Part shown: piece by piece, positions 1-64,000 of the stretch
Layout of the letters: each line of letters starts with the position of its first letter
How positions within the stretch are numbered: position 1 is the stretch's first letter
Source: a virus
Strand: one strand, 5' to 3'
Length of the DNA stretch: 64,000 nt
IMG/VR virus record: IMGVR_UViG_3300017963_000230
Coordinates: 1 to 64,000 of that record
Notes under the pieces: generated by a model
What the model was told of the DNA's origin: nothing
Database searches by the model: none
Seen by the model: the letters and a program-made list of their open reading frames with translations, nothing else
Position numbers and translations under genes: made by a program

Positions 1-23
1 AATATTGTTTAGAAATATTATTG

Positions 24-133
24 TAGTTATGTAGTTATGTAGTAGTATAGTAATGTAGTAATACAGTAGTATAGTAATGTAGTAGTATAGTAATGTAGTA
101 ATACAGTAGTATAGTAATGTAGTAATATAGTGT
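24..133. repeat. Tandem direct repeat: perfect 40-bp unit x2 (39-78, 79-118) with partial copies on both flanks
   Basis: gtagtagtatagtaatgtagtaatacagtagtatagtaat is read twice in a row without mismatch. It is built from GTAGTA-type sub-motifs and has no ORF. Confidence 0.9.
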
Positions 134-142
134 ATATATAAT

Positions 143-310
143 GCTACATTGTAGCAGTAATACATTGTAGTATATATTGACAATAATTGTCATATACTAC
201 ATTGTAATATTATTAATAATTACAGTATGTTATAGCGTTTTTTGACAAAAATTGTCAAAAGTGACGTGAATTGTCACTTTTCAGTATATAGCATATACTA
301 CAATGTAGTA
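143..310. promoter_or_regulatory. Cluster of short palindromes (candidate operator, origin or packaging sites)
   Basis: TGACA-N5-TGTCA-type palindromes at 178-192, 243-257 and 261-277 (the last imperfect). CTACA(T/A)TGTAG-type palindromes at 143-155, 161-172, 197-206 and 296-310. Confidence 0.6.
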
Positions 311-587
311 TATAAGAAATAAATTTATATTTATATTTGTAATGATATTAAGTACTTATAAATAAATTAAAAAAAATATGCAAATATATGCTATTGTGCA
401 TGAAACTTGCTTTATATAATAGCATGACAGCGAAACAAAAAAATAAAAAGTACATAAAAGACTTGACAAAAGACTTAAAAGTATATAGACTTTTATGTAT
501 TACAAACTACAAAATTAACAACTTATTTGACGCTAAAAAATATTACTATGTCAAAAGCAATTAAAATATTAATTTCGTTATACTTAT

Positions 588-616
588 TTGCAATACTTTA
601 TTGTATTACTTATAAT
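588..616 (+). promoter_or_regulatory. Sigma70-type promoter for the first ORF
   Basis: TTGCAA (588-593), 17-nt spacer, TATAAT (611-616), about 70 nt upstream of ATG 689. Confidence 0.6.
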
Positions 617-617
617 G

Positions 618-635
618 ACAGCTTGACTTGCTTGC
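618..635. repeat. Left arm of an 18-bp perfect inverted repeat flanking ORF 689-1159
   Basis: acagcttgacttgcttgc is the exact reverse complement of 1170-1187. Confidence 0.9.
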
Positions 636-688
636 TTAATTTCTTTAACAGCTATTTTAAATAATAGCAGAAAAGCGAAGTGTGCATT

Positions 689-1159
689 ATGACAAGTAAA
701 GAAAAAAGCAAAGCAAGTAAATTATACAGTATGTTTGTTGACAGCGCAACGACTGACAACGAAAAAAGTACAGCTAAAAACAAGCTGACTAACTTGCTAA
801 AAAAACATAAAGCAAGTTTAGCTGACTTTGTTGACAACGTAAGCGCTGACAACGCTAAACTGTTTGACTTCAGCGAAAAGAAAGAAACTGAAGTCAAACG
901 AAATTACAAACTTTCAGACAATACGCTGAAAGCAAGTAATAATAAGAGGTCACGCAGAAAACTTATTATTGACATGCTGAAAGAAAACAATTTCACGAAA
1001 CGTGAAATTGCAAGCATATTGACTGAAAAGCATGAAATTGCTGACTACAAAAATAACTTGAAAGCGGTTTCGGGTACAATTTACGATCTAGCTACACACA
1101 ACGTAGCTACATTTAAAATTGACAACGAAACAGACAAAATAATTTCAGTTTTTGCGTAG
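689..1159 (+). CDS. Hypothetical protein with a C-terminal winged-helix-like segment; paralogous to the 8584-9042 product
   Basis: ATG 689 (GTG 680 is also open). C-terminal RRKLIIDMLKEN...KAVSGTIYDL resembles RRSIIIEAIKEG...VAVSGTIADL of 8584-9042. Confidence 0.6.
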   Translation: MTSKEKSKASKLYSMFVDSATTDNEKSTAKNKLTNLLKKHKASLADFVDNVSADNAKLFDFSEKKETEVKRNYKLSDNTLKASNNKRSRRKLIIDMLKENNFTKREIASILTEKHEIADYKNNLKAVSGTIYDLATHNVATFKIDNETDKIISVFA

Positions 1160-1169
1160 TCAATAACTT

Positions 1170-1187
1170 GCAAGCAAGTCAAGCTGT
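1170..1187. repeat. Right arm of the 18-bp perfect inverted repeat flanking ORF 689-1159
   Basis: gcaagcaagtcaagctgt starts 11 nt after the stop codon at 1157-1159. Confidence 0.9.
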
Positions 1188-1322
1188 ATATTTTAAACAA
1201 CTAAAAAAGAAAGCTAAAAACATGACAAAATTAATTAATTTACTAACTGAAATTATTTTGCTTGTAACAACACTATTTTTTAATAGTGTAGTTATTTACT
1301 TAGTTTTAAACTAACTGTATAT

Positions 1323-1365
1323 AAAAATAATACATGTATTAATTACATATACATGTATTATTTTT
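1323..1365. terminator. AT-rich perfect 17-bp inverted repeat hairpin (possible bidirectional terminator)
   Basis: aaaaataatacatgtat (1323-1339), 9-nt loop, atacatgtattattttt (1349-1365). The stem is almost all A/T, so a terminator role is uncertain. Confidence 0.3.
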
Positions 1366-1459
1366 AAGCAAAATGATGAAGCGGTGTTATTTACTTAATG
1401 AAGCAAATTTACTAAATATGCTTCATTAAATAAATAAACTACATGCAATAAATATGCAA

Positions 1460-1870
1460 TATTTACTGAAACCCATACAACCCATGAAGCCCGACCTCCA
1501 CCCCAGACCACGCCATATCCGCCATCCCGTATACCTCCGCCAGCCATGACCTACCGTGATCCCTATACGCCCGTGATCCCACATAGCCTGCACCCCTACC
1601 CCCACGGTCTGGTCTGGCGCGGTCTGGTCTGATGTGATTCAATCTAATCCACGCTCACCCACGCAGCCTCCCAATCGTCCCATTCTAATCCATTCGTAGC
1701 CCATGGTCTGGTCTGGTCTGGGCAGGCGTGGTCTGGTCTGATACTATCTAAATCATGAAGCCCGAAGCCTCTGCTCCTCACCCACGCCCTGCTCTGCTCT
1801 TGCCCGTAAACCTGCGTGAGTCGTTAAACTATGCAATCAGAGGGTAGGCGCGGGTTGATATGATTGATTA
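1460..1870. other. Non-coding C-rich, G-poor island with short direct repeats
   Basis: No ORF >=60 aa in any frame from 1160 to 1877. G+C is visibly higher than in the flanks. GGTCTGGTCTG(G) at 1606, 1621, 1705, 1730; CATGAAGCCCGA at 1483 and 1754; CTCACCCACGC at 1654 and 1777; TCTAATCCA at 1643 and 1684. Confidence 0.7.
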
Positions 1871-2112
1871 AGACTGTGTGGGCAGGATAGGTGTAGATGA
1901 TTATATGCTTTCGTACTCACATCTGCTCTTGCTCATACCTGGGCTCGTCGCCACACCCCATGCACTCCATGATTCGATACAATCAATCAAGCTATACCTA
2001 CCCTTATTTACTTTGTTTCTTAGCTACTACTGCGATACTAAAGGAAAGATACTATCCTTATCACGATTCGCACCTTCCCATGATGCTACTGCTATAAACG
2101 GATATACCTGAG

Positions 2113-2147
2113 TATTATCTTGTTCTCCATTTTTACTATGCTATACT
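2113..2147 (+). promoter_or_regulatory. Candidate promoter
   Basis: tattatcTTGTTC (2120-2125), 16 nt, TATACT (2142-2147). It resembles the recurring ATCTTGCA promoter family. Confidence 0.35.
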
Positions 2148-2202
2148 ATGTACTATGTGAAGTGTATAACTTTTAACTTGGATTGGAAAGGAAAGAATAG
2201 GG

Positions 2203-2322
2203 ATGGACTTATTAATTAGCTTGTTTGATATGGTACGGTGGCCTTTGGTGGTACTTATTTGTTGTGGGATGGTTTGTGGAACGATTACTGATGTGGTTGA
2301 GTCGATGTGGTCAGAAGATTAG
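2203..2322 (+). CDS. Micro-ORF, 39 aa, one predicted transmembrane helix
   Basis: ATG 55 nt after the candidate promoter. Product is MDLLISLFDMVRWPLVVLICCGMVCGT.... It falls below the ORF-track length cutoff. Confidence 0.3.
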   Translation: MDLLISLFDMVRWPLVVLICCGMVCGTITDVVESMWSED

Positions 2323-2384
2323 TGAGAAAAGATTAGGTTGCTGAGAAATTTGTGAGAAAATATTAGTGAGAAATTGTTAGAAAT
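2322..2384 (+). promoter_or_regulatory. Array of five (G/C)TGAGAAA-type direct repeats
   Basis: gtgagaaaa 2322, ctgagaaat 2341, gtgagaaaa 2352, gtgagaaat 2366, gttagaaat 2376. The same motif recurs at 5582-5639. Confidence 0.6.
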
Positions 2385-2426
2385 TTTTAATGGATAGGTG
2401 TGATAAATTTTATGGGTATGTGTAAG

Positions 2427-2474
2427 AAATATCTTGTATAACCACATGAAATGTATTACATTATTAATATGAAA
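2427..2474 (+). promoter_or_regulatory. Early promoter; copy 1 of a 48-bp perfect repeat
   Basis: aaatatcTTGTATaaccacatgaaatgtatTACATTattaatatgaaa is identical to 3747-3794. It sits 34 nt upstream of ATG 2508. Confidence 0.6.
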
Positions 2475-2507
2475 GCAAGAAAACACAAAGAAGGGAGGTG
2501 AGTAGGG

Positions 2508-2912
2508 ATGATAAAAGCGAAGCGAGAAATTTATAAGAGCAGGGTGACGAGTGCTGAAGAGGATAGGAAAGCAGCACAGAATCATGGTCTGCACCCCAAC
2601 CCTGAAACGAGTCACGAGCACAGAGTTTGGACTGTTAAGGGTGACGGTCGTAATTGTACCGCGGTCATCAGCGAGTATGAGGGCACTACACCTTACCGTG
2701 TTTCTTTCGTAATGCACCACGACAAGCACGAAGCGGTCATTATAGACAATGGGCAATGGGATTTGTTGTGCTTCGATCTGGATTATGACAGAAACGAAGT
2801 TTGGGTAGCATGTGAAAACTATTTGGATTGGGTGAAAAGGGACCATGATTTATACAGTTGCGACAATTACGAGTTTAAAGACTATGACGATCTGATGGCG
2901 GTGTTGTCGTAA
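2508..2912 (+). CDS. Hypothetical early protein
   Basis: 134-aa ORF with a GGGAGGTG SD 8 nt upstream. No motif recognised. Confidence 0.75.
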   Translation: MIKAKREIYKSRVTSAEEDRKAAQNHGLHPNPETSHEHRVWTVKGDGRNCTAVISEYEGTTPYRVSFVMHHDKHEAVIIDNGQWDLLCFDLDYDRNEVWVACENYLDWVKRDHDLYSCDNYEFKDYDDLMAVLS

Positions 2913-3048
2913 GTGGTGTTTATTTTGTGCTTGCTTGTGCATTAGAAAGAAAAGATCATGCAATGTCCGCGAAATAAGCAAGCGCAAACTAAGTAACCAT
3001 TTGCAGTTTTAACGTGCGAAAATTAAAACAAGAAGGGAGGTGGTGAGG

Positions 3049-3309
3049 GTGAAAGAAAGAACTGATTATTATGAGTTTGTTTCTGGCGACTACGGGGATA
3101 GACAATTTAGAATTGATTATACTGCTGACTGGGTTGAGGTGAGTTGGGTAGCAGATGATGGAAACGACACACATGGGTTTAAACTGAGTATTGACAACGA
3201 AAACGGACTGGTTAGTTGCTTGGAGCACACTGGAATTGAGTGTGATATGGTGGCAATGGTGGGTTTAATTATTGACTTAGAAGTGAGAGGAGAACTGGTC
3301 GATGAGTAA
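3049..3309 (+). CDS. Hypothetical early protein (acidic)
   Basis: GTG 3049 sits 8 nt after a GGGAGG SD. The track start at 3040 is too close to the SD. Confidence 0.65.
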   Translation: MKERTDYYEFVSGDYGDRQFRIDYTADWVEVSWVADDGNDTHGFKLSIDNENGLVSCLEHTGIECDMVAMVGLIIDLEVRGELVDE

Positions 3310-3676
3310 CAATTTACCACAAAAAGGCCCGCAGCTTTTGGGCGACAGCTACAAATGTAGGGTAGCGTGTGAGTTTAAGGACTATGGGTTCATGAGACGC
3401 ATGCCCACGGGCTACAGAGTAGTGGAGCGAGAAAGGTATTTCTGCACTGGGTCAAAGGGTAACAGAGTCGGTGACATTATAGAAGTTTGGTGCAGGAATG
3501 GTCGCTGGCAAAAGAAACTGCGGTACGATCATGTAGCGGCTTTTAAGGCACGGATAGTGCAGCGGTACTACACGGAGAACGAGCACATGCTGTATGGGTG
3601 CTTTCGCAATTACCATGCACGGGTTTACATTTTAGAAGGTCGCTTTGCTGGTAAGAGTGTAAGCATACGGTACTAG
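3302..3676 (+). CDS. Hypothetical early protein
   Basis: 124-aa ORF overlapping the previous stop by 8 nt. Confidence 0.7.
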   Translation: MSNNLPQKGPQLLGDSYKCRVACEFKDYGFMRRMPTGYRVVERERYFCTGSKGNRVGDIIEVWCRNGRWQKKLRYDHVAAFKARIVQRYYTENEHMLYGCFRNYHARVYILEGRFAGKSVSIRY

Positions 3677-3746
3677 GCGGGTAGCGCAGTTTAATGTGTG
3701 TTGGGGAGGTGAGGTGCAAGCAGAGTTATCCGCTAAAATATAAACA

Positions 3747-3794
3747 AAATATCTTGTATAACCACATGAAATGTATTACATTATTAATATGAAA
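3747..3794 (+). promoter_or_regulatory. Early promoter; copy 2 of the 48-bp perfect repeat
   Basis: Identical to 2427-2474 and upstream of ATG 3833. Confidence 0.6.
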
Positions 3795-3832
3795 AGCGAA
3801 AACAAAACAGCAAAAGAGGGGAGGTGAAAAGT

Positions 3833-4099
3833 ATGCGGTTTTCAATTAGAAAACAAGACGGTACGGTACAGCGTGTGGATGTTGACAGCGTTTGGGTGCA
3901 AGCGGTACACGGTGAAATGAAATGCGGAGAGGTCGTAGACGATTACAGACTGTTGTGGGAATATGACGACGGATGCTTCAAAGCGGATGAAGGATGCTGT
4001 GCAACGCCCTGGGAATGTGACCACGACCAAGAAACACGTGGTCTTGTCTATTTTCGTAACTCAAACATGTACATCACATACGACGGGTTGCTACCATGA
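3833..4099 (+). CDS. Hypothetical early protein (Cys-rich C-terminal half)
   Basis: ATG 3833 is 8 nt after a GGAGG SD. The track start GTG 3824 overlaps the SD. Confidence 0.7.
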   Translation: MRFSIRKQDGTVQRVDVDSVWVQAVHGEMKCGEVVDDYRLLWEYDDGCFKADEGCCATPWECDHDQETRGLVYFRNSNMYITYDGLLP

Positions 4100-4296
4100 A
4101 AAAGAAACTCTTTGCGCTAATTTTAGCAGGTCTGATACTAAGTGGATGCGCTAAAAACATACACTGGTTTCGGGCTACTGACGAGTGCTGTACGGATGCG
4201 TGTATTACAGCACGGACTGGTGACTTCAACCCCGCTGACCCATGCTACAGCAGCGGGCATTTAGATGAGCACATAGCATTTGATGAGGAACTTTAA
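4096..4296 (+). CDS. Putative lipoprotein
   Basis: MKKKLFALILAGLILSGC gives a signal peptide plus an L-S-G-C lipobox. ATGA overlap with the upstream ORF. Confidence 0.7.
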   Translation: MKKKLFALILAGLILSGCAKNIHWFRATDECCTDACITARTGDFNPADPCYSSGHLDEHIAFDEEL

Positions 4297-4309
4297 AAGG
4301 AGGTGCAAA

Positions 4310-4513
4310 ATGTGTATCAAAGACTTTGAAGGGTGTAGCAGGTGTGGTAATGATACGCTTGACTACGAAGGTGAGGCTGGTGCACCTGGTGTCGGTTCAT
4401 TTTGGAGATGCCCAAAGTGTGGCGTTTCATACCACAAACGCTATGGGCGCTTCACATTAATGGAGCAGGTTGACCCACTTGACTTAGTACTGCAACCATG
4501 GCAAGTACAATAG
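4310..4513 (+). CDS. Small zinc-ribbon-like protein
   Basis: AAAGGAGGTG SD before ATG 4310. CxxC pairs CSRCG and CPKCG. Confidence 0.7.
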   Translation: MCIKDFEGCSRCGNDTLDYEGEAGAPGVGSFWRCPKCGVSYHKRYGRFTLMEQVDPLDLVLQPWQVQ

Positions 4514-4591
4514 CTCATGATTACATAGCTTATGTGGAGAGGGCATAAGCTATGTGGTAAGTGCTACTGCACTGGGAAGGAGGTGAAGAAT

Positions 4592-4972
4592 ATGAGTTTC
4601 AAAGACGAGTATAATAAAGCAGAAACTGGTGGAGATTTGGACAGGGCGATAGAACGGTGCTTGACGGTGGCAGAACGGGATAAGCTGATTGAGGCGATGG
4701 AGATTGTGGAAGAGTACACTGGGCTGGACATGAGGCAGGAGTACTTGATGATGGTGCTGAAAGCGATGAAGAAGGTGGAGAAGCGAAGCAGAAGGTGGGG
4801 CATATGGGCCATGCGGTCCTCCCTGAGCCATATGGGACCTGCTGAGTCCTGGTGCAAGCGTGATGGTGAGGTGATGATCTTTGAGGACGAGCAGGAAGCA
4901 CAAGACCAATGTGATGAATACAACGATCACGCTGGTCCCAACGTAGCATATCAGGTGCGTGAGTATGTATGA
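4592..4972 (+). CDS. Hypothetical protein
   Basis: GGAAGGAGGTG SD before ATG 4592, in frame within track ORF 4532-4972. Confidence 0.7.
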   Translation: MSFKDEYNKAETGGDLDRAIERCLTVAERDKLIEAMEIVEEYTGLDMRQEYLMMVLKAMKKVEKRSRRWGIWAMRSSLSHMGPAESWCKRDGEVMIFEDEQEAQDQCDEYNDHAGPNVAYQVREYV

Positions 4973-5010
4973 AAAAATATCTTGCAGGGCGAATGGAAAC
5001 ATGCTACATT
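4973..5010 (+). promoter_or_regulatory. Early promoter (AAAATATCTTGCA family)
   Basis: aaaaaatatcTTGCAG (4982-4987), 17 nt, TACATT (5005-5010). Confidence 0.55.
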
Positions 5011-5066
5011 ATATGTGCAAGCTAAGAAATTGGTGAGCACATGACTAAGGAAGAGGGAAATAGCTC

Positions 5067-5144
5067 ATGAAATTGGACATTTACATTGGATTGATGGTAG
5101 CAATTATAGCTATCATCTCGGTTCTTCACTTTAGCCTTTGCTAA
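5067..5144 (+). CDS. Micro-ORF, 25 aa, hydrophobic
   Basis: AGGAAGAGGG upstream. Product is MKLDIYIGLMVAIIAIISVLHFSLC. Confidence 0.25.
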   Translation: MKLDIYIGLMVAIIAIISVLHFSLC

Positions 5145-5161
5145 GGAAAGGAGCGACTGAA

Positions 5162-5341
5162 ATGGAAGAGGCCCAAGAGCAACATCAATATAAACCCCGC
5201 CGTCCAAGATCTCACGAAGACCGCTACTTAAACGATCCCCGTTGGGAAACAGCTAAGAGACTCGCTTCAGAGTGCCGCTTTGCAGAGTGCAACGTGCTGG
5301 TATTGCGGATAATGAGATCGTACGGCAAAATTTACAGTTAA
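5162..5341 (+). CDS. Hypothetical protein
   Basis: AAGGAAAGGAG SD before ATG 5162, in frame with track ORF 5138-5341. Confidence 0.6.
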   Translation: MEEAQEQHQYKPRRPRSHEDRYLNDPRWETAKRLASECRFAECNVLVLRIMRSYGKIYS

Positions 5342-5354
5342 GGAGATTAGAGTC

Positions 5355-5567
5355 ATGGGAGAAAACTTACTGGTATTAGCAAAAGAAGCGTCTGGTTATG
5401 ACACAGTGATGGGTATGCTGGAAGACTCAGTAGACGGTATCGCTGTGGGAATCTGCGACAAATGCCACGCAATCCGTGACGTGGAGCCTGACGCCAGCAA
5501 CTACGATTGCTGGGAATGTGAAGGTGGCAAGGTAAACAGTGTACTGGTACTTGGAGGACTCATTTAG
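5355..5567 (+). CDS. Hypothetical protein with a Cys/His cluster
   Basis: AAGGAG SD. Contains CDKCH...CWEC. Confidence 0.65.
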   Translation: MGENLLVLAKEASGYDTVMGMLEDSVDGIAVGICDKCHAIRDVEPDASNYDCWECEGGKVNSVLVLGGLI

Positions 5568-5581
5568 GATTCTTCAACCTC

Positions 5582-5639
5582 TTTTCTCACTGCTGTTGTA
5601 GGTAGTAGTGAGAAAAGATGCTGAGAAATCCTGAGAAAA
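5582..5639 (+). promoter_or_regulatory. Second (G/C)TGAGAAA array, including a 10-bp hairpin
   Basis: cttttctcac (5581-5590) pairs with gtgagaaaag (5608-5617). Followed by ctgagaaat 5621 and ctgagaaaa 5631. Confidence 0.55.
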
Positions 5640-5649
5640 GGAAAGCAAA

Positions 5650-5874
5650 ATGCCAAAAAAGATTAGAGTCTATACAGTTAAATGCAGAAGAGGTTGCGGT
5701 AAGGTATTAGCAACCACAAATAGGTCAATCTGGGGTGTACCACAACATATACGAGAAAAGTACCAAGGTATATGCGGTGACTGTTTGACCCCAGAAGAAC
5801 ACAGGGAGATATTTGAAGCCACCCAGAAAGCGGTAGAAAGGAAATGCCATGAGACTCACACTCTCCGACAATGA
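5650..5874 (+). CDS. Small Cys-rich (zinc-ribbon-like) protein
   Basis: CRRGCG...CGDC in a 74-aa ORF. Confidence 0.65.
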   Translation: MPKKIRVYTVKCRRGCGKVLATTNRSIWGVPQHIREKYQGICGDCLTPEEHREIFEATQKAVERKCHETHTLRQ

Positions 5875-6067
5875 AGGCGAAGTCCTAAACACTTGGGAAA
5901 TTGTAGAAGATTACCCAGTAGACTTTGATTTTGAAGACCTAGATGATGACTGGGCTGAAGATAAAATTATCATCAGTGAGGTAAACAGGGCTCCACTCTC
6001 TGCCTCCTCTTATGGTCGCCAAATACTGAGAGAAATACAGAGGATGTGGGAAGTAGGAAGGAGATAG
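5849..6067 (+). CDS. Hypothetical acidic protein
   Basis: 72-aa ORF with a 26-nt overlap on the upstream gene. Confidence 0.55.
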   Translation: MRLTLSDNEGEVLNTWEIVEDYPVDFDFEDLDDDWAEDKIIISEVNRAPLSASSYGRQILREIQRMWEVGRR

Positions 6068-6069
6068 AA

Positions 6070-6282
6070 ATGCGTATCGTAATTAAATTGGACGAAAAGA
6101 TAGAAGGTTTCAAGGGAGCAGATGGTTTCACCAGAGAAAAGCTCGTAGCCGATACTCTTTATAAAGTATTTGATAAGGCGGGAGAAAGATTTGAAACCAT
6201 CAGCTTATGGATAGAAAACAGTGAGTGTAATGAACTGGTTATGAACTTTGAAACTGGTGACATTATTACTCGTCTGCGCTGA
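6070..6282 (+). CDS. Hypothetical protein
   Basis: GGAAGGAG SD before ATG 6070, in frame with track ORF 6046-6282. Confidence 0.65.
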   Translation: MRIVIKLDEKIEGFKGADGFTREKLVADTLYKVFDKAGERFETISLWIENSECNELVMNFETGDIITRLR

Positions 6283-6328
6283 AATTGCAGTTTTAATAGC
6301 GTACAGAATCGTAAATCCCACGCTTTCA

Positions 6329-6364
6329 TTTGACGAATTCTGCATGAACTTTTGCTTTTAATGC
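6329..6364 (-). promoter_or_regulatory. Conserved ~38-nt intergenic motif, copy A (minus orientation)
   Basis: Its reverse complement gcattaaaagcaaaagttcatgcagaattcgtcaaa matches the copies at 10810, 30182 and 51195. Confidence 0.6.
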
Positions 6365-6404
6365 TATGACAAGCAGTAAATAAAAACCACGAAGGGAAAT
6401 GAAG

Positions 6405-6788
6405 ATGAAGTATTGTCCGAAATGTAAGAGCAAACTGTACCCCTACGACAGCACAGATATGGAGAAATATGGTATCTGCTCTTATTGCACAACATTTGGT
6501 AAGTTACCAAAAGAGGAAGCCATTGCAGCGGGTTGGCATTTTGGTATGGGTAACTTAGGGCTCTTAGGAGGAATAGGTACTCCTGATGACCTACCAAAGC
6601 TGATAAAAGAAAGCAATGGTGACTGGAAGAAAGTAGCTAACGAGTATGATTATTTCCTCCAGTCCCTCATGGAGTCAGACCAAATGTACGATGACTGCTT
6701 GGAAGAAGTCGACCATTGGATTAAAATAATGATTAAAGGAGAGGACGAGTACTTCTTAAAAGAATGGGAGAAAAGGAAAAATGGATGA
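6405..6788 (+). CDS. Zinc-ribbon protein
   Basis: CPKCKSK...CSYC at the N-terminus. ATG 6405 is better spaced from the GAAGGGA SD than ATG 6399. Confidence 0.7.
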   Translation: MKYCPKCKSKLYPYDSTDMEKYGICSYCTTFGKLPKEEAIAAGWHFGMGNLGLLGGIGTPDDLPKLIKESNGDWKKVANEYDYFLQSLMESDQMYDDCLEEVDHWIKIMIKGEDEYFLKEWEKRKNG

Positions 6789-6849
6789 AATAATCATATT
6801 TTGGATCATTGTTTTGGCACTAATACCTTTCATAGTGAGGAATTGAAAA

Positions 6850-7206
6850 ATGGGCACACACTCTCCAGGAAGATACAGAAGAAAAGGACGTAACGCATTT
6901 GTGCCAGGAGAAACTAATCCTGAAGATTTCTTCGACTACCCTAAAAAGTCATGGTGGTATAAACATCATTTGGAAGATTTCTTAGAAGGATGGGAAGAAG
7001 CAAAAAGGAAATATGAAAAGGAGGAAAATAAAATGATAGAATTCCCAATTTACTTTGACGATCTCAATGAGGAAACACAGAAAAGGTTTCTCGAAGTGCA
7101 AGGACTGAGTAGCCCTGAAGAAGGAAACTACGACATAACTCCAATTGCTATTGTACAGCACGACGATGAAGATATAGATGAGTGTCCAACTAAAGGTATG
7201 ATTTAA
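6850..7206 (+). CDS. Hypothetical protein
   Basis: 118-aa ORF. Confidence 0.65.
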   Translation: MGTHSPGRYRRKGRNAFVPGETNPEDFFDYPKKSWWYKHHLEDFLEGWEEAKRKYEKEENKMIEFPIYFDDLNEETQKRFLEVQGLSSPEEGNYDITPIAIVQHDDEDIDECPTKGMI

Positions 7207-7211
7207 ATTTA

Positions 7212-7249
7212 TAATTTATCTTGACAGCACCGGCCTTTTATACTATACT
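7212..7249 (+). promoter_or_regulatory. Early promoter (family member)
   Basis: taatttatcTTGACA (7221-7226), 17 nt, TATACT (7244-7249). Confidence 0.6.
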
Positions 7250-7255
7250 ATAGAT

Positions 7256-7390
7256 ATGAAAACAATACGAAGAATACAAAAAAGATGGGAAGAGGTTCCA
7301 GAGTGGATTAAGGACATAATTGGATTAATTGGTTTACTTTATGCCCTTTTCGTGTTCGCTAACATCATGGGATACGCTTCATGGAAGTAA
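7256..7390 (+). CDS. Micro-ORF, 44 aa, one transmembrane helix
   Basis: Starts 7 nt after the -10 element. Contains IIGLIGLLYALFVFANIMGY. Its stop overlaps ATG 7381. Confidence 0.4.
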   Translation: MKTIRRIQKRWEEVPEWIKDIIGLIGLLYALFVFANIMGYASWK

Positions 7391-7668
7391 AAAAGAATCT
7401 ATACAAAGGCACTTTCAACTGGTTCGGAGAAGTTCACACACTCTACACTCACTCCTCCTCCTTCGCTAAAGCCCGCACTTCCCTATTCCACAAATTAGCT
7501 GACAAAGTAGGATACCATTTCGCCTACGTATCCAATTACTACAGTATTGATAAAAATTATCAAATCAATCAGGAGGTACAAAATGCCAAAGACCCTGAAG
7601 TACACGAGAAGAGACGTGGAGTTCAACAATCTCTCTTTCCTGGCACGCCCTTTGAGAACAATAGATAA
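7381..7668 (+). CDS. Hypothetical protein
   Basis: 95-aa ORF. Its 3' end overlaps the next gene by 86 nt in another frame. Confidence 0.5.
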   Translation: MEVKKNLYKGTFNWFGEVHTLYTHSSSFAKARTSLFHKLADKVGYHFAYVSNYYSIDKNYQINQEVQNAKDPEVHEKRRGVQQSLFPGTPFENNR

Positions 7669-8119
7669 AGGCGACATGAGGTTCCATGTAAACCATTTTC
7701 TGGTAGAAGAGGATCGCTCTGCTGTTAGCACAAATGGTTCTGTACTGCACTGGGTAAAACATGTTCCTTTAGTAGCTGGTTTCTATAAACCTAAAAAGGT
7801 GCATAGAAATATGCTGGAGATAGAGTTTGTATGCAAGGTGGAAGAAGCACCACTGAACTACCCAGACTACAAGGACATACTCCACGACTGGGCAAAAGAG
7901 ACAGGTCCATATGTCAGCATTGATCTTGATTCAGACGACAAGCCTGGTTACAGCAGGGCTCTTGCAACCATTATAAGAACTATGAGCAAAGAGTGTATGA
8001 ACATAACGTGGTTGGAGATACTGACTGACGGACCTTGGGAGGGATATATAAGAGACGAGAATCCCAACTACTTTCATCAAGGAGAGCGCAAAGCACTAAT
8101 AATGCCAATGAGGTTATAG
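7583..8119 (+). CDS. Truncated beta-clamp (DnaN)-like protein
   Basis: AGGAGGT SD. AVSTNGSVLH (compare ATDGHRL), NYPDYKDIL (compare FPDYRRVLP), and C-terminus ALIMPMRL (compare VVMPMRL, recalled for E. coli DnaN). Only 178 aa. Confidence 0.5.
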   Translation: MPKTLKYTRRDVEFNNLSFLARPLRTIDKGDMRFHVNHFLVEEDRSAVSTNGSVLHWVKHVPLVAGFYKPKKVHRNMLEIEFVCKVEEAPLNYPDYKDILHDWAKETGPYVSIDLDSDDKPGYSRALATIIRTMSKECMNITWLEILTDGPWEGYIRDENPNYFHQGERKALIMPMRL

Positions 8120-8121
8120 AA

Positions 8122-8322
8122 ATGGGACACTTTGTGAATAGAGGGATGAAATGTTGGGACGAGGAAATATCAGATCCTTCCTTTGTCGCCTTTGGAGACA
8201 CTCCCTTTCCTACACGGTTCATCGACGATGTGGAAGGATACTACTATTACTCTTTTGGTTGTCGAGAAGATTGCAGTACTGGAGAAGTAATAGAGGTTTG
8301 GTACAAAAGGAGAGAGCTATGA
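8122..8322 (+). CDS. Hypothetical protein
   Basis: ATG 8122, 2 nt after the upstream stop; 66 aa. Confidence 0.6.
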   Translation: MGHFVNRGMKCWDEEISDPSFVAFGDTPFPTRFIDDVEGYYYYSFGCREDCSTGEVIEVWYKRREL

Positions 8323-8513
8323 ATCATAAATTCGCTGTATCCGCAGAGTTAGCAAAGGCAAAGAGTATGGAAGATGAGGTAATAGATGCTTGGAAGAGTA
8401 TTACAGAAGCCTCCCCAGGTGCTGTACATGACATACTCAAAGATTGGTATGCTGGTAAAATATACCTCCTTGTGCCCTCAAGGGTGTATGATAAACTTTG
8501 CGATAAAATATAA
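8319..8513 (+). CDS. Hypothetical protein
   Basis: ATGA start/stop overlap and an AAAGGAGAG SD. Confidence 0.65.
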   Translation: MNHKFAVSAELAKAKSMEDEVIDAWKSITEASPGAVHDILKDWYAGKIYLLVPSRVYDKLCDKI

Positions 8514-8550
8514 AAAATATCTTGCAATCCGTTTAAATAGCTGTTATACT
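8513..8550 (+). promoter_or_regulatory. Early promoter (family member)
   Basis: aaaaaatatcTTGCAA (8522-8527), 17 nt, TATACT (8545-8550). Confidence 0.6.
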
Positions 8551-8583
8551 TAAGGAAACACTAAAGGAAGAGAGGGTGTAGCT

Positions 8584-9042
8584 ATGACTAATCAAGAGTA
8601 CCTCAACCACTTGACTGGAAAGAACCTAAGTCACCTTAAACCACTGTACGAGAAAATCTTCACGCAATCTCCCCCCGCTAAGTTTAAAAAGAAGGACATC
8701 ATCCAAAAGCTCTACGACAGGTTCAAAGAGCTCAACAAAGAGAACCCCAGCGCAGAAGAGTACAATCCTGACATCGACCCCCAGTTTGGCATCACTGAAA
8801 ACAACTACCACAAAGTTACTTCCCGTGCAGGTAGCCGACGCAGTATAATCATCGAAGCGATAAAAGAAGGAATATGGGACACGGTTACGTTGGCAGAAAT
8901 GTTGCACATGAAGAACGAGACATGGCCCTTAAAGAAGAACAAAGTAGCGGTCAGTGGAACAATAGCTGACTTGAGAAAGAACAAAGGATGGGACATCAAA
9001 GTCGATGACAAAGGAAGGATATGTGTAGCAAATGGTACTTAA
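8584..9042 (+). CDS. Putative DNA-binding protein (winged-helix-like C-terminus; paralogue of 689-1159)
   Basis: Shares the RRSIIIEAIKEG...VAVSGTIADLRK segment with the first ORF. N-terminal LSHLKPLYEKIF...KKKDIIQKL looks like a helix-extension-helix. Confidence 0.55.
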   Translation: MTNQEYLNHLTGKNLSHLKPLYEKIFTQSPPAKFKKKDIIQKLYDRFKELNKENPSAEEYNPDIDPQFGITENNYHKVTSRAGSRRSIIIEAIKEGIWDTVTLAEMLHMKNETWPLKKNKVAVSGTIADLRKNKGWDIKVDDKGRICVANGT

Positions 9043-9148
9043 AATCATAATAGTCCTAGCCTTGTGGGTACTCGTCAGCATACCATTAGGTATAATAATA
9101 GGACGCATACTAAGAGAGAAACACAATGAAACTAAAACCAGGTTATAA
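9032..9148 (+). CDS. Micro-ORF, 38 aa, one transmembrane helix
   Basis: MVLKIIIVLALWVLVSIPLGIIIG.... Overlaps both neighbours. Confidence 0.25.
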   Translation: MVLKIIIVLALWVLVSIPLGIIIGRILREKHNETKTRL

Positions 9149-9380
9149 ATACCACTACGAAAGACCTATGGTTTCTAATAAAGTGATACATGTAATTGCA
9201 ATCATAGAAGACCACGCGGTATTCTGTTGGTACAGTTATAAAAGAAGGTATTGGCAGTTCCAAATAGAATGGACTGAAATCTTAAAGGATAGTATAAAAG
9301 AAATAGGTAAAAGTCCATATAAATTTGACATATCAATCCCAAAACAGGAGGTTTATCATGGAACAACAAGTTACACCTGA
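9126..9380 (+). CDS. Hypothetical protein
   Basis: 84-aa ORF. Confidence 0.6.
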   Translation: MKLKPGYKYHYERPMVSNKVIHVIAIIEDHAVFCWYSYKRRYWQFQIEWTEILKDSIKEIGKSPYKFDISIPKQEVYHGTTSYT

Positions 9381-10191
9381 GTTCCCTGAAGTAGAACTCA
9401 CAACGGTAGAGGTGGCTGGCATTACTGCTGAGAACTACAAGGCGGTGAGGAATGTCGAAACAGACCAGATTTATGATATCGTCAGCCCTAAATACAAACT
9501 GGTAAGGCATGAAAAGGTGCTGGAGAATGTAGAGGAAGTACTGGAAAGAAATACAGTAGATTTTGGTTCCTACTCCAAGCATGTGTTCCTTTACAAAGAC
9601 GGCGCCCGCATGAGGACCAAATACAGGTTTGACGATGCTCAGGTAGTAGTTAAATTCCGTGGGAAAGATGACGTTATGAATCCCACACTGGAGGTTTTCA
9701 ACAGCTATGACCGTAGTTGTAAACACACAGTGATGCTGGGAGCATTTAGAATGGTATGCACGAACGGTCTTGTTATAGGAGAAACCTTCGCTAAGTACAA
9801 GAAACGCCACATGCCTGACCTGTACTTGGAAGATGTACAGTATGCACTCAAAGATGGTTTTACAGCTATCGACGACCAAAGGAAGCAGTGGCAGGATTGG
9901 ACCTCTACCCCTTTACTGCCTGAGAAGTTTGAAAAGGTGGAAAAGAAATTGGATCTTAATAACAAAGAGACCACGTTGCTGTTGGAAGAACCTGAAACAA
10001 GCACCAACGCTAACTTAGCCCGCTGGTTAGCTTTACATGAAATGGGCGGTAAATGGGAGAAGGAAGCAGAAGAGTATATGAATATGTGGATCTTCTACAA
10101 TATACTCACACAGTTTACCACACACCATATAGCCAGTGAAGTACGCCGTCAGCAGTTAGAAGATAGAATCAGAAAGGTTATGTTTAACTGA
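9358..10191 (+). CDS. DUF932-like phage/plasmid protein
   Basis: ACAGGAGGT SD. IVSPKYKLVRHE...NPTLEVFNSYDRSCKHTVMLGAFRMVCTNGLVIG matches the remembered DUF932 core pattern. Confidence 0.6.
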   Translation: MEQQVTPEFPEVELTTVEVAGITAENYKAVRNVETDQIYDIVSPKYKLVRHEKVLENVEEVLERNTVDFGSYSKHVFLYKDGARMRTKYRFDDAQVVVKFRGKDDVMNPTLEVFNSYDRSCKHTVMLGAFRMVCTNGLVIGETFAKYKKRHMPDLYLEDVQYALKDGFTAIDDQRKQWQDWTSTPLLPEKFEKVEKKLDLNNKETTLLLEEPETSTNANLARWLALHEMGGKWEKEAEEYMNMWIFYNILTQFTTHHIASEVRRQQLEDRIRKVMFN

Positions 10192-10200
10192 AGACCTTAT

Positions 10201-10322
10201 GGCTGACCTAACCGAGAGCTCCCTAATCACGCTGACGGGTAAGCAAAGTAGGTGAACCTCTTGGTAATTGTCCTACTGACCAGAGCCCCAATGCTCGGAC
10301 AGGTTGCAAGAGGAGGTCAGCC
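10201..10322 (+). other. Candidate structured RNA or complex terminator (nested helices)
   Basis: ggctgacct 10201-10209 pairs with aggtcagcc 10314-10322, and cctcttg 10257-10263 with caagagg 10307-10313. Inner tgtcc/ggaca and gagc/gctc pairs. G+C-richer than the flanks. Confidence 0.35.
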
Positions 10323-10327
10323 TTCAA

Positions 10328-10363
10328 ACTTATCTTGCAATATCATATTGAAATTGCTACAAT
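10328..10363 (+). promoter_or_regulatory. Early promoter (family member)
   Basis: acttatcTTGCAA (10335-10340), 17 nt, TACAAT (10358-10363). Confidence 0.6.
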
Positions 10364-10396
10364 TAATTAGAAAACAAAAAGAAGGAGGTGAAACAA

Positions 10397-10786
10397 ATGG
10401 CACTAAGATCTATGTCGGGATTTAGCAGAAAAGAGAGAACAAGCCACACCACAGAAAAGCTACTCATTTCTAATCAGAAAAACAGAGACAACGCTATGGT
10501 AGTATTCTATATTGGTTCCAAACTATGTGAGAAAGCCAACATACGTCCCAGTGACAAGCTGGACGTGCTTTGGGACGACACTACAGGTGCTGGTGCTATT
10601 GTTCAAACTGAAGAAGGTAAAACTGTAACGATCCTAAAAAATGGTAGAGGTGTTTTAAACTTCACCTGGAAAGAAGGGATGCCTATCCCTCCAGAAAGTA
10701 ATGGACCTGTTGAAGCCATAAACGTGCAGGTAGAAGAACAAAATGAAGAAATTCATTTCACATTCCCTGAAAACTGCCTGCAATAG
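10397..10786 (+). CDS. Hypothetical protein
   Basis: GAAGGAGGTG SD before ATG 10397. Confidence 0.7.
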   Translation: MALRSMSGFSRKERTSHTTEKLLISNQKNRDNAMVVFYIGSKLCEKANIRPSDKLDVLWDDTTGAGAIVQTEEGKTVTILKNGRGVLNFTWKEGMPIPPESNGPVEAINVQVEEQNEEIHFTFPENCLQ

Positions 10787-10809
10787 GAAAAATTTACTGC
10801 ATACTTTGA

Positions 10810-10847
10810 CATTAAGCAAGTAAAGTTCGTGCAGAATTCAGCAAATA
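10810..10847 (+). promoter_or_regulatory. Conserved ~38-nt intergenic motif, copy B
   Basis: cattaagcaagtaaagttcgtgcagaattcagcaaata, followed by TGCTACAAT (10862-10870). Confidence 0.6.
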
Positions 10848-10915
10848 AAAGCGTAGGAATTTGCTACAATCACAATACTTTACAGCTAATTGAAGCAGAA
10901 AGGCCCAATCCTATT

Positions 10916-11182
10916 ATGTCGCTACAACACATTGAAGATTACCACATTGACTTGGAAGCGAAAAGGCACATAATGAGGGAAGTCTGTGATGAGGCTAAAG
11001 CATTGATGATAATACTGCTGGAAGCCCCAGAAGAGTTCCTCAGCCAATTCAAATTTAATAACTCCTTTTCCCGCCGACGCCTCGAAAACTACCTCATGTT
11101 TGAAGAAAGATGGAGTGCAACTAAGGTCAAGAAAGTAATGAGTGACCTCAGGCGGGCTCATGAGAGGTTTTTAGCATTATGA
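10916..11182 (+). CDS. Hypothetical protein
   Basis: First ATG of track ORF 10829-11182. The upstream GTG would place motif B and a -10 element inside the CDS. No SD. Confidence 0.5.
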   Translation: MSLQHIEDYHIDLEAKRHIMREVCDEAKALMIILLEAPEEFLSQFKFNNSFSRRRLENYLMFEERWSATKVKKVMSDLRRAHERFLAL

Positions 11183-11349
11183 GTACACCATGGAAGAAAC
11201 TATACTTTAAATTCGAAAAAACACTACTCAAACAATTAAGCACAAACCTTCCAGGAGTAGCATGGGACAGAGCTGTACTTATTCCTATCCTGAAATGTAT
11301 AAGAAGGAAACTAAAAGATGAGATTCCTAATCGAAAGTCCAGTCTTTAG
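11179..11349 (+). CDS. Small hypothetical protein (56 aa)
   Basis: ATGA overlap with the upstream stop. Below the track cutoff. Overlaps the helicase start by 32 nt. Confidence 0.35.
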   Translation: MSTPWKKLYFKFEKTLLKQLSTNLPGVAWDRAVLIPILKCIRRKLKDEIPNRKSSL

Positions 11350-12829
11350 CAAAGGACTGGACAACGAAGCAAAACAATTCTTACGGTCAGCTCTCCGCTA
11401 CCAAGAGCCCTTCTATGTGAAAAAGAAATATGGAGGCACCACTAAGATGCACAATAAGTATATGTCCACAAAAGGTGGTGTCTTCCTAACAGGGCTCGTG
11501 CCACGGGTGAAAGACACACTGATGCAAAGAGGAATGAAGTCCATATGGACCTTCGGTGATATCATGAAGGAGATTCCACTGCCCACTACAGATCCCTACC
11601 TTGAGGGAATCACGCTAAGGGAATTCCAGGACAAACTCATACTCAAAGCCATCATGACTCAGAGAGGTGTCATAAAAGCACCTGCACGAAGTGGCAAGAC
11701 GGTGATCATGGGAGGCATAGCGAGCTGTTTCCAGAGCAAATTTCAAACTATCTTAATCCTAATGCACACAAAAGACCTACTATGGCAAACCTATGAAGAG
11801 TTCCAACGCTTTGGCTTTGAAGATATAGGTATAGTAGGAGATGGTAAGAAAGAGTATGGACATAGGATCACTATTGCTCTACATCAAAGCTATGTCAAAG
11901 CGTTAGGAACTAACGGACATACTCATCATGACCTCATAATGGTTGACGAAGCTCATCACATAGCAAGCGATGACAGCAATTATGGGAAGATACTTAAGAA
12001 TGACCTTGCTCCCTTTCGCTTTGGTGTAACAGCAACTCCTTCTCCTGAATTAGGAAAGCGACTTGCAATGGAAGGCTTGATAGGTCCTGTTATAGGTGAA
12101 ATCACTCAGGAAGAAGCTCGTGTAGCGGAAGTTGTTACGCAGGCCAAAGTAAAGATAGTTAAAGTACCCCTAAATGTGTCGGTAAAAAATATCAAAACTT
12201 ACTACGAAGCCTACAAAAAAGGAATAGTACTCAGCAGAACCAGAAACAGACTGATAATGAAAACTGCTACAGGATTATTGGATGAGAACAAAACAGTACT
12301 CATACTGGTGAGACGAGTGCGACATGGATTTGAATTAGCAAATATGTTTGAGAAATTTTCAGAGTATGAGGCTCCTTTTCTTTGTGGCGGAATAGATGCT
12401 GACACAAAAAGAGAGATGAAGCGGTTACAGAAGGACATTGAGAAAAGATTGACTTCAGATAAGGGAAAAGCCAAGTTGCAAGAAATGTATGATGAATTTC
12501 AAGACTACAAGAACTTGGAAGCAAAAATAAAAGTAAACAATCAGAAACGTCCTCACTACCGAAAAGCCCTCAATGACCGCAGCATAAGATGTATTATTGT
12601 AACCAATATATGGAATGAAGGCATTAACATACCAACGCTGGATGCTATCATTAATGCCGCAGGAGGTAAGTCAGAGATACAAACAATACAGGCTGCGAGC
12701 AGGTCGCTGACAGCGAGTGCAGAAAAGGAATATGGATTGATAGTTGACTTTTTCGATCCAAACGCAAGGTGGTTTGTTGACCACTTTGGAGAACGCATTT
12801 CACTTTATTGTGAGGAGGGATGGCTATGA
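11318..12829 (+). CDS. Superfamily 2 DEAH-box DNA helicase (UvsW/ResIII-like)
   Basis: Motif I APARSGKT, motif II MVDEAHH, motif III GVTATP, motif VI QAASRS. Confidence 0.8.
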   Translation: MRFLIESPVFSKGLDNEAKQFLRSALRYQEPFYVKKKYGGTTKMHNKYMSTKGGVFLTGLVPRVKDTLMQRGMKSIWTFGDIMKEIPLPTTDPYLEGITLREFQDKLILKAIMTQRGVIKAPARSGKTVIMGGIASCFQSKFQTILILMHTKDLLWQTYEEFQRFGFEDIGIVGDGKKEYGHRITIALHQSYVKALGTNGHTHHDLIMVDEAHHIASDDSNYGKILKNDLAPFRFGVTATPSPELGKRLAMEGLIGPVIGEITQEEARVAEVVTQAKVKIVKVPLNVSVKNIKTYYEAYKKGIVLSRTRNRLIMKTATGLLDENKTVLILVRRVRHGFELANMFEKFSEYEAPFLCGGIDADTKREMKRLQKDIEKRLTSDKGKAKLQEMYDEFQDYKNLEAKIKVNNQKRPHYRKALNDRSIRCIIVTNIWNEGINIPTLDAIINAAGGKSEIQTIQAASRSLTASAEKEYGLIVDFFDPNARWFVDHFGERISLYCEEGWL

Positions 12830-13044
12830 TAGTTATCAAAGATGCTTTTAAAGTTTCACCAAGAAAGTTCTGCATCAGATCAAAATGGGGACATTGGACA
12901 ACTTCTTTGACCCAAGAGCTTAGAGCTGCCATTGGTCACTTAGAAGAACACGAATACGTGTTCATGCGTGACACTGATTCAGAAGATTGCCGTATTTTCT
13001 TCAATGGACGCAGAGCTGACCTAGAACCTGAGGACTTCTATTAA
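12826..13044 (+). CDS. Hypothetical protein
   Basis: GAGGAGGG SD and ATGA overlap with the helicase stop (ATG 12820 is also possible). Confidence 0.6.
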   Translation: MIVIKDAFKVSPRKFCIRSKWGHWTTSLTQELRAAIGHLEEHEYVFMRDTDSEDCRIFFNGRRADLEPEDFY

Positions 13045-13943
13045 TGGATATAGAACTGTTTGATGTAAAGGCCTACCTTAATGACAGAGGTGTAAGGATA
13101 TACACTTCAGGAAAGAACTGTAGTCCTGGTTGGGTAAACATTCGCTGTCCTTTCTGTGGTGACAAGTCTAACCATCTTGGTATCAACCTAAAGTCTAAGA
13201 AATGGCACTGTTGGAAATGTCACCAAACAGGGCTTATTACTAAAGTAATAAGCATAATTGAGGACGGACAAGGGGATATATATTCCATATTAGAAGAGTT
13301 TAGATCTTCTCACATAGGCACCTATCATCCTAAAAGGAGGGATCCAAAAGGGCTGCCTAAAGAATCCTTAGACACCTTACCAACTATACATAAAGACTAC
13401 TTAAGGCGGAGGGGATTTGATCCTGTAGAAATTCAGGATAAATATTATGTCAAAGCCTGCTGGGAAGGAGGTAAATATAAATTCCGCCTTATCATTCCTA
13501 TTTATATGAACTTCAAACTGGCAGGCTTCACGGCACGAGATGTTACCTTCAAAAGTCCTATACGCTATAAGAACCAACCACAGAATGAATGTCCTGTGCT
13601 ACCAGAGCGATGGGTTTACAACATAGATAGAATTACAGGAGACACAGTGGTAATAGTAGAAGGACCTTTTGATGTATGGCGTATGGGTAATGAATTTGTA
13701 AGTTTCATGGGAACCACAGCCACTACAGCCCAAACATCAGCACTTGTGAATAAAGGTGTTAAGAGAGCGATAGTGTTGTATGACCCTGAAGAGGAGGCAC
13801 AAGAAGTGGCAGATCAGATAGCTTATGATTTAGGTATGTTTATATCCGAAGTAGAAAGAGTGGAATTAGATCTACCAGAAGGCAAAGATCCAGCAGACCT
13901 CACACCACAAGAGGCTGCACAGTTAAGGAGCGAACTGTTATGA
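13044..13943 (+). CDS. DNA primase (zinc finger plus TOPRIM)
   Basis: CPFCGDKSNHLGINLKSKKWHCWKCHQTG zinc finger. VVIVEGPFDVWRMG and VLYDPEEE TOPRIM acidic motifs. Confidence 0.8.
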   Translation: MDIELFDVKAYLNDRGVRIYTSGKNCSPGWVNIRCPFCGDKSNHLGINLKSKKWHCWKCHQTGLITKVISIIEDGQGDIYSILEEFRSSHIGTYHPKRRDPKGLPKESLDTLPTIHKDYLRRRGFDPVEIQDKYYVKACWEGGKYKFRLIIPIYMNFKLAGFTARDVTFKSPIRYKNQPQNECPVLPERWVYNIDRITGDTVVIVEGPFDVWRMGNEFVSFMGTTATTAQTSALVNKGVKRAIVLYDPEEEAQEVADQIAYDLGMFISEVERVELDLPEGKDPADLTPQEAAQLRSELL

Positions 13944-14083
13944 AATGGAGTAGACTTAGTGGAATAGACGATTATGTAGAAGGTTCTACATTTAGACAGT
14001 TATGGAAAGAACATATCAAGAAGGTAATAAAAGAAGCAGTCCAAAAGGGAAAAGATAAAAATAAAGATACAAATAAATCCTAA
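13940..14083 (+). CDS. Small hypothetical protein (47 aa)
   Basis: ATGA overlap with the primase stop. Lys-rich tail. Confidence 0.35.
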   Translation: MKWSRLSGIDDYVEGSTFRQLWKEHIKKVIKEAVQKGKDKNKDTNKS

Positions 14084-14121
14084 AAATTATCTTGCAAGCT
14101 GTCATGGTGCTGTGCTATTAT
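14083..14121 (+). promoter_or_regulatory. Promoter (family member)
   Basis: aaaaattatcTTGCAA (14092-14097), 18 nt, TATTAT (14116-14121) with an upstream TG. Confidence 0.55.
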
Positions 14122-14150
14122 GTGTACCTATACACAAGTACTGCGAAGAG

Positions 14151-14249
14151 GGATTAATAATAGTGAGCTGGGCTGCTCCTTCCACACACTAACACCCCTC
14201 TTCCTGTTAGTACCTACCAAGCAGTAGCCCGGTTCACTATTGTTAATCC
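14151..14249 (+). other. Long imperfect hairpin in a 175-nt leader
   Basis: ggattaataatagtgagctgggctgc (14151-14176) pairs with gcagtagcccggttcactattgttaatcc (14221-14249). Loop cccctcttcc is complementary to gaagaggg (14146-14153) and to aagagggggg/aagagg (14261-14276). Confidence 0.45.
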
Positions 14250-14296
14250 ACCACAAGGGTAAGAGGGGGGAAGAGGAAATCTGATGGAGTTCTACC

Positions 14297-15421
14297 ATGA
14301 TACTGAGATGTGGGCTGTGTAACAGAAAGGTAAGTACAGAGTTGGAAGGAACAATCAGAGGAAAAATTATATGCAACTCCTGCTGGGATAGCCAAATTAA
14401 GCCCTACCTTCACTCAGCGCGATGTTTCGACGGAAAGTACCTTTTTTGTCCTAATAAAGATGCATCAGAAAGCCAAACGCAAGACCTGACATGTATAGCT
14501 AAAGCTATACATAGCAAATCTAGCATTCAACATTCTGTTGTTTCCTCTTTTTTACGCCAAAAAAGTACGTCTCGGCCGATCAAAAAAAGAAGCAAATCTT
14601 ATAGGGAATACAAAGAGGAAACTCATGCTAACAGTCAAAAGATCAGGGAAGCACAGACTAAAAAAGGTCCTATAAAACCTAAAAGACAGAGAAAAGAAAT
14701 CACACCTATCTCTTGCCCTAAGGTGGTAGAGGAAATTATTAACTTTTGGAACACATTAGGACTGCATAATGCTCAACCAGGAACTAAGACCTATAATGAA
14801 AACATAAGACAGGTAAAAAGAGCTATGAGAGGTTCCCTATCCTGTGCTGAAGGAAGGAAATTTAATAAGGAAGAAATCATAAAGTCTATAACTAACTTTC
14901 ACCTGGCAGCTACTCATCCTCATTACCATCCACCTGAAAGTAAATACAAGAAATCGCTCACTAAAATACCTCTCGCTTATTATGTCTACAGTAAACATTC
15001 CAGCAGGTCCTACCTAGAGGAATATTTAGAACCTCCTAAGAAAATAGAACAACAAGAGCATCCAGAAGATAAATATCCCAATCTAACTAAGTACTACGCC
15101 AATTTCTATCTAGATAAAGTGCTCGGAGGTATAAAACCTAAAAATGGCCTCAGCCAGTACGATATGAACCATTTTGTCCGCGCTGCAGAGCGAACAGCAG
15201 AATTCTATAAAGAGCACGAAGATAAGATGGAGTTAAGAGGGGCAGGCATTTATAGCTTGCTACAATTTGGAGAGCTGGTAACCGAAGCGTTAGAGCAAAG
15301 CGTGAATGGAGATCTCCATAAATTGACGCCTGGGTGGTTCAGCAGCGATACGATGTTTGACAAAAGGTTACCAGCTTTCCTCTACTCTAATAGTATTATT
15401 GAGGACAGGAGGGATTTTTGA
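14297..15421 (+). CDS. Hypothetical protein with an N-terminal zinc ribbon and a basic linker (possible helicase partner or loader)
   Basis: CGLCNRK...CNSC, then KKRSKSYREYKEE...KPKRQRKE. Translationally coupled to the DnaB-like gene. The function is a positional guess only. Confidence 0.6.
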   Translation: MILRCGLCNRKVSTELEGTIRGKIICNSCWDSQIKPYLHSARCFDGKYLFCPNKDASESQTQDLTCIAKAIHSKSSIQHSVVSSFLRQKSTSRPIKKRSKSYREYKEETHANSQKIREAQTKKGPIKPKRQRKEITPISCPKVVEEIINFWNTLGLHNAQPGTKTYNENIRQVKRAMRGSLSCAEGRKFNKEEIIKSITNFHLAATHPHYHPPESKYKKSLTKIPLAYYVYSKHSSRSYLEEYLEPPKKIEQQEHPEDKYPNLTKYYANFYLDKVLGGIKPKNGLSQYDMNHFVRAAERTAEFYKEHEDKMELRGAGIYSLLQFGELVTEALEQSVNGDLHKLTPGWFSSDTMFDKRLPAFLYSNSIIEDRRDF

Positions 15422-16944
15422 TCCGCAGACGAGTCAAAATAGACACAGCTGATGAGAAGAACTTAATGATAGGTCTGATTATCAGTAAAAGGTTCTGTCA
15501 AACCTTCCTTCCTATGATACAGTCCCATTACCTACAAAGTAAGTACAGTAAAAGGGTGTACAAATGGGTGAGAGATTATTACAAAGAATTTGAAGATGCA
15601 CCTGGACACAATATACAGAAAATCTATGAAGTAGAGAAGGAGGAACTGGAGGAAGAAGAGCAGAAGCTGGTAGGAGAATTTATTGCAGGACTGAGTGGTT
15701 ATTATGAAGAAATGGAGAGTTTCAATGAGGAATATTTAGAGAGGCGCTGTTTAAAATATCTAAAGAAAAGATCCATAATAGACCACAAAGACAAACTGAT
15801 GAACTTAATTGACCTTGGTAAAGTTGAGGAGGCTGAGATAGAAATTTCTAACTTTAGGAAGGTCAGTAAAACTACATCAGAATGGATAAATCCTTTTGAT
15901 ATCCAACAAATAGAACAAGTGATGATTCGTGATGAAGAATACTTGTTTAAAATGCCAGGTAGGCTAGGACAGATATTAGGTCCTCTTAAAAGAACTTGGC
16001 TAATATCCCTTATGGGTCCTATGAAGCGGGGAAAGACTTGGTGGTTGGAAGAGATAAAATTCGCTGCCTTGTATAACAGGCTGAAGGTAGCTTCCATTTC
16101 ATTAGAGATGTCAAAAGAGGAAACGTCTATAAGGTCCTATCAACGACTTACCGCCCTATCTACCGAAGAAAAAAACATCTACCGTTTTCCCATATTTGAC
16201 TGCCTTAAGAACCAGCAGGGCACCTGTGACATGAAAGAGCGTAGGGGTTCTGGTTCACTAATAAATGATGAAGGCAAATTATCACCTTACAGTCCTAACT
16301 TAGATTGGACAGTTTGTACTTACTGCCTTGACAATAAATTGGGATTCTTTGATCCTGAACCTTGGTATGAAGAGCAAGAGGTTCCCACCATGTCAGTAGC
16401 TAAGGTTAAAAAGGCTACCAAATCTTTTATGATGATGTATGGAAACAATTTGCTTAGAACTATAAGCTATCCCATAAAGACTGCCAACATAGGAGATATA
16501 AAGAGGGATCTTGACTTGCTGGAATATACAGAGGATTTTATACCTGACGTTATACTGATAGACTATATGGACATTTTGGGTCCAGAAAATCCTAAGCTGG
16601 TTGGTCGTGAAGCTATAAACGATACCTGGATGACAGCAAAGAGCCTAGCACAGGAGCGGGGCTGTTTAGTTGCCACGGCTACACAGGCAAATAGAGACTC
16701 AATGGAAAAGACATATGTTAGACAAAAAAACACAGGTGAAGATATCAGGAAGTTAGCACACGTAAACTTAATGGCGGTTCTTAATCAAAAAGACTTCGAG
16801 AAGAGAAAAAATATAATGCGCTTTGGAGTGATAGCACATAGGCACAAACAATTTGACGAAACGATGACTATCAAGGTTCTTCAACAATTAGATCTCGGGC
16901 AACCTTACCTGGATGCCGCACTTGATAAAGTGAGAGGAGATTAA
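15418..16944 (+). CDS. DnaB-family replicative helicase
   Basis: TTG start after an AGGAGGG SD. Walker A GPMKRGKTW, Walker B VILIDYMD, ATATQANRD. Cys4 insertion CLKNQQGTC...CTYC. Confidence 0.8.
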   Translation: MIRRRVKIDTADEKNLMIGLIISKRFCQTFLPMIQSHYLQSKYSKRVYKWVRDYYKEFEDAPGHNIQKIYEVEKEELEEEEQKLVGEFIAGLSGYYEEMESFNEEYLERRCLKYLKKRSIIDHKDKLMNLIDLGKVEEAEIEISNFRKVSKTTSEWINPFDIQQIEQVMIRDEEYLFKMPGRLGQILGPLKRTWLISLMGPMKRGKTWWLEEIKFAALYNRLKVASISLEMSKEETSIRSYQRLTALSTEEKNIYRFPIFDCLKNQQGTCDMKERRGSGSLINDEGKLSPYSPNLDWTVCTYCLDNKLGFFDPEPWYEEQEVPTMSVAKVKKATKSFMMMYGNNLLRTISYPIKTANIGDIKRDLDLLEYTEDFIPDVILIDYMDILGPENPKLVGREAINDTWMTAKSLAQERGCLVATATQANRDSMEKTYVRQKNTGEDIRKLAHVNLMAVLNQKDFEKRKNIMRFGVIAHRHKQFDETMTIKVLQQLDLGQPYLDAALDKVRGD

Positions 16945-16945
16945 A

Positions 16946-17203
16946 ATGGATGACCGTTCAAAGATTTATCTAACAATAACTACAATCTTATTAGTACTCC
17001 TGTTCTTTTTATATGTTTATAGCTACAAAATAAATCAATGGAAATGGGAATATGTTAGAAAACACATGCACGGTAAGGTGGAAGACTACAAAGTAACAGA
17101 TGATTTAACTATACGTTGGGTTCCTGTAGATCCGAGCATTTACGTTTATACTAGAGAAGGAATTATTCATATAGACCTAAGTAAAAGGGAGGTAACTAAA
17201 TGA
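16946..17203 (+). CDS. Small membrane protein
   Basis: LTITTILLVLLFFLYVY transmembrane helix. Confidence 0.6.
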   Translation: MDDRSKIYLTITTILLVLLFFLYVYSYKINQWKWEYVRKHMHGKVEDYKVTDDLTIRWVPVDPSIYVYTREGIIHIDLSKREVTK

Positions 17204-17631
17204 TAGTAGGAAAGACATTTACATTTGATGCAGCTCATCAACTACCTAAGTATCGTGGGGACTGTAATAAGCTACATGGTCATACCTATAAGTTGGAGGT
17301 AGAAGCATATGGACCTGTAGTTACGAATGAAAGAAGCACAATAGAAGGAATGGTTATTGACTTTAAAGATCTAAAAGATTTAGTAGAAGAGGTTGTTCTT
17401 AACAACCTTGATCATTCTTACCTAAATGATATATTTGAGAATCCCACAGCAGAAATCATAGCCTTTAAGATATTTTATGAGCTAGATAAATACTTTGAAG
17501 AGGAAGAGGATAGAGGTATTTCAAAAGTAAGGCTGTGGGAAACACCAACCAGTTACGTGGAGGTACGTCATGAAGATTTACAGCATTTTCTCCAGCATAC
17601 ACGGGGAGGCAAATTGCCGTGGACAGGGTAG
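17200..17631 (+). CDS. queD: 6-carboxy-5,6,7,8-tetrahydropterin synthase
   Basis: FTFDAAHQLP...CNKLHGHTYKLEV...DHSYLND...LWETPTSY is colinear with the remembered E. coli QueD. Confidence 0.85.
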   Translation: MIVGKTFTFDAAHQLPKYRGDCNKLHGHTYKLEVEAYGPVVTNERSTIEGMVIDFKDLKDLVEEVVLNNLDHSYLNDIFENPTAEIIAFKIFYELDKYFEEEEDRGISKVRLWETPTSYVEVRHEDLQHFLQHTRGGKLPWTG

Positions 17632-18226
17632 TTGGGCAACATTCGTACGAACTGCTGGGTGTAGCTTAGGTTGTAACTACTGTGATACAAAGTATGCCCA
17701 AGATCCTAGAGTAGGCAAGGAAATGGACATTTTTAGGTTAATAGAAAGAGTGGAGAAGTATAAAGGTCCCTATTTGTTGATCACAGGGGGTGAGCCACTA
17801 GAGCAAGGGGAAGAATTGCTTCAGTTTATCTCACTGGTTAGAACTAAAGGATTCCACGTTACGGTAGAAACAAATGGAGCCTACGCTCTACCCCCACGGC
17901 AGCTCTGCACCGTGGATTGCTATGTGGTAGACTATAAGCTGCCTGGTGCAGGAGTAGGTGATGTTTTTCAATGGGCTAATACTAACGTGTTTTCCCAAAA
18001 TGACGTGGTTAAATTTGTGATATCAGACGAGAGTGACTATCAAGAGGCAAAAAGAGCTTATAGGAGACTGAAACAGAGAAATTCCAAGGCAAGGTGCGCT
18101 TTCTCTCCAGTCCTGGATAGGTTAGAACCTGCTGCTCTATACTATTGGATGCTGGAAGACAATATTTGGGACGTACAGCTCAGCCTTCAGTTGCACAAAT
18201 TGGTGAAACTTCCAGAACCTAGGTAA
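17570..18226 (+). CDS. queE: 7-carboxy-7-deazaguanine synthase (radical SAM)
   Basis: SIHGEANCRGQGSWATFVRTAGCSLGCNYCDTKY gives a CX3CX2C cluster in QueE context. 62-nt overlap with queD. Confidence 0.8.
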   Translation: MKIYSIFSSIHGEANCRGQGSWATFVRTAGCSLGCNYCDTKYAQDPRVGKEMDIFRLIERVEKYKGPYLLITGGEPLEQGEELLQFISLVRTKGFHVTVETNGAYALPPRQLCTVDCYVVDYKLPGAGVGDVFQWANTNVFSQNDVVKFVISDESDYQEAKRAYRRLKQRNSKARCAFSPVLDRLEPAALYYWMLEDNIWDVQLSLQLHKLVKLPEPR

Positions 18227-18358
18227 ACTGCCTAAAAAATATCATCAAAAAGTTTATAAACACCAATGGAAACGTTCTATAATGTAGCTATAATTAGCTG
18301 AAAGGCTGAATAACTAACTGGGCGAGAGCTCAAATATCACACAAGGAGGTAACACATT

Positions 18359-18868
18359 ATGGCATTAAGTCCGCAATTTGTAAACGCAAAAGAGCTGAGA
18401 GAGCAGATTGGTGCTCTCAATGCAACCGGTGTTCTGGAAGAGAAGTTGAAGACCGTAGGCATTAAGAAAGAGGTCATGGTCGACAGTTTTCTCAAGGCCG
18501 TAGATAGCATTCCAGAAGGCAGTGAGGAAGAAAAGAAGCTGCCGGATTCCGTCGTGGAATTCTATAACAGCATTGTCGAAGGGAAAGATCCTAGCCCTGA
18601 AGAGATTGCCGCGATGGAAGCTGCCAAGAAGAAAGGACCTAAACGGGAAGGACCTTCTAATGAGCAGTTAGCCTACGACATGGTCAAAGCTGGCAAATCT
18701 GAAAATGAAATCGCTAAGGCATTCACTGAAAGGTATCACAAGCGGGATCAGAAAGACGCTGATTTCATCAAAAAGCGAATCGACATCTACATTCGCATTG
18801 CCAAAAAGAGGATCGAAAAGGAAGAAGGTGGGGAGGCTACACCTGCCAAAGGAGAAGCGAAGGAATAA
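18359..18868 (+). CDS. Hypothetical Lys/Glu-rich protein
   Basis: AAGGAGGT SD and a TATAAT at 18288-18293 upstream. Visibly higher G+C and different codon choice from its neighbours. Confidence 0.7.
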   Translation: MALSPQFVNAKELREQIGALNATGVLEEKLKTVGIKKEVMVDSFLKAVDSIPEGSEEEKKLPDSVVEFYNSIVEGKDPSPEEIAAMEAAKKKGPKREGPSNEQLAYDMVKAGKSENEIAKAFTERYHKRDQKDADFIKKRIDIYIRIAKKRIEKEEGGEATPAKGEAKE

Positions 18869-18871
18869 TTC

Positions 18872-19459
18872 ATGAATGAAAGACTTATCAAGGATTGTTT
18901 CAAGCTGATCATCGAACAAGGGTTGGGGTTGTCGTTAGATGACCCCAACCTTGTTGGCACCCCTGAACGTATGGCAAAAATGTATCGTCATATTTTCAGG
19001 AATGCTAAAATGGAATGTAAACCAAAACTCACCAAGTTTCCAAACGAAGAAAACATTCAAGAGCTAATAATGTTAGATAGAATACACTTCGTAAGTTGGT
19101 GTAGTCATCATTTCTTACCTTTTGAGGGATACGCTTGGATGGGATATATTCCAGATAAATTTGTTATAGGTGCCTCTAAACCCTCACGCCTTATAGAGCA
19201 TTATAGTGCTTGCCCTAATCTTCAAGAATTCCTATGTATGAACTGCATTAAAGAATTTGACAAACAAATTGAACCTAAAGGAACTATACTCGTAATGCGA
19301 GCTATTCATAGCTGTATGAGATGCAGAGGAGTAAAGCAGAGTGGAGGAGCAGGAATGATAACCTCTTCTTTATCTGGAGTTCTTAAAAAGGATGCAAAAG
19401 CAAGAGCGGAAGCAATGGACTTAATCAAACTTTCAATGATGCAGGGGATGATAGAATGA
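18872..19459 (+). CDS. folE: GTP cyclohydrolase I
   Basis: GTPERMAKMY, WCSHHFLPFEGYAWMGYIP (CEHH-type motif with Ser), HSCMRCRGV. Confidence 0.8.
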   Translation: MNERLIKDCFKLIIEQGLGLSLDDPNLVGTPERMAKMYRHIFRNAKMECKPKLTKFPNEENIQELIMLDRIHFVSWCSHHFLPFEGYAWMGYIPDKFVIGASKPSRLIEHYSACPNLQEFLCMNCIKEFDKQIEPKGTILVMRAIHSCMRCRGVKQSGGAGMITSSLSGVLKKDAKARAEAMDLIKLSMMQGMIE

Positions 19460-19656
19460 ACGAAAAGAAAAAGAAACCAAAAGTAAAACTCGTTGGAGAA
19501 AATGGTAATGTATTCAACCTTATGGGAATCTGCCAGAAAGCCCTTAGAAAGGAAGGCCTTAATGATGAGGCTAAGGAGATGGTAGATAGAATTTTTCATA
19601 GTGGCAGTTATGATGAAGCATTGTCTATAATGTGTGAATACGTTGATGCTTATTAA
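19456..19656 (+). CDS. Small hypothetical protein
   Basis: 66-aa ORF with ATGA-type coupling to folE. Confidence 0.6.
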   Translation: MNEKKKKPKVKLVGENGNVFNLMGICQKALRKEGLNDEAKEMVDRIFHSGSYDEALSIMCEYVDAY

Positions 19657-19681
19657 TCAGGGGGATTAAGGAGATACTAAA

Positions 19682-20092
19682 ATGAGAAAAATAATTTGGA
19701 TTTTAGCAATCGTCTGTGTATTTGCCCTTGTGGTAAATCCCGCCTTGAGTTGTGGGGGCGGCGACGGTGGAGGTTCAGGTGGAGACGACGGTGGAGGTTC
19801 AGGTGGAGACGACGGTGGAGGTTCAGGTGGAGACGACGGTGGAGGTTCAGGTGGAGACGACGGTGGAGGTTCAGGTGGTTCTGGCGGTTCTGGCGGTTCT
19901 GGAGGTTCTGCATCTGCAGGTGCTTCTCCTGGAGCAGCAGCAGACGGAGATGTCCCAAACGAATACGTGTATCCTGAAAAAGACTACTGTGATGCCTTAA
20001 ACGAACATGAACCTACCTGGGTTATTTGGCACATCTTCCCTTTCTTAGCTGACAAGGATGGATGTGACTGGTCACTTTATTGGAGGAAGTAA
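19682..20092 (+). CDS. Putative lipoprotein or exported protein with a (GGDDGGGS)n linker
   Basis: MRKIIWILAIVCVFALVVNPALSC gives a signal peptide plus a lipobox-like A-L-S-C. Gly/Asp repeat, then a Trp/Cys-containing C-terminal domain. Confidence 0.6.
   Translation: MRKIIWILAIVCVFALVVNPALSCGGGDGGGSGGDDGGGSGGDDGGGSGGDDGGGSGGDDGGGSGGSGGSGGSGGSASAGASPGAAADGDVPNEYVYPEKDYCDALNEHEPTWVIWHIFPFLADKDGCDWSLYWRK
19757..19909. repeat. 24-nt tandem repeat (~5 copies) followed by a 9-nt GGS repeat
   Basis: Unit ggtggagacgacggtggaggttca at 19778, 19802, 19826 and 19850, with a partial copy from 19757. Then ggtggttct/ggcggttct x4. Confidence 0.9.
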
Positions 20093-20430
20093 TGCCTAAA
20101 ACATTCGTTGTAATTAGAACTCAATTTGAAGCCTTGCATTGTTGGCCTAGCGCACCGGATGAAGTAGCTTTCCTAAGAGAGGCCCATCGTCACATGTTCC
20201 ATGTAGAGATGAAGTGGATTGTTCATCATGACGATAGAGATATAGAATTCTTCATGATGAAATGGGAAGTACAGGAATATATCAATGCAAATATGACAAT
20301 GGACCTAGGGCATAGGAGTTGCGAGATGATATGTAAACAGCTCGCAGACCACTTTAAGGCTGACTATGTGAGTGTATTTGAGGATGGTGAAAATGGAGCA
20401 GAATACTACAGAACATTCGAACCAAGGTAA
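20092..20430 (+). CDS. Small conserved-looking protein, possibly a QueD/PTPS-like T-fold paralogue
   Basis: GGAGG SD and TAATG coupling. FEALHCWP...FLREAHRHMFHVEMKW has an H-x-H plus Glu pattern. The fold assignment is a guess. Confidence 0.3.
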   Translation: MPKTFVVIRTQFEALHCWPSAPDEVAFLREAHRHMFHVEMKWIVHHDDRDIEFFMMKWEVQEYINANMTMDLGHRSCEMICKQLADHFKADYVSVFEDGENGAEYYRTFEPR

Positions 20431-20434
20431 ACCT

Positions 20435-21715
20435 ATGAAAGTAGTAGTTATTGATCCCACAAGTCCAGAAGTCAACCGAGGCAGCTTCTGTTATCTTCCC
20501 TATATTGTCTACAACAGCATAGCCTTAAAACAGAACGCATGGCTAATGGAAGACTTCACTATGGCACAAATTAACAGAATACCAAAGGCAGAGGACTATT
20601 TGGTAGCTCTTTGGTCATATCCGCAGATAGATCTCTGCCTCATGCTCAATAAGTTCCTTCCTAAACAGCCTATTTTCTTTGGGTACACACCTTTAATTAA
20701 ACACCTTAAATTAAAGCACTGGTATCCTAAAGAAGAAATGATATTGGCAGGAATGTACAATTATCCTCAATGCTATGCCTCACTAAAACATCTGCTGTTG
20801 AGTGATTGTGATATGCATCTTACAAAGTATGAGGGGCAGGTATATCCACTGTTTACCTCATATGGTTGTCCAAGAGGCTGCGCTTTCTGTCCCTCTACGG
20901 TTAACTGTGGTAGGAAGAGAATAGTAATTCCCATAGAAGATGTCAAAATGATGCTCGATCACTGTATAGAAAGAGATATCAATAACATTCATTTTACAGA
21001 TGAGGACTTCTTTTTCGATCACCAAAGAGCATTTGAAATACTGAATCATGCTGCACGGTTAGGAAGTTTTAATTTTATCGCTCTAGGTGAAGTAACCACT
21101 GTAAACCGTTTTATTGACCTTCATGGTAATGAGGTGCTCACAGACAGTGGTATGAAGTTGATTGAAATAGGCATGGAGACGGCCGACCCTGACTTAGGTA
21201 AGAAGATGGGTAAAGCCCCTGTCAATAAATGCAAGGAACTTTCTGAGAAATGCTCAGTTGATATATTCTGGTTAGCCCTGACGTTCTTCCCAGGTGAAAC
21301 GCTGAAAACTCTAAACGAAACTGGAAAGTTTTTAAGAGAGCATGGTTTTAAACCTGAAGAGCTGTATGGACGGGTCCGTACTAATGGAACTGAAGGGGGA
21401 TTAGGACAATTCTTTCAGCCCTATCATGGAACTAAAGATTACTCACAACTCAAGAAGAGAGGTAAGTTCATTTCAAGTAGACCGATGCGTTTGCTTCCCA
21501 GTTACCTGCCTAACAGTTTCCTATCTCAACTCATAAAACACAGACAAGACCACGAAGATTTAGATTATTACATCAATCTTTACAGACTTCCTGATATAGG
21601 CATACCTAATTCAGGTACAGTATGGGAAAATATTCTACGCAATCTTAAAGAAGGCATCAGTATAGCAGACTCTGCAACCTTTTATGCTATACTTGCCAGA
21701 CTGGGGATAATATGA
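20435..21715 (+). CDS. Radical SAM enzyme with an N-terminal B12-binding-like domain (class-B-like)
   Basis: N-terminal MKVVVIDPTS Rossmann-like start. FTSYGCPRGCAFCPS CX3CX2C cluster. No C-terminal SPASM-type Cys cluster seen. Confidence 0.65.
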   Translation: MKVVVIDPTSPEVNRGSFCYLPYIVYNSIALKQNAWLMEDFTMAQINRIPKAEDYLVALWSYPQIDLCLMLNKFLPKQPIFFGYTPLIKHLKLKHWYPKEEMILAGMYNYPQCYASLKHLLLSDCDMHLTKYEGQVYPLFTSYGCPRGCAFCPSTVNCGRKRIVIPIEDVKMMLDHCIERDINNIHFTDEDFFFDHQRAFEILNHAARLGSFNFIALGEVTTVNRFIDLHGNEVLTDSGMKLIEIGMETADPDLGKKMGKAPVNKCKELSEKCSVDIFWLALTFFPGETLKTLNETGKFLREHGFKPEELYGRVRTNGTEGGLGQFFQPYHGTKDYSQLKKRGKFISSRPMRLLPSYLPNSFLSQLIKHRQDHEDLDYYINLYRLPDIGIPNSGTVWENILRNLKEGISIADSATFYAILARLGII

Positions 21716-22755
21716 TTTACAACATTCCAATCGAAAGTCTTGAGGAGAGGTACAGTAAACAGTGGAACAAATGGTTCCCTGAAGAGCTTAAACGATTGAA
21801 AATCGAGAGCAAAACTGTATATCCCACTCCACTATCTAACAAAATAGAGCAGGGTAGCTTCCTTGATGTCATAACTACCAATCATTTTAAAGCTAACCAA
21901 TTATCCACTATCTGTCAACTATTCTGGATGAATAAAGTAATGCCAGGCGACACATTCCTATTTCACGACCTCTGGTTTCCTGGTATTGAAATGTTAGCCT
22001 ATATGAGAGATGCACTGAAAATTGATTTCAAAATAGCTGGCATACTACATGCTGGTAGCTATGACGAACACGACATGCTCCACAGAGTAGGAATGACGAG
22101 GTGGGCACAGTGGATTGAAAGAGGATGGTTGGAGTTTATCGATCATATATTTGTAGCTACTCAATTTCATAAAAATCTAATATTAGAACAAAGAGGATGG
22201 ACACCCAGTAAACCACATGATATAGATAATAAAATACACATCACAGGTCTGCCTATCTATCCTGAGTTTGCTAATCCTAACCCTCGTCCTAGACAGGACA
22301 TATTATTTCCACACCGACTGGACATAGAAAAGAATCCTCACATGTTTGATGAACTAGAGAAAGCATGTCGTGAGTCTGATGTTGACTTCAGCAAATGGAA
22401 CTTTTTCAAGACTAAGGATATGATAAAGAGTAAACAAGAATACTACAATATGCTGAATAATGGAAGCATAGCAGTGAGCTTTGCAGAGCAGGAAACTTGG
22501 GGTATAGCTATGCAAGAGGCTGTGATGTGTGGGTGTATTCCTCTGGTACCAAACAGACTAAGCTACCAAGAGCTGTACCCTGCAGAGTTTCGCTTTCACA
22601 ATTTTGGTCAATGCGTAGGTATGATTGTAAAGATGGTAACAGATGAACAATACTTTGAAGCCATGCAAGTGATGGCTCAAATACTGGCACAAAAGTTTAT
22701 AATGAAAGGAAAGTTTGCCATAGAGAAAATGCTAACTATATTGGAGGAATTGTGA
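21712..22755 (+). CDS. GT-B fold glycosyltransferase-like protein
   Basis: SFAEQETWGIAMQEAVMCGCIPLVPN (EX7E-like motif). 4-nt overlap with the radical SAM gene. Confidence 0.5.
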   Translation: MIYNIPIESLEERYSKQWNKWFPEELKRLKIESKTVYPTPLSNKIEQGSFLDVITTNHFKANQLSTICQLFWMNKVMPGDTFLFHDLWFPGIEMLAYMRDALKIDFKIAGILHAGSYDEHDMLHRVGMTRWAQWIERGWLEFIDHIFVATQFHKNLILEQRGWTPSKPHDIDNKIHITGLPIYPEFANPNPRPRQDILFPHRLDIEKNPHMFDELEKACRESDVDFSKWNFFKTKDMIKSKQEYYNMLNNGSIAVSFAEQETWGIAMQEAVMCGCIPLVPNRLSYQELYPAEFRFHNFGQCVGMIVKMVTDEQYFEAMQVMAQILAQKFIMKGKFAIEKMLTILEEL

Positions 22756-23018
22756 AGGTACTAAGGATAGCTGTTATACTGTTAGCAACAGTGATGATAA
22801 GTCAGGCAGGTGACTTGCCCAAAAGTACTCGCCAAATATATATTGATAACAAAAGAATTGAGAGCGAAGGAATCCACACAACGAGACCTATTAGGCCTCA
22901 TAATAAGAGGAAGAGAGTGTTTATTTATAAGTGTATTGATTCTGAAACTGGAGAAGAGGTTCCCTGTCCTGAACGTGAAAAAGAGGAAGACACAACGGAA
23001 AGAACATACATGGAATGA
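22752..23018 (+). CDS. Small secreted protein
   Basis: MKVLRIAVILLATVMISQAGD signal peptide. Basic and acidic tail. Confidence 0.55.
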   Translation: MKVLRIAVILLATVMISQAGDLPKSTRQIYIDNKRIESEGIHTTRPIRPHNKRKRVFIYKCIDSETGEEVPCPEREKEEDTTERTYME

Positions 23019-24202
23019 AACTCTATAATAATCATTTCAGCATTGAAGGCACTTACGATATACTCAATCTAAGAGAAGAGCTGGGAAATGCTATAAGCAA
23101 ACCTCCTGCTACTCCTAGAATAGGAATGAGACCTCACACCGCAATTAAGCTACTTCAGGTACGGGATAGAACTGTAAGGGATTTATGGGAAAGGATAAAG
23201 TATATGGTGAAATATGACGATGTAAAGATATTTATGGACTCTGGGGCTCCTAGCCTTTATAACTCCCTTGTGAGAAACAAAGAAGGAGGTGCTCACACTT
23301 ACATGGGAAGTTACCTAAAGGACAGGAAGCATGATGACTTCAGCTTCCTTGAGATGAACGAATACAAAATCTATCGTCGCAAGTATACCATGTTTATTAA
23401 GGAGTACCTTCCTAACCTAGAAGTCTATGCCGTACTTGATGTGATTAATAATGCAGAAGCTACCTGGGAGAATCAGCAGTATATGGAGAGCAAAGGCCTA
23501 AAGCCTATACCTGTTTGGCATTTTGGATGCGAGATCAAATGGCTTGAGATGTATCTAGCTAAAGGCTATGAGTACATAGCAATAGGTGGATTGGTTCCTA
23601 ACCCTACTTCAGTTATTATACCTCCGTTGGATGACATTTGGGATTACCTGTTGACCTACGACAATGGCATCCCGCGGGTTAAAGTACATGGCTTCGCGGT
23701 GACAGCACCTGAACTTGTTAGTCGCTATCCCTGGTACAGTGTGGATAGTGCCAGCTGGGTAAAATATGGTAAGTATGGTATAGTATTGACTCCAAGAACA
23801 AAAGGAGGTAAACGTGTCTACAACGTCTCGCCCCACAGCGTTGCAGTTTCAGATAGAAGTCCGTTTAAAGAGATGCAGGGAAAACATATCTCAAATTACT
23901 CACCTGCTGAACGAAATTTCATCCTTAATTACTACCACGAAAAAGGTTTCCGACTTGGAAGTTGTAAGTATAAACTTGTCGGCAATGGCTACGACCTCCA
24001 GGATAATGAGAGATTCGTTAGTGGAAGAAAAGGAGATAAAGAACGGGAAGTTGAAATCGAAATTGAAAAGGGCCTTGCTACTGACTACAGAGTAAGAGAT
24101 GAATTGAACATACTTTACTATCTAGATTTAGAAAAGAGTCAACCTGACTGGCCTTGGGCTTTCAAGCGCCACAAAATGCCGAAAGGATTCAACTTATTTT
24201 GA
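23015..24202 (+). CDS. dpdA: DpdA-like DNA (guanine) transglycosylase, TGT superfamily
   Basis: IFMDSGAPSLYN, YIAIGGLVP, KVHGFAVTAP and YSVDSASW mirror the TGT-family motif order. Sits in a FolE/QueD/QueE cluster. Confidence 0.65.
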   Translation: MKLYNNHFSIEGTYDILNLREELGNAISKPPATPRIGMRPHTAIKLLQVRDRTVRDLWERIKYMVKYDDVKIFMDSGAPSLYNSLVRNKEGGAHTYMGSYLKDRKHDDFSFLEMNEYKIYRRKYTMFIKEYLPNLEVYAVLDVINNAEATWENQQYMESKGLKPIPVWHFGCEIKWLEMYLAKGYEYIAIGGLVPNPTSVIIPPLDDIWDYLLTYDNGIPRVKVHGFAVTAPELVSRYPWYSVDSASWVKYGKYGIVLTPRTKGGKRVYNVSPHSVAVSDRSPFKEMQGKHISNYSPAERNFILNYYHEKGFRLGSCKYKLVGNGYDLQDNERFVSGRKGDKEREVEIEIEKGLATDYRVRDELNILYYLDLEKSQPDWPWAFKRHKMPKGFNLF

Positions 24203-24276
24203 CTAATACATCAAATAATAAAACTGATTCTTCTACGAGTAAAATTCCAGTAACCACTACTACCCTACCTAAACAA

Positions 24277-24393
24277 ATGGTAATTCTAAATATCTCTAGG
24301 AAAGAAGCAAGGAGAGTAGGATGGAGATTACTGAAACTATCCTTTTTAACAATAAAAGGAAGAATAACTGTCTTAGTGGATCAATCTAAATGA
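24277..24393 (+). CDS. Micro-ORF (38 aa)
   Basis: Internal ATG of track ORF 24154-24393. ATGA overlap with the next gene. No clear SD. Confidence 0.25.
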   Translation: MVILNISRKEARRVGWRLLKLSFLTIKGRITVLVDQSK

Positions 24394-24590
24394 TACTATA
24401 TATGGCTGGCAATTTCCCTGTAATGAATGACATACAGAAGGAACGAGCTATGAAAGAGTATGTACTGAAGAATGGCTATAGTTCCTACAACAGACTTGCC
24501 AGCTTTTACCATAGAAAAGGAGCAAAGAATGTCATCAAAGTTAGTGAGGAATCCAGAGCAGGACGCCCGAAAGCTGATAATGACGATTGA
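24390..24590 (+). CDS. Small protein, member 1 of the MK(I/L)Y(F/L)AG...R(L/V)xxS(Y/F)(Y/F) paralogue family
   Basis: MILYMAGNFP...NRLASFYH aligns with the ORFs at 24741, 26125 and 29101. Confidence 0.55.
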   Translation: MILYMAGNFPVMNDIQKERAMKEYVLKNGYSSYNRLASFYHRKGAKNVIKVSEESRAGRPKADNDD

Positions 24591-24744
24591 GAATGCCCTT
24601 AAGCAGGGTGTCCGACACTTCCGAAAGTCAGATAACAAATTTCTACCCACCGTGGAGTCCATATTAATTGCTCTACGCACAGAAGGCGGCGTAAAAAAGT
24701 TATTACCTGAACGCAGAAGTAAAGGAGGAATAATCCTACCTTGA
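24529..24744 (+). CDS. Hypothetical protein
   Basis: AAAAGGAG SD before ATG 24529. Overlaps the previous ORF by 62 nt. Confidence 0.5.
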   Translation: MSSKLVRNPEQDARKLIMTIENALKQGVRHFRKSDNKFLPTVESILIALRTEGGVKKLLPERRSKGGIILP

Positions 24745-24968
24745 AAATATACTTCGCGGCAGTGGGAAGTGACCTCTGGGAGCATCATGTACGGGCCTTG
24801 CATGGTGCTACCCAGAGAGTCCTTTTTAGTTACTATGATTTAGAACATGGAGGCTTTCAATTTCGCAGAAAGAGCTGGGAGTTAGCAACAGGAATACCTT
24901 ATGAAAGGGGGAAGCTAAATGGAACTAATGGAAAAGAACGACCTGCTGGAGATACTCCAAGCAGTTAA
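24741..24968 (+). CDS. Small protein, paralogue family member 2
   Basis: TTG start after an AAAGGAGG SD. MKIYFAAVGS...QRVLFSYYD. Confidence 0.55.
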   Translation: MKIYFAAVGSDLWEHHVRALHGATQRVLFSYYDLEHGGFQFRRKSWELATGIPYERGKLNGTNGKERPAGDTPSS

Positions 24969-25935
24969 ACCTGGACTGGCAAGCAAGGGAATCATAGAAC
25001 AGTTTACTCATTTCATTTTCAGTGGCAACGCAGTGATGACATATAATGATGAAATCTGTGTAAGCCATCCTCTCCAAACTGACTTCCAATGTAGCGTCAT
25101 AGCTGATGATCTGTATAAAACCCTAACTGGCACCCGTGGGAACCAAGCTGTTAAACTTGAAATGGAAGATGATAAAATGCTCGTTAAAACGAGCAGCAGG
25201 GAGGCGAAGTTGAGCACAGAAGTGGAGAGGGATGCAGAGAAGATGATCGAAATGCTGGAATTGGATAAAATAGAAGAATGGCAGAGGCTACCAAGGGAGT
25301 TCGTAAAAGGAATGTTCCTCTGCATGTTTAGCGCCAGTAAGGACATGACAAAGGGAGCAGGCACCTGTGTATATGTAAACGACACTTACCTTGCAAGCTC
25401 TGATGAAGCACGTATCTCCCTTTATACACTTCCCTCAGGCACAGGATTCTCTACGCTGATACCAGCTAGGTCGGTAGCTGACTTGATCAATTTTGACATC
25501 ACTAAAGTTTGTCTGAAGAAGAATTGGGTGCATTTTAAGACTGGCAAAGATGTTACGTTTTCAGCAAGGGTGATGGAAGATAAATACCCTGACGTTTTAG
25601 AATACTTTGACGTTCAGGGCACAGAACTCACACTACCTACAGAGCTAAAGCCCTTAATAGAATCTGTAGTGTTTATGGCGGAAGGTAAGATTGATTTAGA
25701 CAAACGGGTTGAAGTGATTATAGAGAAGGACAAGATAAAGTGCAAGGCAGAGAAGAGCGTAGGGGAGATTGAGGACTTCGTTGACTTCGAAAGTGATAAG
25801 GAGTTCCATTTCTTCATCAACCCTTTCTTCCTCAGCCAAGTACTTGAGAAAGCAACCACAATGGTTGCCACAGATGACCTAGCTTACTTTAAGAGCGAAC
25901 GATTTCAACATATAATTAGCTTACCGGAACAATAA
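24919..25935 (+). CDS. Sliding clamp (DnaN-like)
   Basis: About 338 aa. N-terminal DLLEILQAVKPGLASKGIIEQFTHFIFSGNAVMTYNDEI resembles the clamp domain I pattern. Lies upstream of the polymerase. Confidence 0.5.
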   Translation: MELMEKNDLLEILQAVKPGLASKGIIEQFTHFIFSGNAVMTYNDEICVSHPLQTDFQCSVIADDLYKTLTGTRGNQAVKLEMEDDKMLVKTSSREAKLSTEVERDAEKMIEMLELDKIEEWQRLPREFVKGMFLCMFSASKDMTKGAGTCVYVNDTYLASSDEARISLYTLPSGTGFSTLIPARSVADLINFDITKVCLKKNWVHFKTGKDVTFSARVMEDKYPDVLEYFDVQGTELTLPTELKPLIESVVFMAEGKIDLDKRVEVIIEKDKIKCKAEKSVGEIEDFVDFESDKEFHFFINPFFLSQVLEKATTMVATDDLAYFKSERFQHIISLPEQ

Positions 25936-25936
25936 G

Positions 25937-26128
25937 ATGCAAGTTCTTTTCTACCTACTTGGATGGTTTTTCCTATTTTTAATAGGTATAGTGAGTTGGA
26001 ATGAAATACATAACTTTAGATACGATTGGATTTCTACCCAACCTCTATCTGACATTGGAGAAATTAAAGTGCTGCTTTGGTCAATATTATCCTTTGTACT
26101 TGGAATCATCTATAAGATAAGCAAATGA
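25937..26128 (+). CDS. Small membrane protein (2 transmembrane helices)
   Basis: VLFYLLGWFFLFLIGIV and VLLWSILSFVLGIIY. ATGA overlap with paralogue 3. Confidence 0.6.
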   Translation: MQVLFYLLGWFFLFLIGIVSWNEIHNFRYDWISTQPLSDIGEIKVLLWSILSFVLGIIYKISK

Positions 26129-26316
26129 AAATCTACTTTGCAGGAGTACCAGCAGGGCTACAACGCACACGGGAAGAAGGGCTGGAAGCATCTGGAATCA
26201 AAAACAGACTTGTAACCTTCTTCTACCTCAAGAAGTGCCTCATCACGCTGAAACACTACAAACGGATAGAGGAAATTAACTACAAAGGAGTGAACGACTT
26301 CAGCAATGGCAAATAA
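26125..26316 (+). CDS. Small protein, paralogue family member 3
   Basis: MKIYFAGVPAG...NRLVTFFY. Confidence 0.55.
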   Translation: MKIYFAGVPAGLQRTREEGLEASGIKNRLVTFFYLKKCLITLKHYKRIEEINYKGVNDFSNGK

Positions 26317-28951
26317 AGGTTTCTTTACATTCGAAAAGAAGGCACCACGAAAGTCAGCTCTTGATATAAAATATAACACACCAGGAGAGCCTGATTGCAA
26401 GGCATGTGGGCTACATACTTGGCCTAAGACACCTAAAATGCCTGTAGGTGGAAAGGGTGAAAAAGGAATCTTCATACTATGTGAAGAGCCTGGGGAAACG
26501 GAAGACATAAAAGGAACACAGCTGGTGGGGGAGGCTGGCACTTTCTTAGCCAATAAATTATCATCTTTAGGAATCAGTCTACATCGCGATTGCTACATGC
26601 TTAACGCTATCAACTGCCGCAAGCCCAAGAACGCAAAGCCCTCCATGAAAGAGATAAACTGCTGCCGTCCTTATGTTCTCAAAGCACTGGAAGAATATAA
26701 ATTTGACCACCTCTGGACAATGGGAGGCTATGCGATAGACAGCTTATATGGAGATAGGTTTGACAAGCGAGCAATAACAAGGTGGAGAGGGTTGCATGTG
26801 CCTGATATGAAACACATGCTCTGGGTACATCCTATGTTTCACCCCAGTTGGGCTATGAGAGGACAAAAGGATCCCAACATACAAGCTACCTTTGAAAGAG
26901 ATCTAAAGGAAGCCCTTAAATGGAAAACTCCACTACCTCTATATAAAAATTATGAAAAGAATGTTCATTTGCTTTACAAAATAAAAGAGGTTGAGGAATT
27001 AGTCCATAAAATACTGGATATGAATAATGCTATCATGTCCTTCGACTACGAAACTACAGGTCGTAAACCATTTAAACCTGAGCACAGGATTCACTGTGTA
27101 GGTCTCTCTTTTGATGAAGATGCTTATGTGTTTCCCTTAGAGAAGCCTAACTATTGGAAAGAAAATGAGCAAAATAAAGTGCTAAGGTTATGGAGAAGAG
27201 TTCTAACATGGGAACCCGTAAAGAAAATAGCCCACAATGTAGCATATGAGGACCTCTGGAGCACAATAAGAGCTGGAGTTAGACCTCGAAACTTGAGCTG
27301 GTGTACGATGAACACAGCTCACTTAATAGACGATAGGAAATACTTTACTGGGCTCAAATTTCAAACCTTCCTCAATTTTGGTGTTGAGGGGTATGAAGAT
27401 GAGATTAGACCTTACCTAGAAACGGACAACACAGTAGAGTATAATGATATTGATAATGCACCACTTGAAAAGCTGATGCTTTACTGTGGGATGGATTGTA
27501 TCTTCACTCGCAAACTGTATTTCCTACAGAAACAATATTTAGAGCAAAATTTAGAGCTTGAAAGAGCCCGCAGCTTCTACCAACGCTCTATCTACACCTT
27601 CAATAATATGCAACGGCGTGGGGTTCCTGTTGATATAAATTACTACAAAAAGGAGGATGTCAGGCTTGAGAATAAGATGAAGAGGCTGGATAGAATGATA
27701 CTAAATTCTCCTGAAGCAAAAAAGTTCAGATCTAAGACAGGTAAGCCCTTCAACCATAGCTCAGGCTCTGACGTTCGCCACTTACTGTTCAATATCTTAA
27801 AATATCCTCCTGTTAAGAAAACTAAAACAGGTCAGCAGGAGAGTGTAGACGTTGAGGTATTAGACGAGATAAATACTGATTTCACTCAGAGAATATTACA
27901 GCACAGGCGATCTAAAAAGATCAAAGATACCTACTTAGCACAATTTCTAAGGGAGGAATACAATGGACGAGTCCACAGCTTCTTTAATCTTCATATCGCT
28001 CGCACTTACCGTAGTAGCTCAAACAATCCTAATCTGCATAATATTCCGGTCCGTGAAGAGGATGCAAAACGTACTTGTAGAACTGGAATCATCCCTTCAG
28101 ATGACTTTAGATTTATTGAGTCTGACTATGGAAGCCAAGAAGTCAGAATCGCTGGATGCTATACAGAGGACCCTGAATGGATAAACTATATCGTCACCCC
28201 AGGTGCTGACATGCACCGTGATTGTGCGGCAGAGGTATTTAAGTTGGACAGTAAGCAGGTTACGGGTGCAGTAAGATTTTACAGTAAGAATCAATGGGTA
28301 TTTCCACAGTTATATGGCTCCTACTATGGTAATTGTGCAAAGCACCTCTGGAGTTCAGTTGTAGAAGGAGGACTGAAAACAGTTGAAGGTGAGCTAATGA
28401 AAGAGTGGTTAAGATCTAAAGACATAGCCTCTTATGATCGCTTTGAGACTCACTGTAAGAACTACGAACGCCGTTACTGGAACCGTTTTAAGAAAACTAA
28501 ACAATGGCAAGAAAAGGTGATTCGTGATTATGTAAAAAAGGGATATGTAACTACTTATTTTGGACATAGAAGGAGTGGCTACTTATCCATGAATGAAGTT
28601 ATCAACACACCTATACAGGCAACCGCTTTTCACTGCCTACTGTGGTCATGTAACAGGTGTGATGACATAGCAAGGGATGAAAACTGGGACAGCGAGTTGC
28701 TCAGTCAAGTACATGACAGTATGATGTTTGATACTTATCCTCCTGAACAAGAGATGGTGGTTGAAACTATACGCCAAGTAGCAGAGAAAGACATACGAGA
28801 TGAATTTGATTGGATTATTGTACCACTTATAATGGAATTTGAATTTACACCTATCAATGCTAATTGGTACACGAAAGAGGAAGTGACGATGAATAAGAAT
28901 GGTGACTTCGTAGGTGTAGAGTCAGGAAAGATATATGATTTAAATTATTGA
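26306..28951 (+). CDS. Family A DNA polymerase with 3'-5' exonuclease and an N-terminal UDG-fold (family 4-like) domain
   Basis: UDG-like CEEPGETEDIKGTQLVGEAG and HPMFHPSW. Exo motifs FDYETTG, HNVAYED, YCGMDC. Pol motifs DYGSQEVRIAG, RFYSKNQWVFPQLYG, QVHDSMMFD. Confidence 0.85.
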   Translation: MANKGFFTFEKKAPRKSALDIKYNTPGEPDCKACGLHTWPKTPKMPVGGKGEKGIFILCEEPGETEDIKGTQLVGEAGTFLANKLSSLGISLHRDCYMLNAINCRKPKNAKPSMKEINCCRPYVLKALEEYKFDHLWTMGGYAIDSLYGDRFDKRAITRWRGLHVPDMKHMLWVHPMFHPSWAMRGQKDPNIQATFERDLKEALKWKTPLPLYKNYEKNVHLLYKIKEVEELVHKILDMNNAIMSFDYETTGRKPFKPEHRIHCVGLSFDEDAYVFPLEKPNYWKENEQNKVLRLWRRVLTWEPVKKIAHNVAYEDLWSTIRAGVRPRNLSWCTMNTAHLIDDRKYFTGLKFQTFLNFGVEGYEDEIRPYLETDNTVEYNDIDNAPLEKLMLYCGMDCIFTRKLYFLQKQYLEQNLELERARSFYQRSIYTFNNMQRRGVPVDINYYKKEDVRLENKMKRLDRMILNSPEAKKFRSKTGKPFNHSSGSDVRHLLFNILKYPPVKKTKTGQQESVDVEVLDEINTDFTQRILQHRRSKKIKDTYLAQFLREEYNGRVHSFFNLHIARTYRSSSNNPNLHNIPVREEDAKRTCRTGIIPSDDFRFIESDYGSQEVRIAGCYTEDPEWINYIVTPGADMHRDCAAEVFKLDSKQVTGAVRFYSKNQWVFPQLYGSYYGNCAKHLWSSVVEGGLKTVEGELMKEWLRSKDIASYDRFETHCKNYERRYWNRFKKTKQWQEKVIRDYVKKGYVTTYFGHRRSGYLSMNEVINTPIQATAFHCLLWSCNRCDDIARDENWDSELLSQVHDSMMFDTYPPEQEMVVETIRQVAEKDIRDEFDWIIVPLIMEFEFTPINANWYTKEEVTMNKNGDFVGVESGKIYDLNY

Positions 28952-28960
28952 TGGTGAATT

Positions 28961-29104
28961 ATGGGATATGTACCACCAAGTCTAAAACCAAGCCCAGGAA
29001 TTAACTGGCACAAAATAGGTAATATTGTGTGGAGAGCTATTGGTTTAATCTGCATGACGGCCTTATTTACCACCTGTGTATTAAGGCTGTTTGATAAAAT
29101 ATGA
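28961..29104 (+). CDS. Micro-ORF, 47 aa, one transmembrane helix
   Basis: IVWRAIGLICMTALFTTCVL. ATGA overlap with paralogue 4, the same arrangement as 25937/26125. Confidence 0.45.
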   Translation: MGYVPPSLKPSPGINWHKIGNIVWRAIGLICMTALFTTCVLRLFDKI

Positions 29105-29298
29105 AACTCTACTTAGCAGGCAATCCAGGACATGGCAAAGCAGGCTTACACCGTGAGGCTTACTTCAGAAAGGTAAAAGCACGGTTGGTGATGTCTTACT
29201 TTTGGGTACGTGAAGGTGGTGACTTCAACAGATACTTTAGGAGGATGATTGATGGACACAATGGAAATGATCCAAGAAGCCTACACAAGAGTAGCTGA
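29101..29298 (+). CDS. Small protein, paralogue family member 4
   Basis: MKLYLAGNPGHG...ARLVMSYFW. Confidence 0.55.
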   Translation: MKLYLAGNPGHGKAGLHREAYFRKVKARLVMSYFWVREGGDFNRYFRRMIDGHNGNDPRSLHKSS

Positions 29299-29401
29299 TG
29301 GTCAGAAGAGAATTGACCTTTATGAGGACCACACAACGGTGAAAGCATACTGGGTAGGTAAGATTATTCGTATTGACATCAAGGAGGAACAAGATGGCTA
29401 A
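29252..29401 (+). CDS. Small hypothetical protein (49 aa)
   Basis: AGGAGG SD 7 nt upstream. Overlaps the 3' end of 29101-29298. Confidence 0.4.
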   Translation: MDTMEMIQEAYTRVADGQKRIDLYEDHTTVKAYWVGKIIRIDIKEEQDG

Positions 29402-29591
29402 ACAATACAAACACGAAGGTAAGAGGGAATATGATTTTGAAGGTAGATGTGGGAAGTGTGGAACCAGACTCTTGATTGTATTGAAAAGGATGCCGCCCTA
29501 TAGTGTAAAACTCACAGTTGTTCCATGCAAACTTCACCCAGAAGAATCAGTAATATTATGGCCACAAAGGGAGGACCTAATTCATGAGTGA
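29394..29591 (+). CDS. Small zinc-ribbon-like protein
   Basis: AAGGAGG SD. GRCGKCGTRL...VPCKLH. Confidence 0.6.
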   Translation: MAKQYKHEGKREYDFEGRCGKCGTRLLIVLKRMPPYSVKLTVVPCKLHPEESVILWPQREDLIHE

Positions 29592-30156
29592 AAAAAAGAT
29601 GCTCTTTCTCGACGTTGAAACCACAGGTATATTTGAAAGTAAACATCACATATGGGAATTAGGGTGCATACTTGATGTAGATGGGGTGCAGAAAGATAAG
29701 TTCCATATGAAGGCACGACCTCCTAAAGGTGCTCCTATTAATACAGAAGCCCTCACAGCATGTGGTAAAACAGTGGAGGAAATCTGTAACTATAAAAACA
29801 CACAGATAGAACTCAAAGAGATGTTTGAAGCATGGCTGAGTGAATGGGTTGACAAGTTTGATAGTGATGATAAAATGTTCTTTGTAGCTTACAATGCTGA
29901 GTTTGATTACAGGTTCTGCCGACGCCTCTGGATGAACCATGACGACAAATTCTTTGGTAGCTTCTTTTGGTTTCCCTATTTAGACGTGATGACAATAGCT
30001 GCCTGGGCTTTGCAAGACAAACGTGGTCTGTTACCTAACTTTAGGTTAAATACATTGGCAAAAGCGATGGGTTTTGAAATGAAAGATGATAATTTTCATG
30101 GTGCTATGTTCGACGCTCGTGTCGTTAGGCGTATATATTATAAGTTAGAAGGTTAA
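29584..30156 (+). CDS. DEDDh 3'-5' exonuclease (DnaQ-like)
   Basis: LFLDVETTG, FVAYNAEFDYRF, FHGAMFDARV. Confidence 0.75.
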   Translation: MSEKKMLFLDVETTGIFESKHHIWELGCILDVDGVQKDKFHMKARPPKGAPINTEALTACGKTVEEICNYKNTQIELKEMFEAWLSEWVDKFDSDDKMFFVAYNAEFDYRFCRRLWMNHDDKFFGSFFWFPYLDVMTIAAWALQDKRGLLPNFRLNTLAKAMGFEMKDDNFHGAMFDARVVRRIYYKLEG

Positions 30157-30181
30157 GTGGAAACATGTTAAGTATAGCGTA

Positions 30182-30220
30182 GCATTAAGCACAGGAAGTT
30201 CATGCAGAATTCAGCAAATA
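30182..30220 (+). promoter_or_regulatory. Conserved ~38-nt intergenic motif, copy C
   Basis: gcattaagcacaggaagttcatgcagaattcagcaaata, 17 nt before the SD-less ATG 30237. Confidence 0.6.
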
Positions 30221-30236
30221 AGAAAGCGAAAATATT

Positions 30237-31175
30237 ATGTCCAACATGCTATTAGACGAAAGCCTACCTGAAAAGTACAGACCCAAGACATTCGACGACT
30301 TCGTAGGCAATAAAACGCTGGTAGAAACGCTTAGGTCTTACACTAAAGATGATATAAAACACCATAGTTTCCTTTTCGCTGGTCCTAGTGGGTGTGGTAA
30401 AACAACCCTTGCTATGATTCTCAAAGACATCCTTGGCTGTCATGATAGGGACTTCCAATACCTAAATACTTCCAACACTAGGGGTATTGACACGATGAGA
30501 GAGATTGACATGCTCTCTAAGTTAAGACCTATGGGGGGTAAGGTTAAATTTTACATACTAGATGAGTGTCATAAACTCACTAATGAAGCTCAAAATGCTG
30601 TGCTCAGACTACTTGAAAAACCACCCAGCTTTGCTTACTTCGCCCTCTGCACTACCGAACCTGAAAAGCTACTCGACACCATCCGTAATCGCTGCCACAT
30701 TTATACAGTTAAAAGACTGGCAAGCCACGAAGTGGTGGGGTTGTTAAAGATAGTATGTGAGAAGGAGGGAATTAAATTTCCTGATCCTGTACTGCAAGAA
30801 ATTGCCAAAGTGAGTGAAGGCAGTTGTAGAGCGGCGCTGAAAACCCTTGACATGGTGCGCTACATAGAGAAGCCAAGGGAAGCTCTAAAGATGGTTCGTG
30901 AAGGCATTATTGGAGAAGCCACACTGAAGCAAATATGTCAAGGCTTAGTAGATGGTATAAGTTGGGCTAAAATGAGAACATATATAGTGGCTATTGAGGA
31001 CGATAAGCAGGAGAGCGCACGGGTAGGAATACTAAACTATTTAAGCAAAGTGCTGGTTGGTAGAAATGAGGACGATAGGTTAGCTGAAATAATCAGCCTT
31101 TTTATTGAACCATACTATAACACAGGAAAAAGGGCAGGTATAGTGTATTCATTATACTTGGCATGTAAATTATGA
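30237..31175 (+). CDS. Clamp loader AAA+ ATPase (RFC small subunit / DnaX-like)
   Basis: KYRPKTFDDFVGN, GPSGCGKTT, ILDECHKLT, RNRCHIY (SRC-like). Confidence 0.8.
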   Translation: MSNMLLDESLPEKYRPKTFDDFVGNKTLVETLRSYTKDDIKHHSFLFAGPSGCGKTTLAMILKDILGCHDRDFQYLNTSNTRGIDTMREIDMLSKLRPMGGKVKFYILDECHKLTNEAQNAVLRLLEKPPSFAYFALCTTEPEKLLDTIRNRCHIYTVKRLASHEVVGLLKIVCEKEGIKFPDPVLQEIAKVSEGSCRAALKTLDMVRYIEKPREALKMVREGIIGEATLKQICQGLVDGISWAKMRTYIVAIEDDKQESARVGILNYLSKVLVGRNEDDRLAEIISLFIEPYYNTGKRAGIVYSLYLACKL

Positions 31176-31306
31176 TTAGATCAATAATTACAACGATATT
31201 CTTTGTTTTTGGAATTATACTTATTGGGTTACACCTTAAAAGCATCTTCCTACCTTTAGGAATTCTAATGATTTTATTAGGTATACAGAATTTACTGGAA
31301 AGATAA
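31172..31306 (+). CDS. Micro-ORF, 44 aa, two hydrophobic segments
   Basis: ATGA overlap upstream and TAATG overlap downstream. IITTIFFVFGIILIGL and LPLGILMILLGI. Confidence 0.45.
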   Translation: MIRSIITTIFFVFGIILIGLHLKSIFLPLGILMILLGIQNLLER

Positions 31307-31809
31307 TGGAAACAGAAATGATATATGATGAAATAGATGTTGACAAGAACAACCTTGACGAAGAGTGGGAAAGACAGTCAAGGTCGAGCTTTGACTTTGG
31401 GAAAGACTTAGCAGATGCTAGGAAGGATATGGCAAATAAGAAACGCCTTATGGACTTGGCACTGGCAGACGCTATGGATTTCATTCTTCAAAACTATGAG
31501 GACTATGGATTAAATAAACAGCAGGCCAACAGCAGTACTTTTGTTCGTAACGCTGCGATGAAGAACGAAGAGTATCAAAAAGCCTACAGAGACTTTATTG
31601 ATGCAGAGCATGATGTAAATATTCTCCAGGCTGCGAGCTATGCCATGTTAGATAAGAAAATGGCGCTTGAGTATCTCACTCGTTTATTCTTAGCTGACTA
31701 CTTTACCACTGACACCACAGTAGACGATTACAGAAGGGAGCAGCTAAGGGAAAAGGTGGCTGATAATCCACGACTCAAGAGAAGGCAAGAAGATGGAACT
31801 ATTGATTGA
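31306..31809 (+). CDS. Hypothetical protein (the position suits a recombination mediator, unverified)
   Basis: 167-aa helical-looking product just upstream of the SSB and the RecA-like gene. Confidence 0.6.
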   Translation: METEMIYDEIDVDKNNLDEEWERQSRSSFDFGKDLADARKDMANKKRLMDLALADAMDFILQNYEDYGLNKQQANSSTFVRNAAMKNEEYQKAYRDFIDAEHDVNILQAASYAMLDKKMALEYLTRLFLADYFTTDTTVDDYRREQLREKVADNPRLKRRQEDGTID

Positions 31810-31993
31810 TACTTTAAGATCTATAATAGTGATATTGTTACTATTATTCTTTATATATATGGTGGTAAGACTCGTATCATATGCTTGGCATATAAGTAAA
31901 CAACAAGTAAGAAAACAATCTGACAGAGGAGGTAAAAATGGTATCAAAAATCAGAAGCAGAAAAACCCTACAACAGGATCTCCTAAAACGTAG
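31793..31993 (+). CDS. Small membrane protein
   Basis: IIVILLLLFFIYMVVRLV. Overlaps both neighbours. Confidence 0.4.
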   Translation: MELLIDTLRSIIVILLLLFFIYMVVRLVSYAWHISKQQVRKQSDRGGKNGIKNQKQKNPTTGSPKT

Positions 31994-33044
31994 CCAAGAG
32001 AGCTATGACAAAAAGGACGAAAGTGGTAGGTATGGATCATTCTTCAAGTCTAAAAGTGAACTTGGAAACAAAGAGTTTTGGAAGTGTGGAGAAGGAGAAC
32101 ACCAAATTGACATCATACCCTGGATTGCAGGCGACAATTATCCGACCAAGAGCTATGACATCAAAAGTGGTGACATTGCCATAGTACTTGACCTTTGGGT
32201 ACACTACAATGTAGGACCTAATGAGGATAGTGTAGTCTGTCCTGCTCGTAACTATGGTCTGCCTTGTCCTATCTGTGAGCACATAAATGAGATTAGAAAG
32301 CGGGACGATCTTACTGAGGATGAGATTAAAGAAAAAACATCCGAAAAGAACCCTAAGCGCCGCAGTATTTACCAGATCGTGTGCTATGACAGCCATGAGG
32401 AGGAGTCAAAAGGTGTGCAGATTTGGGACGTTGCTCATTTCTTCATGGAACGTCACTTGACCGAGCTTTCACAGAAGCCAAAGAGGGGAGGGTTTATCCC
32501 TTACGCTGATCCTGACGAAGGCAAACAGGTATACTTCAAACGAAAAGGACAGGGACAATTCAATACTGAGTACATGGCACATCAATTCCTAGACAGGGAA
32601 TATAAAGTGTCGGATGAAGTGTTGGACAGCACAATCTCCCTAGATCAAGGTATAATAGTTCTTACCTATGAAGAACTGAAACGTAAATATTGGGGTGGAG
32701 AGGATATACCTGCTACCAGTCCAGAAGAGGAAGAGGAACAACCAAAAGCTACACGGGCTACACGACGGCCTCCAGTACAGGAAGAGGAAGAACCTGAAAC
32801 TGAGGAAAGACAGCCGGATGAGGAAGAAGAACAGCAGGAACCTGAGGAACAACCTACACGCAGGAGAGTGCGGAAACCTCAGCAAGAAGAACAACCTGAA
32901 GAGGAAGAAGAGAATGGAAACAAATGTCCAGCAGGCGGTGTTTTTGGCAAGGACATAGACAAACCTCTACCTGAATGTGACGACTGCAAAGTATGGGATG
33001 ATTGTGCGGCAGAGGCAGACAGGTTGGAAAAAGGAGGTAAGTAA
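31938..33044 (+). CDS. gp32-like single-stranded DNA-binding protein with an acidic tail and an extra C-terminal Cys cluster
   Basis: FWKCGEGEHQIDIIPW, CPARNYGLPCPICEHI (compare T4 gp32 SCPVCQYI), KRRSIYQIV, long EEEE tail, then CPAGG...CDDCKVWDDC. Confidence 0.55.
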   Translation: MVSKIRSRKTLQQDLLKRSQESYDKKDESGRYGSFFKSKSELGNKEFWKCGEGEHQIDIIPWIAGDNYPTKSYDIKSGDIAIVLDLWVHYNVGPNEDSVVCPARNYGLPCPICEHINEIRKRDDLTEDEIKEKTSEKNPKRRSIYQIVCYDSHEEESKGVQIWDVAHFFMERHLTELSQKPKRGGFIPYADPDEGKQVYFKRKGQGQFNTEYMAHQFLDREYKVSDEVLDSTISLDQGIIVLTYEELKRKYWGGEDIPATSPEEEEEQPKATRATRRPPVQEEEEPETEERQPDEEEEQQEPEEQPTRRRVRKPQQEEQPEEEEENGNKCPAGGVFGKDIDKPLPECDDCKVWDDCAAEADRLEKGGK

Positions 33045-34120
33045 TGGCTAGAATAATAAGAAGGGCAAGGACTCCTTCGCAGGCAGCGGAGGAGTACTCC
33101 CAAGCAACTAAAGCAAAGGAGGAGAAAGAGGACACTCCTAAATCAAAAGACCTAATTATCAGCACAGGCAGTACACTACTTGACCTTGCTATCTTTGGTG
33201 GAAGAGTAAGAGGAGGTGGACTTCCTGGAGGTCTTATTGTAGAGATCTTTGGCGAAGCACAACTGGGAAAGACAGCAGTTCTGGCTGAAATATGTGGATG
33301 CTCTCAGGCAGCAGGAGGCACAGTTCGATTTGCAGATCCTGAGGCACGACTGGACAGGGAATACGCAGAGATTTATGGAGTGAACCTACCTGAGGACAAG
33401 TACTGGAGACCTAGCTTGGTGGAGGAAGTATTTGACGATATTAGAGAATGGAATCCACCAAACGAAGGAACCGTGAGCATTTATGGATGTGATTCCTTGG
33501 CAGCTCTTTCTTCTAAGCTCGAGATGGAGAAAGGTGATAAAATGGGCATGAGGATAGCCAAGGACTTTAGTGCTGGCTTAAGGAAAACAGGAAATATGTT
33601 GGCTCAAGGAGGGTATAAAACATTAGTGTGCACCAATCAAGTACGGCAAGGAGACACGGGACTTAAAACACCTGGCGGCAAGGGAATTCCTTTCTGGGCT
33701 TCAGTTAGAATTTATATCCAAGCCATGTACAAAAAGAAATATGGCCGTGCTCATCATATTGATAAAGAAGTTACACTGGAAAGTGGTGCGAAGGTTCCTA
33801 AAGTAATAGGCATTAACAGTATTGCCACAGTTATTAAGAATAGCAAGGACGATCCTCACAGGGAGGCCTATATTCCTATCATCTTTGGATATGGTATAGA
33901 TGATATTAGGGCTAACTTGCAATGGCAAAAGGACATGAAAAAGGCCAGCACTTATGAATGTGGAGACGGACAAACTTACCAAGCCATGGACTATGCTATA
34001 CAATATGTAGAGAAGCACAATTTAGAACAAAAGCTGAAGGAACAGGTAATTGACTTATGGCTGGAAATCGAGGACAAGTTCAAAAAGAATACTCGCAACC
34101 GCAAGCGAAAAGCAAGATAG
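33044..34120 (+). CDS. RecA/UvsX-family recombinase
   Basis: ISTGSTLLDLAIFGG...GGLIVEIFGEAQLGKTAV and IYGCDSLAAL are colinear with E. coli RecA. Confidence 0.8.
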   Translation: MARIIRRARTPSQAAEEYSQATKAKEEKEDTPKSKDLIISTGSTLLDLAIFGGRVRGGGLPGGLIVEIFGEAQLGKTAVLAEICGCSQAAGGTVRFADPEARLDREYAEIYGVNLPEDKYWRPSLVEEVFDDIREWNPPNEGTVSIYGCDSLAALSSKLEMEKGDKMGMRIAKDFSAGLRKTGNMLAQGGYKTLVCTNQVRQGDTGLKTPGGKGIPFWASVRIYIQAMYKKKYGRAHHIDKEVTLESGAKVPKVIGINSIATVIKNSKDDPHREAYIPIIFGYGIDDIRANLQWQKDMKKASTYECGDGQTYQAMDYAIQYVEKHNLEQKLKEQVIDLWLEIEDKFKKNTRNRKRKAR

Positions 34121-34962
34121 TCATCATTGACTGCCATCCTATCTGCTATGAAGCTATGCACCATTTTGGCGGTCTTCAATGGGAGGACCGCCATACTGGT
34201 GTTATTTTTCACTTCCTTAATCGCCTTCTGTCCTTTGTAAATATGTTTGACACCACTAAGTTCGTGTTTGCTTGGGACAGCAGGAAAAGCTACCGTAAGG
34301 AGAAAGTATTTCCTGACTACAAAAAAGAGAAGCACAATGTGGAAAGGACAGAAGAAGAACAAATATTATACTCTCATTGTTTTGAACAGATGCACCAACT
34401 TAGGAAAAACATACTCCCTGCACTGGGATTCAAAAATGTGTTCATACAGACAGGTTACGAAGCTGATGATATCATAGCAGACATCGTCCTAAATGATTGC
34501 TATGTTGATTATATAGTAGTGAGTAGTGATAATGATCTTTACCAACTGCTAAGCCACTGTAGGATGTGGAGACTCAACACTAAAAAGTTCTATACTCACC
34601 AAGACTTCTATAATGAATATGACATAGAACCTGAGCAATGGGTCCAGGTTAAAATCCTAGTAGGTTGCCCTGGGGATGGAGTACCTGGACTGCCAGGTAT
34701 AGGAAATGCGAGAGCCATTTCTTGGTTAAAAGGAGAGCTTAAACCTGGTAAGTTCTATCATGACATTAAATTTGCAACGGAAGAATTCATAACACGAAAT
34801 GACCTACTTGTAAACCTACCATTTCCAGGTATTAAAACACCACAGCTTGACTTTGAAGAGAATTTTGATTTAGATAATATATTCTCCATATGTGAGGACT
34901 ACGGGTTGTTTACTTTGTTGAAAAATAGCAGGTTGAGAGCGTGGAAGGAGTTAGCAAGATGA
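34057..34962 (+). CDS. 5'-3' exonuclease / flap endonuclease
   Basis: IVIIDCH, VFAWDSRKSYRK, GYEADDIIA, VSSDNDLYQL, GDGVPGLPGIG. The start is uncertain (64-nt overlap with the recombinase gene). Confidence 0.75.
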   Translation: MAGNRGQVQKEYSQPQAKSKIVIIDCHPICYEAMHHFGGLQWEDRHTGVIFHFLNRLLSFVNMFDTTKFVFAWDSRKSYRKEKVFPDYKKEKHNVERTEEEQILYSHCFEQMHQLRKNILPALGFKNVFIQTGYEADDIIADIVLNDCYVDYIVVSSDNDLYQLLSHCRMWRLNTKKFYTHQDFYNEYDIEPEQWVQVKILVGCPGDGVPGLPGIGNARAISWLKGELKPGKFYHDIKFATEEFITRNDLLVNLPFPGIKTPQLDFEENFDLDNIFSICEDYGLFTLLKNSRLRAWKELAR

Positions 34963-35477
34963 ACTATGTGGGCTTAGACCTCAGCTTTACTGAGACAGGT
35001 GTGTCTGTACTTACTGATAAAGAATTTATACTTGGTGAAACCTTAATAAAATCAAACTCTAAACAAAAGCCTGAAGAAAGAATCATCTATATAGGTGAGG
35101 AAATCTTTTACTTCCTTGACCAATTTGACTTGCCTCATATGGTATATATTGAGGACAAGTTTGTTGGCAAATCACGAAAGCAAGCCCTATACGATGGAGG
35201 CCTCTTATACTATATCATAATTGAAACCAGAAAGCACTTATTTCCATACAAGATAATCAACCCTACATCCTTAAAGAAGTTCGTAATAGGTACTAAGGGT
35301 AAGAAGAAGGGTAGCAAGAAAGAACTGATGTTGCTCCATTGCTTTAAGAAGTGGGGTGTAGAATTCGAGAATAATAACCTGTGTGATGCTTACTGCCTTG
35401 CACGGATGGCAATGGAGGACATGATGGAAAGACAAACTACCACAGGAAATATCAAAAGGGCTAAACGGAAACCCTAA
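34959..35477 (+). CDS. RuvC-like Holliday junction resolvase
   Basis: ATGA overlap. MNYVGLDLSFTETG, VYIEDKF, NLCDAYCLA acidic triad positions. Confidence 0.6.
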   Translation: MNYVGLDLSFTETGVSVLTDKEFILGETLIKSNSKQKPEERIIYIGEEIFYFLDQFDLPHMVYIEDKFVGKSRKQALYDGGLLYYIIIETRKHLFPYKIINPTSLKKFVIGTKGKKKGSKKELMLLHCFKKWGVEFENNNLCDAYCLARMAMEDMMERQTTTGNIKRAKRKP

Positions 35478-35494
35478 AAAAGCCAAAGGCTGTG

Positions 35495-35503
35495 TGCTAT
35501 AAT
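35495..35503 (+). promoter_or_regulatory. Extended -10 promoter element
   Basis: TGCTATAAT, 27 nt before ATG 35530. The same 9-mer is found on the minus strand at 59428-59436. Confidence 0.45.
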
Positions 35504-35529
35504 ATGTAATAAATACAGGAGGTTAGCCT

Positions 35530-35859
35530 ATGACTAAGGATGTCGAAACGCTGAATATGTTTGTGAAAGTTGTGAACAGCCTGTCATTCATTTTTGGACA
35601 AAAACCTAAAAACATGTACTATGTGTTGAATAAAGTAGGCAGTTTTGATGAGCTTCTTGTGCTTGCCTTAGCAGCGATTGACATGAAAATGGAAGTGGAT
35701 GAAGCCTGGCGCTTGTGTGAGGAAACCAAAACTGTTGAGGAAGAGATATTAAAGAAAAAGGAAGAACTGAAAGAGAAGATGGGAGAGGTAATTCACCTGT
35801 GGAAAAACAAAGAAGATTCCTTTGCGGCCACTGTAAACGGTTCAAAAGAGAGAACTTAA
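35530..35859 (+). CDS. Hypothetical protein
   Basis: ACAGGAGGT SD; 109 aa. Confidence 0.7.
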   Translation: MTKDVETLNMFVKVVNSLSFIFGQKPKNMYYVLNKVGSFDELLVLALAAIDMKMEVDEAWRLCEETKTVEEEILKKKEELKEKMGEVIHLWKNKEDSFAATVNGSKERT

Positions 35860-35996
35860 TAGAGTGGGAAAAGTACTGCTCAGTATCTGGTTGGACAGTT
35901 ACACCTCTCCACGTTAATTGTCGTAAAGGGGAAATAGACACTATACCCTGGGAACCTAAAAGACAAAAACCAAGGAGGATTGTTCGCTTTGATTAA
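35799..35996 (+). CDS. Small Cys-rich protein
   Basis: CGHCKRF...CSVSGW...HVNC. 61-nt overlap with the upstream ORF. Confidence 0.4.
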   Translation: MEKQRRFLCGHCKRFKRENLIEWEKYCSVSGWTVTPLHVNCRKGEIDTIPWEPKRQKPRRIVRFD

Positions 35997-36486
35997 AAAA
36001 TTATATGAATATAAACTGTGGAACTTTAATGAAGATGAGGAAAAGATACTTCATACTCTATGGAAAGAGGTGCTGTCTGAAGATAATTGGTGGCACTTCT
36101 TTTATGAAGGTAGCTATACGGTGATAAGAGTCACCCGAAAATCCAGAGGTAAGGTGAGCAACTTTCTTAAAAGGAAGGGTGTGGACTGTAGATATGCAGG
36201 AAAATGGATTGATAATATAAAAACTACCAGGGAGTCCCAAAACGAGTTCCTTTATATATTTCATGGCTACTCGGAATTAGCGATGAAAAGCATAGGTAAG
36301 AGCAATAAAGATATAGAATTTTTGCTCGATAGAGTTGTACATTGTTTTATGAATAATATGTCGAGTAACCTCAGAAGAGAAACAACAGGAGCACTTTGGG
36401 AGCCTATGCTGATAGCAAAGAATGCCATCGAAAGAGCTGTTTTTATAGGAAGGATTCTTGAACATCATGATAAAAAGAGTGAATAG
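35980..36486 (+). CDS. Hypothetical protein
   Basis: TTG start after an AAGGAGG SD; 168 aa. Confidence 0.65.
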   Translation: MFALIKKLYEYKLWNFNEDEEKILHTLWKEVLSEDNWWHFFYEGSYTVIRVTRKSRGKVSNFLKRKGVDCRYAGKWIDNIKTTRESQNEFLYIFHGYSELAMKSIGKSNKDIEFLLDRVVHCFMNNMSSNLRRETTGALWEPMLIAKNAIERAVFIGRILEHHDKKSE

Positions 36487-36649
36487 GGAAAAGAAGGAAA
36501 GGCACCTGAAGAAGATGGCTCGTCGTCACTTACAACGATACCGTTGGAAGCTGGCGGAGATAAGAAGTGGTGTCAAAACTAACCTAACTACTAAGGAAAA
36601 ATGGATCCTTAAAAAGGCCATTTGGGCAGAGAGGTTGCTTACTCAATGA
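36458..36649 (+). CDS. Small basic protein
   Basis: Arg/Lys-rich 63-aa ORF. Confidence 0.45.
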   Translation: MNIMIKRVNREKKERHLKKMARRHLQRYRWKLAEIRSGVKTNLTTKEKWILKKAIWAERLLTQ

Positions 36650-36858
36650 ACTGGATAAAGGTAACTAGAGTTCACCCCATATTAAAAGCCAGTGGAATCA
36701 TATCCAATGTAGTACTTGTAAATCTTGATAACGTAAACGAAATTTACTCCATGGATTTTGGATCTAGACTGGTATATAATGTCAAGAACCTTGCAGGAGA
36801 CGATTGGGAATGTTTAGATGTACAACAAACTCCTGAATGGATCATGAAACAATGCTAG
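36646..36858 (+). CDS. Hypothetical protein
   Basis: ATGA overlap with the upstream stop. Confidence 0.55.
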   Translation: MNWIKVTRVHPILKASGIISNVVLVNLDNVNEIYSMDFGSRLVYNVKNLAGDDWECLDVQQTPEWIMKQC

Positions 36859-37907
36859 AGACGGCTGAAATAAAATACTACCAAAGACACGAACACTCTG
36901 TACTAGAGTTTGATAAAGGCCTTAATGTCATAAAGGGCACTTCGCATAGCGGTAAATCCTCAATCTGGAGAGCTCTTAATTGGGCTCTCCAGAACCGCCC
37001 TTTAGGTGAAGGATTCCGTTCCTACTTCGCACCCAAAGGTAGCGTAACTACAACAGGATTAGAATTCAATGATGCTACCATCTTCCGCAATAAGTCTGAT
37101 AGTGAAAACAGTTACCTTGTAAATGGAAAAGAACTGAAAGCAATAAAATCTGACTTGCCTGATGAAGTACTGGAAGCATCACAGATGAATGAAGTTAACC
37201 TTCAAGGGCAGGACGATCCTTATTTTCTCATACTTGACAGTCCAGGCAGTGTAGCCCGAAAGCTCAATGAGGCAGTAGGGCTTGACATAATAGATGAAAG
37301 TATGAGTAAGGTAAACAGCATAGTATCCAAAGCTAACCTTGCGCTGAAGATAATCAACGAAGATATATTTAAAGCAGAGAATGACCTGGAGTCACTTGCC
37401 TGGATAGATGAAGTTGGTCCTAAAATACTAAGAGTAAAAGAGAACATAAATAGGACTGATAAGATTAAATACAGAATATATATTCTTAATGAAAAGATTG
37501 AGAACATAAGATCAGTTGAAGATAAGATAAAAGAGTACAGCCATTGGTTAAAAGTTGAGGATCACTACATCAATCTGATGTGGAAACTCGAAAGAAGAGA
37601 TAATATAAAGATCAAAAAAGGAAGACTCAGTTATTTATTAATGCAGGTGGACAACTACAGCAAAGCTGTGGAGAGGGGCAAAGAGTGGCTGTCAGTTGAG
37701 GATAAGTATGTGCAGTTATCACAGAAGGTTACACGAAGGCAACAGCTTTTGGTGCAAATAAGGCAGTTAAAAAGTGTATGTAAGCGTATAGACGAAGCAG
37801 AAATCGTCGTGAATTCAGCAAATAAGCACGTAAGAAATTTACAGTCCAAATATGACAGCTTGCTAAAAAGCACAAACGCTTGTCCGCTGTGTGGGAGGGC
37901 TTGGTAA
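36837..37907 (+). CDS. Rad50/SbcC-like ATPase, N-terminal half (Walker A, coiled coil, terminal CxxC hook)
   Basis: LNVIKGTSHSGKSSIW P-loop and a long heptad-rich region. Ends in ...NACPLCGRAW. Confidence 0.65.
   Translation: MDHETMLETAEIKYYQRHEHSVLEFDKGLNVIKGTSHSGKSSIWRALNWALQNRPLGEGFRSYFAPKGSVTTTGLEFNDATIFRNKSDSENSYLVNGKELKAIKSDLPDEVLEASQMNEVNLQGQDDPYFLILDSPGSVARKLNEAVGLDIIDESMSKVNSIVSKANLALKIINEDIFKAENDLESLAWIDEVGPKILRVKENINRTDKIKYRIYILNEKIENIRSVEDKIKEYSHWLKVEDHYINLMWKLERRDNIKIKKGRLSYLLMQVDNYSKAVERGKEWLSVEDKYVQLSQKVTRRQQLLVQIRQLKSVCKRIDEAEIVVNSANKHVRNLQSKYDSLLKSTNACPLCGRAW
37809..37826 (+). promoter_or_regulatory. Partial copy of the conserved motif, inside a CDS
   Basis: gtgaattcagcaaataag matches the right half of the motif at 10810 and 30182. 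Confidence 0.3.
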
Positions 37908-38134
37908 TGTACAAATGGGAAGAAGTTCATAAAGTATCACATCCGCCAGAAGGCGGAGTTACTGGTGAAGAGGTTACGGAGAAGATGGAGATACCTGAAG
38001 GTACTCTATATAAGAATATAATCGCTATTGGTGTAGGACACTTGATGACAAAAGTTACCGTCAGCCAGTCGATGGTATTTGTACCTAAAGGCATTGTAAT
38101 TGGAGAAGAATGTGAAACTACTGATAACGGGTGA
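37907..38134 (+). CDS. Hypothetical protein
   Basis: TAATG coupling; 75 aa. Confidence 0.5.
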   Translation: MYKWEEVHKVSHPPEGGVTGEEVTEKMEIPEGTLYKNIIAIGVGHLMTKVTVSQSMVFVPKGIVIGEECETTDNG

Positions 38135-39053
38135 CTGGCACCTTACGGACAAAACCCCGAGGAACCGTATTGACGATTATCCAGCTACACAGCACCGCAA
38201 GATAAGCTGGATGATAGGAATGGCTGTACAGAATAGATGCAAATATATTCTACAGCCTGGGGATATGTTCGACAGCTTCAAAGCCAGGGACAGGATGAAA
38301 ACAGATTGGATAGAAAGATGGAAAAATGTTCTATCTAATGATGGTATAAAAGTACTCACTGTTCCTGGTCAACATGACATGCGCTACCATACCAGCGACT
38401 TGAGGGATACACCTATGGGGGTGCTGGCTGCGGCGGGTGTAATAAGGATCCTAAAAGAAGAATCAATCTTAGAATTTGGAAGACCTAGCACCTTTGCAGA
38501 TAGAGTACACTTCTACGGCTCAGGCTGGAATGCCGCCATACCCGAGCCCTGTGATGCCTCTGGGCTCCATGTATGGGTCACACACCGTATGGTGGTATCA
38601 GGCGACCCCCTATGGCCAGGACAGACTGACTATGAACAAGGTGAACTTTTACTCAGAAGAACTAAATTTGACCTCATAGTTACAGGTGACAACCATAGAA
38701 GTTTCCTAATTAAGGCAAACAATAGGGTACTCATTAATTGTGGTAGCCTAATGCGATCTACCATAGATCAAATTCATCACATACCTTGCATATACATTTA
38801 CGACACAGTAGGAAGGACGGTGGAAAAACATGAAGTACACCCATTGGCTCCCATCACTGAGGTTCTCCGTGTGGATCAAGCAGCGGAAGAAAAAGAAAGG
38901 AATGAAAAGCTGGAAGCCTTCGTGGAAGGGGTCCGCAAAGACGTCCAAATCGAAGGGCTAGATTTTAAACACAATATTGATTCATACCTTAAATCACACC
39001 GTGTTAAACCGAGTGTGAGGAAGTTAATAGAAGGAGTCCTGTCAGATGGATGA
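38112..39053 (+). CDS. Mre11/SbcD-like nuclease
   Basis: LLITGDWHLTDK, QPGDMFD, VPGQHD, VTHRMV, VTGDNHRS phosphoesterase motifs. GTG 38112 is preferred after a GGAGAAG SD. Confidence 0.75.
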   Translation: MKLLITGDWHLTDKTPRNRIDDYPATQHRKISWMIGMAVQNRCKYILQPGDMFDSFKARDRMKTDWIERWKNVLSNDGIKVLTVPGQHDMRYHTSDLRDTPMGVLAAAGVIRILKEESILEFGRPSTFADRVHFYGSGWNAAIPEPCDASGLHVWVTHRMVVSGDPLWPGQTDYEQGELLLRRTKFDLIVTGDNHRSFLIKANNRVLINCGSLMRSTIDQIHHIPCIYIYDTVGRTVEKHEVHPLAPITEVLRVDQAAEEKERNEKLEAFVEGVRKDVQIEGLDFKHNIDSYLKSHRVKPSVRKLIEGVLSDG

Positions 39054-39288
39054 TATACTGAAAGACCTTGAGAAGCTAGGAAGCTCTTTAGAAGAGGCTA
39101 AGAGCAATCTCTCTAGGGAGGAAGGCAGACTGGAGGAGATGTATAAATCACTTAAAGAAGAATTTGACGTTAAGGACTATAATGAAGCTAAAATTAAGAT
39201 TGTTACCTTAACTTCAGAACTCGAGGAAATTGAGAATGAAATCCAGAAAGATTACTCGGAGCTCAAAGCTAACTACGACTGGGAATAA
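39046..39288 (+). CDS. Coiled-coil protein (possible Rad50 arm fragment)
   Basis: 80-aa heptad-rich product between the nuclease gene and the Rad50 C-terminal half. Confidence 0.5.
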   Translation: MDDILKDLEKLGSSLEEAKSNLSREEGRLEEMYKSLKEEFDVKDYNEAKIKIVTLTSELEEIENEIQKDYSELKANYDWE

Positions 39289-39313
39289 AACCCTAGTTGT
39301 AGATGAAAGCAGT

Positions 39314-39949
39314 ATGAACAAAACGGTTGCATATCCCTTCAGTACTGAGAAATTTTCAGAAATTCAAAGAAAGTACCATGAACTCAAAACTGCTCAAGAA
39401 TCCATCAGACAGCAGTATTACTCGTTACAGGTTAAGAAGGAAGAGACAGAAAGGAAAATAGAAGATGGCGCTCGTGCCCTCGCCATTATCCAGGAGGTGG
39501 CTAAAAAGACTCAAGAAAGACTTGAGTTCCACATCAGTTCTCTCGTCACTACTGCCATTGAAGCCGTTGACCCAGACTGGCCAGAGTTTGTCGTTAAAAT
39601 TACCATACGAAGAAACAGAACAGAGTGTGACTTGCTCTTCAGAGAGGAAGGTGTCGATCAACGTCCAAAAGATAGCAGTGGTGGAGGAGTCAAAGATATC
39701 GCCAGCTTTGCTCTCAGAATTGCTTACTGGTCTCTCAAAAAGAATAGACCAACATTTATACTTGATGAGCCTTTCCGTAATGTCAGCCCAGACAGGCAGG
39801 ATAAGGTCAGCGAAATGCTCAAAATGGTCTGTGATCGACTTGGACTGCAAATCATAATGGTCAGCCATGCAGAGGACATCAATATAGCTGCCAACAGGAC
39901 ATTCCATAACAGCAAGAAAGGGAAAGTGAGTAAAGTAGAGGTAATATGA
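39314..39949 (+). CDS. Rad50/SbcC-like ATPase, C-terminal half (signature, Walker B, H-loop)
   Basis: SSGGGVKDIASFALRIA, TFILDEPFRNVSPD, IIMVSHAED. The start is uncertain (TTG 39230 also lies in frame). Confidence 0.65.
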   Translation: MNKTVAYPFSTEKFSEIQRKYHELKTAQESIRQQYYSLQVKKEETERKIEDGARALAIIQEVAKKTQERLEFHISSLVTTAIEAVDPDWPEFVVKITIRRNRTECDLLFREEGVDQRPKDSSGGGVKDIASFALRIAYWSLKKNRPTFILDEPFRNVSPDRQDKVSEMLKMVCDRLGLQIIMVSHAEDINIAANRTFHNSKKGKVSKVEVI

Positions 39950-40203
39950 AAGAATTGATATTTGGTGTGGCTCTTATTATTAGTGGATTTATTCTAGGTT
40001 ACCTGGTATCTAATAATCAGATGCTTAGAGAACCCCTAGAAGGAAATAAACAGTTAGCTCAAGAGATTGCTATGCTACAAAAGGATGTGATGAGACTAGA
40101 AGCGAGTATAGCAGAAAACCTAATTAGAATAGATTACTTAGAATACTGGAGAGACAGTGTAGTGTATCGACCTGAAAAGAAACCTACTGTTCCAAAGCGT
40201 TAA
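39946..40203 (+). CDS. Membrane-anchored coiled-coil protein
   Basis: LIFGVALIISGFILGYLV transmembrane helix, then a heptad region. Last plus-strand gene. Confidence 0.6.
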   Translation: MKELIFGVALIISGFILGYLVSNNQMLREPLEGNKQLAQEIAMLQKDVMRLEASIAENLIRIDYLEYWRDSVVYRPEKKPTVPKR

Positions 40204-40243
40204 GTTCTGATTTCCACTCACGGTGGTACCTAGGGTCAGACAG

Positions 40244-40471
40244 TCACATCCAACCTTCTTCTAAAGTCATCTTTCCTGGAACAGGAGCCTGATCTTTAGC
40301 CTTAGCCCATATATCTACATTCTTTACATCCTGCCTGAGCATCACCGCATCACCTTCAGGCACATAAATGGTCTTAATTTTAGGTGCCATCCAAGTACAG
40401 CTACTTAGGATCAGAAGGCTTACTCCAAGTATCATTAATTTTGTCATGTAGTCTTTTTTCGGTGTCTCCAT
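40244..40471 (-). CDS. Putative lipoprotein
   Basis: MTKLMILGVSLLILSSC lipobox (L-S-S-C). Overlapped at its 5' end by the micro-ORF 40401-40565. Confidence 0.55.
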   Translation of the reverse strand: METPKKDYMTKLMILGVSLLILSSCTWMAPKIKTIYVPEGDAVMLRQDVKNVDIWAKAKDQAPVPGKMTLEEGWM

Positions 40472-40565
40472 TACTATGACCTACCTCCATGGTTTGAGTT
40501 TCTTTCTTTAAAAGACCTAAAAGTGATTCAAAAAAGGCCTTCAAGATTATACCTAACCACTTCAT
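40401..40565 (-). CDS. Small protein (54 aa) with a hydrophobic N-terminus
   Basis: AGGAGAA SD. MKWLGIILKAFFESLLGLL. Overlaps the lipoprotein gene out of frame. Confidence 0.35.
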   Translation of the reverse strand: MKWLGIILKAFFESLLGLLKKETQTMEVGHSNGDTEKRLHDKINDTWSKPSDPK

Positions 40566-40583
40566 TTTATTCTCCTAAATTAA

Positions 40584-40610
40584 AGTGGCTGTCTCTATCA
40601 GACAGCCACT
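40584..40610 (-). terminator. Perfect 11-bp stem, 5-nt loop hairpin
   Basis: agtggctgtct / ctatc / agacagccact, between minus-strand ORFs. Followed on the minus strand by ttaattt. Confidence 0.45.
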
Positions 40611-40633
40611 TTCGGCTGCAAGGCTGTTGAAGA

Positions 40634-40837
40634 TTAATCATTGTCCGGAATGTTGAATGACACTCTAATTAAATTGCAAATGGGTAGAAATATTTTATCG
40701 TCCCAATCTGCATCAGTGCTGGCAACTTTATCCTCGATAAAATCCAGCACATGGTCCATTAAATCCTTCAACATTTCTGGCGTCAAGAGACCAAACAAAA
40801 TACTGAACAGCTTTAAAAGGATATCCTTCATACTCAT
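40634..40837 (-). CDS. Hypothetical protein
   Basis: 4-nt overlap with the upstream gene; 67 aa. Confidence 0.6.
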   Translation of the reverse strand: MSMKDILLKLFSILFGLLTPEMLKDLMDHVLDFIEDKVASTDADWDDKIFLPICNLIRVSFNIPDND

Positions 40838-41190
40838 TCACCTCCTTTCTGTTTAGGTTGGATATGAAACGCCTTGAGTAGTACTTCTTGATTAGCCTTG
40901 ATAGTGTGTATGGTATCAAATTTCTCCTCCATTCTCGTAGCTATCCATCCAAACATCGTAATCGTTATACCTACTAATATTATCAAGACCCATCGTGGTG
41001 CCCTAGATTTAATATCTTCTCTCATTTCCTTCAAATCCTCCTTAGTTGCCGTTCTCTCGAATAATTGTTCTATATGTGCTTCATTTTTATGAATAGCAGA
41101 ACATTTGATATCATGAAATGCACAGACGGATCTATCTGATTCCCTCCTTATGTGTTTCCTTCTATCTTCTATTCCATTCCAATCACTCAT
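40834..41190 (-). CDS. Membrane protein with a C-proximal transmembrane helix (holin/XhlA-like layout, unverified)
   Basis: Helical N-terminal region, then WVLIILVGITITMFGWIA. 4-nt overlap with the giant gene. Confidence 0.55.
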   Translation of the reverse strand: MSDWNGIEDRRKHIRRESDRSVCAFHDIKCSAIHKNEAHIEQLFERTATKEDLKEMREDIKSRAPRWVLIILVGITITMFGWIATRMEEKFDTIHTIKANQEVLLKAFHIQPKQKGGE

Positions 41191-44100
41191 ACTAACTCAC
41201 CTACTTTCATCTTAACATCAACTTCCCATTTATTGTTAAGATTAGTCTGTATGCGAAAAGTGATTAGATAAGGATCTAAGTCTGGATCCCCGCTAACCAC
41301 TCTTTGACAGTATTTGTAAACATCTACCACATAGGGACTGCCTGACAATATATCAGTAACAGCATTGCCGTCCTTATCCTTAGCAGTTACGGTAGAGTTA
41401 TTGGTGTCTATAGTTTCTCCACTCTCGAGTACATCCTCAAAGTCACCATATGGCACGAAGGACTCCCAAGGTTGCTTGAAAAAGTTCTTTACTTTTGGTG
41501 TGCTGCCCACCTCAATCACCTCCTTAAATCCTAATGTTACAACATCTCTTTTATATCCTAACGTGACCTCGTCACGGGTAAATCCAATGTGGGGCTCCTC
41601 AGAGGGAGGGTATGTAGTCGTAGTGGTACTGTAAGTACTAGAAGTAGATGTGCTGGTACTTGTGGTTGAATAGGTGCTGGTTGTACTGAAGGTGCTGGTA
41701 GAAGTACTAGAAGTTGTTCCTGTTCCAGTAGTGCTCGTTGTGCTGAGAGTACTAGTGGTACTGAAGGTGCTTGTGCTTGTGCTTGTGCTGGTACTGGTAC
41801 TGGTTGTCGAGTAGGTACTTGTGCTGGTTGTCGAGTAGGTACTTGTGCTGGTACTGGTGCTGGTGCTTGTGCTTGTACTGGTGGTACTAAAGGTGGATGT
41901 GCTGGTACTTGTGGTAGAGTATGTGCTGGTGCTTGTACTGGTGCTTGTACTAGTAGTAGAGTAGGTACTGGTACTGGTACTGGTACTGGTGCTTGTGCTT
42001 GTACTGGTGGTCGAATAGGTGCTTGTGCTTGTGCTGGTTGTTGAGTATGTGCTGGTACTTGTGCTGGTACTGGTACTTGTGGTTGAATATGTACTAGTGC
42101 TGGTACTGGTACTTGTGGTTGAGTAGGTGCTGGTACTGGTACTTGTGGTTGAGTATGTGCTAGTGCTTGTAGTAGAGTATGTGCTGGTACTTGTGGTTGA
42201 GTATGTGCTGGTACTTGTGGTTGAGTATGTGCTGGTACTTGTGGTAGAGTATGTGCTGGTGCTTGTACTGGTGGTACTAAAGGTGGATGTGCTGGTACTT
42301 GTGGTAGAGTATGTGCTGGTGCTGGTTGTGCTGAAGGTAGATGTGCTGGTGCTAGTTGTGCTGAAGGTGGATGTGCTGGTGCTAGTTGTGCTGAAGGTAG
42401 ATGTGCTGGTGCTGGTACTTGTACTGGTGGTTGAATAGGTTGAAGTACTAGTGCTGGTAGTTGAGTATGTACTGGTGCTTGTACTGGTGCTTGTACTTGT
42501 GGTTGAATATGTACTGGTAGAAGTACTGGTGCTTGTACTGGTGGTTGAATAGGTTGAAGTACTAGTGCTGGTGGTTGAGTATGTGCTGGTACTTGTACTG
42601 GTACTGGTACTTGTGGTTGAGTATGTGCTGGTACTTGTACTGGTTGTAGAGTAAGTGCTTGTACTGGTACTGGTACTGGTACTGGTGGTTGAGTAGGTAC
42701 TGGTAGAAGTACTAGAACTGGTGCTAGTTGTGCTGAAGGTAGATGTGCTGGTGCTTGTAAAGGAAGTAGTGGTTGTAGAACTAGTGGTAGTTTCTCCTGG
42801 TTCTGTAGTCGTAGTGGTACTGAAGGTACTGGTAGTGCTATAAGTTGAGGTGCTGGTAGAAGTACTGGTGCTTGTGCTGGTTGTTGAATATGTACTAGTG
42901 CTGGTACTGGTGGTTGAGTATGTGCTGGTACTTGTGCTAGTAGATGTACTGGTTGTAGAGTAGGTGCTGGTACTTGTACTTGTGGTTGAGTATGTGCTGG
43001 TACTTGTACTGGTACTGGTACTTGTGGTTGAGTATGTGCTGGTGCTGGTGCTGGTGCTGGTGCTGGTTGTCGAGTATGTACTGGTAGAAGTACTGGTAGT
43101 TGAGTATGTGCTGGTGCTTGTGCTGGTACTTGTACTTGTGGTTGAGTATGTGCTGGTGCTTGTACTTGTGGTTGAGTATGTGCTGGTAGAAGTACTGGTG
43201 CTGGTACTTGTAGTAGAGTATGTGCTGGTGCTTGTACTAGTAGATGTGCTGGTTGTTGAGTAGGTGCTGGTGCTTGTAGTAGAGTAGGTGCTGGTTGTTG
43301 AGTAGGTGCTGGTAGAAGTACTGGTGCTGGTACTTGTAGTAGAGTATGTGCTGGTGCTTGTACTAGTAGATGTGCTGGTTGTTGAGTAGGTGCTGGTAGA
43401 AGTACTGGTACTGGTGCTTGTGGTTGAATAGGTACTGGTACTTGTACTGGTACTGGTACTTGTGGTTGAATAGGTTGAAGTGCTTGTACTAGTAGATGTG
43501 CTGGTGGTTGAATATGTACTAGTGCTTGTACTTGTGGTTGAGTATGTGCTGGTGCTTGTGCTGGTACTGGTACTTGTGGTAGAGTAGGTACTGGTACTGG
43601 TACTTGTGGTTGAGTATGTGCTGGTGCTTGTGCTGGTAGTTGAGTATGTGCTGGTGCTGGTGCTTGTAAAGGAAGTAGTAGTTGTGGAACTGGTGGTAGT
43701 TTCTCCTGGTTCTGTAGTTGTAGTGGTACTGAAGGTACTAGTTGTACTGAAAGTGCTGGTGCTTGTGCTTGTGCTGGTACTGGTACTTGTAGTAGAGTAT
43801 GTGCTGGTGCTGGTACTTGTAGTAGAGTATGTGCTGGTACTTGTGCTGGTACTGGTACTTGTGGTTGAGTATGTGCTGGTGCTTGTGCTGGTTGTTGAGT
43901 ATGTGCTGGTAGAAGTGCTGGTTGTTGAGTATGTGCTGGTAGAAGTGCTGGTACTGCTACTTGTGGTTGAATATGTACTAGTACTTGTACTTGTGGTAGA
44001 GTATGTGCTGGTGCTTGTACTGGTACTGGTACTTGTGGTTGAGTATGTGCTGGTGCTGGTGCTGGTTGTTGAGTATGTACTGGTGCTGGTGCTTGTACTG

Positions 44101-46142
44101 GTACTTGTGGTTGAATAGGTGCTGGTGCTGGTGCTGGTTGTTGAGTATGTACTGGTGCTGGTGCTTGTACTGGTACTGGTTGTTGAGTATGTGCTGGTAG
44201 AAGTGCTGGTTGTTGAGTATGTACTGGTGCTGGTACTGGTACTGGTACTTGTAGTTGAGTATGTGCTGGTACTGCTACTTGTGGTAGAGTATGTGCTGGT
44301 ACTAGTGCTTGTGGTAGAGTATGTGCTGGTGCTTGTGGTTGAATAGGTACTGGTGCTTGTGCTGGTACTGGTACTTGTAGTTGAGTATGTGCTGGTAGAA
44401 GTACTGGTACTGGTGCTTGTGGTTGAATAGGTACTGGTGCTTGTGCTGGTACTGGTACTTGTAGTAGAGTATGTGCTGGTACTGGTGCTTGTGCTGGTAC
44501 TGGTTGTTGAGTATGTGCTGGTGCTTGTGCTGGTACTTGTACTTGTGGTTGAGTATGTGCTGGTGCTTGTGCTAGTGCTGGTACTTGTGGTTGAATATGT
44601 ACTAGTGCTGGTGCTGGTGGTTGAGTATGTGCTGGTGCTTGTGCTGGTTGTTGAGTATGTGCTGGTACTTGTGCTGGTACTGGTACTTGTGGTTGAATAT
44701 GTACTAGTGCTGGTACTGGTACTTGTGGTTGAATAGGTTGAAGTACTTGTGCTAGTAGATGTGCTAGTGGTTGAATAGGTTGAAGTACTTGTGCTTGTTC
44801 TGGTACTTGTACTGGTAGTTGAATAGGAACTGGTACTTGTACTGGTACTGGTACTTGTGGTTGAGTATGTGCTGGTACTGGTGCTTGTACTGGTACTTGT
44901 ACTGGTAGTTGAATAGGTACTGGTAGAAGTGCTGGTGCTTGTACTGGTGGTTGAATAGGTTGAAGTGCTTGTACTGGTACTGGTGCTGGTTGTACTTAAG
45001 GTGCTAGTGCTGGTACTTGTTTGAGTGCTAGTACTGGTGGTAGAATAGGTACTAGTAGAAGTACTGGTGGTAGAATAGGTGCTGGTAGTTGAATAGGTGC
45101 TGGTACTTGTACTGGTGGTAGAATAGGTGCTGGTTGTTGAGTAGGTGCTGGTACTTGTACTGGTCGTAGTAAAAGTAGTGGTAGTGGTAGTGGTAGTAGC
45201 AGCCTCCCCTTCACACTCTAATAGGAACTCCAAAGTTTCTGAGGCTGTAAGTTCATCATCAGTGGTTATTAATATTTCACCACCAGGCAACCATACTAGT
45301 TGATAATTATTAGTACCTCCATACTGTTGTATATTACAAGTAGAAGGAGGTTCGGTAGTTGTAGTACTAGTTGTACTAAAGGTAGTGGTTGTACTGAAAG
45401 TGCTGGTGCTTGTGCTGGTAGTTGAGTAGGTGCTTGTACTGGTGCTTGTGGTAGAATAGGTGCTGGTACTTGTACTTGTTTGAGTGCTGGTACTTGTACT
45501 TGTTTGAGTGCTTGTACTGGTACTTGTGGTTGAATAGGTGCTGGTACTTGTAGTACTAAAGGTGGTAGTGGTAGTACTCGTGGTAGTGGTAGGCGAGGAA
45601 ATCGTGATCGTGGGCGTCTCGTCAAATGTCGATAAATTCGGGTCTTTAACCCTAACCTGTATCAAACCACCATTGACAACGTTCACAGAATTAATCTGGA
45701 GGCAGACCTCCATCTCACAGAACTCATTTCCCCCGAAGTCGATGGTGTCAGCAATCGTGTCGTTGGTTGCGCCGTCACTCAGCTCACCGAAATCTCCGCT
45801 GGACGATGCACCTCCGTCATAAACCCGCTTGTTATTGTCAAGGTCGCCGTCAGTATAGTAGGTGGTAGTCGAGAAGGCTATTTCGACTGATGTGGTTGTT
45901 ACTTGAGTCCAAGAGCCATAGCTTGACCCCGTGCCGGTGGAATCGTAGCGGTATTCCAGTTCGAACATCGGGTTAGCTTCCGCCTTGTTGTTCGACTCCA
46001 CAACGGCAAAACGGATGCGGAAGTTCTCATCAGTATTCTGCGTCCAATCATTATTAAGCGAGGCTTTCGTGGTTGCGCTACCAGGAACGGCATCGTCTTT
46101 GTAGCCCTGAAAGTCCTCCTGTGTATAAATTGGATTTGTCAT
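41187..46142 (-). CDS. Giant mucin-like Ser/Thr-repeat protein (1651 aa) with globular N- and C-terminal domains
   Basis: Uninterrupted ORF, ATGA-coupled on both sides. About 180-aa N-terminal domain, more than 1300 aa of STSTSTYSTT-type repeats, about 140-aa C-terminal domain. Confidence 0.85.
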   Translation of the reverse strand: MTNPIYTQEDFQGYKDDAVPGSATTKASLNNDWTQNTDENFRIRFAVVESNNKAEANPMFELEYRYDSTGTGSSYGSWTQVTTTSVEIAFSTTTYYTDGDLDNNKRVYDGGASSSGDFGELSDGATNDTIADTIDFGGNEFCEMEVCLQINSVNVVNGGLIQVRVKDPNLSTFDETPTITISSPTTTTSTTTTTFSTTSTSTYSTTSTSTSTQTSTSTSTQTSTSTSTYSTTSTSTSTYSTTSTSTSTFSTTTTFSTTSTTTTEPPSTCNIQQYGGTNNYQLVWLPGGEILITTDDELTASETLEFLLECEGEAATTTTTTTTFTTTSTSTSTYSTTSTYSTTSTSTSTYSTTSTYSTTSTSTSTYSTTSTSTQTSTSTSTLSTTSTSTSTSTSTYSTTSTSTSTSTSTYSTTSTSTSTSTSTSTYSTTSTSTSTSTSSYSTTSTSTRTSTSTSTYSTTSTSTSTSTSTYSTTSTSTSTSTYSTTSTSTSTSTSTYSTTSTSTSTYSTTSTSTSTYSTTSTSTSTSTSTYSTTSTSTSTSTSTYSTTSTSTSTSTSTYSTTSTSTSTSTSTYSTTSTSTSTSTSTYSTTSTSTSTSTSTYSTTSTSTYSTTSTSTSTYSTTSSSTSTYSTTSTSTSTSTSTYSTTSTSTSTYSTTSTSTSTSTSTYSTTSTSTSTYSTTSTSTSTSTSTYSTTSTSTSTYSTTSTSTSTSTSTYSTTSTSTSTYSTTSSSTSTSTSTYSTTSTSTSTYSTTSTSTSTYSTTSTSTSTSTSTYSTTSTSTSTYSTTSTSTSTSTSTSTFSTTSTFSTTTTTEPGETTTSSTTTTSFTSTSTSTYSTTSTSTSTYSTTSTSTSTYSTTSTSTSTSTSTYSTTSTSTSTYSTTSTSTSTSTSTYSTTSTSTSTSTSTYSTTSTSTSTSTSTYSTTSTSTSTSTSTYSTTSTSTSTSTSTYSTTSTYSTTSTSTYSTTSTSTSTSTSTYSTTSTSTSTSTSTYSTTSTSTSTYSTTSTSTSTSTSTYSTTSTSTSTYSTTSTSTSTSTSTYSTTSTSTSTSTSTYSTTSTSTSTYSTTSTSTSTSTSTYSTTSTSTSTYSTTSTSTSTSTSTSTYSTTSTFSTTTTTEPGETTTSSTTTTSFTSTSTSTFSTTSTSSSTSTSTYSTTSTSTSTSTSTYSTTSTSTSTYSTTSTSTSTSTSTYSTTSTSTSTYSTTSTSTSTSTSTYSTTSTSTSTSTSTYSTTSTSTSTYSTTSTSTSTSTSTFSTTSTSTSTFSTTSTSTSTFSTTSTSTYSTTSTSTSTFSTTSTSTSTYSTTSTSTYSTTSTSTYSTTSTSTYSTTSTSTYSTTSTSTSTYSTTSTSTSTSTYSTTSTSTSTSTSTYSTTSTSTSTYSTTSTSTSTSTSTSTSTYSTTSTSTSTSTSTYSTTSTSTSTFSTTSTSTSTSTSTSTSTYSTTSTSTYSTTSTSTSTSTSTSTFSTTSTLSTTSTTGTGTTSSTSTSTFSTTSTYSTTSTSTSTSSTYSTTTTTYPPSEEPHIGFTRDEVTLGYKRDVVTLGFKEVIEVGSTPKVKNFFKQPWESFVPYGDFEDVLESGETIDTNNSTVTAKDKDGNAVTDILSGSPYVVDVYKYCQRVVSGDPDLDPYLITFRIQTNLNNKWEVDVKMKVGELV
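41612..45595. repeat. Ser/Thr-coding low-complexity repeat tract with a ~909-bp super-repeat
   Basis: (a/g)gt(a/g)ct-type periodicity. The identical 24-mer ggtagtttctcctggttctgtagt occurs at 42786 and 43695. A non-repeat island lies at ~45199-45352. Confidence 0.9.
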
Positions 46143-46456
46143 TTAATGTACGGGTCTTTCCTTGCCGTATCGAATATTTTTTGCCATTGTTTAGAGGGTA
46201 TGGTGCGCCCCGCCTTCACGATTATTTCTCCCTTATAATGTGCCATGTAGTCAATTAAACCTATCATGTCCACACCCACCCAGAAGCCGTCTTGGAAAAT
46301 ATACCAGTCGCTACCGTTCTGGTGATATTTTCTCTCGGTGTGCAAATCATACTGAATAATGTCTTGCACGTCCCAGAACGGTGCCTCCCTAGGGGAGCCC
46401 TGTTCGTCGTTAAAGCTACTGTCGGTGTAATATATTTTCCATTTTCCTTTGCTCAT
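46139..46456 (-). CDS. Hypothetical protein
   Basis: 105 aa, ATGA-coupled to both neighbours. Confidence 0.7.
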   Translation of the reverse strand: MSKGKWKIYYTDSSFNDEQGSPREAPFWDVQDIIQYDLHTERKYHQNGSDWYIFQDGFWVGVDMIGLIDYMAHYKGEIIVKAGRTIPSKQWQKIFDTARKDPYIK

Positions 46457-49400
46457 TGTAAGTCCACCAGCGGCACATGCAGCGGCTTGCCAAATGCCGT
46501 CCAGATTTGTGGTGTAAATCTGTCCTTGGTTATATAAAAAGCCCCGATCAGACAGTCAGCAGAATTTGCTCCACTTTCATCTGCACCCAGATACATTGTT
46601 CCTGTCGTCTTTGACCAACTTCCACCTGAATCTTCATGATCTAATAAGATTCCATTTACATAGAAATCTATATAATCTGAATCATCCCAAGCAAGTTCAA
46701 CCCAGTACCATACTCCTGCTGTTGGCGTTAATGTGCTTGCCAAATATCTTGTTACTCCATCAGATTGCCAGATAGCATAGAAATAACTGCTCGCACTTAT
46801 ATACAAATCTATATAATCTGTTGCATCTCCAAACCCTAAAAAGTACTTGGATGCTGTGACAGTCTGAAAATTAACCCACATACCTATTCGCCCATAGCTG
46901 CCATCAAAATTATTTGCATCTATTGAAAATGAAGCTGAGTGGCTCCCCTCTGCCGTAGTGTCAAAACTTTTTGTTCCAATAATCTTATCGGCGGTTGTCA
47001 GCACACCTGACCCATTCAGGGTGACTGTATAATTCGTGCCGAGGTTTGCACCACCCTTGGCTGCCCCCGCCCCTGATGCCTGACAATCCCAGAAAAAAGT
47101 CAAATCAGCATGTGGGTTGTTAATGTCTGCCAACAGCCCTTCGCCGTTGCCGATGAAGTAGGCACCGAAGGGCAGCAGACACTCACTAAAGGTTTTGACA
47201 TCGTCAATGATTATATCAGCAGGATAAGTACGATTTATTCTTGAACCAATCTCGAAATTTACAGGATCGCCTGATCCAGCTGTTCCAGTATTAATTTTAC
47301 TTGCTGCACATACCCCATCATAAAAAATAAACCACTCATGCCTTAAAAGATCCCATGAAAATAAAATCACATGACATCTTTTAAGACTATAATTATCATA
47401 AGTTTGTGGTGCTGAACCTTGCCAAATAGCTGATCCTCCAACGGAACCACCTGTATTCCAATTATCAGGCGTTGGATTATAAATGCATGTAAAATAATCA
47501 TCGCTACTTATGTAGAGTTCAAAAAGACCTTGTCCATCAACTGTATCATAATCAAATTGGGGTAAAAGTTTTATCATAAGTGACCCACGACAAAAAAACG
47601 CATTATCATGTACAGTCCCGCTTCCAAATGTCATTTCAATATGTCCAGCACCGTCCTGAGTATCCAAATTCCTACCCCTGCCAAACACCTGAACAGAATC
47701 TCCACTTGTGTTGGTATTCCTGTCACTTCCATCTGAAATGTTGCTCCAAGTGCCATCTGCATTGTTTGCAGTTTGATCTGTAAGAGTGGGGCTTGCGGCG
47801 TTCTCATCACATTTTAAATGGCACAGCAAAATATCTGTCGGGCTTGCCACGGTTCCATACTGAAAAGGCCAATCATGAATTGCAAATGCAGGGCGTATGC
47901 GGGTTGTATCTAAAGTCAATTTAACTGCATCGTTTGTATCCACCTCATAATGGTGTGCTCCATCTGAATGCAGGGTGCCGCTTGAAATCCTTGCCGGTAA
48001 AATCATGTCGGTGACATCATCACCTTTGCTTGGGCTTTGATCCAAGATGGCGTCTTTATATTGATCACCCATTGCAAGGCGGTCAGTGGAGTCATAGATT
48101 TTTGTGGAGCCTTCGCGGTCTTCTGTATCAAATATCCAAACATTTACAATCTCATGTGTACCTGGCTCAATAGTGCAGTTATCCCACCCTATTCGATATT
48201 GCCTTGTACTACTATGATATTGGCTTAAACTGCCTCCTGTTGATGATTCCGATAAGTTAATTAAAATATGATCCAGCTCATCAGCATCAATTCCAACATA
48301 GTCAGCACTCCCATGCTCTCCTGTACCTGTTGATTCAGAGCCACCATTTTCATAAATTGCTGTATCGTTCGTTAAAACTCCACTTCCTATATAATTCATA
48401 GGGAAGCCATTTTGACCATTGCTATCAATACTAATATTTCCACCAGAAGTTATCCATTTACTGTGCTGCACAATACGGTCTGAATAAATATAAAGATAAA
48501 TTTCAATGGAATCTGAATTGGTCAATACAGTAGGAGTTGAATTATAAAAGTTTCCTCTAAATCTCAAAACTACCCTGTTTGCATTTGATTCAATTATTTC
48601 TATAATTGAATTTGGGTCGTATCCTAAATTGTAGACACCTGAAGAAACAACGACTTGAGCGGGATAATAATAATTCCATGTAGTCGCACTATTGTTGTCA
48701 CAATTTAAACCACCAGTTTCTGTCGGATCAAATAATATACTAAATCCATCACAATAAACTGTTACTGTGCTGCCGGATTCTTCGATTGACAAATACGGAT
48801 CAACCACAAGCCCCACGCCTTGCTCATAGCGTTCAAGTGGAGTCCTTGCGTCTGCAACGTCTATTTGTTTTCCATCCGGCTCAAATGTCCACCAATGCTG
48901 AGTCCATCCTGGTTCTGGGTCTCCCTGTGATCCATGATTGACATTGCCCTCATAGTCTGAAACAGAAAACCACAAGCCTTTATGAACAACAGGAAACAAT
49001 GGATCAGATTCATCAACCCATCGCAAAGCTGAATCCTTAACCCTACATTGCCAACGGATTCGGGCATTGAAACCTGGCGTGTCCAGATAAAACGATAGCT
49101 TGGTGTTTTTAAAAGCCCAGTGAACATCCATGCCGAAAACCGCATCAGTTATACCAAGTGCCGGAATGTCTTTGACTACATAACACCTGAAAAATGGAGT
49201 CACTGGAACCGTACCTTCGTCTGTTTCAATCTCAGTTATCTTCTGCACGTTGGAATCAGCAAAAGAAAACAACTGCCCTTGCCAGTTGTTGGGTGATATT
49301 TCTACCTGCCCTTCAAGCTGGGCTTCAGCTACAAGGTTACCTTTCCAATAAATCTGAATCGTGTTCGACAGGACCACGATGTCGGCAGTCCCATCGAACA

Positions 49401-49542
49401 CCTTTTTGCGGAAAGCCTTGGCGGGTGCATAGTCTGTGACTTCTTGATTTACATCTTTGTAAATCGGATCACCCTGTTCATCGACTCCACTTTGCAGAAA
49501 ATAATCCTGAGGGTTTTGTTCTTCTGATTTTACAAGTCTCAT
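46453..49542 (-). CDS. Large fibre/adhesin-like protein with two LamG/ConA-like lectin-fold regions
   Basis: C-terminal YFLGFGDATDYIDLYISASSYFYAIWQSDG...WYWVELAWDD...FYVNG, plus an earlier FELYISSDDYFTCIYNP...HVILFSWD...IFYDG pattern. Visibly higher G+C than the glycan island. Confidence 0.6.
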   Translation of the reverse strand: MRLVKSEEQNPQDYFLQSGVDEQGDPIYKDVNQEVTDYAPAKAFRKKVFDGTADIVVLSNTIQIYWKGNLVAEAQLEGQVEISPNNWQGQLFSFADSNVQKITEIETDEGTVPVTPFFRCYVVKDIPALGITDAVFGMDVHWAFKNTKLSFYLDTPGFNARIRWQCRVKDSALRWVDESDPLFPVVHKGLWFSVSDYEGNVNHGSQGDPEPGWTQHWWTFEPDGKQIDVADARTPLERYEQGVGLVVDPYLSIEESGSTVTVYCDGFSILFDPTETGGLNCDNNSATTWNYYYPAQVVVSSGVYNLGYDPNSIIEIIESNANRVVLRFRGNFYNSTPTVLTNSDSIEIYLYIYSDRIVQHSKWITSGGNISIDSNGQNGFPMNYIGSGVLTNDTAIYENGGSESTGTGEHGSADYVGIDADELDHILINLSESSTGGSLSQYHSSTRQYRIGWDNCTIEPGTHEIVNVWIFDTEDREGSTKIYDSTDRLAMGDQYKDAILDQSPSKGDDVTDMILPARISSGTLHSDGAHHYEVDTNDAVKLTLDTTRIRPAFAIHDWPFQYGTVASPTDILLCHLKCDENAASPTLTDQTANNADGTWSNISDGSDRNTNTSGDSVQVFGRGRNLDTQDGAGHIEMTFGSGTVHDNAFFCRGSLMIKLLPQFDYDTVDGQGLFELYISSDDYFTCIYNPTPDNWNTGGSVGGSAIWQGSAPQTYDNYSLKRCHVILFSWDLLRHEWFIFYDGVCAASKINTGTAGSGDPVNFEIGSRINRTYPADIIIDDVKTFSECLLPFGAYFIGNGEGLLADINNPHADLTFFWDCQASGAGAAKGGANLGTNYTVTLNGSGVLTTADKIIGTKSFDTTAEGSHSASFSIDANNFDGSYGRIGMWVNFQTVTASKYFLGFGDATDYIDLYISASSYFYAIWQSDGVTRYLASTLTPTAGVWYWVELAWDDSDYIDFYVNGILLDHEDSGGSWSKTTGTMYLGADESGANSADCLIGAFYITKDRFTPQIWTAFGKPLHVPLVDLQ

Positions 49543-49591
49543 TTAATCACCGTATTGATAAAACAACTGGAACTTTCTATAAGCTCTTTTG

Positions 49592-50020
49592 TTACCTCAA
49601 GTTCTTCGGCTTGCCCGGTGGAACGTGATGCACGATACCGAAAGGGTTTGGCGTATATTCCCCATTAGTATCCGACCAGTTAACCTCACTCTCTTCTAAT
49701 AAAGTTCCTTCTGAATCAAACCTAACAGCACTAACACCTACTAAATAGCGACCTTCGGTATTCAAAGTAATAACATATTGTAAATCAACAATAGGTGTAG
49801 TAGTGAGCAAAGAAGGATTCTCTTTGTTAGGATCGGTCTTAAAATTAGCCAGGTAGACATTGTACTTAATTACATCTCCAGCAGGTATTACTGTACCATC
49901 CTCCAAGGTAGTTACAGCATCCCAGGCAACAGTTGCCTGGTTGGTTTTTTGCCAATCTAATGCGTAAGCACTAAAAATAATTACCAATGACAGAATTACT
50001 ACATAAATAGATTTTTTCAT
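49592..50020 (-). CDS. Secreted FN3-like domain protein
   Basis: MKKSIYVVILSLVIIFSAYA signal peptide. ATVAWDAV...IKYNVYL...YLVGVSAV beta-sandwich pattern. Confidence 0.5.
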   Translation of the reverse strand: MKKSIYVVILSLVIIFSAYALDWQKTNQATVAWDAVTTLEDGTVIPAGDVIKYNVYLANFKTDPNKENPSLLTTTPIVDLQYVITLNTEGRYLVGVSAVRFDSEGTLLEESEVNWSDTNGEYTPNPFGIVHHVPPGKPKNLR

Positions 50021-50244
50021 TTTTTACCTCCCTTGTTAAATCTTGACTCAATCACAAAGTCAAGCAAATAGATTAATTTACGTTTCTGATAATCTTCCAA
50101 TTCCTCATCCTGTTGTATCTTCACCCTTATTTTATAGAATAACTTTCTGGTCAGGCAGAAGCGTCTGGGGGCATCCACTTCTTTACCCAATCCTCTATAC
50201 TGACCTTTTGACGCCTTTGAATATGATCTCTGTGGCGGCGACAT
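50017..50244 (-). CDS. Hypothetical protein
   Basis: 4-nt overlap with the downstream gene, but a 94-nt overlap with the 3' end of the GT-A gene. Confidence 0.35.
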   Translation of the reverse strand: MSPPQRSYSKASKGQYRGLGKEVDAPRRFCLTRKLFYKIRVKIQQDEELEDYQKRKLIYLLDFVIESRFNKGGKK

Positions 50245-51167
50245 TTCAGGTCTACATTCCTATAAATAGAGTGAAGAACTTCAGGTTTCCCCTTGAGACC
50301 CCCATTAATAGCTTTGAGTGCATAATCCCTTCCTCCATAAAGGTAACAAGCGATGAGCTTATTGCGTACATAGTCATCATAAAGGTAATGATAGCTTCTC
50401 CTTTCACCATGATGGAAACAAGTACCATTAGGATAGATCCATTTATTCATTCCCAAAACGGATAGGGTAAAATTAAAAAAGTTCTCACCTCCTCCATATA
50501 TACCAAGCTCAGGAGACCAACCTCCTAATGCTTCATATACTTTTCTTGATACGAGTACTCCACAACAACTCATGCAGGGAACCTCAAAAGGATCTCCTTT
50601 GTCTACACGACAGGGTGTGAATTTGTAGTCAAGTAACCCATGTTCAAACCACTCAACATTAAGTTTGTATATCAACCTACGAGATTCTAATATTTTATAA
50701 GTGAGTGGTAAGTGCATTGATCCGTTTATCTTTTCCTCATTCTGCTTATAGTACTGGAGCATACCATAAAGGCTGTCACGAGCAAGGATAACGTGTGAAT
50801 CCACAAAAAATAAATAATCACCAGTGCTGTGCTTAACACCCACCCTTTTGGCATTCCAATGGGACAGCCTTTCAGAATACTCTGCATGTTTCAACCATGG
50901 GTTCTGTTTCTGAGCTGTAGCTTTAATGGCTTCGGCTCCCTTATCCTCTTCCCAAGGTAGGTTCTGAGTCTTTCTTTGATTCACAAATTGATCACAATAA
51001 TTGTTTACTGCTACGATCTCGAAGTCTACCCTGTCACGCAGCTCTCCTGCGATGGATTGCAAAGTGAATATCAGCTGTGGATATTCATTTACATACGGTA
51101 TAATTACTGAAAGTTCTGCCATTTTATCGTATTCCTTTCTTCTCCTGCGAGATTGTCGTAAAGTCAT
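50151..51167 (-). CDS. GT-A glycosyltransferase with ppGalNAc-transferase-like motifs
   Basis: LSVIIPYVNE, YLFFVDSHV (DxH), GGWSPELGIYGGGENFFNFTLSVLG...CFHHGERR (compare WGGENLEISFRVWQCGG...VGHVFRK of animal GalNAc-Ts, recalled from memory). Confidence 0.6.
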   Translation of the reverse strand: MTLRQSRRRRKEYDKMAELSVIIPYVNEYPQLIFTLQSIAGELRDRVDFEIVAVNNYCDQFVNQRKTQNLPWEEDKGAEAIKATAQKQNPWLKHAEYSERLSHWNAKRVGVKHSTGDYLFFVDSHVILARDSLYGMLQYYKQNEEKINGSMHLPLTYKILESRRLIYKLNVEWFEHGLLDYKFTPCRVDKGDPFEVPCMSCCGVLVSRKVYEALGGWSPELGIYGGGENFFNFTLSVLGMNKWIYPNGTCFHHGERRSYHYLYDDYVRNKLIACYLYGGRDYALKAINGGLKGKPEVLHSIYRNVDLKCRRHRDHIQRRQKVSIEDWVKKWMPPDASA

Positions 51168-51194
51168 GTAATTACACGTTAAAATTGACGCTGA

Positions 51195-51233
51195 TATTTG
51201 ACGAATTCTGCACGAACTGTGCTTGCTTAATGC
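51195..51233 (-). promoter_or_regulatory. Conserved ~38-nt intergenic motif, copy D (minus orientation, upstream of a minus-strand gene)
   Basis: Reverse complement gcattaagcaagcacagttcgtgcagaattcgtcaaata, 28 nt before the SD-less ATG at 51167. Confidence 0.6.
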
Positions 51234-51244
51234 TTCACTATGCT

Positions 51245-52120
51245 TTATTTATTTCCACTAAACAATTTCCTTCTGGGTCTTGCTGGAGTACTTTCAACAT
51301 CTGTGCTTGATACACTTTTAGAAGTGGTAGAAGATTTGGTAGAGGGTTTTCTAAATACGATACCATACTGACCAAAAAAATACCTGCGCTTGTGTATCAT
51401 ATCCCAGGACCCCGTTCTATCTAATAAATCAAATCCTGTACTCTTTGCCAAGTCTTCCATATACCACATTGACATCTGTATGTTAATGCCACGAACTTTA
51501 GTTTTAGGTCCGCCTTCACGATATCCTGGTCCTTCTTTCTCCTTTTCGATGTCTTTCAGTACCTCAGACCAAGGCTGGTGAAGAGCTGACCTTAGCATTC
51601 TGGAAAAGAAAACTACTCCAACTCCTCCTGGTTTCATAACACGGTAAACCTCTTTCAAATAATTTCTGATATTTTCCACCGTTCCTAAGTGCATAAACGT
51701 AACCCAACTGTGGACAAAATCAATACTCTCTTCTGGAAGTGGAATTGTTTTACCATCTCCTACTACTAATTCTACCTCTTCGTCCTTAATTCCCCTCTTA
51801 TTGAGTTCTTCCATAACAAAGTCGGCTTCTTCATGAACATCTAAACCATATGCCTTGTCAAAATACAATGAGGCAGCCAAAACTTGTCCACCACTTCCAT
51901 AACCTATATCTAAAGAAGTCTTGGTATTAAGTTTCTTAAGATACTTTTTGGCACTTGGAAGCATAAGCCTGTTGAAAACATCCTCTGCCTTTTCAAAAGC
52001 CGCATCCGTAGTTTCATTTTCACCTTTAGGTCCATCAAACCAACTAAAGAACTTATCTCTTCCCTGTTCCCTTAATAATTTAATCTCATTACGGAAACCT
52101 TCTGGATTGCAATAATTCAT
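51245..52120 (-). CDS. Class I SAM-dependent methyltransferase with a Ser/Thr-rich tail
   Basis: SLDIGYGSGGQ, VHSWVTFMHL, MKPGGVGVVFF. C-terminal STKSSTTSKSVSSTD. Confidence 0.65.
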   Translation of the reverse strand: MNYCNPEGFRNEIKLLREQGRDKFFSWFDGPKGENETTDAAFEKAEDVFNRLMLPSAKKYLKKLNTKTSLDIGYGSGGQVLAASLYFDKAYGLDVHEEADFVMEELNKRGIKDEEVELVVGDGKTIPLPEESIDFVHSWVTFMHLGTVENIRNYLKEVYRVMKPGGVGVVFFSRMLRSALHQPWSEVLKDIEKEKEGPGYREGGPKTKVRGINIQMSMWYMEDLAKSTGFDLLDRTGSWDMIHKRRYFFGQYGIVFRKPSTKSSTTSKSVSSTDVESTPARPRRKLFSGNK

Positions 52121-52121
52121 T

Positions 52122-53048
52122 TCATACCTCCTTCTTTAAATAATTTATCAATTTAATTGCAGACCTATCATAGCTAAAAGATTTCTTGAACTTTTCTCTC
52201 CCATTCTTCCTAACCCGATCTATCAATAAAGGATTATCTAATAACCATTTAAGTTTAGAATGAAAATTATGGGAGTTCCAAGATATATAATCTTCCCCAT
52301 CTACTAAATCTTCATTAGGCAGAAAGTGGATATCCTCCAAGGAACAATGAGCATACAGCAAAGCACCAGCTTTTAAGCAATCTGCGTAAGATCCTGAATA
52401 CTGTCCAAAACCACAGCAGCCCACACTTATTAGAGTTCTTCTTAATTCTTGAATATAATTCTCTCTACCTTCCACCCTTTTATAACTAACATCAGGAAGA
52501 TCTTTATTAACTTTCAATATTTTACGAACCGACTCCCTAACATAATGAGGATAATATTCAACTCCTATTTGACCATGCTTGAAACTTATTGAAATGTCCC
52601 TATCGAATTCATCTCTATACACCTTAGCATCAGACAAACTTAAACTGGTATTCAATATTACATAATCAATTTTAGGGTAGTACTTACCTGTAAATGCTTT
52701 TATAACTGGAGGGTAAGGAGTTATATCATCAAATCTAGTGTATCCATCCTTGTTACCATCATCATGGGTGTCGTGTAGTATCTTAACCCCTTTAAACTTT
52801 AAGAATATGTTATCAAAATAGTCCACCGTTTCCTTATTAAACTTTTTAGGATTGTACTCATCAGGAAAAGTTTCATAAATAAGTACATCATAATCTTCCT
52901 CTAACATACTTTCCTTAAATCTTGAAAAGTAAACTATGGAGGAAGATATATCTGGAAATAAATTCATTTCCCTTACTACATTCTCAAGATAATATCCATT
53001 CGCTCCTTTGTGAAAAAGATAAAGTACCTTCATTCTTCCTTTTCCCAT
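52122..53048 (-). CDS. Putative glycosyltransferase (CgeB / Glyco_trans_1_2-like C-terminus)
   Basis: CLKAGALLYAH...LVDGEDYISW...LKWLLDNPLLIDRVRKNGREKF resembles the GT-B C-terminal pattern. Confidence 0.4.
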   Translation of the reverse strand: MGKGRMKVLYLFHKGANGYYLENVVREMNLFPDISSSIVYFSRFKESMLEEDYDVLIYETFPDEYNPKKFNKETVDYFDNIFLKFKGVKILHDTHDDGNKDGYTRFDDITPYPPVIKAFTGKYYPKIDYVILNTSLSLSDAKVYRDEFDRDISISFKHGQIGVEYYPHYVRESVRKILKVNKDLPDVSYKRVEGRENYIQELRRTLISVGCCGFGQYSGSYADCLKAGALLYAHCSLEDIHFLPNEDLVDGEDYISWNSHNFHSKLKWLLDNPLLIDRVRKNGREKFKKSFSYDRSAIKLINYLKKEV

Positions 53049-53758
53049 ATCATAAAGTGAGCTTTATTACCTTTCTTTTTCCATCCATTCTTAACAGCCC
53101 ACTCCCTCCCCATATCTCGTATATAATTAGGCTCTCCTGGATGACCATATACCCCATACTTCCAATGCATCACCTCGTTTACCAATGCTTCATTACCCCC
53201 ATGAAATTGCTTTTCAGGATTACGATCGGTGAGTAGATGTTGGCGACAGGCTTTAACGAAGGATCCCTTTATAAGGGAAGGATGACCACAGAAACCTACT
53301 GCTTGTTTAATTTCCTCTGGGCATTCATAATAAGTGCCATTCCAGGGAAACCAACGATCCCAGTTCTTCATACCATCCTTGCCACACTTAAACTGAGGTA
53401 GGCGCAGAAGTGCAAGATCTTGATATGATTCTAATATTCCCATCATATGTCGTAAGTCCACCCTTTGCAACAATTCCCAATCGTCTTCCAGTTGTAAGAT
53501 CCAATTATTTTCTACCTGATCCCAACACCACTTAAAAGCATCACTAAAATTAGGCTCTGCTGGACAGCGAGCAATAACGGGTTCTGCGAACCAATAGCAT
53601 AATTCTATCGACTTATAGCTGTCCTCATTTACTCCTACAGGATCCACATTAATAATAATTCTAAAGTCATGGTTCCATAAAAGGTTTTCTAAAAAAGAAT
53701 TAAGAGTCTTGAATAGTAATTCACGCCTTCTGCAAGCTGTGATTGTAACATCTATCAT
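53030..53758 (-). CDS. GT-A-like protein, paralogue of 56816-57538
   Basis: ITACRRRELLFKTLNSF and ILQLEDDWELL, versus ITYQRPDYLGRTLTSF and VMHLQDDWLST in the paralogue. Confidence 0.4.
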   Translation of the reverse strand: MIDVTITACRRRELLFKTLNSFLENLLWNHDFRIIINVDPVGVNEDSYKSIELCYWFAEPVIARCPAEPNFSDAFKWCWDQVENNWILQLEDDWELLQRVDLRHMMGILESYQDLALLRLPQFKCGKDGMKNWDRWFPWNGTYYECPEEIKQAVGFCGHPSLIKGSFVKACRQHLLTDRNPEKQFHGGNEALVNEVMHWKYGVYGHPGEPNYIRDMGREWAVKNGWKKKGNKAHFMIWEKEE

Positions 53759-53766
53759 GATACCTC

Positions 53767-54396
53767 CTATAGATATCTTTGAGCCATTATATCAAACCTA
53801 CTTAATGCCTCATTGTAAATACTTCTATCCTCTTGATTTATTTCATCAAGTATTCTCCTGGTACGTCCACTAAACCTAAACTTCTTCCTACCAGGAGTTC
53901 TGTTGGCATGCATCTTATGTATGATTTCAAATCCCAAAATCTTTTCTATTATTCTCATACTTTCTTCATGCCTCTCTGTAATACCTACAAAAGCAAATTG
54001 ATCTAAATCCCCGCCTGTCATTAGATGCATATAGTTAGGAAATTGACGGGCGAACCAAAATATATTCTTTGATTTAATTCCCTCAGCCCCGTGCTTCCAA
54101 ACAGAGTAATAGGAAATCAATCTGTCTACAGGATCCCTAAGGAAAGTAATCATAGGCCACCCTAAATGCTTATACTTATTGGCTGTAAAATGACCAATAA
54201 CGCCTACATGGTAGTTTTCGTCAAAACCACCAGGGTAACCCTTTTCAGACCTATCAGTAAATTTTATCATTCCCAAGTATCTGTCTTTCCTAAAATGACG
54301 ATCCCTAAATATCTTATCTTTAAACTTTTCCCTTACCGTAATATTAAAAGAAGTGCCTCCACATTTAGGTATATGAACAAAAACAAACTTCCTCAA
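53767..54396 (-). CDS. Sulfotransferase-family protein
   Basis: FVHIPKCGGTSF (5'-phosphosulfate-binding-type loop) and FLRDPVDRLISYY (3'-phosphate-binding-type motif). Confidence 0.6.
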   Translation of the reverse strand: MRKFVFVHIPKCGGTSFNITVREKFKDKIFRDRHFRKDRYLGMIKFTDRSEKGYPGGFDENYHVGVIGHFTANKYKHLGWPMITFLRDPVDRLISYYSVWKHGAEGIKSKNIFWFARQFPNYMHLMTGGDLDQFAFVGITERHEESMRIIEKILGFEIIHKMHANRTPGRKKFRFSGRTRRILDEINQEDRSIYNEALSRFDIMAQRYL

Positions 54397-54992
54397 AACG
54401 GCTTTATCCTTTCAAAATACATCATGTTATCGTAATAGGCTTTGATTCCTTTCTTGTCTTTCCAAGGTTTTAACAGATTCTTTACTCTATCCTGAATAGA
54501 TTGCCCGTTAATAAAACCTCTATTAACAAACTTGAATACCCAATAGGTGTAAGGCTGACAGTTGACATGACCGTGACCTCCTTGTCCAGGAGGAGCGGCT
54601 GAAATTAGAACTCTTTTGGAGAGATTGGTTAAATTCTCAACAAATTGATCTGCACACTCTTCATCTATATGCTCTGCTACCTCTAAACAAATTGCAAGAT
54701 CAAAACTTAGACCTAAGTTAAGTGGAAGTCTCAGGTCTTTGATGAAAACTTTATCTTTAGGAACCAAAAGGTAGGGAACTACATTATCCGTACCCTCTAT
54801 CCCATAGCACATTATCTTTCTTTTGTCAAACTCTTTTATTAGATCTCCAACAGCACACCCTGCATCTATCACAGATTTAGGATCTAATACTTTACAAATA
54901 GCATCACATACAGCCTTTGCTCTCCACTCTAAACTGCTTCTTCTTGCAAAATATCTTCCTTTATACATTGTTCTTAAATCAATCATTTTCAA
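54393..54992 (-). CDS. Class I SAM-dependent methyltransferase
   Basis: VIDAGCAVGDL, DLAICLEVAEHI. Confidence 0.6.
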   Translation of the reverse strand: MKMIDLRTMYKGRYFARRSSLEWRAKAVCDAICKVLDPKSVIDAGCAVGDLIKEFDKRKIMCYGIEGTDNVVPYLLVPKDKVFIKDLRLPLNLGLSFDLAICLEVAEHIDEECADQFVENLTNLSKRVLISAAPPGQGGHGHVNCQPYTYWVFKFVNRGFINGQSIQDRVKNLLKPWKDKKGIKAYYDNMMYFERIKPF

Positions 54993-56118
54993 TATATTCC
55001 TTTATTAAAGGTTGAATATCTGGTTTAGGATTCTTTCTAATTACACGGAACAGTCTTTCCATTTCAGGTAATATTACATCATAAAGACCATTACGCTTTT
55101 GAAAATCATCATAACACCTCTGCTTTATTCCCTTTTTACGGAAGGTAAGGATTGCATTCCTAAGTTCATGAGCTATGCTGCTTATATCATCAGGGTTTGA
55201 AGATACATGACAAAAAGGATTATCTTTCCAAATAGAAGGACAATGGCGGGCAGTCCCCGCCAAGAGTATAGGAGTTCCACAGGCCAGCGATTCTATTGGA
55301 CCCCTATCATTCTGCCCGCCTTGTCCCATAAAGACAGAAAGGTGGCTTTGGTTTAAAACCTCAGCCACCTTTGTGCGGTGGAGCATACCAGGACAGTGTA
55401 CTGACAGACGGGCACTATTTATAGTTGAACCTATCTGGTTTGTTTTGACCCCGTGAGTTACACGACCTGGCATTATACAGTGGAGGTCTTGATTAAAAAG
55501 CCTTTTATACTCCGCGATGACCTCAATGGTTTTCCACTGACCTTTCTTGTCGTGGACGTGCGATGCACCAACGCAGATATCATACCTCTTCTTAATATCA
55601 GGAAGAGGCCGGAAGTAATCCGGATTTATAGGCTTTTTGAAGTAGTAAAAAAATCTACCTCGGGAATCATAACGATGCTTCCCATAAAGGTCGTCAAAAA
55701 CAACGTCCCAGAACTTCCACCGTGCCCTACCTGTATTGGCTGCGTAAACCAGCAACCAACGCCTTTCTTTCTTCATACGGTTTAAAAAGTTAAACCAACT
55801 TCTAAATCCACCTCTTGCCCAAATTATATCATCTGATCTCAAGAACTGATGTGCATATCCTATCTCAGGAACTACATAACACTTAACATGATTAAAATAA
55901 GTGGTATAACCTGGACTGCGAGAGGATTCGATAAAAATAAGAAGGTCATCTATTATACCCTGATTAAGCATTTCGCGGAGCATATACAGGTACCCTTCGC
56001 TAGGCAATCCATTTTCACCTGTAGCATAAAAATTATTAGATTGAGCGTGAGGATCCCAAGGCACATTAGATCCTTCTTGTGCTGCTCCATCACTATTAAA
56101 TAAGAAAATCAACCTCAA
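54979..56118 (-). CDS. GT-B fold glycosyltransferase-like protein
   Basis: GQGGQNDRGPIESLACGTPILLAG is a typical GT1/GT4 C-terminal pattern. Confidence 0.5.
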   Translation of the reverse strand: MRLIFLFNSDGAAQEGSNVPWDPHAQSNNFYATGENGLPSEGYLYMLREMLNQGIIDDLLIFIESSRSPGYTTYFNHVKCYVVPEIGYAHQFLRSDDIIWARGGFRSWFNFLNRMKKERRWLLVYAANTGRARWKFWDVVFDDLYGKHRYDSRGRFFYYFKKPINPDYFRPLPDIKKRYDICVGASHVHDKKGQWKTIEVIAEYKRLFNQDLHCIMPGRVTHGVKTNQIGSTINSARLSVHCPGMLHRTKVAEVLNQSHLSVFMGQGGQNDRGPIESLACGTPILLAGTARHCPSIWKDNPFCHVSSNPDDISSIAHELRNAILTFRKKGIKQRCYDDFQKRNGLYDVILPEMERLFRVIRKNPKPDIQPLIKEYIEND

Positions 56119-56828
56119 GGTGCAAACCTCTTAACCGCTTCATCATATATTATTAGATCTTTTTTATTGTATTTTCCGATTATATCTCTTTCCTTTTTAC
56201 TTATCTCCGGGTAGTCTCTAAAATTATAAATAGGATAAGCATTTGGAATAGGCATACCACTCCACTTACCAAATCTCTGTAAGCTCTCATCGTAATACTC
56301 TGTTATGCCTATAAAGTCGAATTTATCTAAATCTGTTCCTCCAATAAACTTACTAATAGGATTACGAGTGCCTTCGTACCTAGCAAAATCTATTAGAGTC
56401 ATCTCCTCCTTTATTATCTTTATGTGTATTTCTGGAGACCTGGCAGTAGTATTATGAATTTTAAGAGAATAGAACTGACTTGCAACCATATCTATAGGAT
56501 TCCTTACCCATGTGACCATAGGCAATCCTAAATAATCATACTTAGTATGATGAAAATGCCCATGTATTATGTCAAATAGAGTAGCATTAGGAGGAGGAGA
56601 GGCTTTTATTATATCAGGAATATACCTCTTACTTGTTTCATCATGAAGCACATTTAAAATACCATACCAATAAAACAGAAGGTTGCGAAAAGTAGTCCCT
56701 CCTGTTCTTGGTATGTGAATAGAAATAAACTTATGAATGATGGAGGATCTATCTTCCATCCTAGGATACCATTTCTTTAACTGTATAGAGAAAGGGGTAG
56801 GTTTCTTCTTTCTACTCATCTTACCCAC
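56115..56828 (-). CDS. Sulfotransferase-family protein (second copy)
   Basis: SIHIPRTGGTTF and WVRNPIDMVASQFY. Confidence 0.6.
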   Translation of the reverse strand: MGKMSRKKKPTPFSIQLKKWYPRMEDRSSIIHKFISIHIPRTGGTTFRNLLFYWYGILNVLHDETSKRYIPDIIKASPPPNATLFDIIHGHFHHTKYDYLGLPMVTWVRNPIDMVASQFYSLKIHNTTARSPEIHIKIIKEEMTLIDFARYEGTRNPISKFIGGTDLDKFDFIGITEYYDESLQRFGKWSGMPIPNAYPIYNFRDYPEISKKERDIIGKYNKKDLIIYDEAVKRFAP

Positions 56829-57538
56829 CTATCCTTTCCCCTAATTTCTGTTGTAGCCCTCTCTTCTCCTATGTGCATAAAACAGTTTCCTCTCACCTGA
56901 CCAGCAAGTAAACCTAATTTATGATATTTCTCCATCGCATCGTGCTCTTCAGTTACAGGTAGCATACGCTTTAAAACGGAGGTTCTAATGATAGTAGGAT
57001 TAAAGGTAAAATGAGCATTACCAATAACAATACGACAGTACTTATTGAACTTGGTATCCCATTTCTTCCATTTGATAGTCTTTTTAGAGATTCTATTTAC
57101 AATACTCACCTTGCTCCACGTAGCCGACCTAAGCCGTGCATACCCAACATCCTCCCTTTCTTCAAACAGTTGAAAGATACCTTTGTTATTTTTATATCCA
57201 GAGAAGTCATCCTCATAAAGGTAGTGAGTAATAGGCTCCGTACTTAACCAATCATCTTGTAAGTGCATTACAAGATCCGTACCTTCTTCTAAAAGCTCTT
57301 GATTTAAAAGGGAATAACCCCAAGCACAACCATGATTACTTTTAAGGGAAATAATCCTATCTATTCTCTCTTTAAACCTATCTAGAACTCTCATCGTAGC
57401 GTCATCCATGCCCTGCACAAGCACCACTACTGGTCTAAATTCTTCTAAGCAATCATAATTAACATTAAAGAAGGAAGTGAGTGTTCTGCCTAAGTAGTCA
57501 GGACGTTGGTACGTTATAATTCCCAAGGGCACTCTCAT
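56816..57538 (-). CDS. GT-A-like protein, paralogue of 53030-53758
   Basis: See 53030-53758. Shares the N-terminal beta-strand/Arg motif and the xQxxDDW motif. Confidence 0.4.
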   Translation of the reverse strand: MRVPLGIITYQRPDYLGRTLTSFFNVNYDCLEEFRPVVVLVQGMDDATMRVLDRFKERIDRIISLKSNHGCAWGYSLLNQELLEEGTDLVMHLQDDWLSTEPITHYLYEDDFSGYKNNKGIFQLFEEREDVGYARLRSATWSKVSIVNRISKKTIKWKKWDTKFNKYCRIVIGNAHFTFNPTIIRTSVLKRMLPVTEEHDAMEKYHKLGLLAGQVRGNCFMHIGEERATTEIRGKDRWVR

Positions 57539-57539
57539 A

Positions 57540-58124
57540 CTATTCCTTTATGAAAAAGCGAGTGGTACAGCTTTTAAGTTTAAGATGAGTATTAGCTGGA
57601 TGTCCTCTGAACATATCAAGCACCTCTTTAACGCAAGGATTCTCAGGATGAACTTCATATCCCCAATCATGAACACCCATCACATCTCCTTTATTTAACA
57701 GCTTACCATAATAACAGATTTCTCTGTCCTTGTTACCATTATCACAATAAAGGAGTTTCTTTTCAGGTCTTTCAAGTAAGGCTGACAGCATGATATTCTT
57801 CCTGTCTATAACATCTGACCTTATAAAGGATACCCTCTTACCAAAACCATGGTTTATAAGGAACTCCAAATCCTCCTTAGTGACTTTACCTTTAGCACGT
57901 ACTAAACTCGTCCTAGCATCCATATTGTCAAAGGTAAAAAGAGTAGCCTTAGGATCAGCCTCATGCAATAACAAGGTAAGTCCATAATAAAAAGTACCCA
58001 ACTCCACTATTACCTTAAACTTACTATCCCTTACCACCTTCTGTATTATAGGGAAGCTGTCGAGTTCATGACTGATAAGAGCCTTTAGTCCTTTAACTCT
58101 TTTACTCTCGTACCAATTTCTCAT
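57540..58124 (-). CDS. Putative SAM-dependent O-methyltransferase (TylF / Methyltransf_24-like)
   Basis: VIVELGTFYYGLTLLL and LLYCDNGNK. Confidence 0.4.
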   Translation of the reverse strand: MRNWYESKRVKGLKALISHELDSFPIIQKVVRDSKFKVIVELGTFYYGLTLLLHEADPKATLFTFDNMDARTSLVRAKGKVTKEDLEFLINHGFGKRVSFIRSDVIDRKNIMLSALLERPEKKLLYCDNGNKDREICYYGKLLNKGDVMGVHDWGYEVHPENPCVKEVLDMFRGHPANTHLKLKSCTTRFFIKE

Positions 58125-59383
58125 CTATATTTTAACTCCTGCATTGTGGGTGCGTAGTACTTACGGTAAAGATTATCATAATTATAGGTTCTGCGGCAGT
58201 GTGTCTTGATTTTCAATGCCTCATTCTCTTTAAATCTGCCTATGATGATAAAAGCTACATCACGAAAGAATTTATCTGGATCTTCAATCTTTAAATCATG
58301 ACTAAAGCTACCAAAGTCAAAATAGAGGCAATTGGCCTTAGTAATCTCTATTTGCTGATGCAAAGACTTATTTAGCACCATATAGGTTCCAGACAAAGCC
58401 GCCTCTGGTACTACAAGACCAAAAGACTCTTCCCTAGTGGGGAAGATAAACAGGTTGCTACAGAGAAACAGCTCACGGATCATATACTGGGGAATGCCTA
58501 CATCAAACTTGGGGCTCTCGAAGTCGCTGGTAAAGGCGAAGTCTACTTGATCAATCAATCCTTTCATTATCGCATGTTGTCTATATTTATCAGTATCTTC
58601 TTTCTGTTGTTTACCAGTAGCCCACTGATTAGCTACGAGAAGGAACACTTCTCTTCCATGAGCTTTAAGCTCAGCAAAGATACTCATTACATAACGCAAC
58701 CTTTTGGCTGCCAGTCGATCTACTGAAGCAGGTAGTAATTGAACGAATTCTGCACTCAGTATGCCTGGATATTTATCAATCAGCCTCTTGGTGTCGTCAC
58801 TAAATTCAAACCATGTACGGATATCTTTAATGTGAGGTATACAACGAACATCATGAATCTGCCCCTTATAGTGCTCTGCTACCCTAATACGGTCAGTTTC
58901 GTTTGGATAGATGAGTTTATGATTTGGACCGTATTCCCCTATATTCCACCAATCTCGTGGACCACCTGAAGGGATACTGTGTATCCAGTGCATCCACACT
59001 ACCTTTGGTAGATTGGAAGTAGCTTCCTTTATAGCTTCACCATAAGGCATATTCCAACCAATGAAAACAAAGTCATGAGTATAAACTACATCAAATTCCT
59101 CTTCACCGAGTATCTTGACGAACCTTTTGGCTGTCTCAATTTTGATAATCTTATGCTCGTCTGACAGGTCCCTCACAGAATGATAATCTTTGAGGTGAGT
59201 AAAAGGTATTTCCTTCCTTAATTGTACGTTACCTGGAAAGTCCTCTCCATGATACCTTTCATTTACAAAAAGGTGAACTTCATGGTCATAACGAGCGAGC
59301 ATCTCTACCTGATCCTTAACAATACCCGTAAGACTGTAACCTGGTTGAAACTCTTGAAATGTTGTCATGATTGCAATTTTCAT
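58121..59383 (-). CDS. GT4-like GT-B glycosyltransferase
   Basis: MKIAIMTTF...EVHLFV N-terminus and LFIFPTREESFGLVVPEAALSG (EX7E). Confidence 0.7.
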   Translation of the reverse strand: MKIAIMTTFQEFQPGYSLTGIVKDQVEMLARYDHEVHLFVNERYHGEDFPGNVQLRKEIPFTHLKDYHSVRDLSDEHKIIKIETAKRFVKILGEEEFDVVYTHDFVFIGWNMPYGEAIKEATSNLPKVVWMHWIHSIPSGGPRDWWNIGEYGPNHKLIYPNETDRIRVAEHYKGQIHDVRCIPHIKDIRTWFEFSDDTKRLIDKYPGILSAEFVQLLPASVDRLAAKRLRYVMSIFAELKAHGREVFLLVANQWATGKQQKEDTDKYRQHAIMKGLIDQVDFAFTSDFESPKFDVGIPQYMIRELFLCSNLFIFPTREESFGLVVPEAALSGTYMVLNKSLHQQIEITKANCLYFDFGSFSHDLKIEDPDKFFRDVAFIIIGRFKENEALKIKTHCRRTYNYDNLYRKYYAPTMQELKYR

Positions 59384-59427
59384 CTTCCTACTCCTTTCTT
59401 CATTTGGTTAATGATTGACGCTATATG

Positions 59428-59436
59428 ATTATAGCA
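59428..59436 (-). promoter_or_regulatory. Extended -10 element for the glycan-island operon
   Basis: Minus-strand TGCTATAAT in the 61-nt gap, 45 nt before ATG 59383 (GAAAGGAG SD). Confidence 0.45.
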
Positions 59437-59444
59437 TATATCCG

Positions 59445-62400
59445 TTAACTCTGTGTAAACTCAAAATTGTCGAACCAACAATTATATCCTGATTTTAAAT
59501 AGTTATGATAATGTAAATTAACCTTAAAAGAGCTTCCAATTGCTGAAAGAATCGTACTAGATACCGACTGCTGTGATCCATACTGGGTATCGTCTACATA
59601 TAACTCAATCCATTCTTCATCAAAATTAAGGACAATTTCCACATTATGTCCATTTGTTTCATCGTATGTAAATGATTCATTAATAAGAGTGTTTCCACTA
59701 CCACCACTAACTTCTGTAACAGTTATTAATCCACTAGTATCTGACCTCATTGCCAATCTTATTTTATCTCCAGCAGAACCCATATCAAGTTCACATCTGT
59801 TATAATCCCAAGAACCAGTATAGTAAGTTGGACTCGCCTCGACTATTTCAAAACCTTGTATATAATTAATTAGACCATCATCGTATGGATTGTTTGTAGG
59901 TTTAAACCAAAATTTGAAAGACCATTGTCCCGAAGCATCCAAAGCATCTTTCAAAAGTGCATTACATCCATAATTTCCACCTGCTGTATTAAGATCTAAT
60001 TCTAATTGTCCACTTGTATATTGAGCATGATTATTACTATTAGAGTTATCGATCCATTTATCAGTAAAAGTACCGGAACAATCATCTTCAAAGTCAGGAA
60101 CAGGAGGGGGCTCGGTTGTAGTGGTAGTGCTGAAGGTGCTGGTTGTAGATGCTGTACTAGAACTGGTACTTGTGGTAGATGAGGTGCTGGTTGTAGATGC
60201 TGTAGACGATGTGGTACTTAAGGTGCTGGTTGTAGATGCTGTACTAGAACTGGTACTTGTGGTAGAGTAAGTGCTTGTGGTAGAGTAAGTGCTAGTACTG
60301 GTGCTTGTGCTCGTGCTTGTGCTGGTTGTTGAATAGGTACTAGTGCTTGTACTAGTTGTTGAATAGGTACTAGTGGTCGAGTATGTGCTGGTGCTTGTGC
60401 TAGTGGTTGAGTATGTGCTGGTGCTTGTGCTGGTGCTTGAATATGTGCTGGTACTTGTGCTAGTAGATGTACTGGTACTGGTGGTTGAATATGTACTGGT
60501 GCTGGTACTGGTGCTGGTACTTGTGCTTGTGGTTGAATAGGTGCTGGTACTTGTACTGGTACTTGTAGTAGAGTATGTACTGGTGCTGGTACTAGTTGTG
60601 CTGAAGGTGCTGGTGCTTGTGCTGGTTGTAGAGTATGTACTGGTGCTGGTGCTGGTGCTGGTTGTGCTGAAGGTGCTGGTACTTGTGCTTGTGGTTGAAT
60701 AGGTGCTGGTGCTGGTACTGGTAGTTGAGTATGTACTAGTTGTGCTAAAGGTCGAGGTGCTGGTACTGGTTGTGCTATATGTACTGGTAGATGTAGTTGT
60801 ATAGGTAGTTGTAGTGGTTGTAAGAGTACCACAAGTTAATAATTCTACCTCATGCAAATAAACATTAGTACTATCAAAAGCATCAGTAAATCTAAAACGC
60901 CAATACTTATGATGTAATGTATTATCTAATATATCATAAGTATTCCATCCTCCCTTAGGATTCTCTCCAGAATAATGAGTAGTTTCCTCCCCTGCAAAAT
61001 TACCTGTAGCCGAAGATAAGATTGACAATCCTGTAGGCCTATAAGAAGCGTTGTTAAAAAGTAATCTAACCCTATGCACAATCCAAGCTGATGTCATTTC
61101 AATCTGTATCCAATTTGGAAACAGATCTACTGTAGCCTGCCAATAAGTACTATCATTATCGTCAAAAGCATTATCTGGGTCACTACCAGCCTGCGTTGAA
61201 AAAGCCGAAGCAGTTCCTCCTGATGTATGATCACTACTCCAATTATCACAAGGTACAGTTTGAGTGGTGGTAGTAGCTGAAGATGTAGTAGTGGAGTATG
61301 TGCTGGTGCTGGTGCTGGTGCTGGTGCTAGAAGTAGAAGAAGATGTGGTTGTTATAAAAGTACTTGTGGTCGAGTAGGTTGATGTGCTGGTACTGGTGGT
61401 AGAGTATGTACTAGTCGTAGTGAATGTACTGGTGCTGGTACTGGTGGTAGAATAAGTGCTGGTTGTACTATAGGTAGAAGTGCTGGTGCTTGATGTAGAT
61501 GTACTGGTTGTGCTGAAGGTGCTGGTACTTGTACTGGTAAAGGAAGTAGTGCTCGAATGAGTACTAGAAGTGGTGCTCCCAGTAGTTCCTGTAGTGCTAG
61601 TAGTATAGGTGGTCTCTGTACTACTCGTGCTCATTGTAGTGCTGGTACTACTACTGGTTGTTGAAGTGGTACTAGAGAAAGTAGTAGATCCAGTAGTAGT
61701 GGTGAAACTACTTGTGGTGGATAATGTGCTGGTTGTGCTATAAGTAGATGTAGTGGTAGAGGTTGTTGTTTGACTTGCGGTGGTTCTTGTATCCCAAAGC
61801 AGTATATCAGTTACATTGAATGGTGTGTCGTCTCCAGCACTTAAGGTAAAGGTAAAGTAATCTATATCTCCTCTATTCACCCAATTAGGGTAAATCACAG
61901 TACCTGAAGCATAATTACCTTGCCAGCATTGACCATTAGTGGTCATTATTTCAAGATTTGGACTGCCTCCATGATCATGGATGATTTTAATCTTTTCAGG
62001 TCTGAAGTTAATCATCCAAGTACCAATAGCTCTTAGACGACCACCATTTGAATCTGCATTTACATTGAAATCCCAATCACCATTAACAGAATCCCATTCA
62101 ACTTCGATGTCAGTTTCAGGATCTATATGATCAGGTTCCCAACGAGTATAATTAAAATACTGTAGCCACTGACTACGCCAATCTACATAGAAGGTAGGCT
62201 TCTCCGAACCACTATTATAGTCATAACTGCTAAACATACGATGGGATCCGGTGTCAGAACTATTGTCGTCTATCACCAATATAATAGCATTGCCGCTCGC
62301 CCAACCACTCCTGTCTATCACTGTTTGAAGTATAGAAGCTAGGTTAGGAGTGCTATAGCCTGTACCGTCGCCCCAAGCAAGTAGATCGCTTTGGTTTATA

Positions 62401-62597
62401 CCAGAAGTTAAACTGAAGGCATCTAACTCTGTCTTATTAGCTGGTGCACTAGGATTATCAGCATTTACAAAATAATAGGTAACATTGGCATTTGAAGCAT
62501 TGGTAGCTCCATATGCTATAAATCGAGCGAAAGCCAAATTGATACTGCTTCCCTGAGGAATATTCACACCTGTAAATCTAATAAATGCTTTCGCCAT
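59445..62597 (-). CDS. Second mucin-like protein: N-domain, S/T tract, discoidin (F5/8 type C)-like domain, S/T tract, LamG-like C-domain
   Basis: Start moved to the TAATG-coupled ATG 62597 (track start 62615). NAFDDNDSTYWQAT...NWIQIEM...VHRVRL discoidin pattern. C-terminal QLELDL...WSFKFWFKP jelly-roll pattern. Confidence 0.75.
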   Translation of the reverse strand: MAKAFIRFTGVNIPQGSSINLAFARFIAYGATNASNANVTYYFVNADNPSAPANKTELDAFSLTSGINQSDLLAWGDGTGYSTPNLASILQTVIDRSGWASGNAIILVIDDNSSDTGSHRMFSSYDYNSGSEKPTFYVDWRSQWLQYFNYTRWEPDHIDPETDIEVEWDSVNGDWDFNVNADSNGGRLRAIGTWMINFRPEKIKIIHDHGGSPNLEIMTTNGQCWQGNYASGTVIYPNWVNRGDIDYFTFTLSAGDDTPFNVTDILLWDTRTTASQTTTSTTTSTYSTTSTLSTTSSFTTTTGSTTFSSTTSTTSSSTSTTMSTSSTETTYTTSTTGTTGSTTSSTHSSTTSFTSTSTSTFSTTSTSTSSTSTSTYSTTSTYSTTSTSTSTFTTTSTYSTTSTSTSTYSTTSTFITTTSSSTSSTSTSTSTSTYSTTTSSATTTTQTVPCDNWSSDHTSGGTASAFSTQAGSDPDNAFDDNDSTYWQATVDLFPNWIQIEMTSAWIVHRVRLLFNNASYRPTGLSILSSATGNFAGEETTHYSGENPKGGWNTYDILDNTLHHKYWRFRFTDAFDSTNVYLHEVELLTCGTLTTTTTTYTTTSTSTYSTTSTSTSTFSTTSTYSTTSTSTSTYSTTSTSTSTFSTTSTSTSTSTYSTTSTSTSTFSTTSTSTSTYSTTSTSTSTSTYSTTSTSTSTSTSTSTYSTTSTSTSTSTSTSTYSSTSTSTSTYSTTSTSTSTYSTTSTYSTTSTSTSTYSTTSTSTSTSTSTSTYSTTSTYSTTSTSSSTASTTSTLSTTSSTASTTSTSSTTSTSSSTASTTSTFSTTTTTEPPPVPDFEDDCSGTFTDKWIDNSNSNNHAQYTSGQLELDLNTAGGNYGCNALLKDALDASGQWSFKFWFKPTNNPYDDGLINYIQGFEIVEASPTYYTGSWDYNRCELDMGSAGDKIRLAMRSDTSGLITVTEVSGGSGNTLINESFTYDETNGHNVEIVLNFDEEWIELYVDDTQYGSQQSVSSTILSAIGSSFKVNLHYHNYLKSGYNCWFDNFEFTQS
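60111..60822. repeat. Ser/Thr-coding repeat tract B
   Basis: TSTSTYSTTSTSTSTFSTT-type repeats, the same dialect as in 41612-45595. Confidence 0.85.
61262..61785. repeat. Ser/Thr-coding tract A (less regular)
   Basis: TTSTTTSTYSTTSTLSTTSSFTTTTGSTTFSS.... Confidence 0.8.
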
Positions 62598-63991
62598 TAC
62601 AAATACTCTCTCCACTCAATTGCAGTGGTTCCATATTTTAATTTATATGTATTAGGAGTTACATCTTCGTTTTCCCATACCCACGCTAAATGATTATTAA
62701 GATCACTATCTACAGCATTACACTCAGCAGATTCGTCCTCTTCGTATCCCCCTTCTATATTTATATTTGCTCCATACCCTCTCCAAAGTGTCACGTAACA
62801 GGTGCTATAACTGCACCAACGTCCTACAAAACTAGGCACATTGTTTTCTGCATTTATAGGTAGCATTTCCATATCTAATGCTGTATACCAATTATCTCTA
62901 CAATCCCCAGCCTCATCCCATTTCTTACCAGCATCTTCATATATCCTTCGAACCCAAGTTCCTTCTTCATCCTTATACCACCTTATGATTCTAGAATTAA
63001 ACCTATGTATTCCACCACAGGCAGCTTCTTGATGATACTCATTACCAGCCCACATTATATGAACTTCATCTCCTATACCTAATCCTATATTGAAAGTACC
63101 AAAGATTTTTATATCTTCATTTTCTGGATGATGAAGCCAAGACTCTGTTACCCAAGAACCAGATGCATTAGTCCTATAATAAATACTGGTAAGATTGTTA
63201 GATCCATATACACAATGGATATAACCATTACTGTCTATCACAAAATCATAATCCACATTACTAGAAAATTGACCACCATAAGACCAATTACCAGTGTTAG
63301 GGTTCCTCGAAAACCATCTTACAGGATATACACCTGTATAGTCAGTAAACATCACATGTTCTGTATCATCTTCCTCTATAAAATATTCAAAATCCAATAC
63401 TAAATAAGAACTTAGATCTGATACTGGAGTTTCTAATGACCAAGATCCTCCACTTTTCTTTGCCCTGCAAAAATCAGCATTATAGATTCCACTTTCTCTA
63501 TTCTCAGACCAGTAAACAATAGGGTCGTCATTACTATCTATCACTATACCCATGTCTCGATTAATCTGCCTATAAGTACCGTCATAAGGAATCTGACGGA
63601 TCAATTCCATTGGTGACCACGATCCTCCTATTCTATTGATATAATATAATTCATAACTTCCAAGTACTCCTACAAGAGGATTTAACTTTCCAAAGAATAA
63701 ATGAGGAACATCATTAGAATCCAAAGCAATATCTACATACCTCAAACGATTCTCACCAGAATCAAATATCTCCTCAACCTTAACAATAGTAGTGGTAAAA
63801 TAATAACCATCATATATTTCACTTGGAAGCCAATGATCTTTGTAAGCACGAGCCCTTATATGATAATTATACTCAGAAGTGATCAAAGGAAGAGCAGAAG
63901 AATAAAGATAAGAATTTTCATCTGGATCACTTCCATCTAAAGTATAATAGATAGAACATCCAGAAGGGTAAGCTACTAACTCTACATCCAC
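62597..63991 (-). CDS. BNR/Asp-box-like beta-propeller protein with an N-terminal YYTLDGSDP-type domain; 5' end probably beyond the window
   Basis: GCSIYYTLDGSDP (chitobiase/hexosaminidase C-terminal-like). Repeated GGSWS, SGGSWS, TGNWS, SGSWV, EGTWV and IDSN(D/G) strands. The frame is still open at 64000. Confidence 0.55.
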   Translation of the reverse strand: MDVELVAYPSGCSIYYTLDGSDPDENSYLYSSALPLITSEYNYHIRARAYKDHWLPSEIYDGYYFTTTIVKVEEIFDSGENRLRYVDIALDSNDVPHLFFGKLNPLVGVLGSYELYYINRIGGSWSPMELIRQIPYDGTYRQINRDMGIVIDSNDDPIVYWSENRESGIYNADFCRAKKSGGSWSLETPVSDLSSYLVLDFEYFIEEDDTEHVMFTDYTGVYPVRWFSRNPNTGNWSYGGQFSSNVDYDFVIDSNGYIHCVYGSNNLTSIYYRTNASGSWVTESWLHHPENEDIKIFGTFNIGLGIGDEVHIMWAGNEYHQEAACGGIHRFNSRIIRWYKDEEGTWVRRIYEDAGKKWDEAGDCRDNWYTALDMEMLPINAENNVPSFVGRWCSYSTCYVTLWRGYGANINIEGGYEEDESAECNAVDSDLNNHLAWVWENEDVTPNTYKLKYGTTAIEWREYL

Positions 63992-64000
63992 ATCCTCACT

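Follow-up and report, generated by a model that had tools for sequence, protein, structure and literature searches.

The 64,000-nucleotide stretch analysed here (the window; positions 1 to 64,000 of IMGVR_UViG_3300017963_000230) derives from an uncultured phage of ~88 kb. The plus-strand half of the window is a phage replication module, whereas a tail module is encoded on the minus strand. Within the tail module, two genes for very large serine/threonine (S/T)-repeat proteins, designated ST1 and ST2, lie to either side of eleven overlapping or adjacent enzyme genes (50151-59383, the island). The features, in order of transcription, are as follows.

59445..62615 (-), ST2, a tail-fibre-like S/T-repeat protein
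58121..59383 (-), P, a GT4-family GT-B glycosyltransferase
57540..58124 (-), O, a probable small class I methyltransferase (weak assignment)
56816..57538 (-), N, a GT-A-like glycosyltransferase
56115..56828 (-), M, a carbohydrate-type sulfotransferase
54979..56118 (-), L, a GT-B glycosyltransferase
54393..54992 (-), K, a class I SAM-dependent methyltransferase
53767..54396 (-), J, a carbohydrate-type sulfotransferase
53030..53758 (-), I, a glycosyltransferase with a predicted GT-A fold
52122..53048 (-), H, a CgeB-type (Glyco_trans_1_2) glycosyltransferase-like protein
51245..52120 (-), G, a class I SAM methyltransferase with a Ser/Thr/Lys-rich C-terminal tail
50151..51167 (-), F, a soluble GT-A enzyme related to polypeptide GalNAc-transferases
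49592..50020 (-), E, a 142-aa non-enzyme protein of unknown role with an N-terminal signal or membrane anchor and a small domain
46453..49542 (-), D, a 1029-aa protein with a C-terminal ConA-like/LamG domain, probably a further fibre or receptor-binding protein
46139..46456 (-), C, a 105-aa protein of unknown function
41187..46142 (-), ST1, the giant S/T-repeat protein
40834..41190 (-), A, a 118-aa single-pass membrane protein, the last gene of the minus-strand late operon

The observation underlying the original prediction, two giant S/T-repeat genes bracketing eleven glycan-tailoring genes on one strand, is confirmed, with correct coordinates and strand. However, three non-enzyme genes (C, D and E) that had been omitted lie between the island and ST1, so ST1 does not directly flank it. 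Translational coupling within the island was also confirmed: six of the ten junctions overlap by 4-19 nt, three have gaps of 8 nt or less and one has a 77-nt gap. The ends of C overlap D and ST1 by 4 nt each. A membrane segment was identified in A (KD19 2.12 at residues 67-85), and a signal or membrane anchor in E (KD19 2.10 at residues 4-22). A has no family hit and, as far as can be told, is not part of the pathway. Homologues of E occur in related loci L032, L059 and L053 (L numbers designate homologous phage loci compared here). D matches Laminin_G_3 (1.6e-9), but has no PHROG hit and no IMG/VR relative.

The serine/threonine-repeat proteins

ST1 is 1651 aa long and is 32% Ser and 42% Thr (74% S/T). 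In total, 1,303 residues lie in tracts of at least 70% S/T, and the heptad TSTYSTT occurs 85 times. The protein comprises an N-terminal globular domain (aa 1-173, 45624-46142), an S/T tract (aa 174-270, 45333-45623), a small Cys-containing domain (aa 271-310, 45213-45332), a 1,206-aa repeat that is 90% S/T (aa 311-1516, 41595-45212) and a C-terminal fibre-tail-adaptor-like domain (aa 1517-1651, 41190-41594). The C-terminal ~100 aa is homologous to free-standing 103-125-aa proteins encoded directly upstream of the GT4 gene in L006, L032, L045, L046, L055 and L058, and four of seven members of this family match the Gp77 fibre-tail adaptor family PF23148 (best 1.8e-8). The N-terminal domain has no match. 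Thus, the description of lectin-like globular domains originally proposed for both proteins holds for ST2 but does not hold for ST1.

ST2 is 1056 aa long from a GTG start at 62615, or 1050 aa from the ATG at 62597, six codons in, which had been taken as the end originally and is also used by other gene callers. It is 45% S/T, in two tracts of 183 and 247 aa. An N-terminal conserved tail-protein domain (aa 1-273, 61797-62615) is followed by an S/T tract (aa 274-456, 61248-61796), an F5/8 type C discoidin domain (aa 457-591, 60843-61247; 2.4e-9), a second S/T tract (aa 592-838, 60102-60842) and a ConA-like/LamG domain (aa 839-1056, 59448-60101; Laminin_G_3, 3e-4). The N-terminal domain is homologous to part of a 1654-aa protein that follows the tape-measure gene and a 246-aa gene in L003, and to the N-termini of proteins encoded directly upstream of GT4 in L008, L013, L068, L066, L010 and L009. 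In the sister contig L001 the gene order is tape measure, 244 aa, 871 aa, 625 aa, ST2, placing the island downstream of the tape-measure gene; the same position in the tail module is found in L003.

That the repeat ORFs might be assembly artefacts had been raised beforehand as grounds for rejecting the prediction, and we compared assemblies. An independent ENA assembly encodes an ST1 of 781 aa with identical flanks, and the 2,610-nt difference is exactly a deletion between the two copies of the longest exact repeat (98 nt), so that the shorter form equals a collapse or recombination between them. Two other assemblies break inside the repeat, and ST2 is 996-1002 aa in the ENA assembly. The repeat number of ST1 is therefore not secure. 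However, the same genes, with identical flanks, appear in at least three independent assemblies, the DNA repeats are degenerate (63-75% unit identity; longest exact repeat 98 nt in ST1 and 47 nt in ST2), and the ST1 frame stays open through 4,956 nt and joins domains that have homologues elsewhere. Comparable tracts also occur in dozens of related contigs. We conclude that the ORFs themselves are not artefacts, the artefact reading being very improbable, and that only the copy number is in doubt.

Enzymes of the island

All eleven enzyme assignments of the original prediction hold up, although that of O is weak. F (338 aa) matches Pfam GT2 (5.4e-10), and its family profile hits animal polypeptide GalNAc-transferases first: GalNAc-T10 (2d7i, 1.7e-8), then T7, T9, T12, T4, T1 and T2, across profile positions 4-265. 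The match spans the whole catalytic domain, including the DxH motif (DSH at residues 123-125) and the Gal/GalNAc-T-like GGEN motif (GGENF at 226-230); H252 and R257 are also among the invariant columns. Teichoic-acid and heparosan enzymes align only to the N-terminal nucleotide-binding part, so ppGalNAc-Ts are the best and only full-length matches. F lacks the lectin domain and membrane anchor of true ppGalNAc-Ts, but is a candidate initiating enzyme.

The protein encoded by I has no Pfam or PDB sequence hit, but carries an LEDDW (DxD-like) motif, and its AlphaFold model (pLDDT 93.4) has a GT-A fold, with Foldseek hits to SpsA (5e-10), K4CP, GnT-I, TarP and POMGnT1. I and N are remote paralogues (family-to-family hhalign probability 98.8%, E 7e-17), and a QDDW motif is visible in the alignment of N. 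P matches Glyco_transf_4 (1.2e-6) and Glycos_transf_1, and carries the EX7E motif (E319...E327 invariant). The top Foldseek hits of its AF2 model (pLDDT 90.6) are glycogen synthase, BshA, MshA, PimA and WaaG. L matches Glycos_transf_1 (3e-3), and its 43%-identical homologue in L003 carries PF00534. No Pfam hit was found for H itself, but three family members match PF13524 at 6e-5.

G matches Methyltransf_11 (2.1e-16) and a PHROG methyltransferase (4.5e-8). K matches Methyltransf_23 (1.5e-5), and its family profile hits methyltransferases in the PDB at 2.5e-6. O has no Pfam hit, and only single family members match FtsJ (2e-3), RMNT_CmcI (0.01) and Methyltransf_24 (0.04). J matches Sulfotransfer_2 (1.6e-6) and phrog_3347, annotated as galactose-3-O-sulfotransferase (6e-7). 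J and M are paralogues (BLASTP 4e-19, 32% identity), and Sulfotransfer_2 is matched by six of six members of the M family. The PSB loop HIPRTGGTTF and 3'-PB motif VRNPIDMVAS were read from the M sequence. The J/M profile hits heparan-sulfate 6-O-sulfotransferase (5t03) at 5e-12 and heparan-sulfate 2-O-sulfotransferase at 5e-6.

One rival possibility is that the island remodels host envelope glycans (LPS, capsule, teichoic acid or EPS) during infection, for superinfection exclusion or to prevent progeny from sticking to lysed cells. P and I resemble, among many others, WaaG, PimA, TarP and SpsA, F has a very weak match to a PHROG named GtrB-like O-antigen conversion (E 0.008), and carbohydrate sulfotransferases and methyltransferases also tailor bacterial surface polysaccharides. 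Placement of the enzymes in LPS, capsule or teichoic-acid conversion families had been specified in advance as a result that would overturn the prediction, and our profile searches did not place them there; the LPS and teichoic-acid enzymes are generic fold neighbours. None of the eleven enzymes has a membrane segment, and no flippase (Wzx), polymerase (Wzy), ABC exporter or lipid-carrier (Und-P) glycosyltransferase was found in the operon. In addition, the island sits inside the tail operon of a phage with no integrase in the 64 kb examined. We consider this explanation unlikely.

Even less likely is that some or all of the glycosyltransferases hypermodify phage DNA. Phage GT-B enzymes are classic DNA glucosyltransferases, diverse viral glycosyltransferases that hypermodify DNA are reported (cited in PMC12619734), and a cyanophage DNA alpha-GT is among the distant fold neighbours of P. 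However, the window already encodes a separate DNA-modification set in the replication module (FolE, a QueE-like radical SAM protein and DpdA), the island lies among tail genes, and polypeptide-GalNAc-T-like and heparan-sulfate-type sulfotransferase homologies do not fit a DNA substrate.

Conservation across the phage clade

P is the most conserved gene of the cassette, with more than 700 homologues (53-86% identity) on 85-99 kb phage contigs. Among 69 loci that we retrieved, a core cassette of P, L, K, I and F recurs in about 40 (L in 40, K in 37, I in 41 and F in 43). The remaining genes are accessory: homologues of G were found in 13 loci, of O in 10 and of N in 6, and H is also an accessory gene. 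The sulfotransferases are a rare accessory rather than part of the core, and J has only 13 close homologues among 5.8e9 proteins.

S/T tracts occur in 63 of 444 structural ORFs upstream of GT4 but in 1 of 522 downstream ORFs (Fisher 1.6e-21), in 37 of 51 loci with more than 5 kb upstream, and in 0 of 55 ORFs of the replication half of the window. The same pattern appears in four of the five MAG-binned contigs that have several kb of sequence upstream of GT4. The loci were chosen for having GT4, so members of the clade without the cassette were not sampled; "upstream" is confounded with "structural module", and the statistics are not phylogenetically corrected. Cassette size correlates weakly with S/T tract length (Spearman 0.41, p 0.019, n 33). 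The tracts differ in sequence but share composition, with (ST)nY repeats here, T-rich PTS-like repeats in a 1223-aa protein of L045, and poly-T C-terminal tails of 30-60 aa on small structural proteins in L016, L018, L027, L050 and L067. This suggests selection on composition, as expected for acceptor sites.

Alternatively, the tracts may simply be flexible spacers between fibre domains, unmodified or modified by the host, with the cassette acting on another target (the capsid or another virion protein outside the window, or a small molecule) and the proximity reflecting only common late expression. In 14 of the 51 loci with more than 5 kb upstream, the cassette is present without an S/T tract within about 10 kb upstream, and loci with only one to three detectable cassette genes sometimes have tracts (e.g., L039 and L061). 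S/T-rich linkers between carbohydrate-binding modules are common in secreted bacterial enzymes. Against this, tracts are enriched 86-fold next to the cassette and converge on S/T composition despite unrelated sequences, F is most similar to enzymes whose acceptor is Ser/Thr of a polypeptide, and a naked 1,200-residue S/T tract would be an unusual, protease-exposed structure. We regard this explanation as unlikely, though the least so of the alternatives considered.

A predicted virion glycosylation system

We infer, as the best explanation and with moderate confidence, that this is a late-expressed virion protein O-glycosylation system carried by the phage. Our computational analysis establishes the tightly packed operon of six glycosyltransferases, three methyltransferases (one weakly assigned) and two sulfotransferases, all soluble, inside the tail module; its position immediately after a fibre protein whose carbohydrate-binding-type domains are separated by S/T tracts, and three genes before a protein whose 1,300-residue S/T repeat links an N-terminal head domain to a C-terminal fibre-tail adaptor domain; and the conservation of a five-gene core across a large clade of ~90-kb uncultured phages in which structural proteins just upstream of the core repeatedly carry S/T tracts. 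The biochemical roles, and modification of the fibres itself, are inferred; there is no biochemical or proteomic evidence that any S/T tract is modified or that ST1 and ST2 are in virions.

In this view, F and/or P (GT4 being the class used for serine-rich-repeat adhesins) would transfer the first sugar from a host nucleotide sugar to Ser/Thr hydroxyls of the tracts in the cytoplasm of the infected cell. I, N, L and H would extend or branch the glycans, G, K and O would O-methylate the sugars, and J and M would sulfate them using host PAPS. P resembles generic GT4 enzymes such as glycogen synthase, BshA and WaaG rather than specifically the serine-rich-repeat protein (SRRP) enzyme GtfA. The modified proteins would then assemble onto the tail, ST2 through its N-terminal conserved domain and ST1 through its C-terminal adaptor domain. 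Dense glycans would turn the tracts into stiff, protease-resistant, anionic bottle-brush stalks, roughly 0.3 um long for ST1 at the ~0.25 nm per residue of mucin domains, that would hold the discoidin, LamG and head domains far from the tail to reach or adhere to host surface polysaccharide or matrix.

The original interpretation, a self-contained pathway that O-glycosylates, methylates and sulfates the adjacent mucin-like fibres, is thus supported in every part that could be tested in silico, with qualifications. "Self-contained" is too strong, as no nucleotide-sugar or PAPS synthesis genes were found among the window ORFs scanned, and donors probably come from the host. Sequence alone cannot establish a mucin-type linkage (GalNAc-alpha-O-Ser/Thr), and the tracts are very poor in proline (1.2% in ST1), unlike classical mucin PTS domains. 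The phage probably builds mucin-like, possibly sulfated, glycoprotein fibres, which has not been described for any phage.

Comparison with known systems

Virion glycosylation by phages has precedent. In mycobacteriophages, glycans on the C-termini of capsid and tail-tube subunits are described, and phage-encoded glycosyltransferases are thought to glycosylate Ser/Thr-rich segments of virion structural proteins in the host cytoplasm (Freeman et al., 2023, Cell Host Microbe; as summarised in PMC12619734). The short C-terminal S/T tails on small structural proteins of relatives of this phage are much like these. However, there is no detectable sequence relationship: tblastn of P against 50,697 GenBank phage records found nothing, and F found only one Acidobacteria phage. 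Here the acceptors would be fibre proteins with tracts of hundreds to about 1,300 residues, and the cassette is larger (five core genes, eleven here) and includes methyltransferases and, in a few lineages, sulfotransferases.

In the SRRP adhesins of Gram-positive bacteria (PMC6973325, PMC5207161), very long Ser-rich dipeptide-type repeats likewise form a stalk between or under binding domains, and are O-glycosylated in the cytoplasm by a GT4 enzyme and then by a series of GT-A and GT-B enzymes encoded next to the substrate gene. The phage system has no SecA2/SecY2 export system, no LPXTG anchor and no GtfB-like partner, and the product would be assembled onto a virion rather than exported.

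The best solved relatives of the F and J/M profiles are enzymes of animal mucin-type O-glycosylation (ppGalNAc-T, CAZy GT27) and glycosaminoglycan sulfation (heparan-sulfate 6-O- and 2-O-sulfotransferases), with the DxH and Gal/GalNAc-T-like motifs and the PAPS-binding loops conserved, and the substrate-like tracts are of mucin scale. The similarity is remote (E 1e-8 to 1e-12 at profile level), F is soluble and lacks the ricin-type lectin domain, the sugar identity and linkage are unknown, and the tracts are almost proline-free.

Giant viruses (chlorovirus PBCV-1 A064R/A061L; mimivirus fibrils; PMC9614988) also use virus-encoded soluble glycosyltransferases and SAM methyltransferases to build and methylate glycans on virion proteins, including chlorovirus capsid glycans, independently of the secretory glycosylation of the host. 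The terms sulfotransferase and sulfated do not occur in that review. These are viruses of eukaryotes, and the PBCV-1 glycans are N-linked to the capsid protein.

Genomic context of the island

The window is part of a phage genome. The plus-strand half is a replication module that encodes SF2 and DnaB-type helicases, a primase, a family A polymerase with an N-terminal UDG domain, a sliding-clamp-like factor, a clamp loader and a gp32-type SSB, as well as a 7-deazaguanine gene set. From 64,000 down to 40,834 the genes run on the minus strand. The features considered here are as follows.

1-40,200 (+), replication module
9325-10191 (+), DUF932-family protein (5.7e-20), among the early and replication genes
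17570-24202 (+), 7-deazaguanine DNA-modification gene set, comprising the following four genes
17570-18226 (+), QueE-like radical SAM
18872-19459 (+), GTP cyclohydrolase I (3e-42)
20372-21715 (+), second radical SAM, 447 aa
23015-24202 (+), DpdA-like transglycosylase (phrog_887, 8e-37)
26306-28951 (+), family A DNA polymerase with an N-terminal uracil-DNA-glycosylase-superfamily domain
40834-41190 (-), protein A, single-pass membrane protein
41187-46142 (-), ST1, Ser/Thr-repeat protein
49592-50020 (-), protein E, with an N-terminal signal or anchor
50151-59383 (-), eleven enzyme genes (F to P)
59445-62615 (-), ST2, Ser/Thr-repeat protein (ATG at 62597)

An independent assembly of the same phage (ENA ERZ27256798, 84.9 kb) shows what lies upstream of ST2. 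The gene order is a 1453-aa tape-measure protein, then proteins of 244, 871 and 625 aa, and then the ST2 gene. The region is therefore the distal part of the tail module, and the island lies in the tail operon downstream of the tape-measure gene. Within the island, six junctions overlap by 4-19 nt and three have gaps of 8 nt or less.

No GenBank phage is close. A megablast search of the whole region against GenBank phages found nothing, the polymerase is at most 26% identical to anything, and the GT4 gene (P) has no tblastn hit. In the polymerase, the uracil-DNA-glycosylase-superfamily domain is fused to the exonuclease and polymerase domains, and this fusion is conserved in distant members of the clade (locus L005, 17457-20057; locus L006, 18719-21269). 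The 7-deazaguanine genes suggest that the phage DNA carries a modified guanine. This separate gene set, together with the enzyme homologies described below, argues against DNA glycosylation as the role of the island, a reading that we consider very unlikely.

The Ser/Thr-repeat proteins

ST1 is 1651 aa long and 74% Ser+Thr. It has 1,303 residues in S/T tracts, which are built from (ST)n-Y/F-STT units, and the heptad TSTYSTT occurs 85 times. ST2 is 45% S/T, with tracts of 183 and 247 aa. The original prediction, that two giant Ser/Thr-repeat proteins bracket an eleven-gene enzyme island, describes what is present, although it needs three corrections. First, three non-enzyme genes lie between the island and ST1. 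These are E, a small protein bearing a signal or anchor, D (1029 aa, with a LamG domain) and C (105 aa). Second, the lectin-like domains attributed to both proteins are confirmed only for ST2, with F5/8 type C at 2.4e-9 and Laminin_G_3 at 3e-4. Third, the repeat number is not fixed.

The ENA contig (k141_441596) encodes a 781-aa ST1 whose first 1,508 nt and last 936 nt are identical to the window. The missing 2,610 nt is exactly the interval between the two copies of the longest exact repeat (98 nt, at 42025 and 44635; the repeats span 42025-44732), so the shorter allele is precisely the product of a deletion between them. This could be natural repeat-length polymorphism between populations, arising by recombination, or collapse of the repeat by an assembler. 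Two other assemblies end inside the repeat, and ST2 also differs by 162 nt between assemblies. That the repeat ORFs might be assembly artefacts had been specified in advance as an outcome that would count against the prediction. We find that the ORFs themselves are real, as the DNA units are only 63-75% identical, the frame is the only one open, and it joins domains that have homologues elsewhere. The artefact explanation is thus highly unlikely, and only the repeat number is in doubt.

Proteins E and A are the only two proteins in the late operon with hydrophobic segments. The N-terminal signal or anchor of E is odd for a tail-module protein; homologues of E occur in loci L032, L059 and L053 of related phages. 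Protein A is encoded at the very end of the operon and could be holin-like. A scan of IMG/VR with protein D found no relatives, and PHROGs gave no names for the tail proteins, for D, C, E or A, or for the terminal domains of ST1 and ST2.

Enzymes of the island

The eleven genes had been assigned to a ppGalNAc-T-like GT-A, two GT-B glycosyltransferases, a CgeB-like protein, two paralogous GT-A-like proteins, three methyltransferases and two sulfotransferases. All eleven assignments survive testing, with differing strength.

F matches Pfam GT2 (5e-10). A profile of 30 family members hits animal polypeptide GalNAc-transferases first (T10 at 1.7e-8, then T7, T9, T12, T4, T1 and T2), across profile positions 4-265, with the alignments to ppGalNAc-Ts reaching profile position 217-265. 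The D123-S-H125 motif is invariant in the 30 family members and aligns to the metal-binding DSH (DxH) of GalNAc-T10. Also invariant are G226-G-E-N-F230, H252 and R257, which sit on the Gal/GalNAc-T motif (WGGEN...) and the downstream His/Arg in the second half of the catalytic domain. TarP, TarS and heparosan synthase align only to the first ~120 positions. F is 338 aa long, with no further domain and no hydrophobic segment, and so lacks the C-terminal ricin-type lectin domain and type II membrane anchor of polypeptide N-acetylgalactosaminyltransferases (CAZy GT27). Transfer of GalNAc from UDP-GalNAc to Ser/Thr was not assayed, and we regard F as a ppGalNAc-T-like catalytic domain rather than a GT27 member in the strict sense.

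I has no sequence-level match, but is confidently predicted (pLDDT 93) to fold as a GT-A, with structural similarity to SpsA, K4CP, GnT-I, TarP and POMGnT1. N is a remote paralogue of I (hhalign 98.8%). BLASTP of I against N was insignificant, and only the profiles showed the paralogy. A comparison of I with F by hhalign showed no relationship, so I and N are not paralogues of F. P is a GT4 GT-B with the EX7E motif; its top 50 Foldseek hits are generic GT4 enzymes, and a Foldseek search against BFVD gave only generic viral GT1/GT4 proteins. Searches of PDB sequences with the GT4 profile and with the I profile found nothing, so that fold prediction was needed instead, and a phmmer search of PDB sequences with concatenated H, I, M, N and O also found nothing. 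L is a GT-B, and its homologue in locus L003 carries PF00534. Members of the H family hit the CgeB-type PF13524.

G and K are class I SAM methyltransferases, whereas O is only weakly methyltransferase-like. G ends in a Ser/Thr/Lys-rich tail of ~35 aa (KPSTKSSTTSKSVSSTDVESTPARPRRK..., within 51245-51360) that is absent from the catalytic fold and might itself be an acceptor or a docking segment.

J and M are 32% identical. Sulfotransfer_2 is matched by 6 of 6 family members (2e-9), and the J/M profile matches heparan-sulfate 6-O-sulfotransferase (5t03, 5e-12) and 2-O-sulfotransferase (5e-6). Both PAPS-binding motifs, the 5'-phosphosulfate-binding loop and the 3'-phosphate-binding motif, are conserved (HIPKCGGT[ST]F and [LV]R[DN]P[VI]D). 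PAPS-dependent sulfation of a sugar hydroxyl was not measured here. We considered sulfation of the regularly spaced Tyr of the ST1 repeat and set it aside, because Phe often replaces Tyr (12 TSTFSTT against 85 TSTYSTT) and because the J/M profile matches carbohydrate sulfotransferases.

None of the eleven enzymes has a hydrophobic segment, and the operon has no flippase, polymerase, exporter or lipid-carrier glycosyltransferase. Placement of the enzymes in families for conversion of host LPS, capsule or teichoic acid was to have counted against the original prediction. The membrane-embedded components of Gtr-type modules (GtrA flippase, GtrB Und-P glycosyltransferase, GtrC) were not found, and the only hint in this direction is a PHROG match at E 0.008. 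Such modules usually occur in temperate phages; no integrase was seen in the window, although only 64 of about 88 kb was examined. Given the absence of any membrane component and the position of the island in the tail operon, remodelling of host envelope glycans seems an unlikely explanation.

Distribution of the cassette and of S/T tracts

Synteny of the repeat and glycosyltransferase genes in other phages had been proposed as a check, and comparative genomics changes the picture. The GT4 gene has more than 700 homologues at 53-86% identity, many of them on 85-99 kb contigs that also carry the PolA-UDG fusion. Thus, this is a large uncultured phage clade, not a single case. We examined 69 loci, 62 from IMG/VR and 7 identified by protein-identity searches. 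P, L, K, I and F usually appear in that order. The sulfotransferase family has only 13 close homologues among 5.8 billion proteins.

Occurrence of cassette genes in the 69 loci (gene: loci with a homologue)
P: 68
F: 43
I: 41
L: 40
K: 37
G: 13
O: 10
H: 7
N: 6
J/M sulfotransferases: 6

Structural ORFs immediately upstream of GT4 very often contain S/T tracts. These occur in 63 of 444 upstream ORFs against 1 of 522 downstream ORFs (Fisher 1.6e-21), in 37 of 51 loci with more than 5 kb upstream, and in 0 of 55 ORFs in the replication half of the window. The tracts take several forms, including internal linkers of 100-230 aa in tail proteins (one of which matches a PHROG tail assembly protein at 2e-27) and C-terminal tails of 30-60 aa on proteins of 170-290 aa. 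Other clade members have their own giant S/T proteins. Locus L045 (4503-8174) encodes a 1223-aa protein with about 700 aa of T-rich, Pro-containing repeats, L012 (20010-21254) has an ORF of more than 414 aa that is mostly S/T and runs off the contig, and L032 (5399-9590) has two adjacent S/T proteins that share the 'STFSTTTTTEPGET' separator motif with ST1. The sequences differ but the composition converges. The number of detectable cassette genes correlates weakly with S/T tract length (rho 0.41, p 0.019, n 33), without phylogenetic correction. That the tracts are unmodified spacers and the cassette has a different target is possible, but we consider it unlikely.

Eight MAG contigs (L074-L081) carry the GT4 gene. 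Four are binned as Desulfobacterota (Deltaproteobacteria, Thermodesulfobacteriota and two Desulfobacteraceae) and the others as Brocadiaceae, Bacteroidales, Thorarchaeota and Eubacteriales. Literature searches with the sample accessions gave no hits, so the environment and host are unknown, and the binning is only a weak hint at the host, of interest given the sulfotransferases. The only isolated phage with a detectable relative of F is Tunturiibacter phage Tunturi_4 (PP885687.1), an 88-kb Acidobacteria phage. The gene (gp2, 1567-2565; 23% identity, 3e-9) lies between the large terminase and the portal, and no S/T tract occurs in the first 14 kb of the structural module.

Predicted virion association of ST1 and ST2

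The N-terminal domain of ST2 recurs in the 1654-aa protein that follows the tape-measure gene in L003, and at the N-termini of proteins just upstream of GT4 in six other loci. The last ~100 aa of ST1 belongs to a family that in other clade members is a free-standing protein of 103-125 aa directly upstream of GT4. Four of seven members hit Pfam PF23148, 'podophage GP4 fibre-tail adaptor gp77' (best 1.8e-8), whereas a profile of the family searched against the PDB returned only spurious DARPin hits with no qualifying aligned stretch. In this phage a small adaptor protein therefore seems to have acquired a 1,500-residue N-terminal extension, consisting of a head domain plus the S/T stalk. Membership of ST1 and ST2 in the virion is inferred from this tail and fibre-adaptor homology.

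Inferred pathway

The gene content, the enzyme classes, the recurrence of the cassette and its association with S/T tracts come from the sequence analysis, whereas the steps of the pathway are inferred from them, and we hold the following model as the most likely one with moderate confidence. During late gene expression the soluble enzymes would modify the S/T tracts of ST2, ST1 and perhaps other structural proteins in the cytoplasm. F and/or P would add the first sugar to Ser/Thr, and I, N, L and H would extend the glycans. G, K and O would methylate them and J and M would sulfate them, using host nucleotide sugars, SAM and PAPS. Glycans were not demonstrated on the virion proteins here. The glycoproteins would then assemble on the tail, where the tracts would become extended, protease-resistant, negatively charged stalks that present the discoidin, LamG and head domains. 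The original interpretation, a pathway that glycosylates, methylates and sulfates the adjacent mucin-like fibres, is supported by every test available here and gains weight from the clade-wide synteny, but it remains a prediction.

A more far-reaching possibility, which we put forward only tentatively, is that a widespread clade of uncultured ~90-kb phages, with contigs often binned with sulfate-reducing Desulfobacterota, makes true glycoprotein fibres in the bacterial cytoplasm, using a conserved five-enzyme core that includes a relative of animal polypeptide GalNAc-transferases. In this lineage the system would have been pushed to a mucin or proteoglycan scale, with a stalk of about 1,300 residues (~0.3 um) carrying methylated and sulfated O-glycans. 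This would be the first virus-encoded glycan sulfation and the first proteoglycan-like structure on a phage.

If confirmed, phage virion glycosylation, so far shown experimentally for actinobacteriophages, would be a general and sometimes extreme strategy that includes a conserved and portable enzyme set in an abundant environmental phage clade. It would provide soluble bacterial-cytoplasm enzymes that install O-glycans on simple S/T repeats, namely a ppGalNAc-T-like enzyme and heparan-sulfate-type sulfotransferases, which would be useful for glyco-engineering in E. coli. It would also prompt a rethink of how phages adhere to biofilm matrix, capsule or mucus, and many 'auxiliary metabolic' or 'cell-wall biosynthesis' glycosyltransferase labels in viromes may need reinterpreting. 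As substrate and enzymes are encoded side by side, the prediction is open to direct testing by co-expression.

Comparison with known systems

Our literature searches found no phage system combining S/T repeats with sulfotransferases. Virus-encoded glycosyltransferase plus methyltransferase tailoring of virion glycans is established for chloroviruses (PMC9614988), in a review that mentions neither sulfotransferases nor sulfated glycans. The nearest solved enzymes are animal ppGalNAc-Ts and heparan-sulfate sulfotransferases.

Architecturally, the system resembles the serine-rich-repeat adhesins of Gram-positive bacteria, which are glycosylated in the cytoplasm (PMC6973325). ST1 has (ST)n-Y-STT repeats, and the GT4 gene P lies directly downstream of ST2, followed by further glycosyltransferase genes. 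However, P shows no specific similarity to GtfA, no GtfB partner was found, and no Sec (SecA2/SecY2) or sortase-signal components occur in the operon.

Functionally, the closest system is mycobacteriophage virion O-glycosylation (PMC12619734). Shared with it are phage-encoded glycosyltransferase genes located with structural genes, and Ser/Thr-rich segments in inferred virion proteins, including C-terminal tails in the clade. The glycosyltransferases are not detectably related, as P has no match among GenBank phages by tblastn and F matches only Tunturi_4 gp2. The resemblance is therefore functional, not common descent at a detectable level. The scale and the tailoring enzymes also differ from those of the mycobacteriophage system.

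Follow-up and report, generated by a model that had tools for sequence, protein, structure and literature searches.

What kind of protein is encoded by the reading frame at 41187–46142 of this phage sequence, a stretch of 64,000 nucleotides that we refer to as the window? The frame, which lies on the minus strand like every gene and protein feature of the window given with coordinates below, is single and intact over 4956 nt, with neither a stop nor a frameshift; of the 1651 residues of its product, the length given in the preliminary description, 74% are Ser or Thr (689 Thr and 532 Ser, together with 104 Tyr). No part of the protein matches a PHROG structural family, and neither PHROGs nor Pfam returned a known fibre or receptor-binding family for it; a tail fibre or receptor-binding identity is suggested by one observation, its place as the last gene of the late block. 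Because the gene adjoins a cluster of phage sugar-transferase genes, the product is most likely a long sugar-coated virion fibre. We propose, with a probability of roughly 0.55, that the phage, which is uncultured and tailed, uses it as a modular virion fibre that is O-glycosylated, variable in length, and anchored by its C-terminus.

Modular architecture of the Ser/Thr-repeat protein

From the N- to the C-terminus, the protein consists of an Ig-like domain, a short Ser/Thr repeat (R1), a Cys-containing island, a long Ser/Thr repeat (R2) carrying two EPGE linkers, a connector of 9-residue repeats, and a Gp77-like domain. The full architecture recurs in the metagenome contigs L001 (1514 aa), L003 (1016 aa), and L076 (781 aa), and in L006 and L007 the repeat is joined in frame to the C-terminal domain; these five contigs come from different samples and assemblers. 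A further contig, L077, is equivalent to window positions 61122–44241 with one mismatch and covers the gene's first 1.9 kb base for base. The 1651-residue ORF is a real, conserved gene. Gene callers routinely miss genes of this Ser/Thr-fibre kind; the eight homologues of the C-terminal domain were all called as fragments of 107–111 aa (195 aa in the case of P0001).

R1 (aa 183–264; 45351–45596) contains 82 residues in the window versus about 195 in L001. It is followed by the non-repeat island (aa 265–318; 45189–45350), which had been described as a 50-residue interruption and comprises 54 residues, including Cys269 and Cys310; both Cys are retained in L001, and in L003 the island has shrunk to EPPSTEVEDVVIDFLPE. 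R2 (aa 319–1515; 41598–45188) spans 1197 residues and is built of 99 units, each set off by a Tyr or a Phe. Units of the form STT(ST)nY/F have 6–18 residues, and unit length across the tract is irregular, from 6 to 30 residues and mostly 10 or 14; the 14-residue unit occurs 32 times and the 10-residue unit 25 times, which bears out the 10–14-residue units first noticed. In the L001 repeats, Phe or Leu can stand in for Tyr, and Ser/Thr patterns differ widely among the relatives, reaching near-pure poly-Ser in L004. Ser and Thr account for 1153 of the 1279 residues of R1 and R2 (about 90% of the stalk), and only four prolines are found in the whole of R2. Codon preferences in R2 are position-specific, with a mean DNA identity between units of 0.82 versus the 0.69 expected under random synonymous codons. 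The G+C content of the repeat is 0.465 (GC1 0.01, GC2 0.91), and it is explained mostly by amino-acid composition, together with a preference for the codons ACC, AGC, and TAC.

Two copies of the peptide STTTTTEPGETTTSSTTTTSF interrupt R2, linker 1 at 43668–43730 (aa 805–825) and linker 2 at 42759–42821 (aa 1108–1128). The identical 24-mer reported at 42786 and 43695 is present in both, and the linker is also found in L011 and, twice, in L001. The 909-bp super-repeat that had been claimed for this tract is rejected. Offset 909 is outside the top offsets in a DNA autocorrelation; ungapped identity at this offset is high only at about 42730–42990, where the matching DNA consists of the linkers with roughly 100 nt of flank to each side; self-BLAST gives about 73–76% identity at all offsets; and the linkers are spaced 216 residues apart in L001 versus 303 in the window.

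Variation in stalk length

The earlier prediction that the tract would vary in length is borne out in two comparisons. No landmark-to-landmark block has the same length in the window and in L001. Moreover, L076, an independent assembly of the same phage (a 99.5%-identical strain), encodes its 781-residue version in a gene exactly 2610 nt shorter. The junction of this difference falls inside the longest exact direct repeat, a 98-nt sequence with an upstream copy at 44635–44732, which marks the boundary of the 2610-nt difference, and a downstream copy at 42025–42122; there are 0 other differences in the gene. These comparisons show directly that stalk length changes through recombination between imperfect DNA repeats, although the L076 difference could instead have arisen when a short-read assembler collapsed the repeat, with no deletion in nature, a risk already named in the preliminary description. 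It is also directly evident that the units are homogenised within the genome, including between two Ser/Thr genes, and the same directness applies to the architecture, its conservation, the surrounding genes, and the sequences at the junctions. The second of these genes (59445–62615; 1056 aa) lies just upstream of the glycan cluster and encodes STTSTSTSTY units that join three globular domains, among them an F5/8 type C domain; the DNA similarity between its units and those of the 1651-residue gene is 0.759, equal to the within-gene level.

Could the 1651-residue length itself be an assembly product, the true gene being shorter (e.g., 781 aa) or the tract being mis-joined within the repeat? 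The L076 junction would be accounted for in this way, and L077 ends within the repeat, at 44241, the L006 repeat contains a frameshift, and no other record holds the exact 1651-residue product. We nevertheless regard such an artefact as unlikely given that L001, from another lineage and another sample, encodes 1514 residues with the same two linkers and comparable block lengths, that L077 matches the beginning of the gene base for base, and that the frame remains uninterrupted throughout. Short-read assemblers tend to collapse repeats and not to expand them, and L076 is therefore the likelier artefact, if either is.

A glycosyltransferase cluster between two Ser/Thr-repeat genes

The putative glycosylation cluster, upstream of the fibre gene, shares its strand with both Ser/Thr-repeat genes, one on each side. 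It includes a GT2 glycosyltransferase (50151–51167) resembling the polypeptide GalNAc-transferases (ppGalNAc-Ts), and the remainder (51245–59383) comprises two methyltransferases (51245–52120 and 54393–54992), a sulfotransferase (53767–54396), a weaker sulfotransferase match (56115–56828), a GT1-like gene (54979–56118), a GT4 gene (58121–59383), and several unknowns. The GT2 ORF encodes 338 residues here and 323 in other calls, and it contains only GT2-type Pfam domains. Its best matches among solved structures are ppGalNAc-T10 (E 7e-6), T12, and T7. The alignment spans the DxH and Gal/GalNAc-T (GGEN) motifs, pairing FVDSHV with FLDSHC and LGGWSPELGIYGGGENF with LGGYDPGLEIWGGEQYE of ppGalNAc-T10, and 30 family members all carry residues D123, H125, G226, G227, E228, and N232. 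The likeness is modest (E 7e-6 with a single sequence, 5.6e-5 with a profile, about 25 bits). The teichoic-acid glycosyltransferase TarP matches the N-terminal half of GT2 with E 3e-4, Pfam assigns the enzyme to generic GT2 families, with Glyco_transf_7C a weak match in two of the 30 members, and PHROGs returned a single weak match, to a GtrB-like O-antigen conversion family (E 0.008). Neither a ricin-type lectin domain nor a membrane anchor was found in GT2. We propose GT2 as a candidate enzyme for the initiation of O-glycosylation.

Animal mucins and the ppGalNAc-Ts (GT27; PDB 2d7i, 6pxu, 6s22) offer a parallel, with the enzymes remotely similar at about 25 bits: mucins, like the fibre, contain extended tandem arrays of Ser/Thr repeats whose number varies, and the ppGalNAc-T DxH metal site and GGEN-type motif are both present in GT2. 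However, the fibre repeat is nearly proline-free, unlike mucin PTS domains, and in comparison to the Golgi ppGalNAc-Ts the phage enzyme would be cytoplasmic, has only about 320 residues, and carries no type II membrane anchor or C-terminal ricin-type lectin domain.

How often does this enzyme accompany a Ser/Thr tract? An orthologous GT2 is found with a Ser/Thr fibre and a Gp77-like gene in the distant relatives L005/L010, L011, and L012, and a glycosyltransferase of this family is absent from L003 and L004 within the 15–20 kb seen. Within 10 kb of GT2, a Ser/Thr tract of 40 residues or more is present at 30 (a raw count) of 67 loci in IMG/VR, and at 22 a tract reaches 100 residues or more; at 29 of the 30 loci the tract is on the strand of the glycosyltransferase. 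Tracts of most other residue pairs tested (AG, DE, KR, NQ, EK, GS, AS) occur near GT2 at 0–1 loci, and the Thr-containing pairs PT, AT, and GT at six loci each, probably the same tracts.

These observations bear on a different reading, in which the stalk is an unglycosylated, disordered spacer and the transferases act on host lipopolysaccharide or capsule (serotype conversion) or on phage DNA. Phage glycosyltransferases that modify DNA and host serotype are known, as PMC12619734 summarises; the only PHROGs match of GT2 is the GtrB-like family; a gene for a DpdA-like queuine tRNA-ribosyltransferase, which is a marker of DNA modification, is present in the window; and no Ser/Thr tract lies within 10 kb of GT2 at 37 of the 67 loci. 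We find this reading doubtful, since the cluster is located in the late block, flanked by Ser/Thr genes and away from the replication genes, the alignment of GT2 to protein-O-GalNAc transferases takes in the catalytic motifs, and Ser/Thr is the dominant type of low-complexity tract near this enzyme.

Two known systems resemble the glycosylated fibre that we propose. The serine-rich repeat glycoproteins (SRRPs) of Gram-positive bacteria (GspB, Fap1, SraP) are giant adhesin-type proteins in which a short Ser-rich repeat, a non-repeat region, and a very long Ser-rich repeat precede a C-terminal anchor; co-encoded dedicated transferases, GT4-type enzymes among them, attach glycans to their Ser/Thr residues in the cytoplasm (PMC6973325, PMC7948813). 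The fibre is like the SRRPs in layout only (R1 82 aa, island 54 aa, R2 1197 aa). Unlike them, it has no signal peptide (its N-terminus, MTNPIYTQEDFQGYKDD, contains no hydrophobic segment) and no LP.TG motif anywhere in the 1651 residues, and no SecA2/SecY2-like accessory Sec genes were matched among the neighbouring genes scanned. Its non-repeat region is far shorter, its repeats are Thr-rich with periodic Tyr, and a phage Gp77-like domain presumably serves as its anchor. Initiation, the task of GtfA/GtfB in the SRRPs, would fall here to a GT2 with a DxH motif; the GT4-family gene of the window has no sequence relative among solved structures at E≤0.01, GtfA included. In mycobacteriophage, phage glycosyltransferases encoded beside structural genes glycosylate virion proteins (Freeman et al. 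2023, Cell Host Microbe 31:1216, as summarised in PMC12619734). Glycosyltransferase genes adjoin putative structural genes in the window as well. The mycobacteriophage glycans, as described in that summary, are carried on short C-terminal extensions of capsid and tail-tube subunits, whereas here a stalk of about 1280 Ser/Thr residues, dedicated to the purpose, would be the substrate together with another Ser/Thr protein, and the cluster is larger, with methyl- and sulfotransferases.

We propose that the stalk (R1 and R2) would be O-glycosylated in the host cytoplasm by enzymes of the phage late operon. The ppGalNAc-T-like GT2 would start the glycans, the GT4 and GT1-like enzymes would extend them, and the methyl- and sulfotransferases would decorate them. 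Mucins extend by about 0.25 nm per residue; at this figure the glycosylated stalk would form an extended, mucin-like bottle-brush, possibly about 300 nm long. We infer these steps, as we do docking, adhesion, and the dual product considered below.

The two ends of the proposed fibre and a possible internal start

The N-terminal domain (aa 1–182; 45597–46142) is predicted to be an all-beta Ig-like sandwich (AF2 pLDDT 90.4) and belongs to a large unnamed family of beta-sandwiches of about 170 residues. Of the 590 homologous proteins found at E≤1e-3, 146 remain at E≤1e-10; W33, Q35, R42, R44, and E143 are invariant, and Foldseek returned a weak match to the adhesin CLIPPER domain and to RhoGDI-type sandwiches; there were 0 matches in Pfam or PHROGs. 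Up to 21 tandem copies occur within one protein, such arrays being found in cellular surface proteins alongside LamG and peptidase C25 domains, and in 73 of 169 full-length copies the domain stands at the protein N-terminus before varied repetitive stalks. Ig-like domains are known as additions to phage structural proteins.

Compared with L001, the closest full-length relative, the protein is 28.6% identical in the N-terminal domain, 58.5% in the island, and 73.8% in the C-terminal domain. The N-terminal domain is, however, 53% identical to a stand-alone 189-residue protein of L078, an unrelated phage contig (51% GC), and directly upstream of this protein is a homologue (39% identity, E 1e-18) of the 105-residue gene that precedes the fibre gene in the window (46139–46456). 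That gene is translationally coupled to the fibre gene, whose ATG overlaps its stop codon. Since the N-terminal domain is divergent from L001 but matched, together with the 105-residue gene, in L078, we take the GC3-rich patch at 45597–46456 to be an exchanged cassette; judged by sequence comparison, the GC-richer phage of L078 has this cassette too. GC3 is 0.58 in the N-terminal domain and 0.557 in the 105-residue gene, both in the top 1–2% of 105-codon windows across the 64 kb (mean 0.38, sd 0.079), whereas the next gene upstream (1029 aa), at 0.334, does not stand out. The composition break, which had been extended to both upstream genes, is thus small and holds for the first of them only. 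The mosaic origin suggested at the outset is upheld, at this junction and at a second one near the C-terminus. An endolysin-type gene (DUF5675) lies near the locus in L078, and a putative D-Ala-D-Ala carboxypeptidase-like sequence, read by eye, near that of L004.

The connector (aa 1516–1544; 41511–41597) consists of about three 9-residue repeats (GFTRDEVTL / GYKRDVVTL / GFKEVIE), with equivalents in L003 (FERDSETLV, six times), L004 (EFYRSEVTK, three times), L005, L011, and L012. The C-terminal domain that follows (aa 1545–1651; 41190–41510) comprises 107 residues. It is a separate gene in L004, L005, L011, and L012 and is fused in frame in the window, L001, L002, L003, L006, and L007; L008 shares this junction sequence, although a stretch of N immediately upstream of it interrupts the reading of the frame. 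Gp77 (PF23148) is the top Pfam match in seven of the nine relatives scanned and in the window's own domain. The relatives cover profile positions 1–79 of 84 at 24–27 bits (P0005 27.4, P0007 26.5, P0008 25.3, P0006 24.3; gathering cut-off 27). The domain has no sequence relative among solved structures, and tblastn of 50,697 phage records gave 0 matches. Downstream, a 118-residue protein with one transmembrane segment (40834–41190) begins in overlap with the fibre gene's stop, an arrangement that is syntenic in L001, L003, and L005; the fibre gene is the last of the late block, directly before this small membrane protein.

In podophage GP4, gp77 is a fibre-tail adaptor (PF23148; Zheng et al. 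2023, J Mol Biol 435:168258, cited in PMC10925440). Like gp77, the domain is of about 85–105 residues and, in relatives, a small separate protein beside fibre genes; unlike gp77, the window's domain is fused to the fibre C-terminus, and its score of 16.9 bits is below the cut-off. We propose that it is the virion (tail) anchor, which would dock the fibre on the tail after the connector repeats, and that the fast-evolving and exchangeable N-terminal sandwich would be a distal adhesion module. The opposite polarity, with the sandwich on the virion and the C-terminal domain distal and receptor-binding, is distinctly unlikely. N-terminal attachment is the rule for most characterised tail fibres, the N-terminal domain is very often N-terminal in fibre-like proteins, and the Gp77 match is borderline. 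Yet it is the C-terminal domain that is the conserved end (74%) and the N-terminal domain that is the divergent, exchanged end (29%), the latter is also found in the tandem arrays of cellular surface proteins, and the existence of the C-terminal domain as a free small protein in relatives fits an adaptor, not a fibre tip. Finally, it is most improbable that the (ST)nY repeats, unglycosylated, adopt an ordered beta fold that displays Thr-x-Thr faces, for example a beta-solenoid or a surface that binds ice or minerals: strict S/T alternation, an aromatic every 6–18 residues (mostly 10 or 14), the long strands that AF2 draws through R1 at low confidence, and the replacement of Tyr by Phe or Leu in L001, as for a packing residue, would suit such a fold, but pLDDT there is poor (below 50 to about 66), the irregular unit length is hard to fit to a solenoid, and the relatives' Ser/Thr patterns are quite different.

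Returning to the C-terminally anchored fibre, we propose that its C-terminal domain, formerly a separate gene, was joined to it through loss of a stop codon. An internal consensus Shine-Dalgarno site, AAGGAGGTGAT (41515–41525), coincides with the K-E-V-I codons of the connector, and its last base is 4 nt before a GTG at 41510–41508. The 64 kb contain this 11-mer once. None of the fused relatives deviates from it, and in L005 and L012 it serves the separate gene as ribosome-binding site. Six fused-type junction sequences, including that of L008 (with its N-run upstream), all read AAGGAGGTGATTGAR and then GTG, while the flanking codons vary synonymously; the L003 junction reads GAGGAGGTGATACAA then ATG, and L012, a split form, has AAGGAGGTGGTT TAA ATG, all in one frame. 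Given this genome's codon usage, AAG-GAG-GTG with a GTG start would arise by chance at about 0.0085 per lineage. The conservation could also reflect amino-acid constraint on FKEVIEV together with shared ancestry.

Two products from one structural gene are familiar from the Q-beta A1 readthrough protein, T7 10A/10B, and lambda G/GT. As in these systems, one locus is proposed here to yield short and extended subunits in a fixed ratio; unlike them, the proposed route is internal initiation at the retained Shine-Dalgarno site and GTG within the fused ORF, by which the C-terminal domain is possibly also produced alone. In split relatives such as L012, readthrough of the single in-frame TAA could be an alternative route. 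The fusion retains the Shine-Dalgarno site and start of the separate gene, and the locus therefore probably makes both a fusion and a free adaptor, the mix of which would set the number of adaptor positions bearing a fibre.

Anatomy and conservation of a probable fibre gene

What is the architecture of the fibre gene, and is it conserved? In the ORF listing it is a single uninterrupted frame on the minus strand (41187..46142) that encodes 1651 aa, including 689 Thr, 532 Ser and 104 Tyr residues. The minus-strand segments are, in order, an N-domain (aa 1-182, 45597-46142), a short repeat, R1 (aa 183-264, 45351-45596), a non-repeat island (aa 265-318, 45189-45350), a long repeat, R2 (aa 319-1515, 41598-45188), and a C-terminal region (aa 1516-1651, 41190-41597). 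R2 is built of 99 units of the form STT(ST)nY/F, among which a 14-aa unit occurs 32 times and a 10-aa unit 25 times, and it is punctuated by two 21-aa linkers, STTTTTEPGETTTSSTTTTSF. The preliminary description had noted an identical 24-mer at 42786 and 43695 together with a 909-bp super-repeat. The 24-mer is present. We reject the super-repeat because offset 909 lies outside the top offsets of the DNA autocorrelation, high identity without gaps is confined at that offset to ~42730-42990, self-BLAST returns ~74% identity whatever the offset, and the linkers, spaced 303 aa apart here, are 216 aa apart in L001, the closest full-length relative.

The 1651-aa gene is real and conserved. The L001 contig (JGI, 11 kb) carries an unbroken ORF of 1514 aa in which the segments follow one another as in the window: N-domain, R1, Cys island, R2 (which again has two EPGE linkers), connector and C-domain. 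Between the two proteins, identity is 28.6% in the N-domain, 58.5% in the island, where both Cys residues are retained, and 73.8% in the C-domain. The tract varies in length among relatives, as had been anticipated: R1 is 82 aa in the window and 195 aa in L001, and the distances from island to linker 1 (547 and 540 aa) and from linker 2 to the C-region (397 and 248 aa) differ as well as the linker spacing. In two further contigs, L006 and L007, the repeat and C-domain are also joined in frame. Near position 1900 of L006 the frame changes inside the Ser/Thr ORF, through a frame shift that is genuine or an assembly error of one base. A more distant relative (L011, 1454-3326) keeps the linker motif TTTTTEPGET, and the globular island within its Ser/Thr tract is larger; two overlapping Ser/Thr ORFs in this locus suggest another frame shift.

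Genes of this kind would largely escape protein catalogues, as gene callers can pick antisense Val/Leu-rich ORFs in place of the Ser/Thr scaffolds. The deposited JGI annotation of L001 places such ORFs over the repeat, where an antisense frame is open at 559-4185 (-), and retains no more of the gene than its last 111 aa; in the window the corresponding plus-strand ORFs span 42127-44736. Queried with the C-terminal region, the database yielded eight proteins of 107-195 aa, all of which except P0001, a 195-aa partial call that still carries the end of the Ser/Thr tract, resemble stand-alone small genes. We considered and rejected a stand-alone C-domain gene in these close relatives, since P0002-P0008 (107-111 aa) are truncated calls within longer ORFs. 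Exact look-up in a gene-position collection found no record of the 1651-aa product or of P0002, and a search of a large protein catalogue for the 1651-aa product recovered only C-terminal fragments. The practical lesson is that surveys relying on catalogues of this sort will under-count the class. The phage lineage is itself uncharacterised, because none of 50,697 deposited phage genomes shares more than 26% identity with its DNA polymerase; a 25-kb megablast against 50,697 phage records found no match.

An exchangeable N-terminal end and a fused, Gp77-like C-terminal domain

The N-domain has no Pfam or PHROG match, and neither a word-indexed search nor a single-sequence scan of IMG/VR returned anything; its family was revealed only by an exhaustive HMMER scan of 1.84 billion representatives, which found 590 relatives at E<=1e-3, with up to 21 tandem copies in one 6179-aa protein. 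In 73 of 169 full-length copies the domain is N-terminal and is followed by one of many different repetitive stalks, including poly-Ser, and cellular proteins carry it as well, alongside LamG and peptidase C25 domains. AF2 with a 34-sequence alignment predicts a confident all-beta sandwich (pLDDT 90.4), the single-sequence prediction of aa 1-330 being uninformative (pLDDT 41.6). Foldseek comparison of the model with PDB and BFVD gave weak matches, the best to a fibrillar-adhesin CLIPPER domain (E 5.8e-4) and the next, weak and generic, to RhoGDI-type Ig sandwiches; the N-domain profile found no sequence relatives among solved structures.

The preliminary description had proposed a composition break, with the N-domain and two upstream genes richer in G+C, and had read it as a mosaic fusion. 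The Ser/Thr repeat has a G+C content of 46.5% in a window of 40.6%, which is mostly an amino-acid effect (GC1 0.01, GC2 0.91), and the repeat favours the C-ending codons ACC, AGC and TAC in contrast to the remaining genome. At third positions, the N-domain (GC3 0.58) and the 105-aa gene directly upstream (0.557) rank among the highest 1-2% of windows of 105 codons (mean 0.38, sd 0.079), and the 1029-aa gene farther upstream (0.334) and the C-domain (0.397) are ordinary. The break is thus real but limited to ~0.86 kb (45597-46456), and does not extend to the second upstream gene. The same pair occurs on L078, a contig of 51% GC, where a homologue of the 105-aa gene, 102 aa long (39% identity, E 1e-18), lies ahead of P0012, a stand-alone 189-aa protein 53% identical to the window's N-domain, with overlapping start. 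The two therefore form an exchangeable cassette, in keeping with a mosaic origin, and import of the cassette from a GC-richer phage explains the GC3 patch.

The mosaic reading is borne out at the other end of the protein too. IMG/VR relatives of the C-domain were found by profile; a single-sequence scan of IMG/VR returned nothing, tblastn against the 50,697 phage records gave no match, and the C-domain profile found no sequence relatives among solved structures. The top Pfam match of members of the C-domain family is PF23148, the fibre-tail adaptor gp77 of podophage GP4, with scores of 24-27.4 bits (cut-off 27); the window's own C-domain scores 16.9 bits. The domain is fused in L003 (1016 aa), as in the window. 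In L004 and L005 a Ser-rich or Ser/Thr protein stops after 9-aa connector repeats and is followed by a separate gene of 103 or 112 aa, and the C-domain gene is likewise separate in L011 and L012.

The junction sequences form a clean natural series. In L005 the genes overlap, the stop overlapping the start (AAGGAGGTGATC TA ATG); in L012 they share a frame with one stop codon between them (AAG GAG GTG GTT TAA ATG). The fused junction reads TTT AAG GAG GTG ATT GAR then GTG GG, in frame, in the window, L001, L002, L006, L007 and L008 (in the last of which a run of N interrupts the upstream frame), and GAG GAG GTG ATA CAA then ATG in L003. Fused genes are one base apart from an L012-like ancestor, in the stop codon (TAA to GAA or CAA), and they keep a Shine-Dalgarno site and a start codon, the K-E-V-I codons doubling as the consensus Shine-Dalgarno site. 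The 11-mer AAGGAGGTGAT has one exact copy in 64 kb, at 41515-41525, and ends 4 nt before the GTG at 41510. AAG-GAG-GTG is invariant among relatives while flanking conserved residues vary synonymously, a combination with a probability of ~0.0085 under this genome's codon usage. We infer that the fused locus still makes a free 107-aa adaptor by internal initiation, and propose that the fused gene, by continuing to supply the adaptor in this way, would determine the copy number of the fibre. The series shows a route by which the fusion of structural genes can proceed.

The C-domain is always followed by a single-pass membrane protein of 116-118 aa whose gene shows start/stop overlap with it (window 40834-41190 (-); L001 4624-4980; L005 10349-10699); it may be a holin or an assembly factor, and its similarity to the equivalent L078 protein is not significant (E 0.058). 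At another locus (L022, 1144-4529), a Gp77-like ORF is preceded by two consecutive ORFs that each end in ~14 Thr and then SS (…TTTTTTTTTTTTTTSS); these ends may be short glycosylation tags, not stalks.

The best-supported reading is a modular fibre. Its C-terminal Gp77-like adaptor is the conserved end, a free protein in relatives, and its N-terminal sandwich is the variable, exchangeable end; the location in the virion and the polarity of the fibre are predicted.

Homogenisation and length of the repeat

How did the array arise? The 14-aa units follow a position-specific codon template (S1 is TCA, T11 is ACC in 29 of 32 and T13 is ACA in 23 of 32), and their mean pairwise DNA identity is 0.82, compared with 0.69 for random synonymous codons. 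Recent local tandem duplication or slippage as the source of the array is rejected, since unit identity is flat with distance and identical pairs number 6 of 496. Homogenisation within a genome is indicated: Ser/Thr units of the window's two repeat genes resemble each other (0.759) as much as units within either gene do (0.759 and 0.758), and linker pairs match at 62-63 of 66 nt within a genome versus 50-54 of 66 between genomes. Window units are less similar to those of L001 (0.66-0.67), and the punctuating residue is mainly Tyr in the window (104 Y, 34 F) and Phe in L001 (91 F, 18 Y).

Two independent ENA assemblies of the window's phage, located through a 100%-identical GT2 gene, bear on the length of the tract. 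L077 (87,115 bp) corresponds to window 61122-44241 with one mismatch and then stops inside the repeat. L076 (84,945 bp), a strain ~99.5% identical, has a fibre gene of 781 aa that is identical to the window's for ~1532 nt from its start and for ~951 nt up to its end; exactly 2610 nt are absent, both linkers are gone, and the junction falls within a 98-nt sequence that is the longest exact direct repeat (at 42025 and 44635). The second Ser/Thr gene also differs, encoding 996 aa in L076 versus 1050 aa in L077, which matches the window there. The 2610-nt difference is either a natural recombination polymorphism or a short-read collapse, and the 1514-aa, two-linker form of L001 argues that the long form is genuine.

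A glycan cluster beside the Ser/Thr stalk

A replication module occupies the plus-strand half of the window, with a family A polymerase, helicases, SSB, an exonuclease, SbcCD-like genes and a DpdA/queuine tRNA-ribosyltransferase-like transglycosylase gene (23015-24202 (+), PHROG 887, E 8e-37), the last of which suggests 7-deazaguanine modification of phage DNA; no tRNA genes were found across the whole window. The minus-strand block runs from ~64 kb down to 40.8 kb: a 464-aa protein, a 1056-aa protein, GT4, several unknowns, a GT1-like gene, a methyltransferase, a sulfotransferase, a methyltransferase, GT2, a 1029-aa LamG protein, the 105-aa gene, the 1651-aa gene and the 118-aa membrane protein. 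The 464-aa protein (62597-63991 (-)) adds a further carbohydrate-related module to this block, since its N-terminal part is a chitobiase/beta-hexosaminidase C-terminal (Fn3-associated) domain. In the second Ser/Thr-repeat protein (1056 aa, 59445-62615 (-)), three globular domains are joined by two linkers made of the same STTSTSTSTY units; the central domain is of F5/8 type C (NedA-like galactose-binding, 34.5 bits) and the last starts after TTTTTEPPP. The sugar-modifying run spans ~9 kb (50151-59383 (-)) and holds GT2, two methyltransferases, one or two sulfotransferases, GT1-like and GT4 genes, and four or five family-less proteins.

Among solved structures, the best sequence matches of GT2 (50151-51167 (-)) are the human polypeptide GalNAc-transferases T10 (E 7e-6) and T12, in alignments that span the DxH site and a GGEN-type motif. 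Likewise, the L005 orthologue best matches T10 and T7, and the family profile matches, in order, T10, another ppGalNAc-T (C-terminal half) and TarP (N-terminal half). The family comprises 679 proteins at E<=1e-5, with D123, H125, G226, G227, E228 and N232 invariant, and is assigned by Pfam to generic GT2 families only. It is nearly absent from 185,579 species genomes: all seven matches (L081-L087) are MAG contigs, several of them phage-sized, and the Deltaproteobacteria or Desulfobacteraceae labels of four are a faint hint of host or habitat, or a binning artefact, too weak for a host call.

A Ser/Thr tract of at least 40 aa lies within 10 kb of the GT in 30 of 67 IMG/VR loci, a raw count uncorrected for background; tracts reach at least 100 aa in 22 of the loci and at least 300 aa in 11. 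The tract is on the GT's strand in 29 of the 30. Seven of the loci also carry a Gp77-like ORF. Among the other residue pairs tested, seven give 0-1 loci; PT, AT and GT give six each, probably the same T-rich tracts, and LV (10 loci) and AV (6 loci) are the antisense image of Ser/Thr tracts.

We propose that the Ser/Thr stalk (unit STTSTSTSTSTSTY) would be the substrate of the adjoining glycan cluster, in which the ppGalNAc-T-like enzyme would initiate, other enzymes would extend, and methyl- and sulfotransferases would decorate the chains. Since both a signal peptide and an LPxTG motif are absent, the 1651-aa protein is not an SRRP. Nor is it strictly a mucin, given that Pro is almost absent from it and that the enzyme lacks a lectin domain; it probably works like both. 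To our knowledge, demonstrations of virion glycosylation in phages have so far been confined to short tails on the capsid and tail-tube proteins of mycobacteriophages. Literature searches turned up neither a mucin-like fibre in a phage nor a phage enzyme resembling ppGalNAc-T. The closest phage precedent is mycobacteriophage virion glycosylation (described in PMC12619734).

A further-reaching reading, to which we give a probability of about 0.4, is that a widespread group of uncultured phages possesses a self-contained, cytoplasmic, mucin-type O-glycosylation system that builds fibres hundreds of nm long on Ser/Thr scaffolds, with copy number set by a fused gene with an internal start and with the scaffolds largely hidden by antisense calls. 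Confirmation would establish a dedicated mucin-like fibre served by a multi-enzyme glycan pathway of its own, and a compact bacterial-cytoplasm route to dense protein O-glycosylation that would be useful in glyco-engineering. It would also change our view of how these phages adhere to hosts, to particles or to mucus, and of how they avoid proteases and non-productive adsorption.
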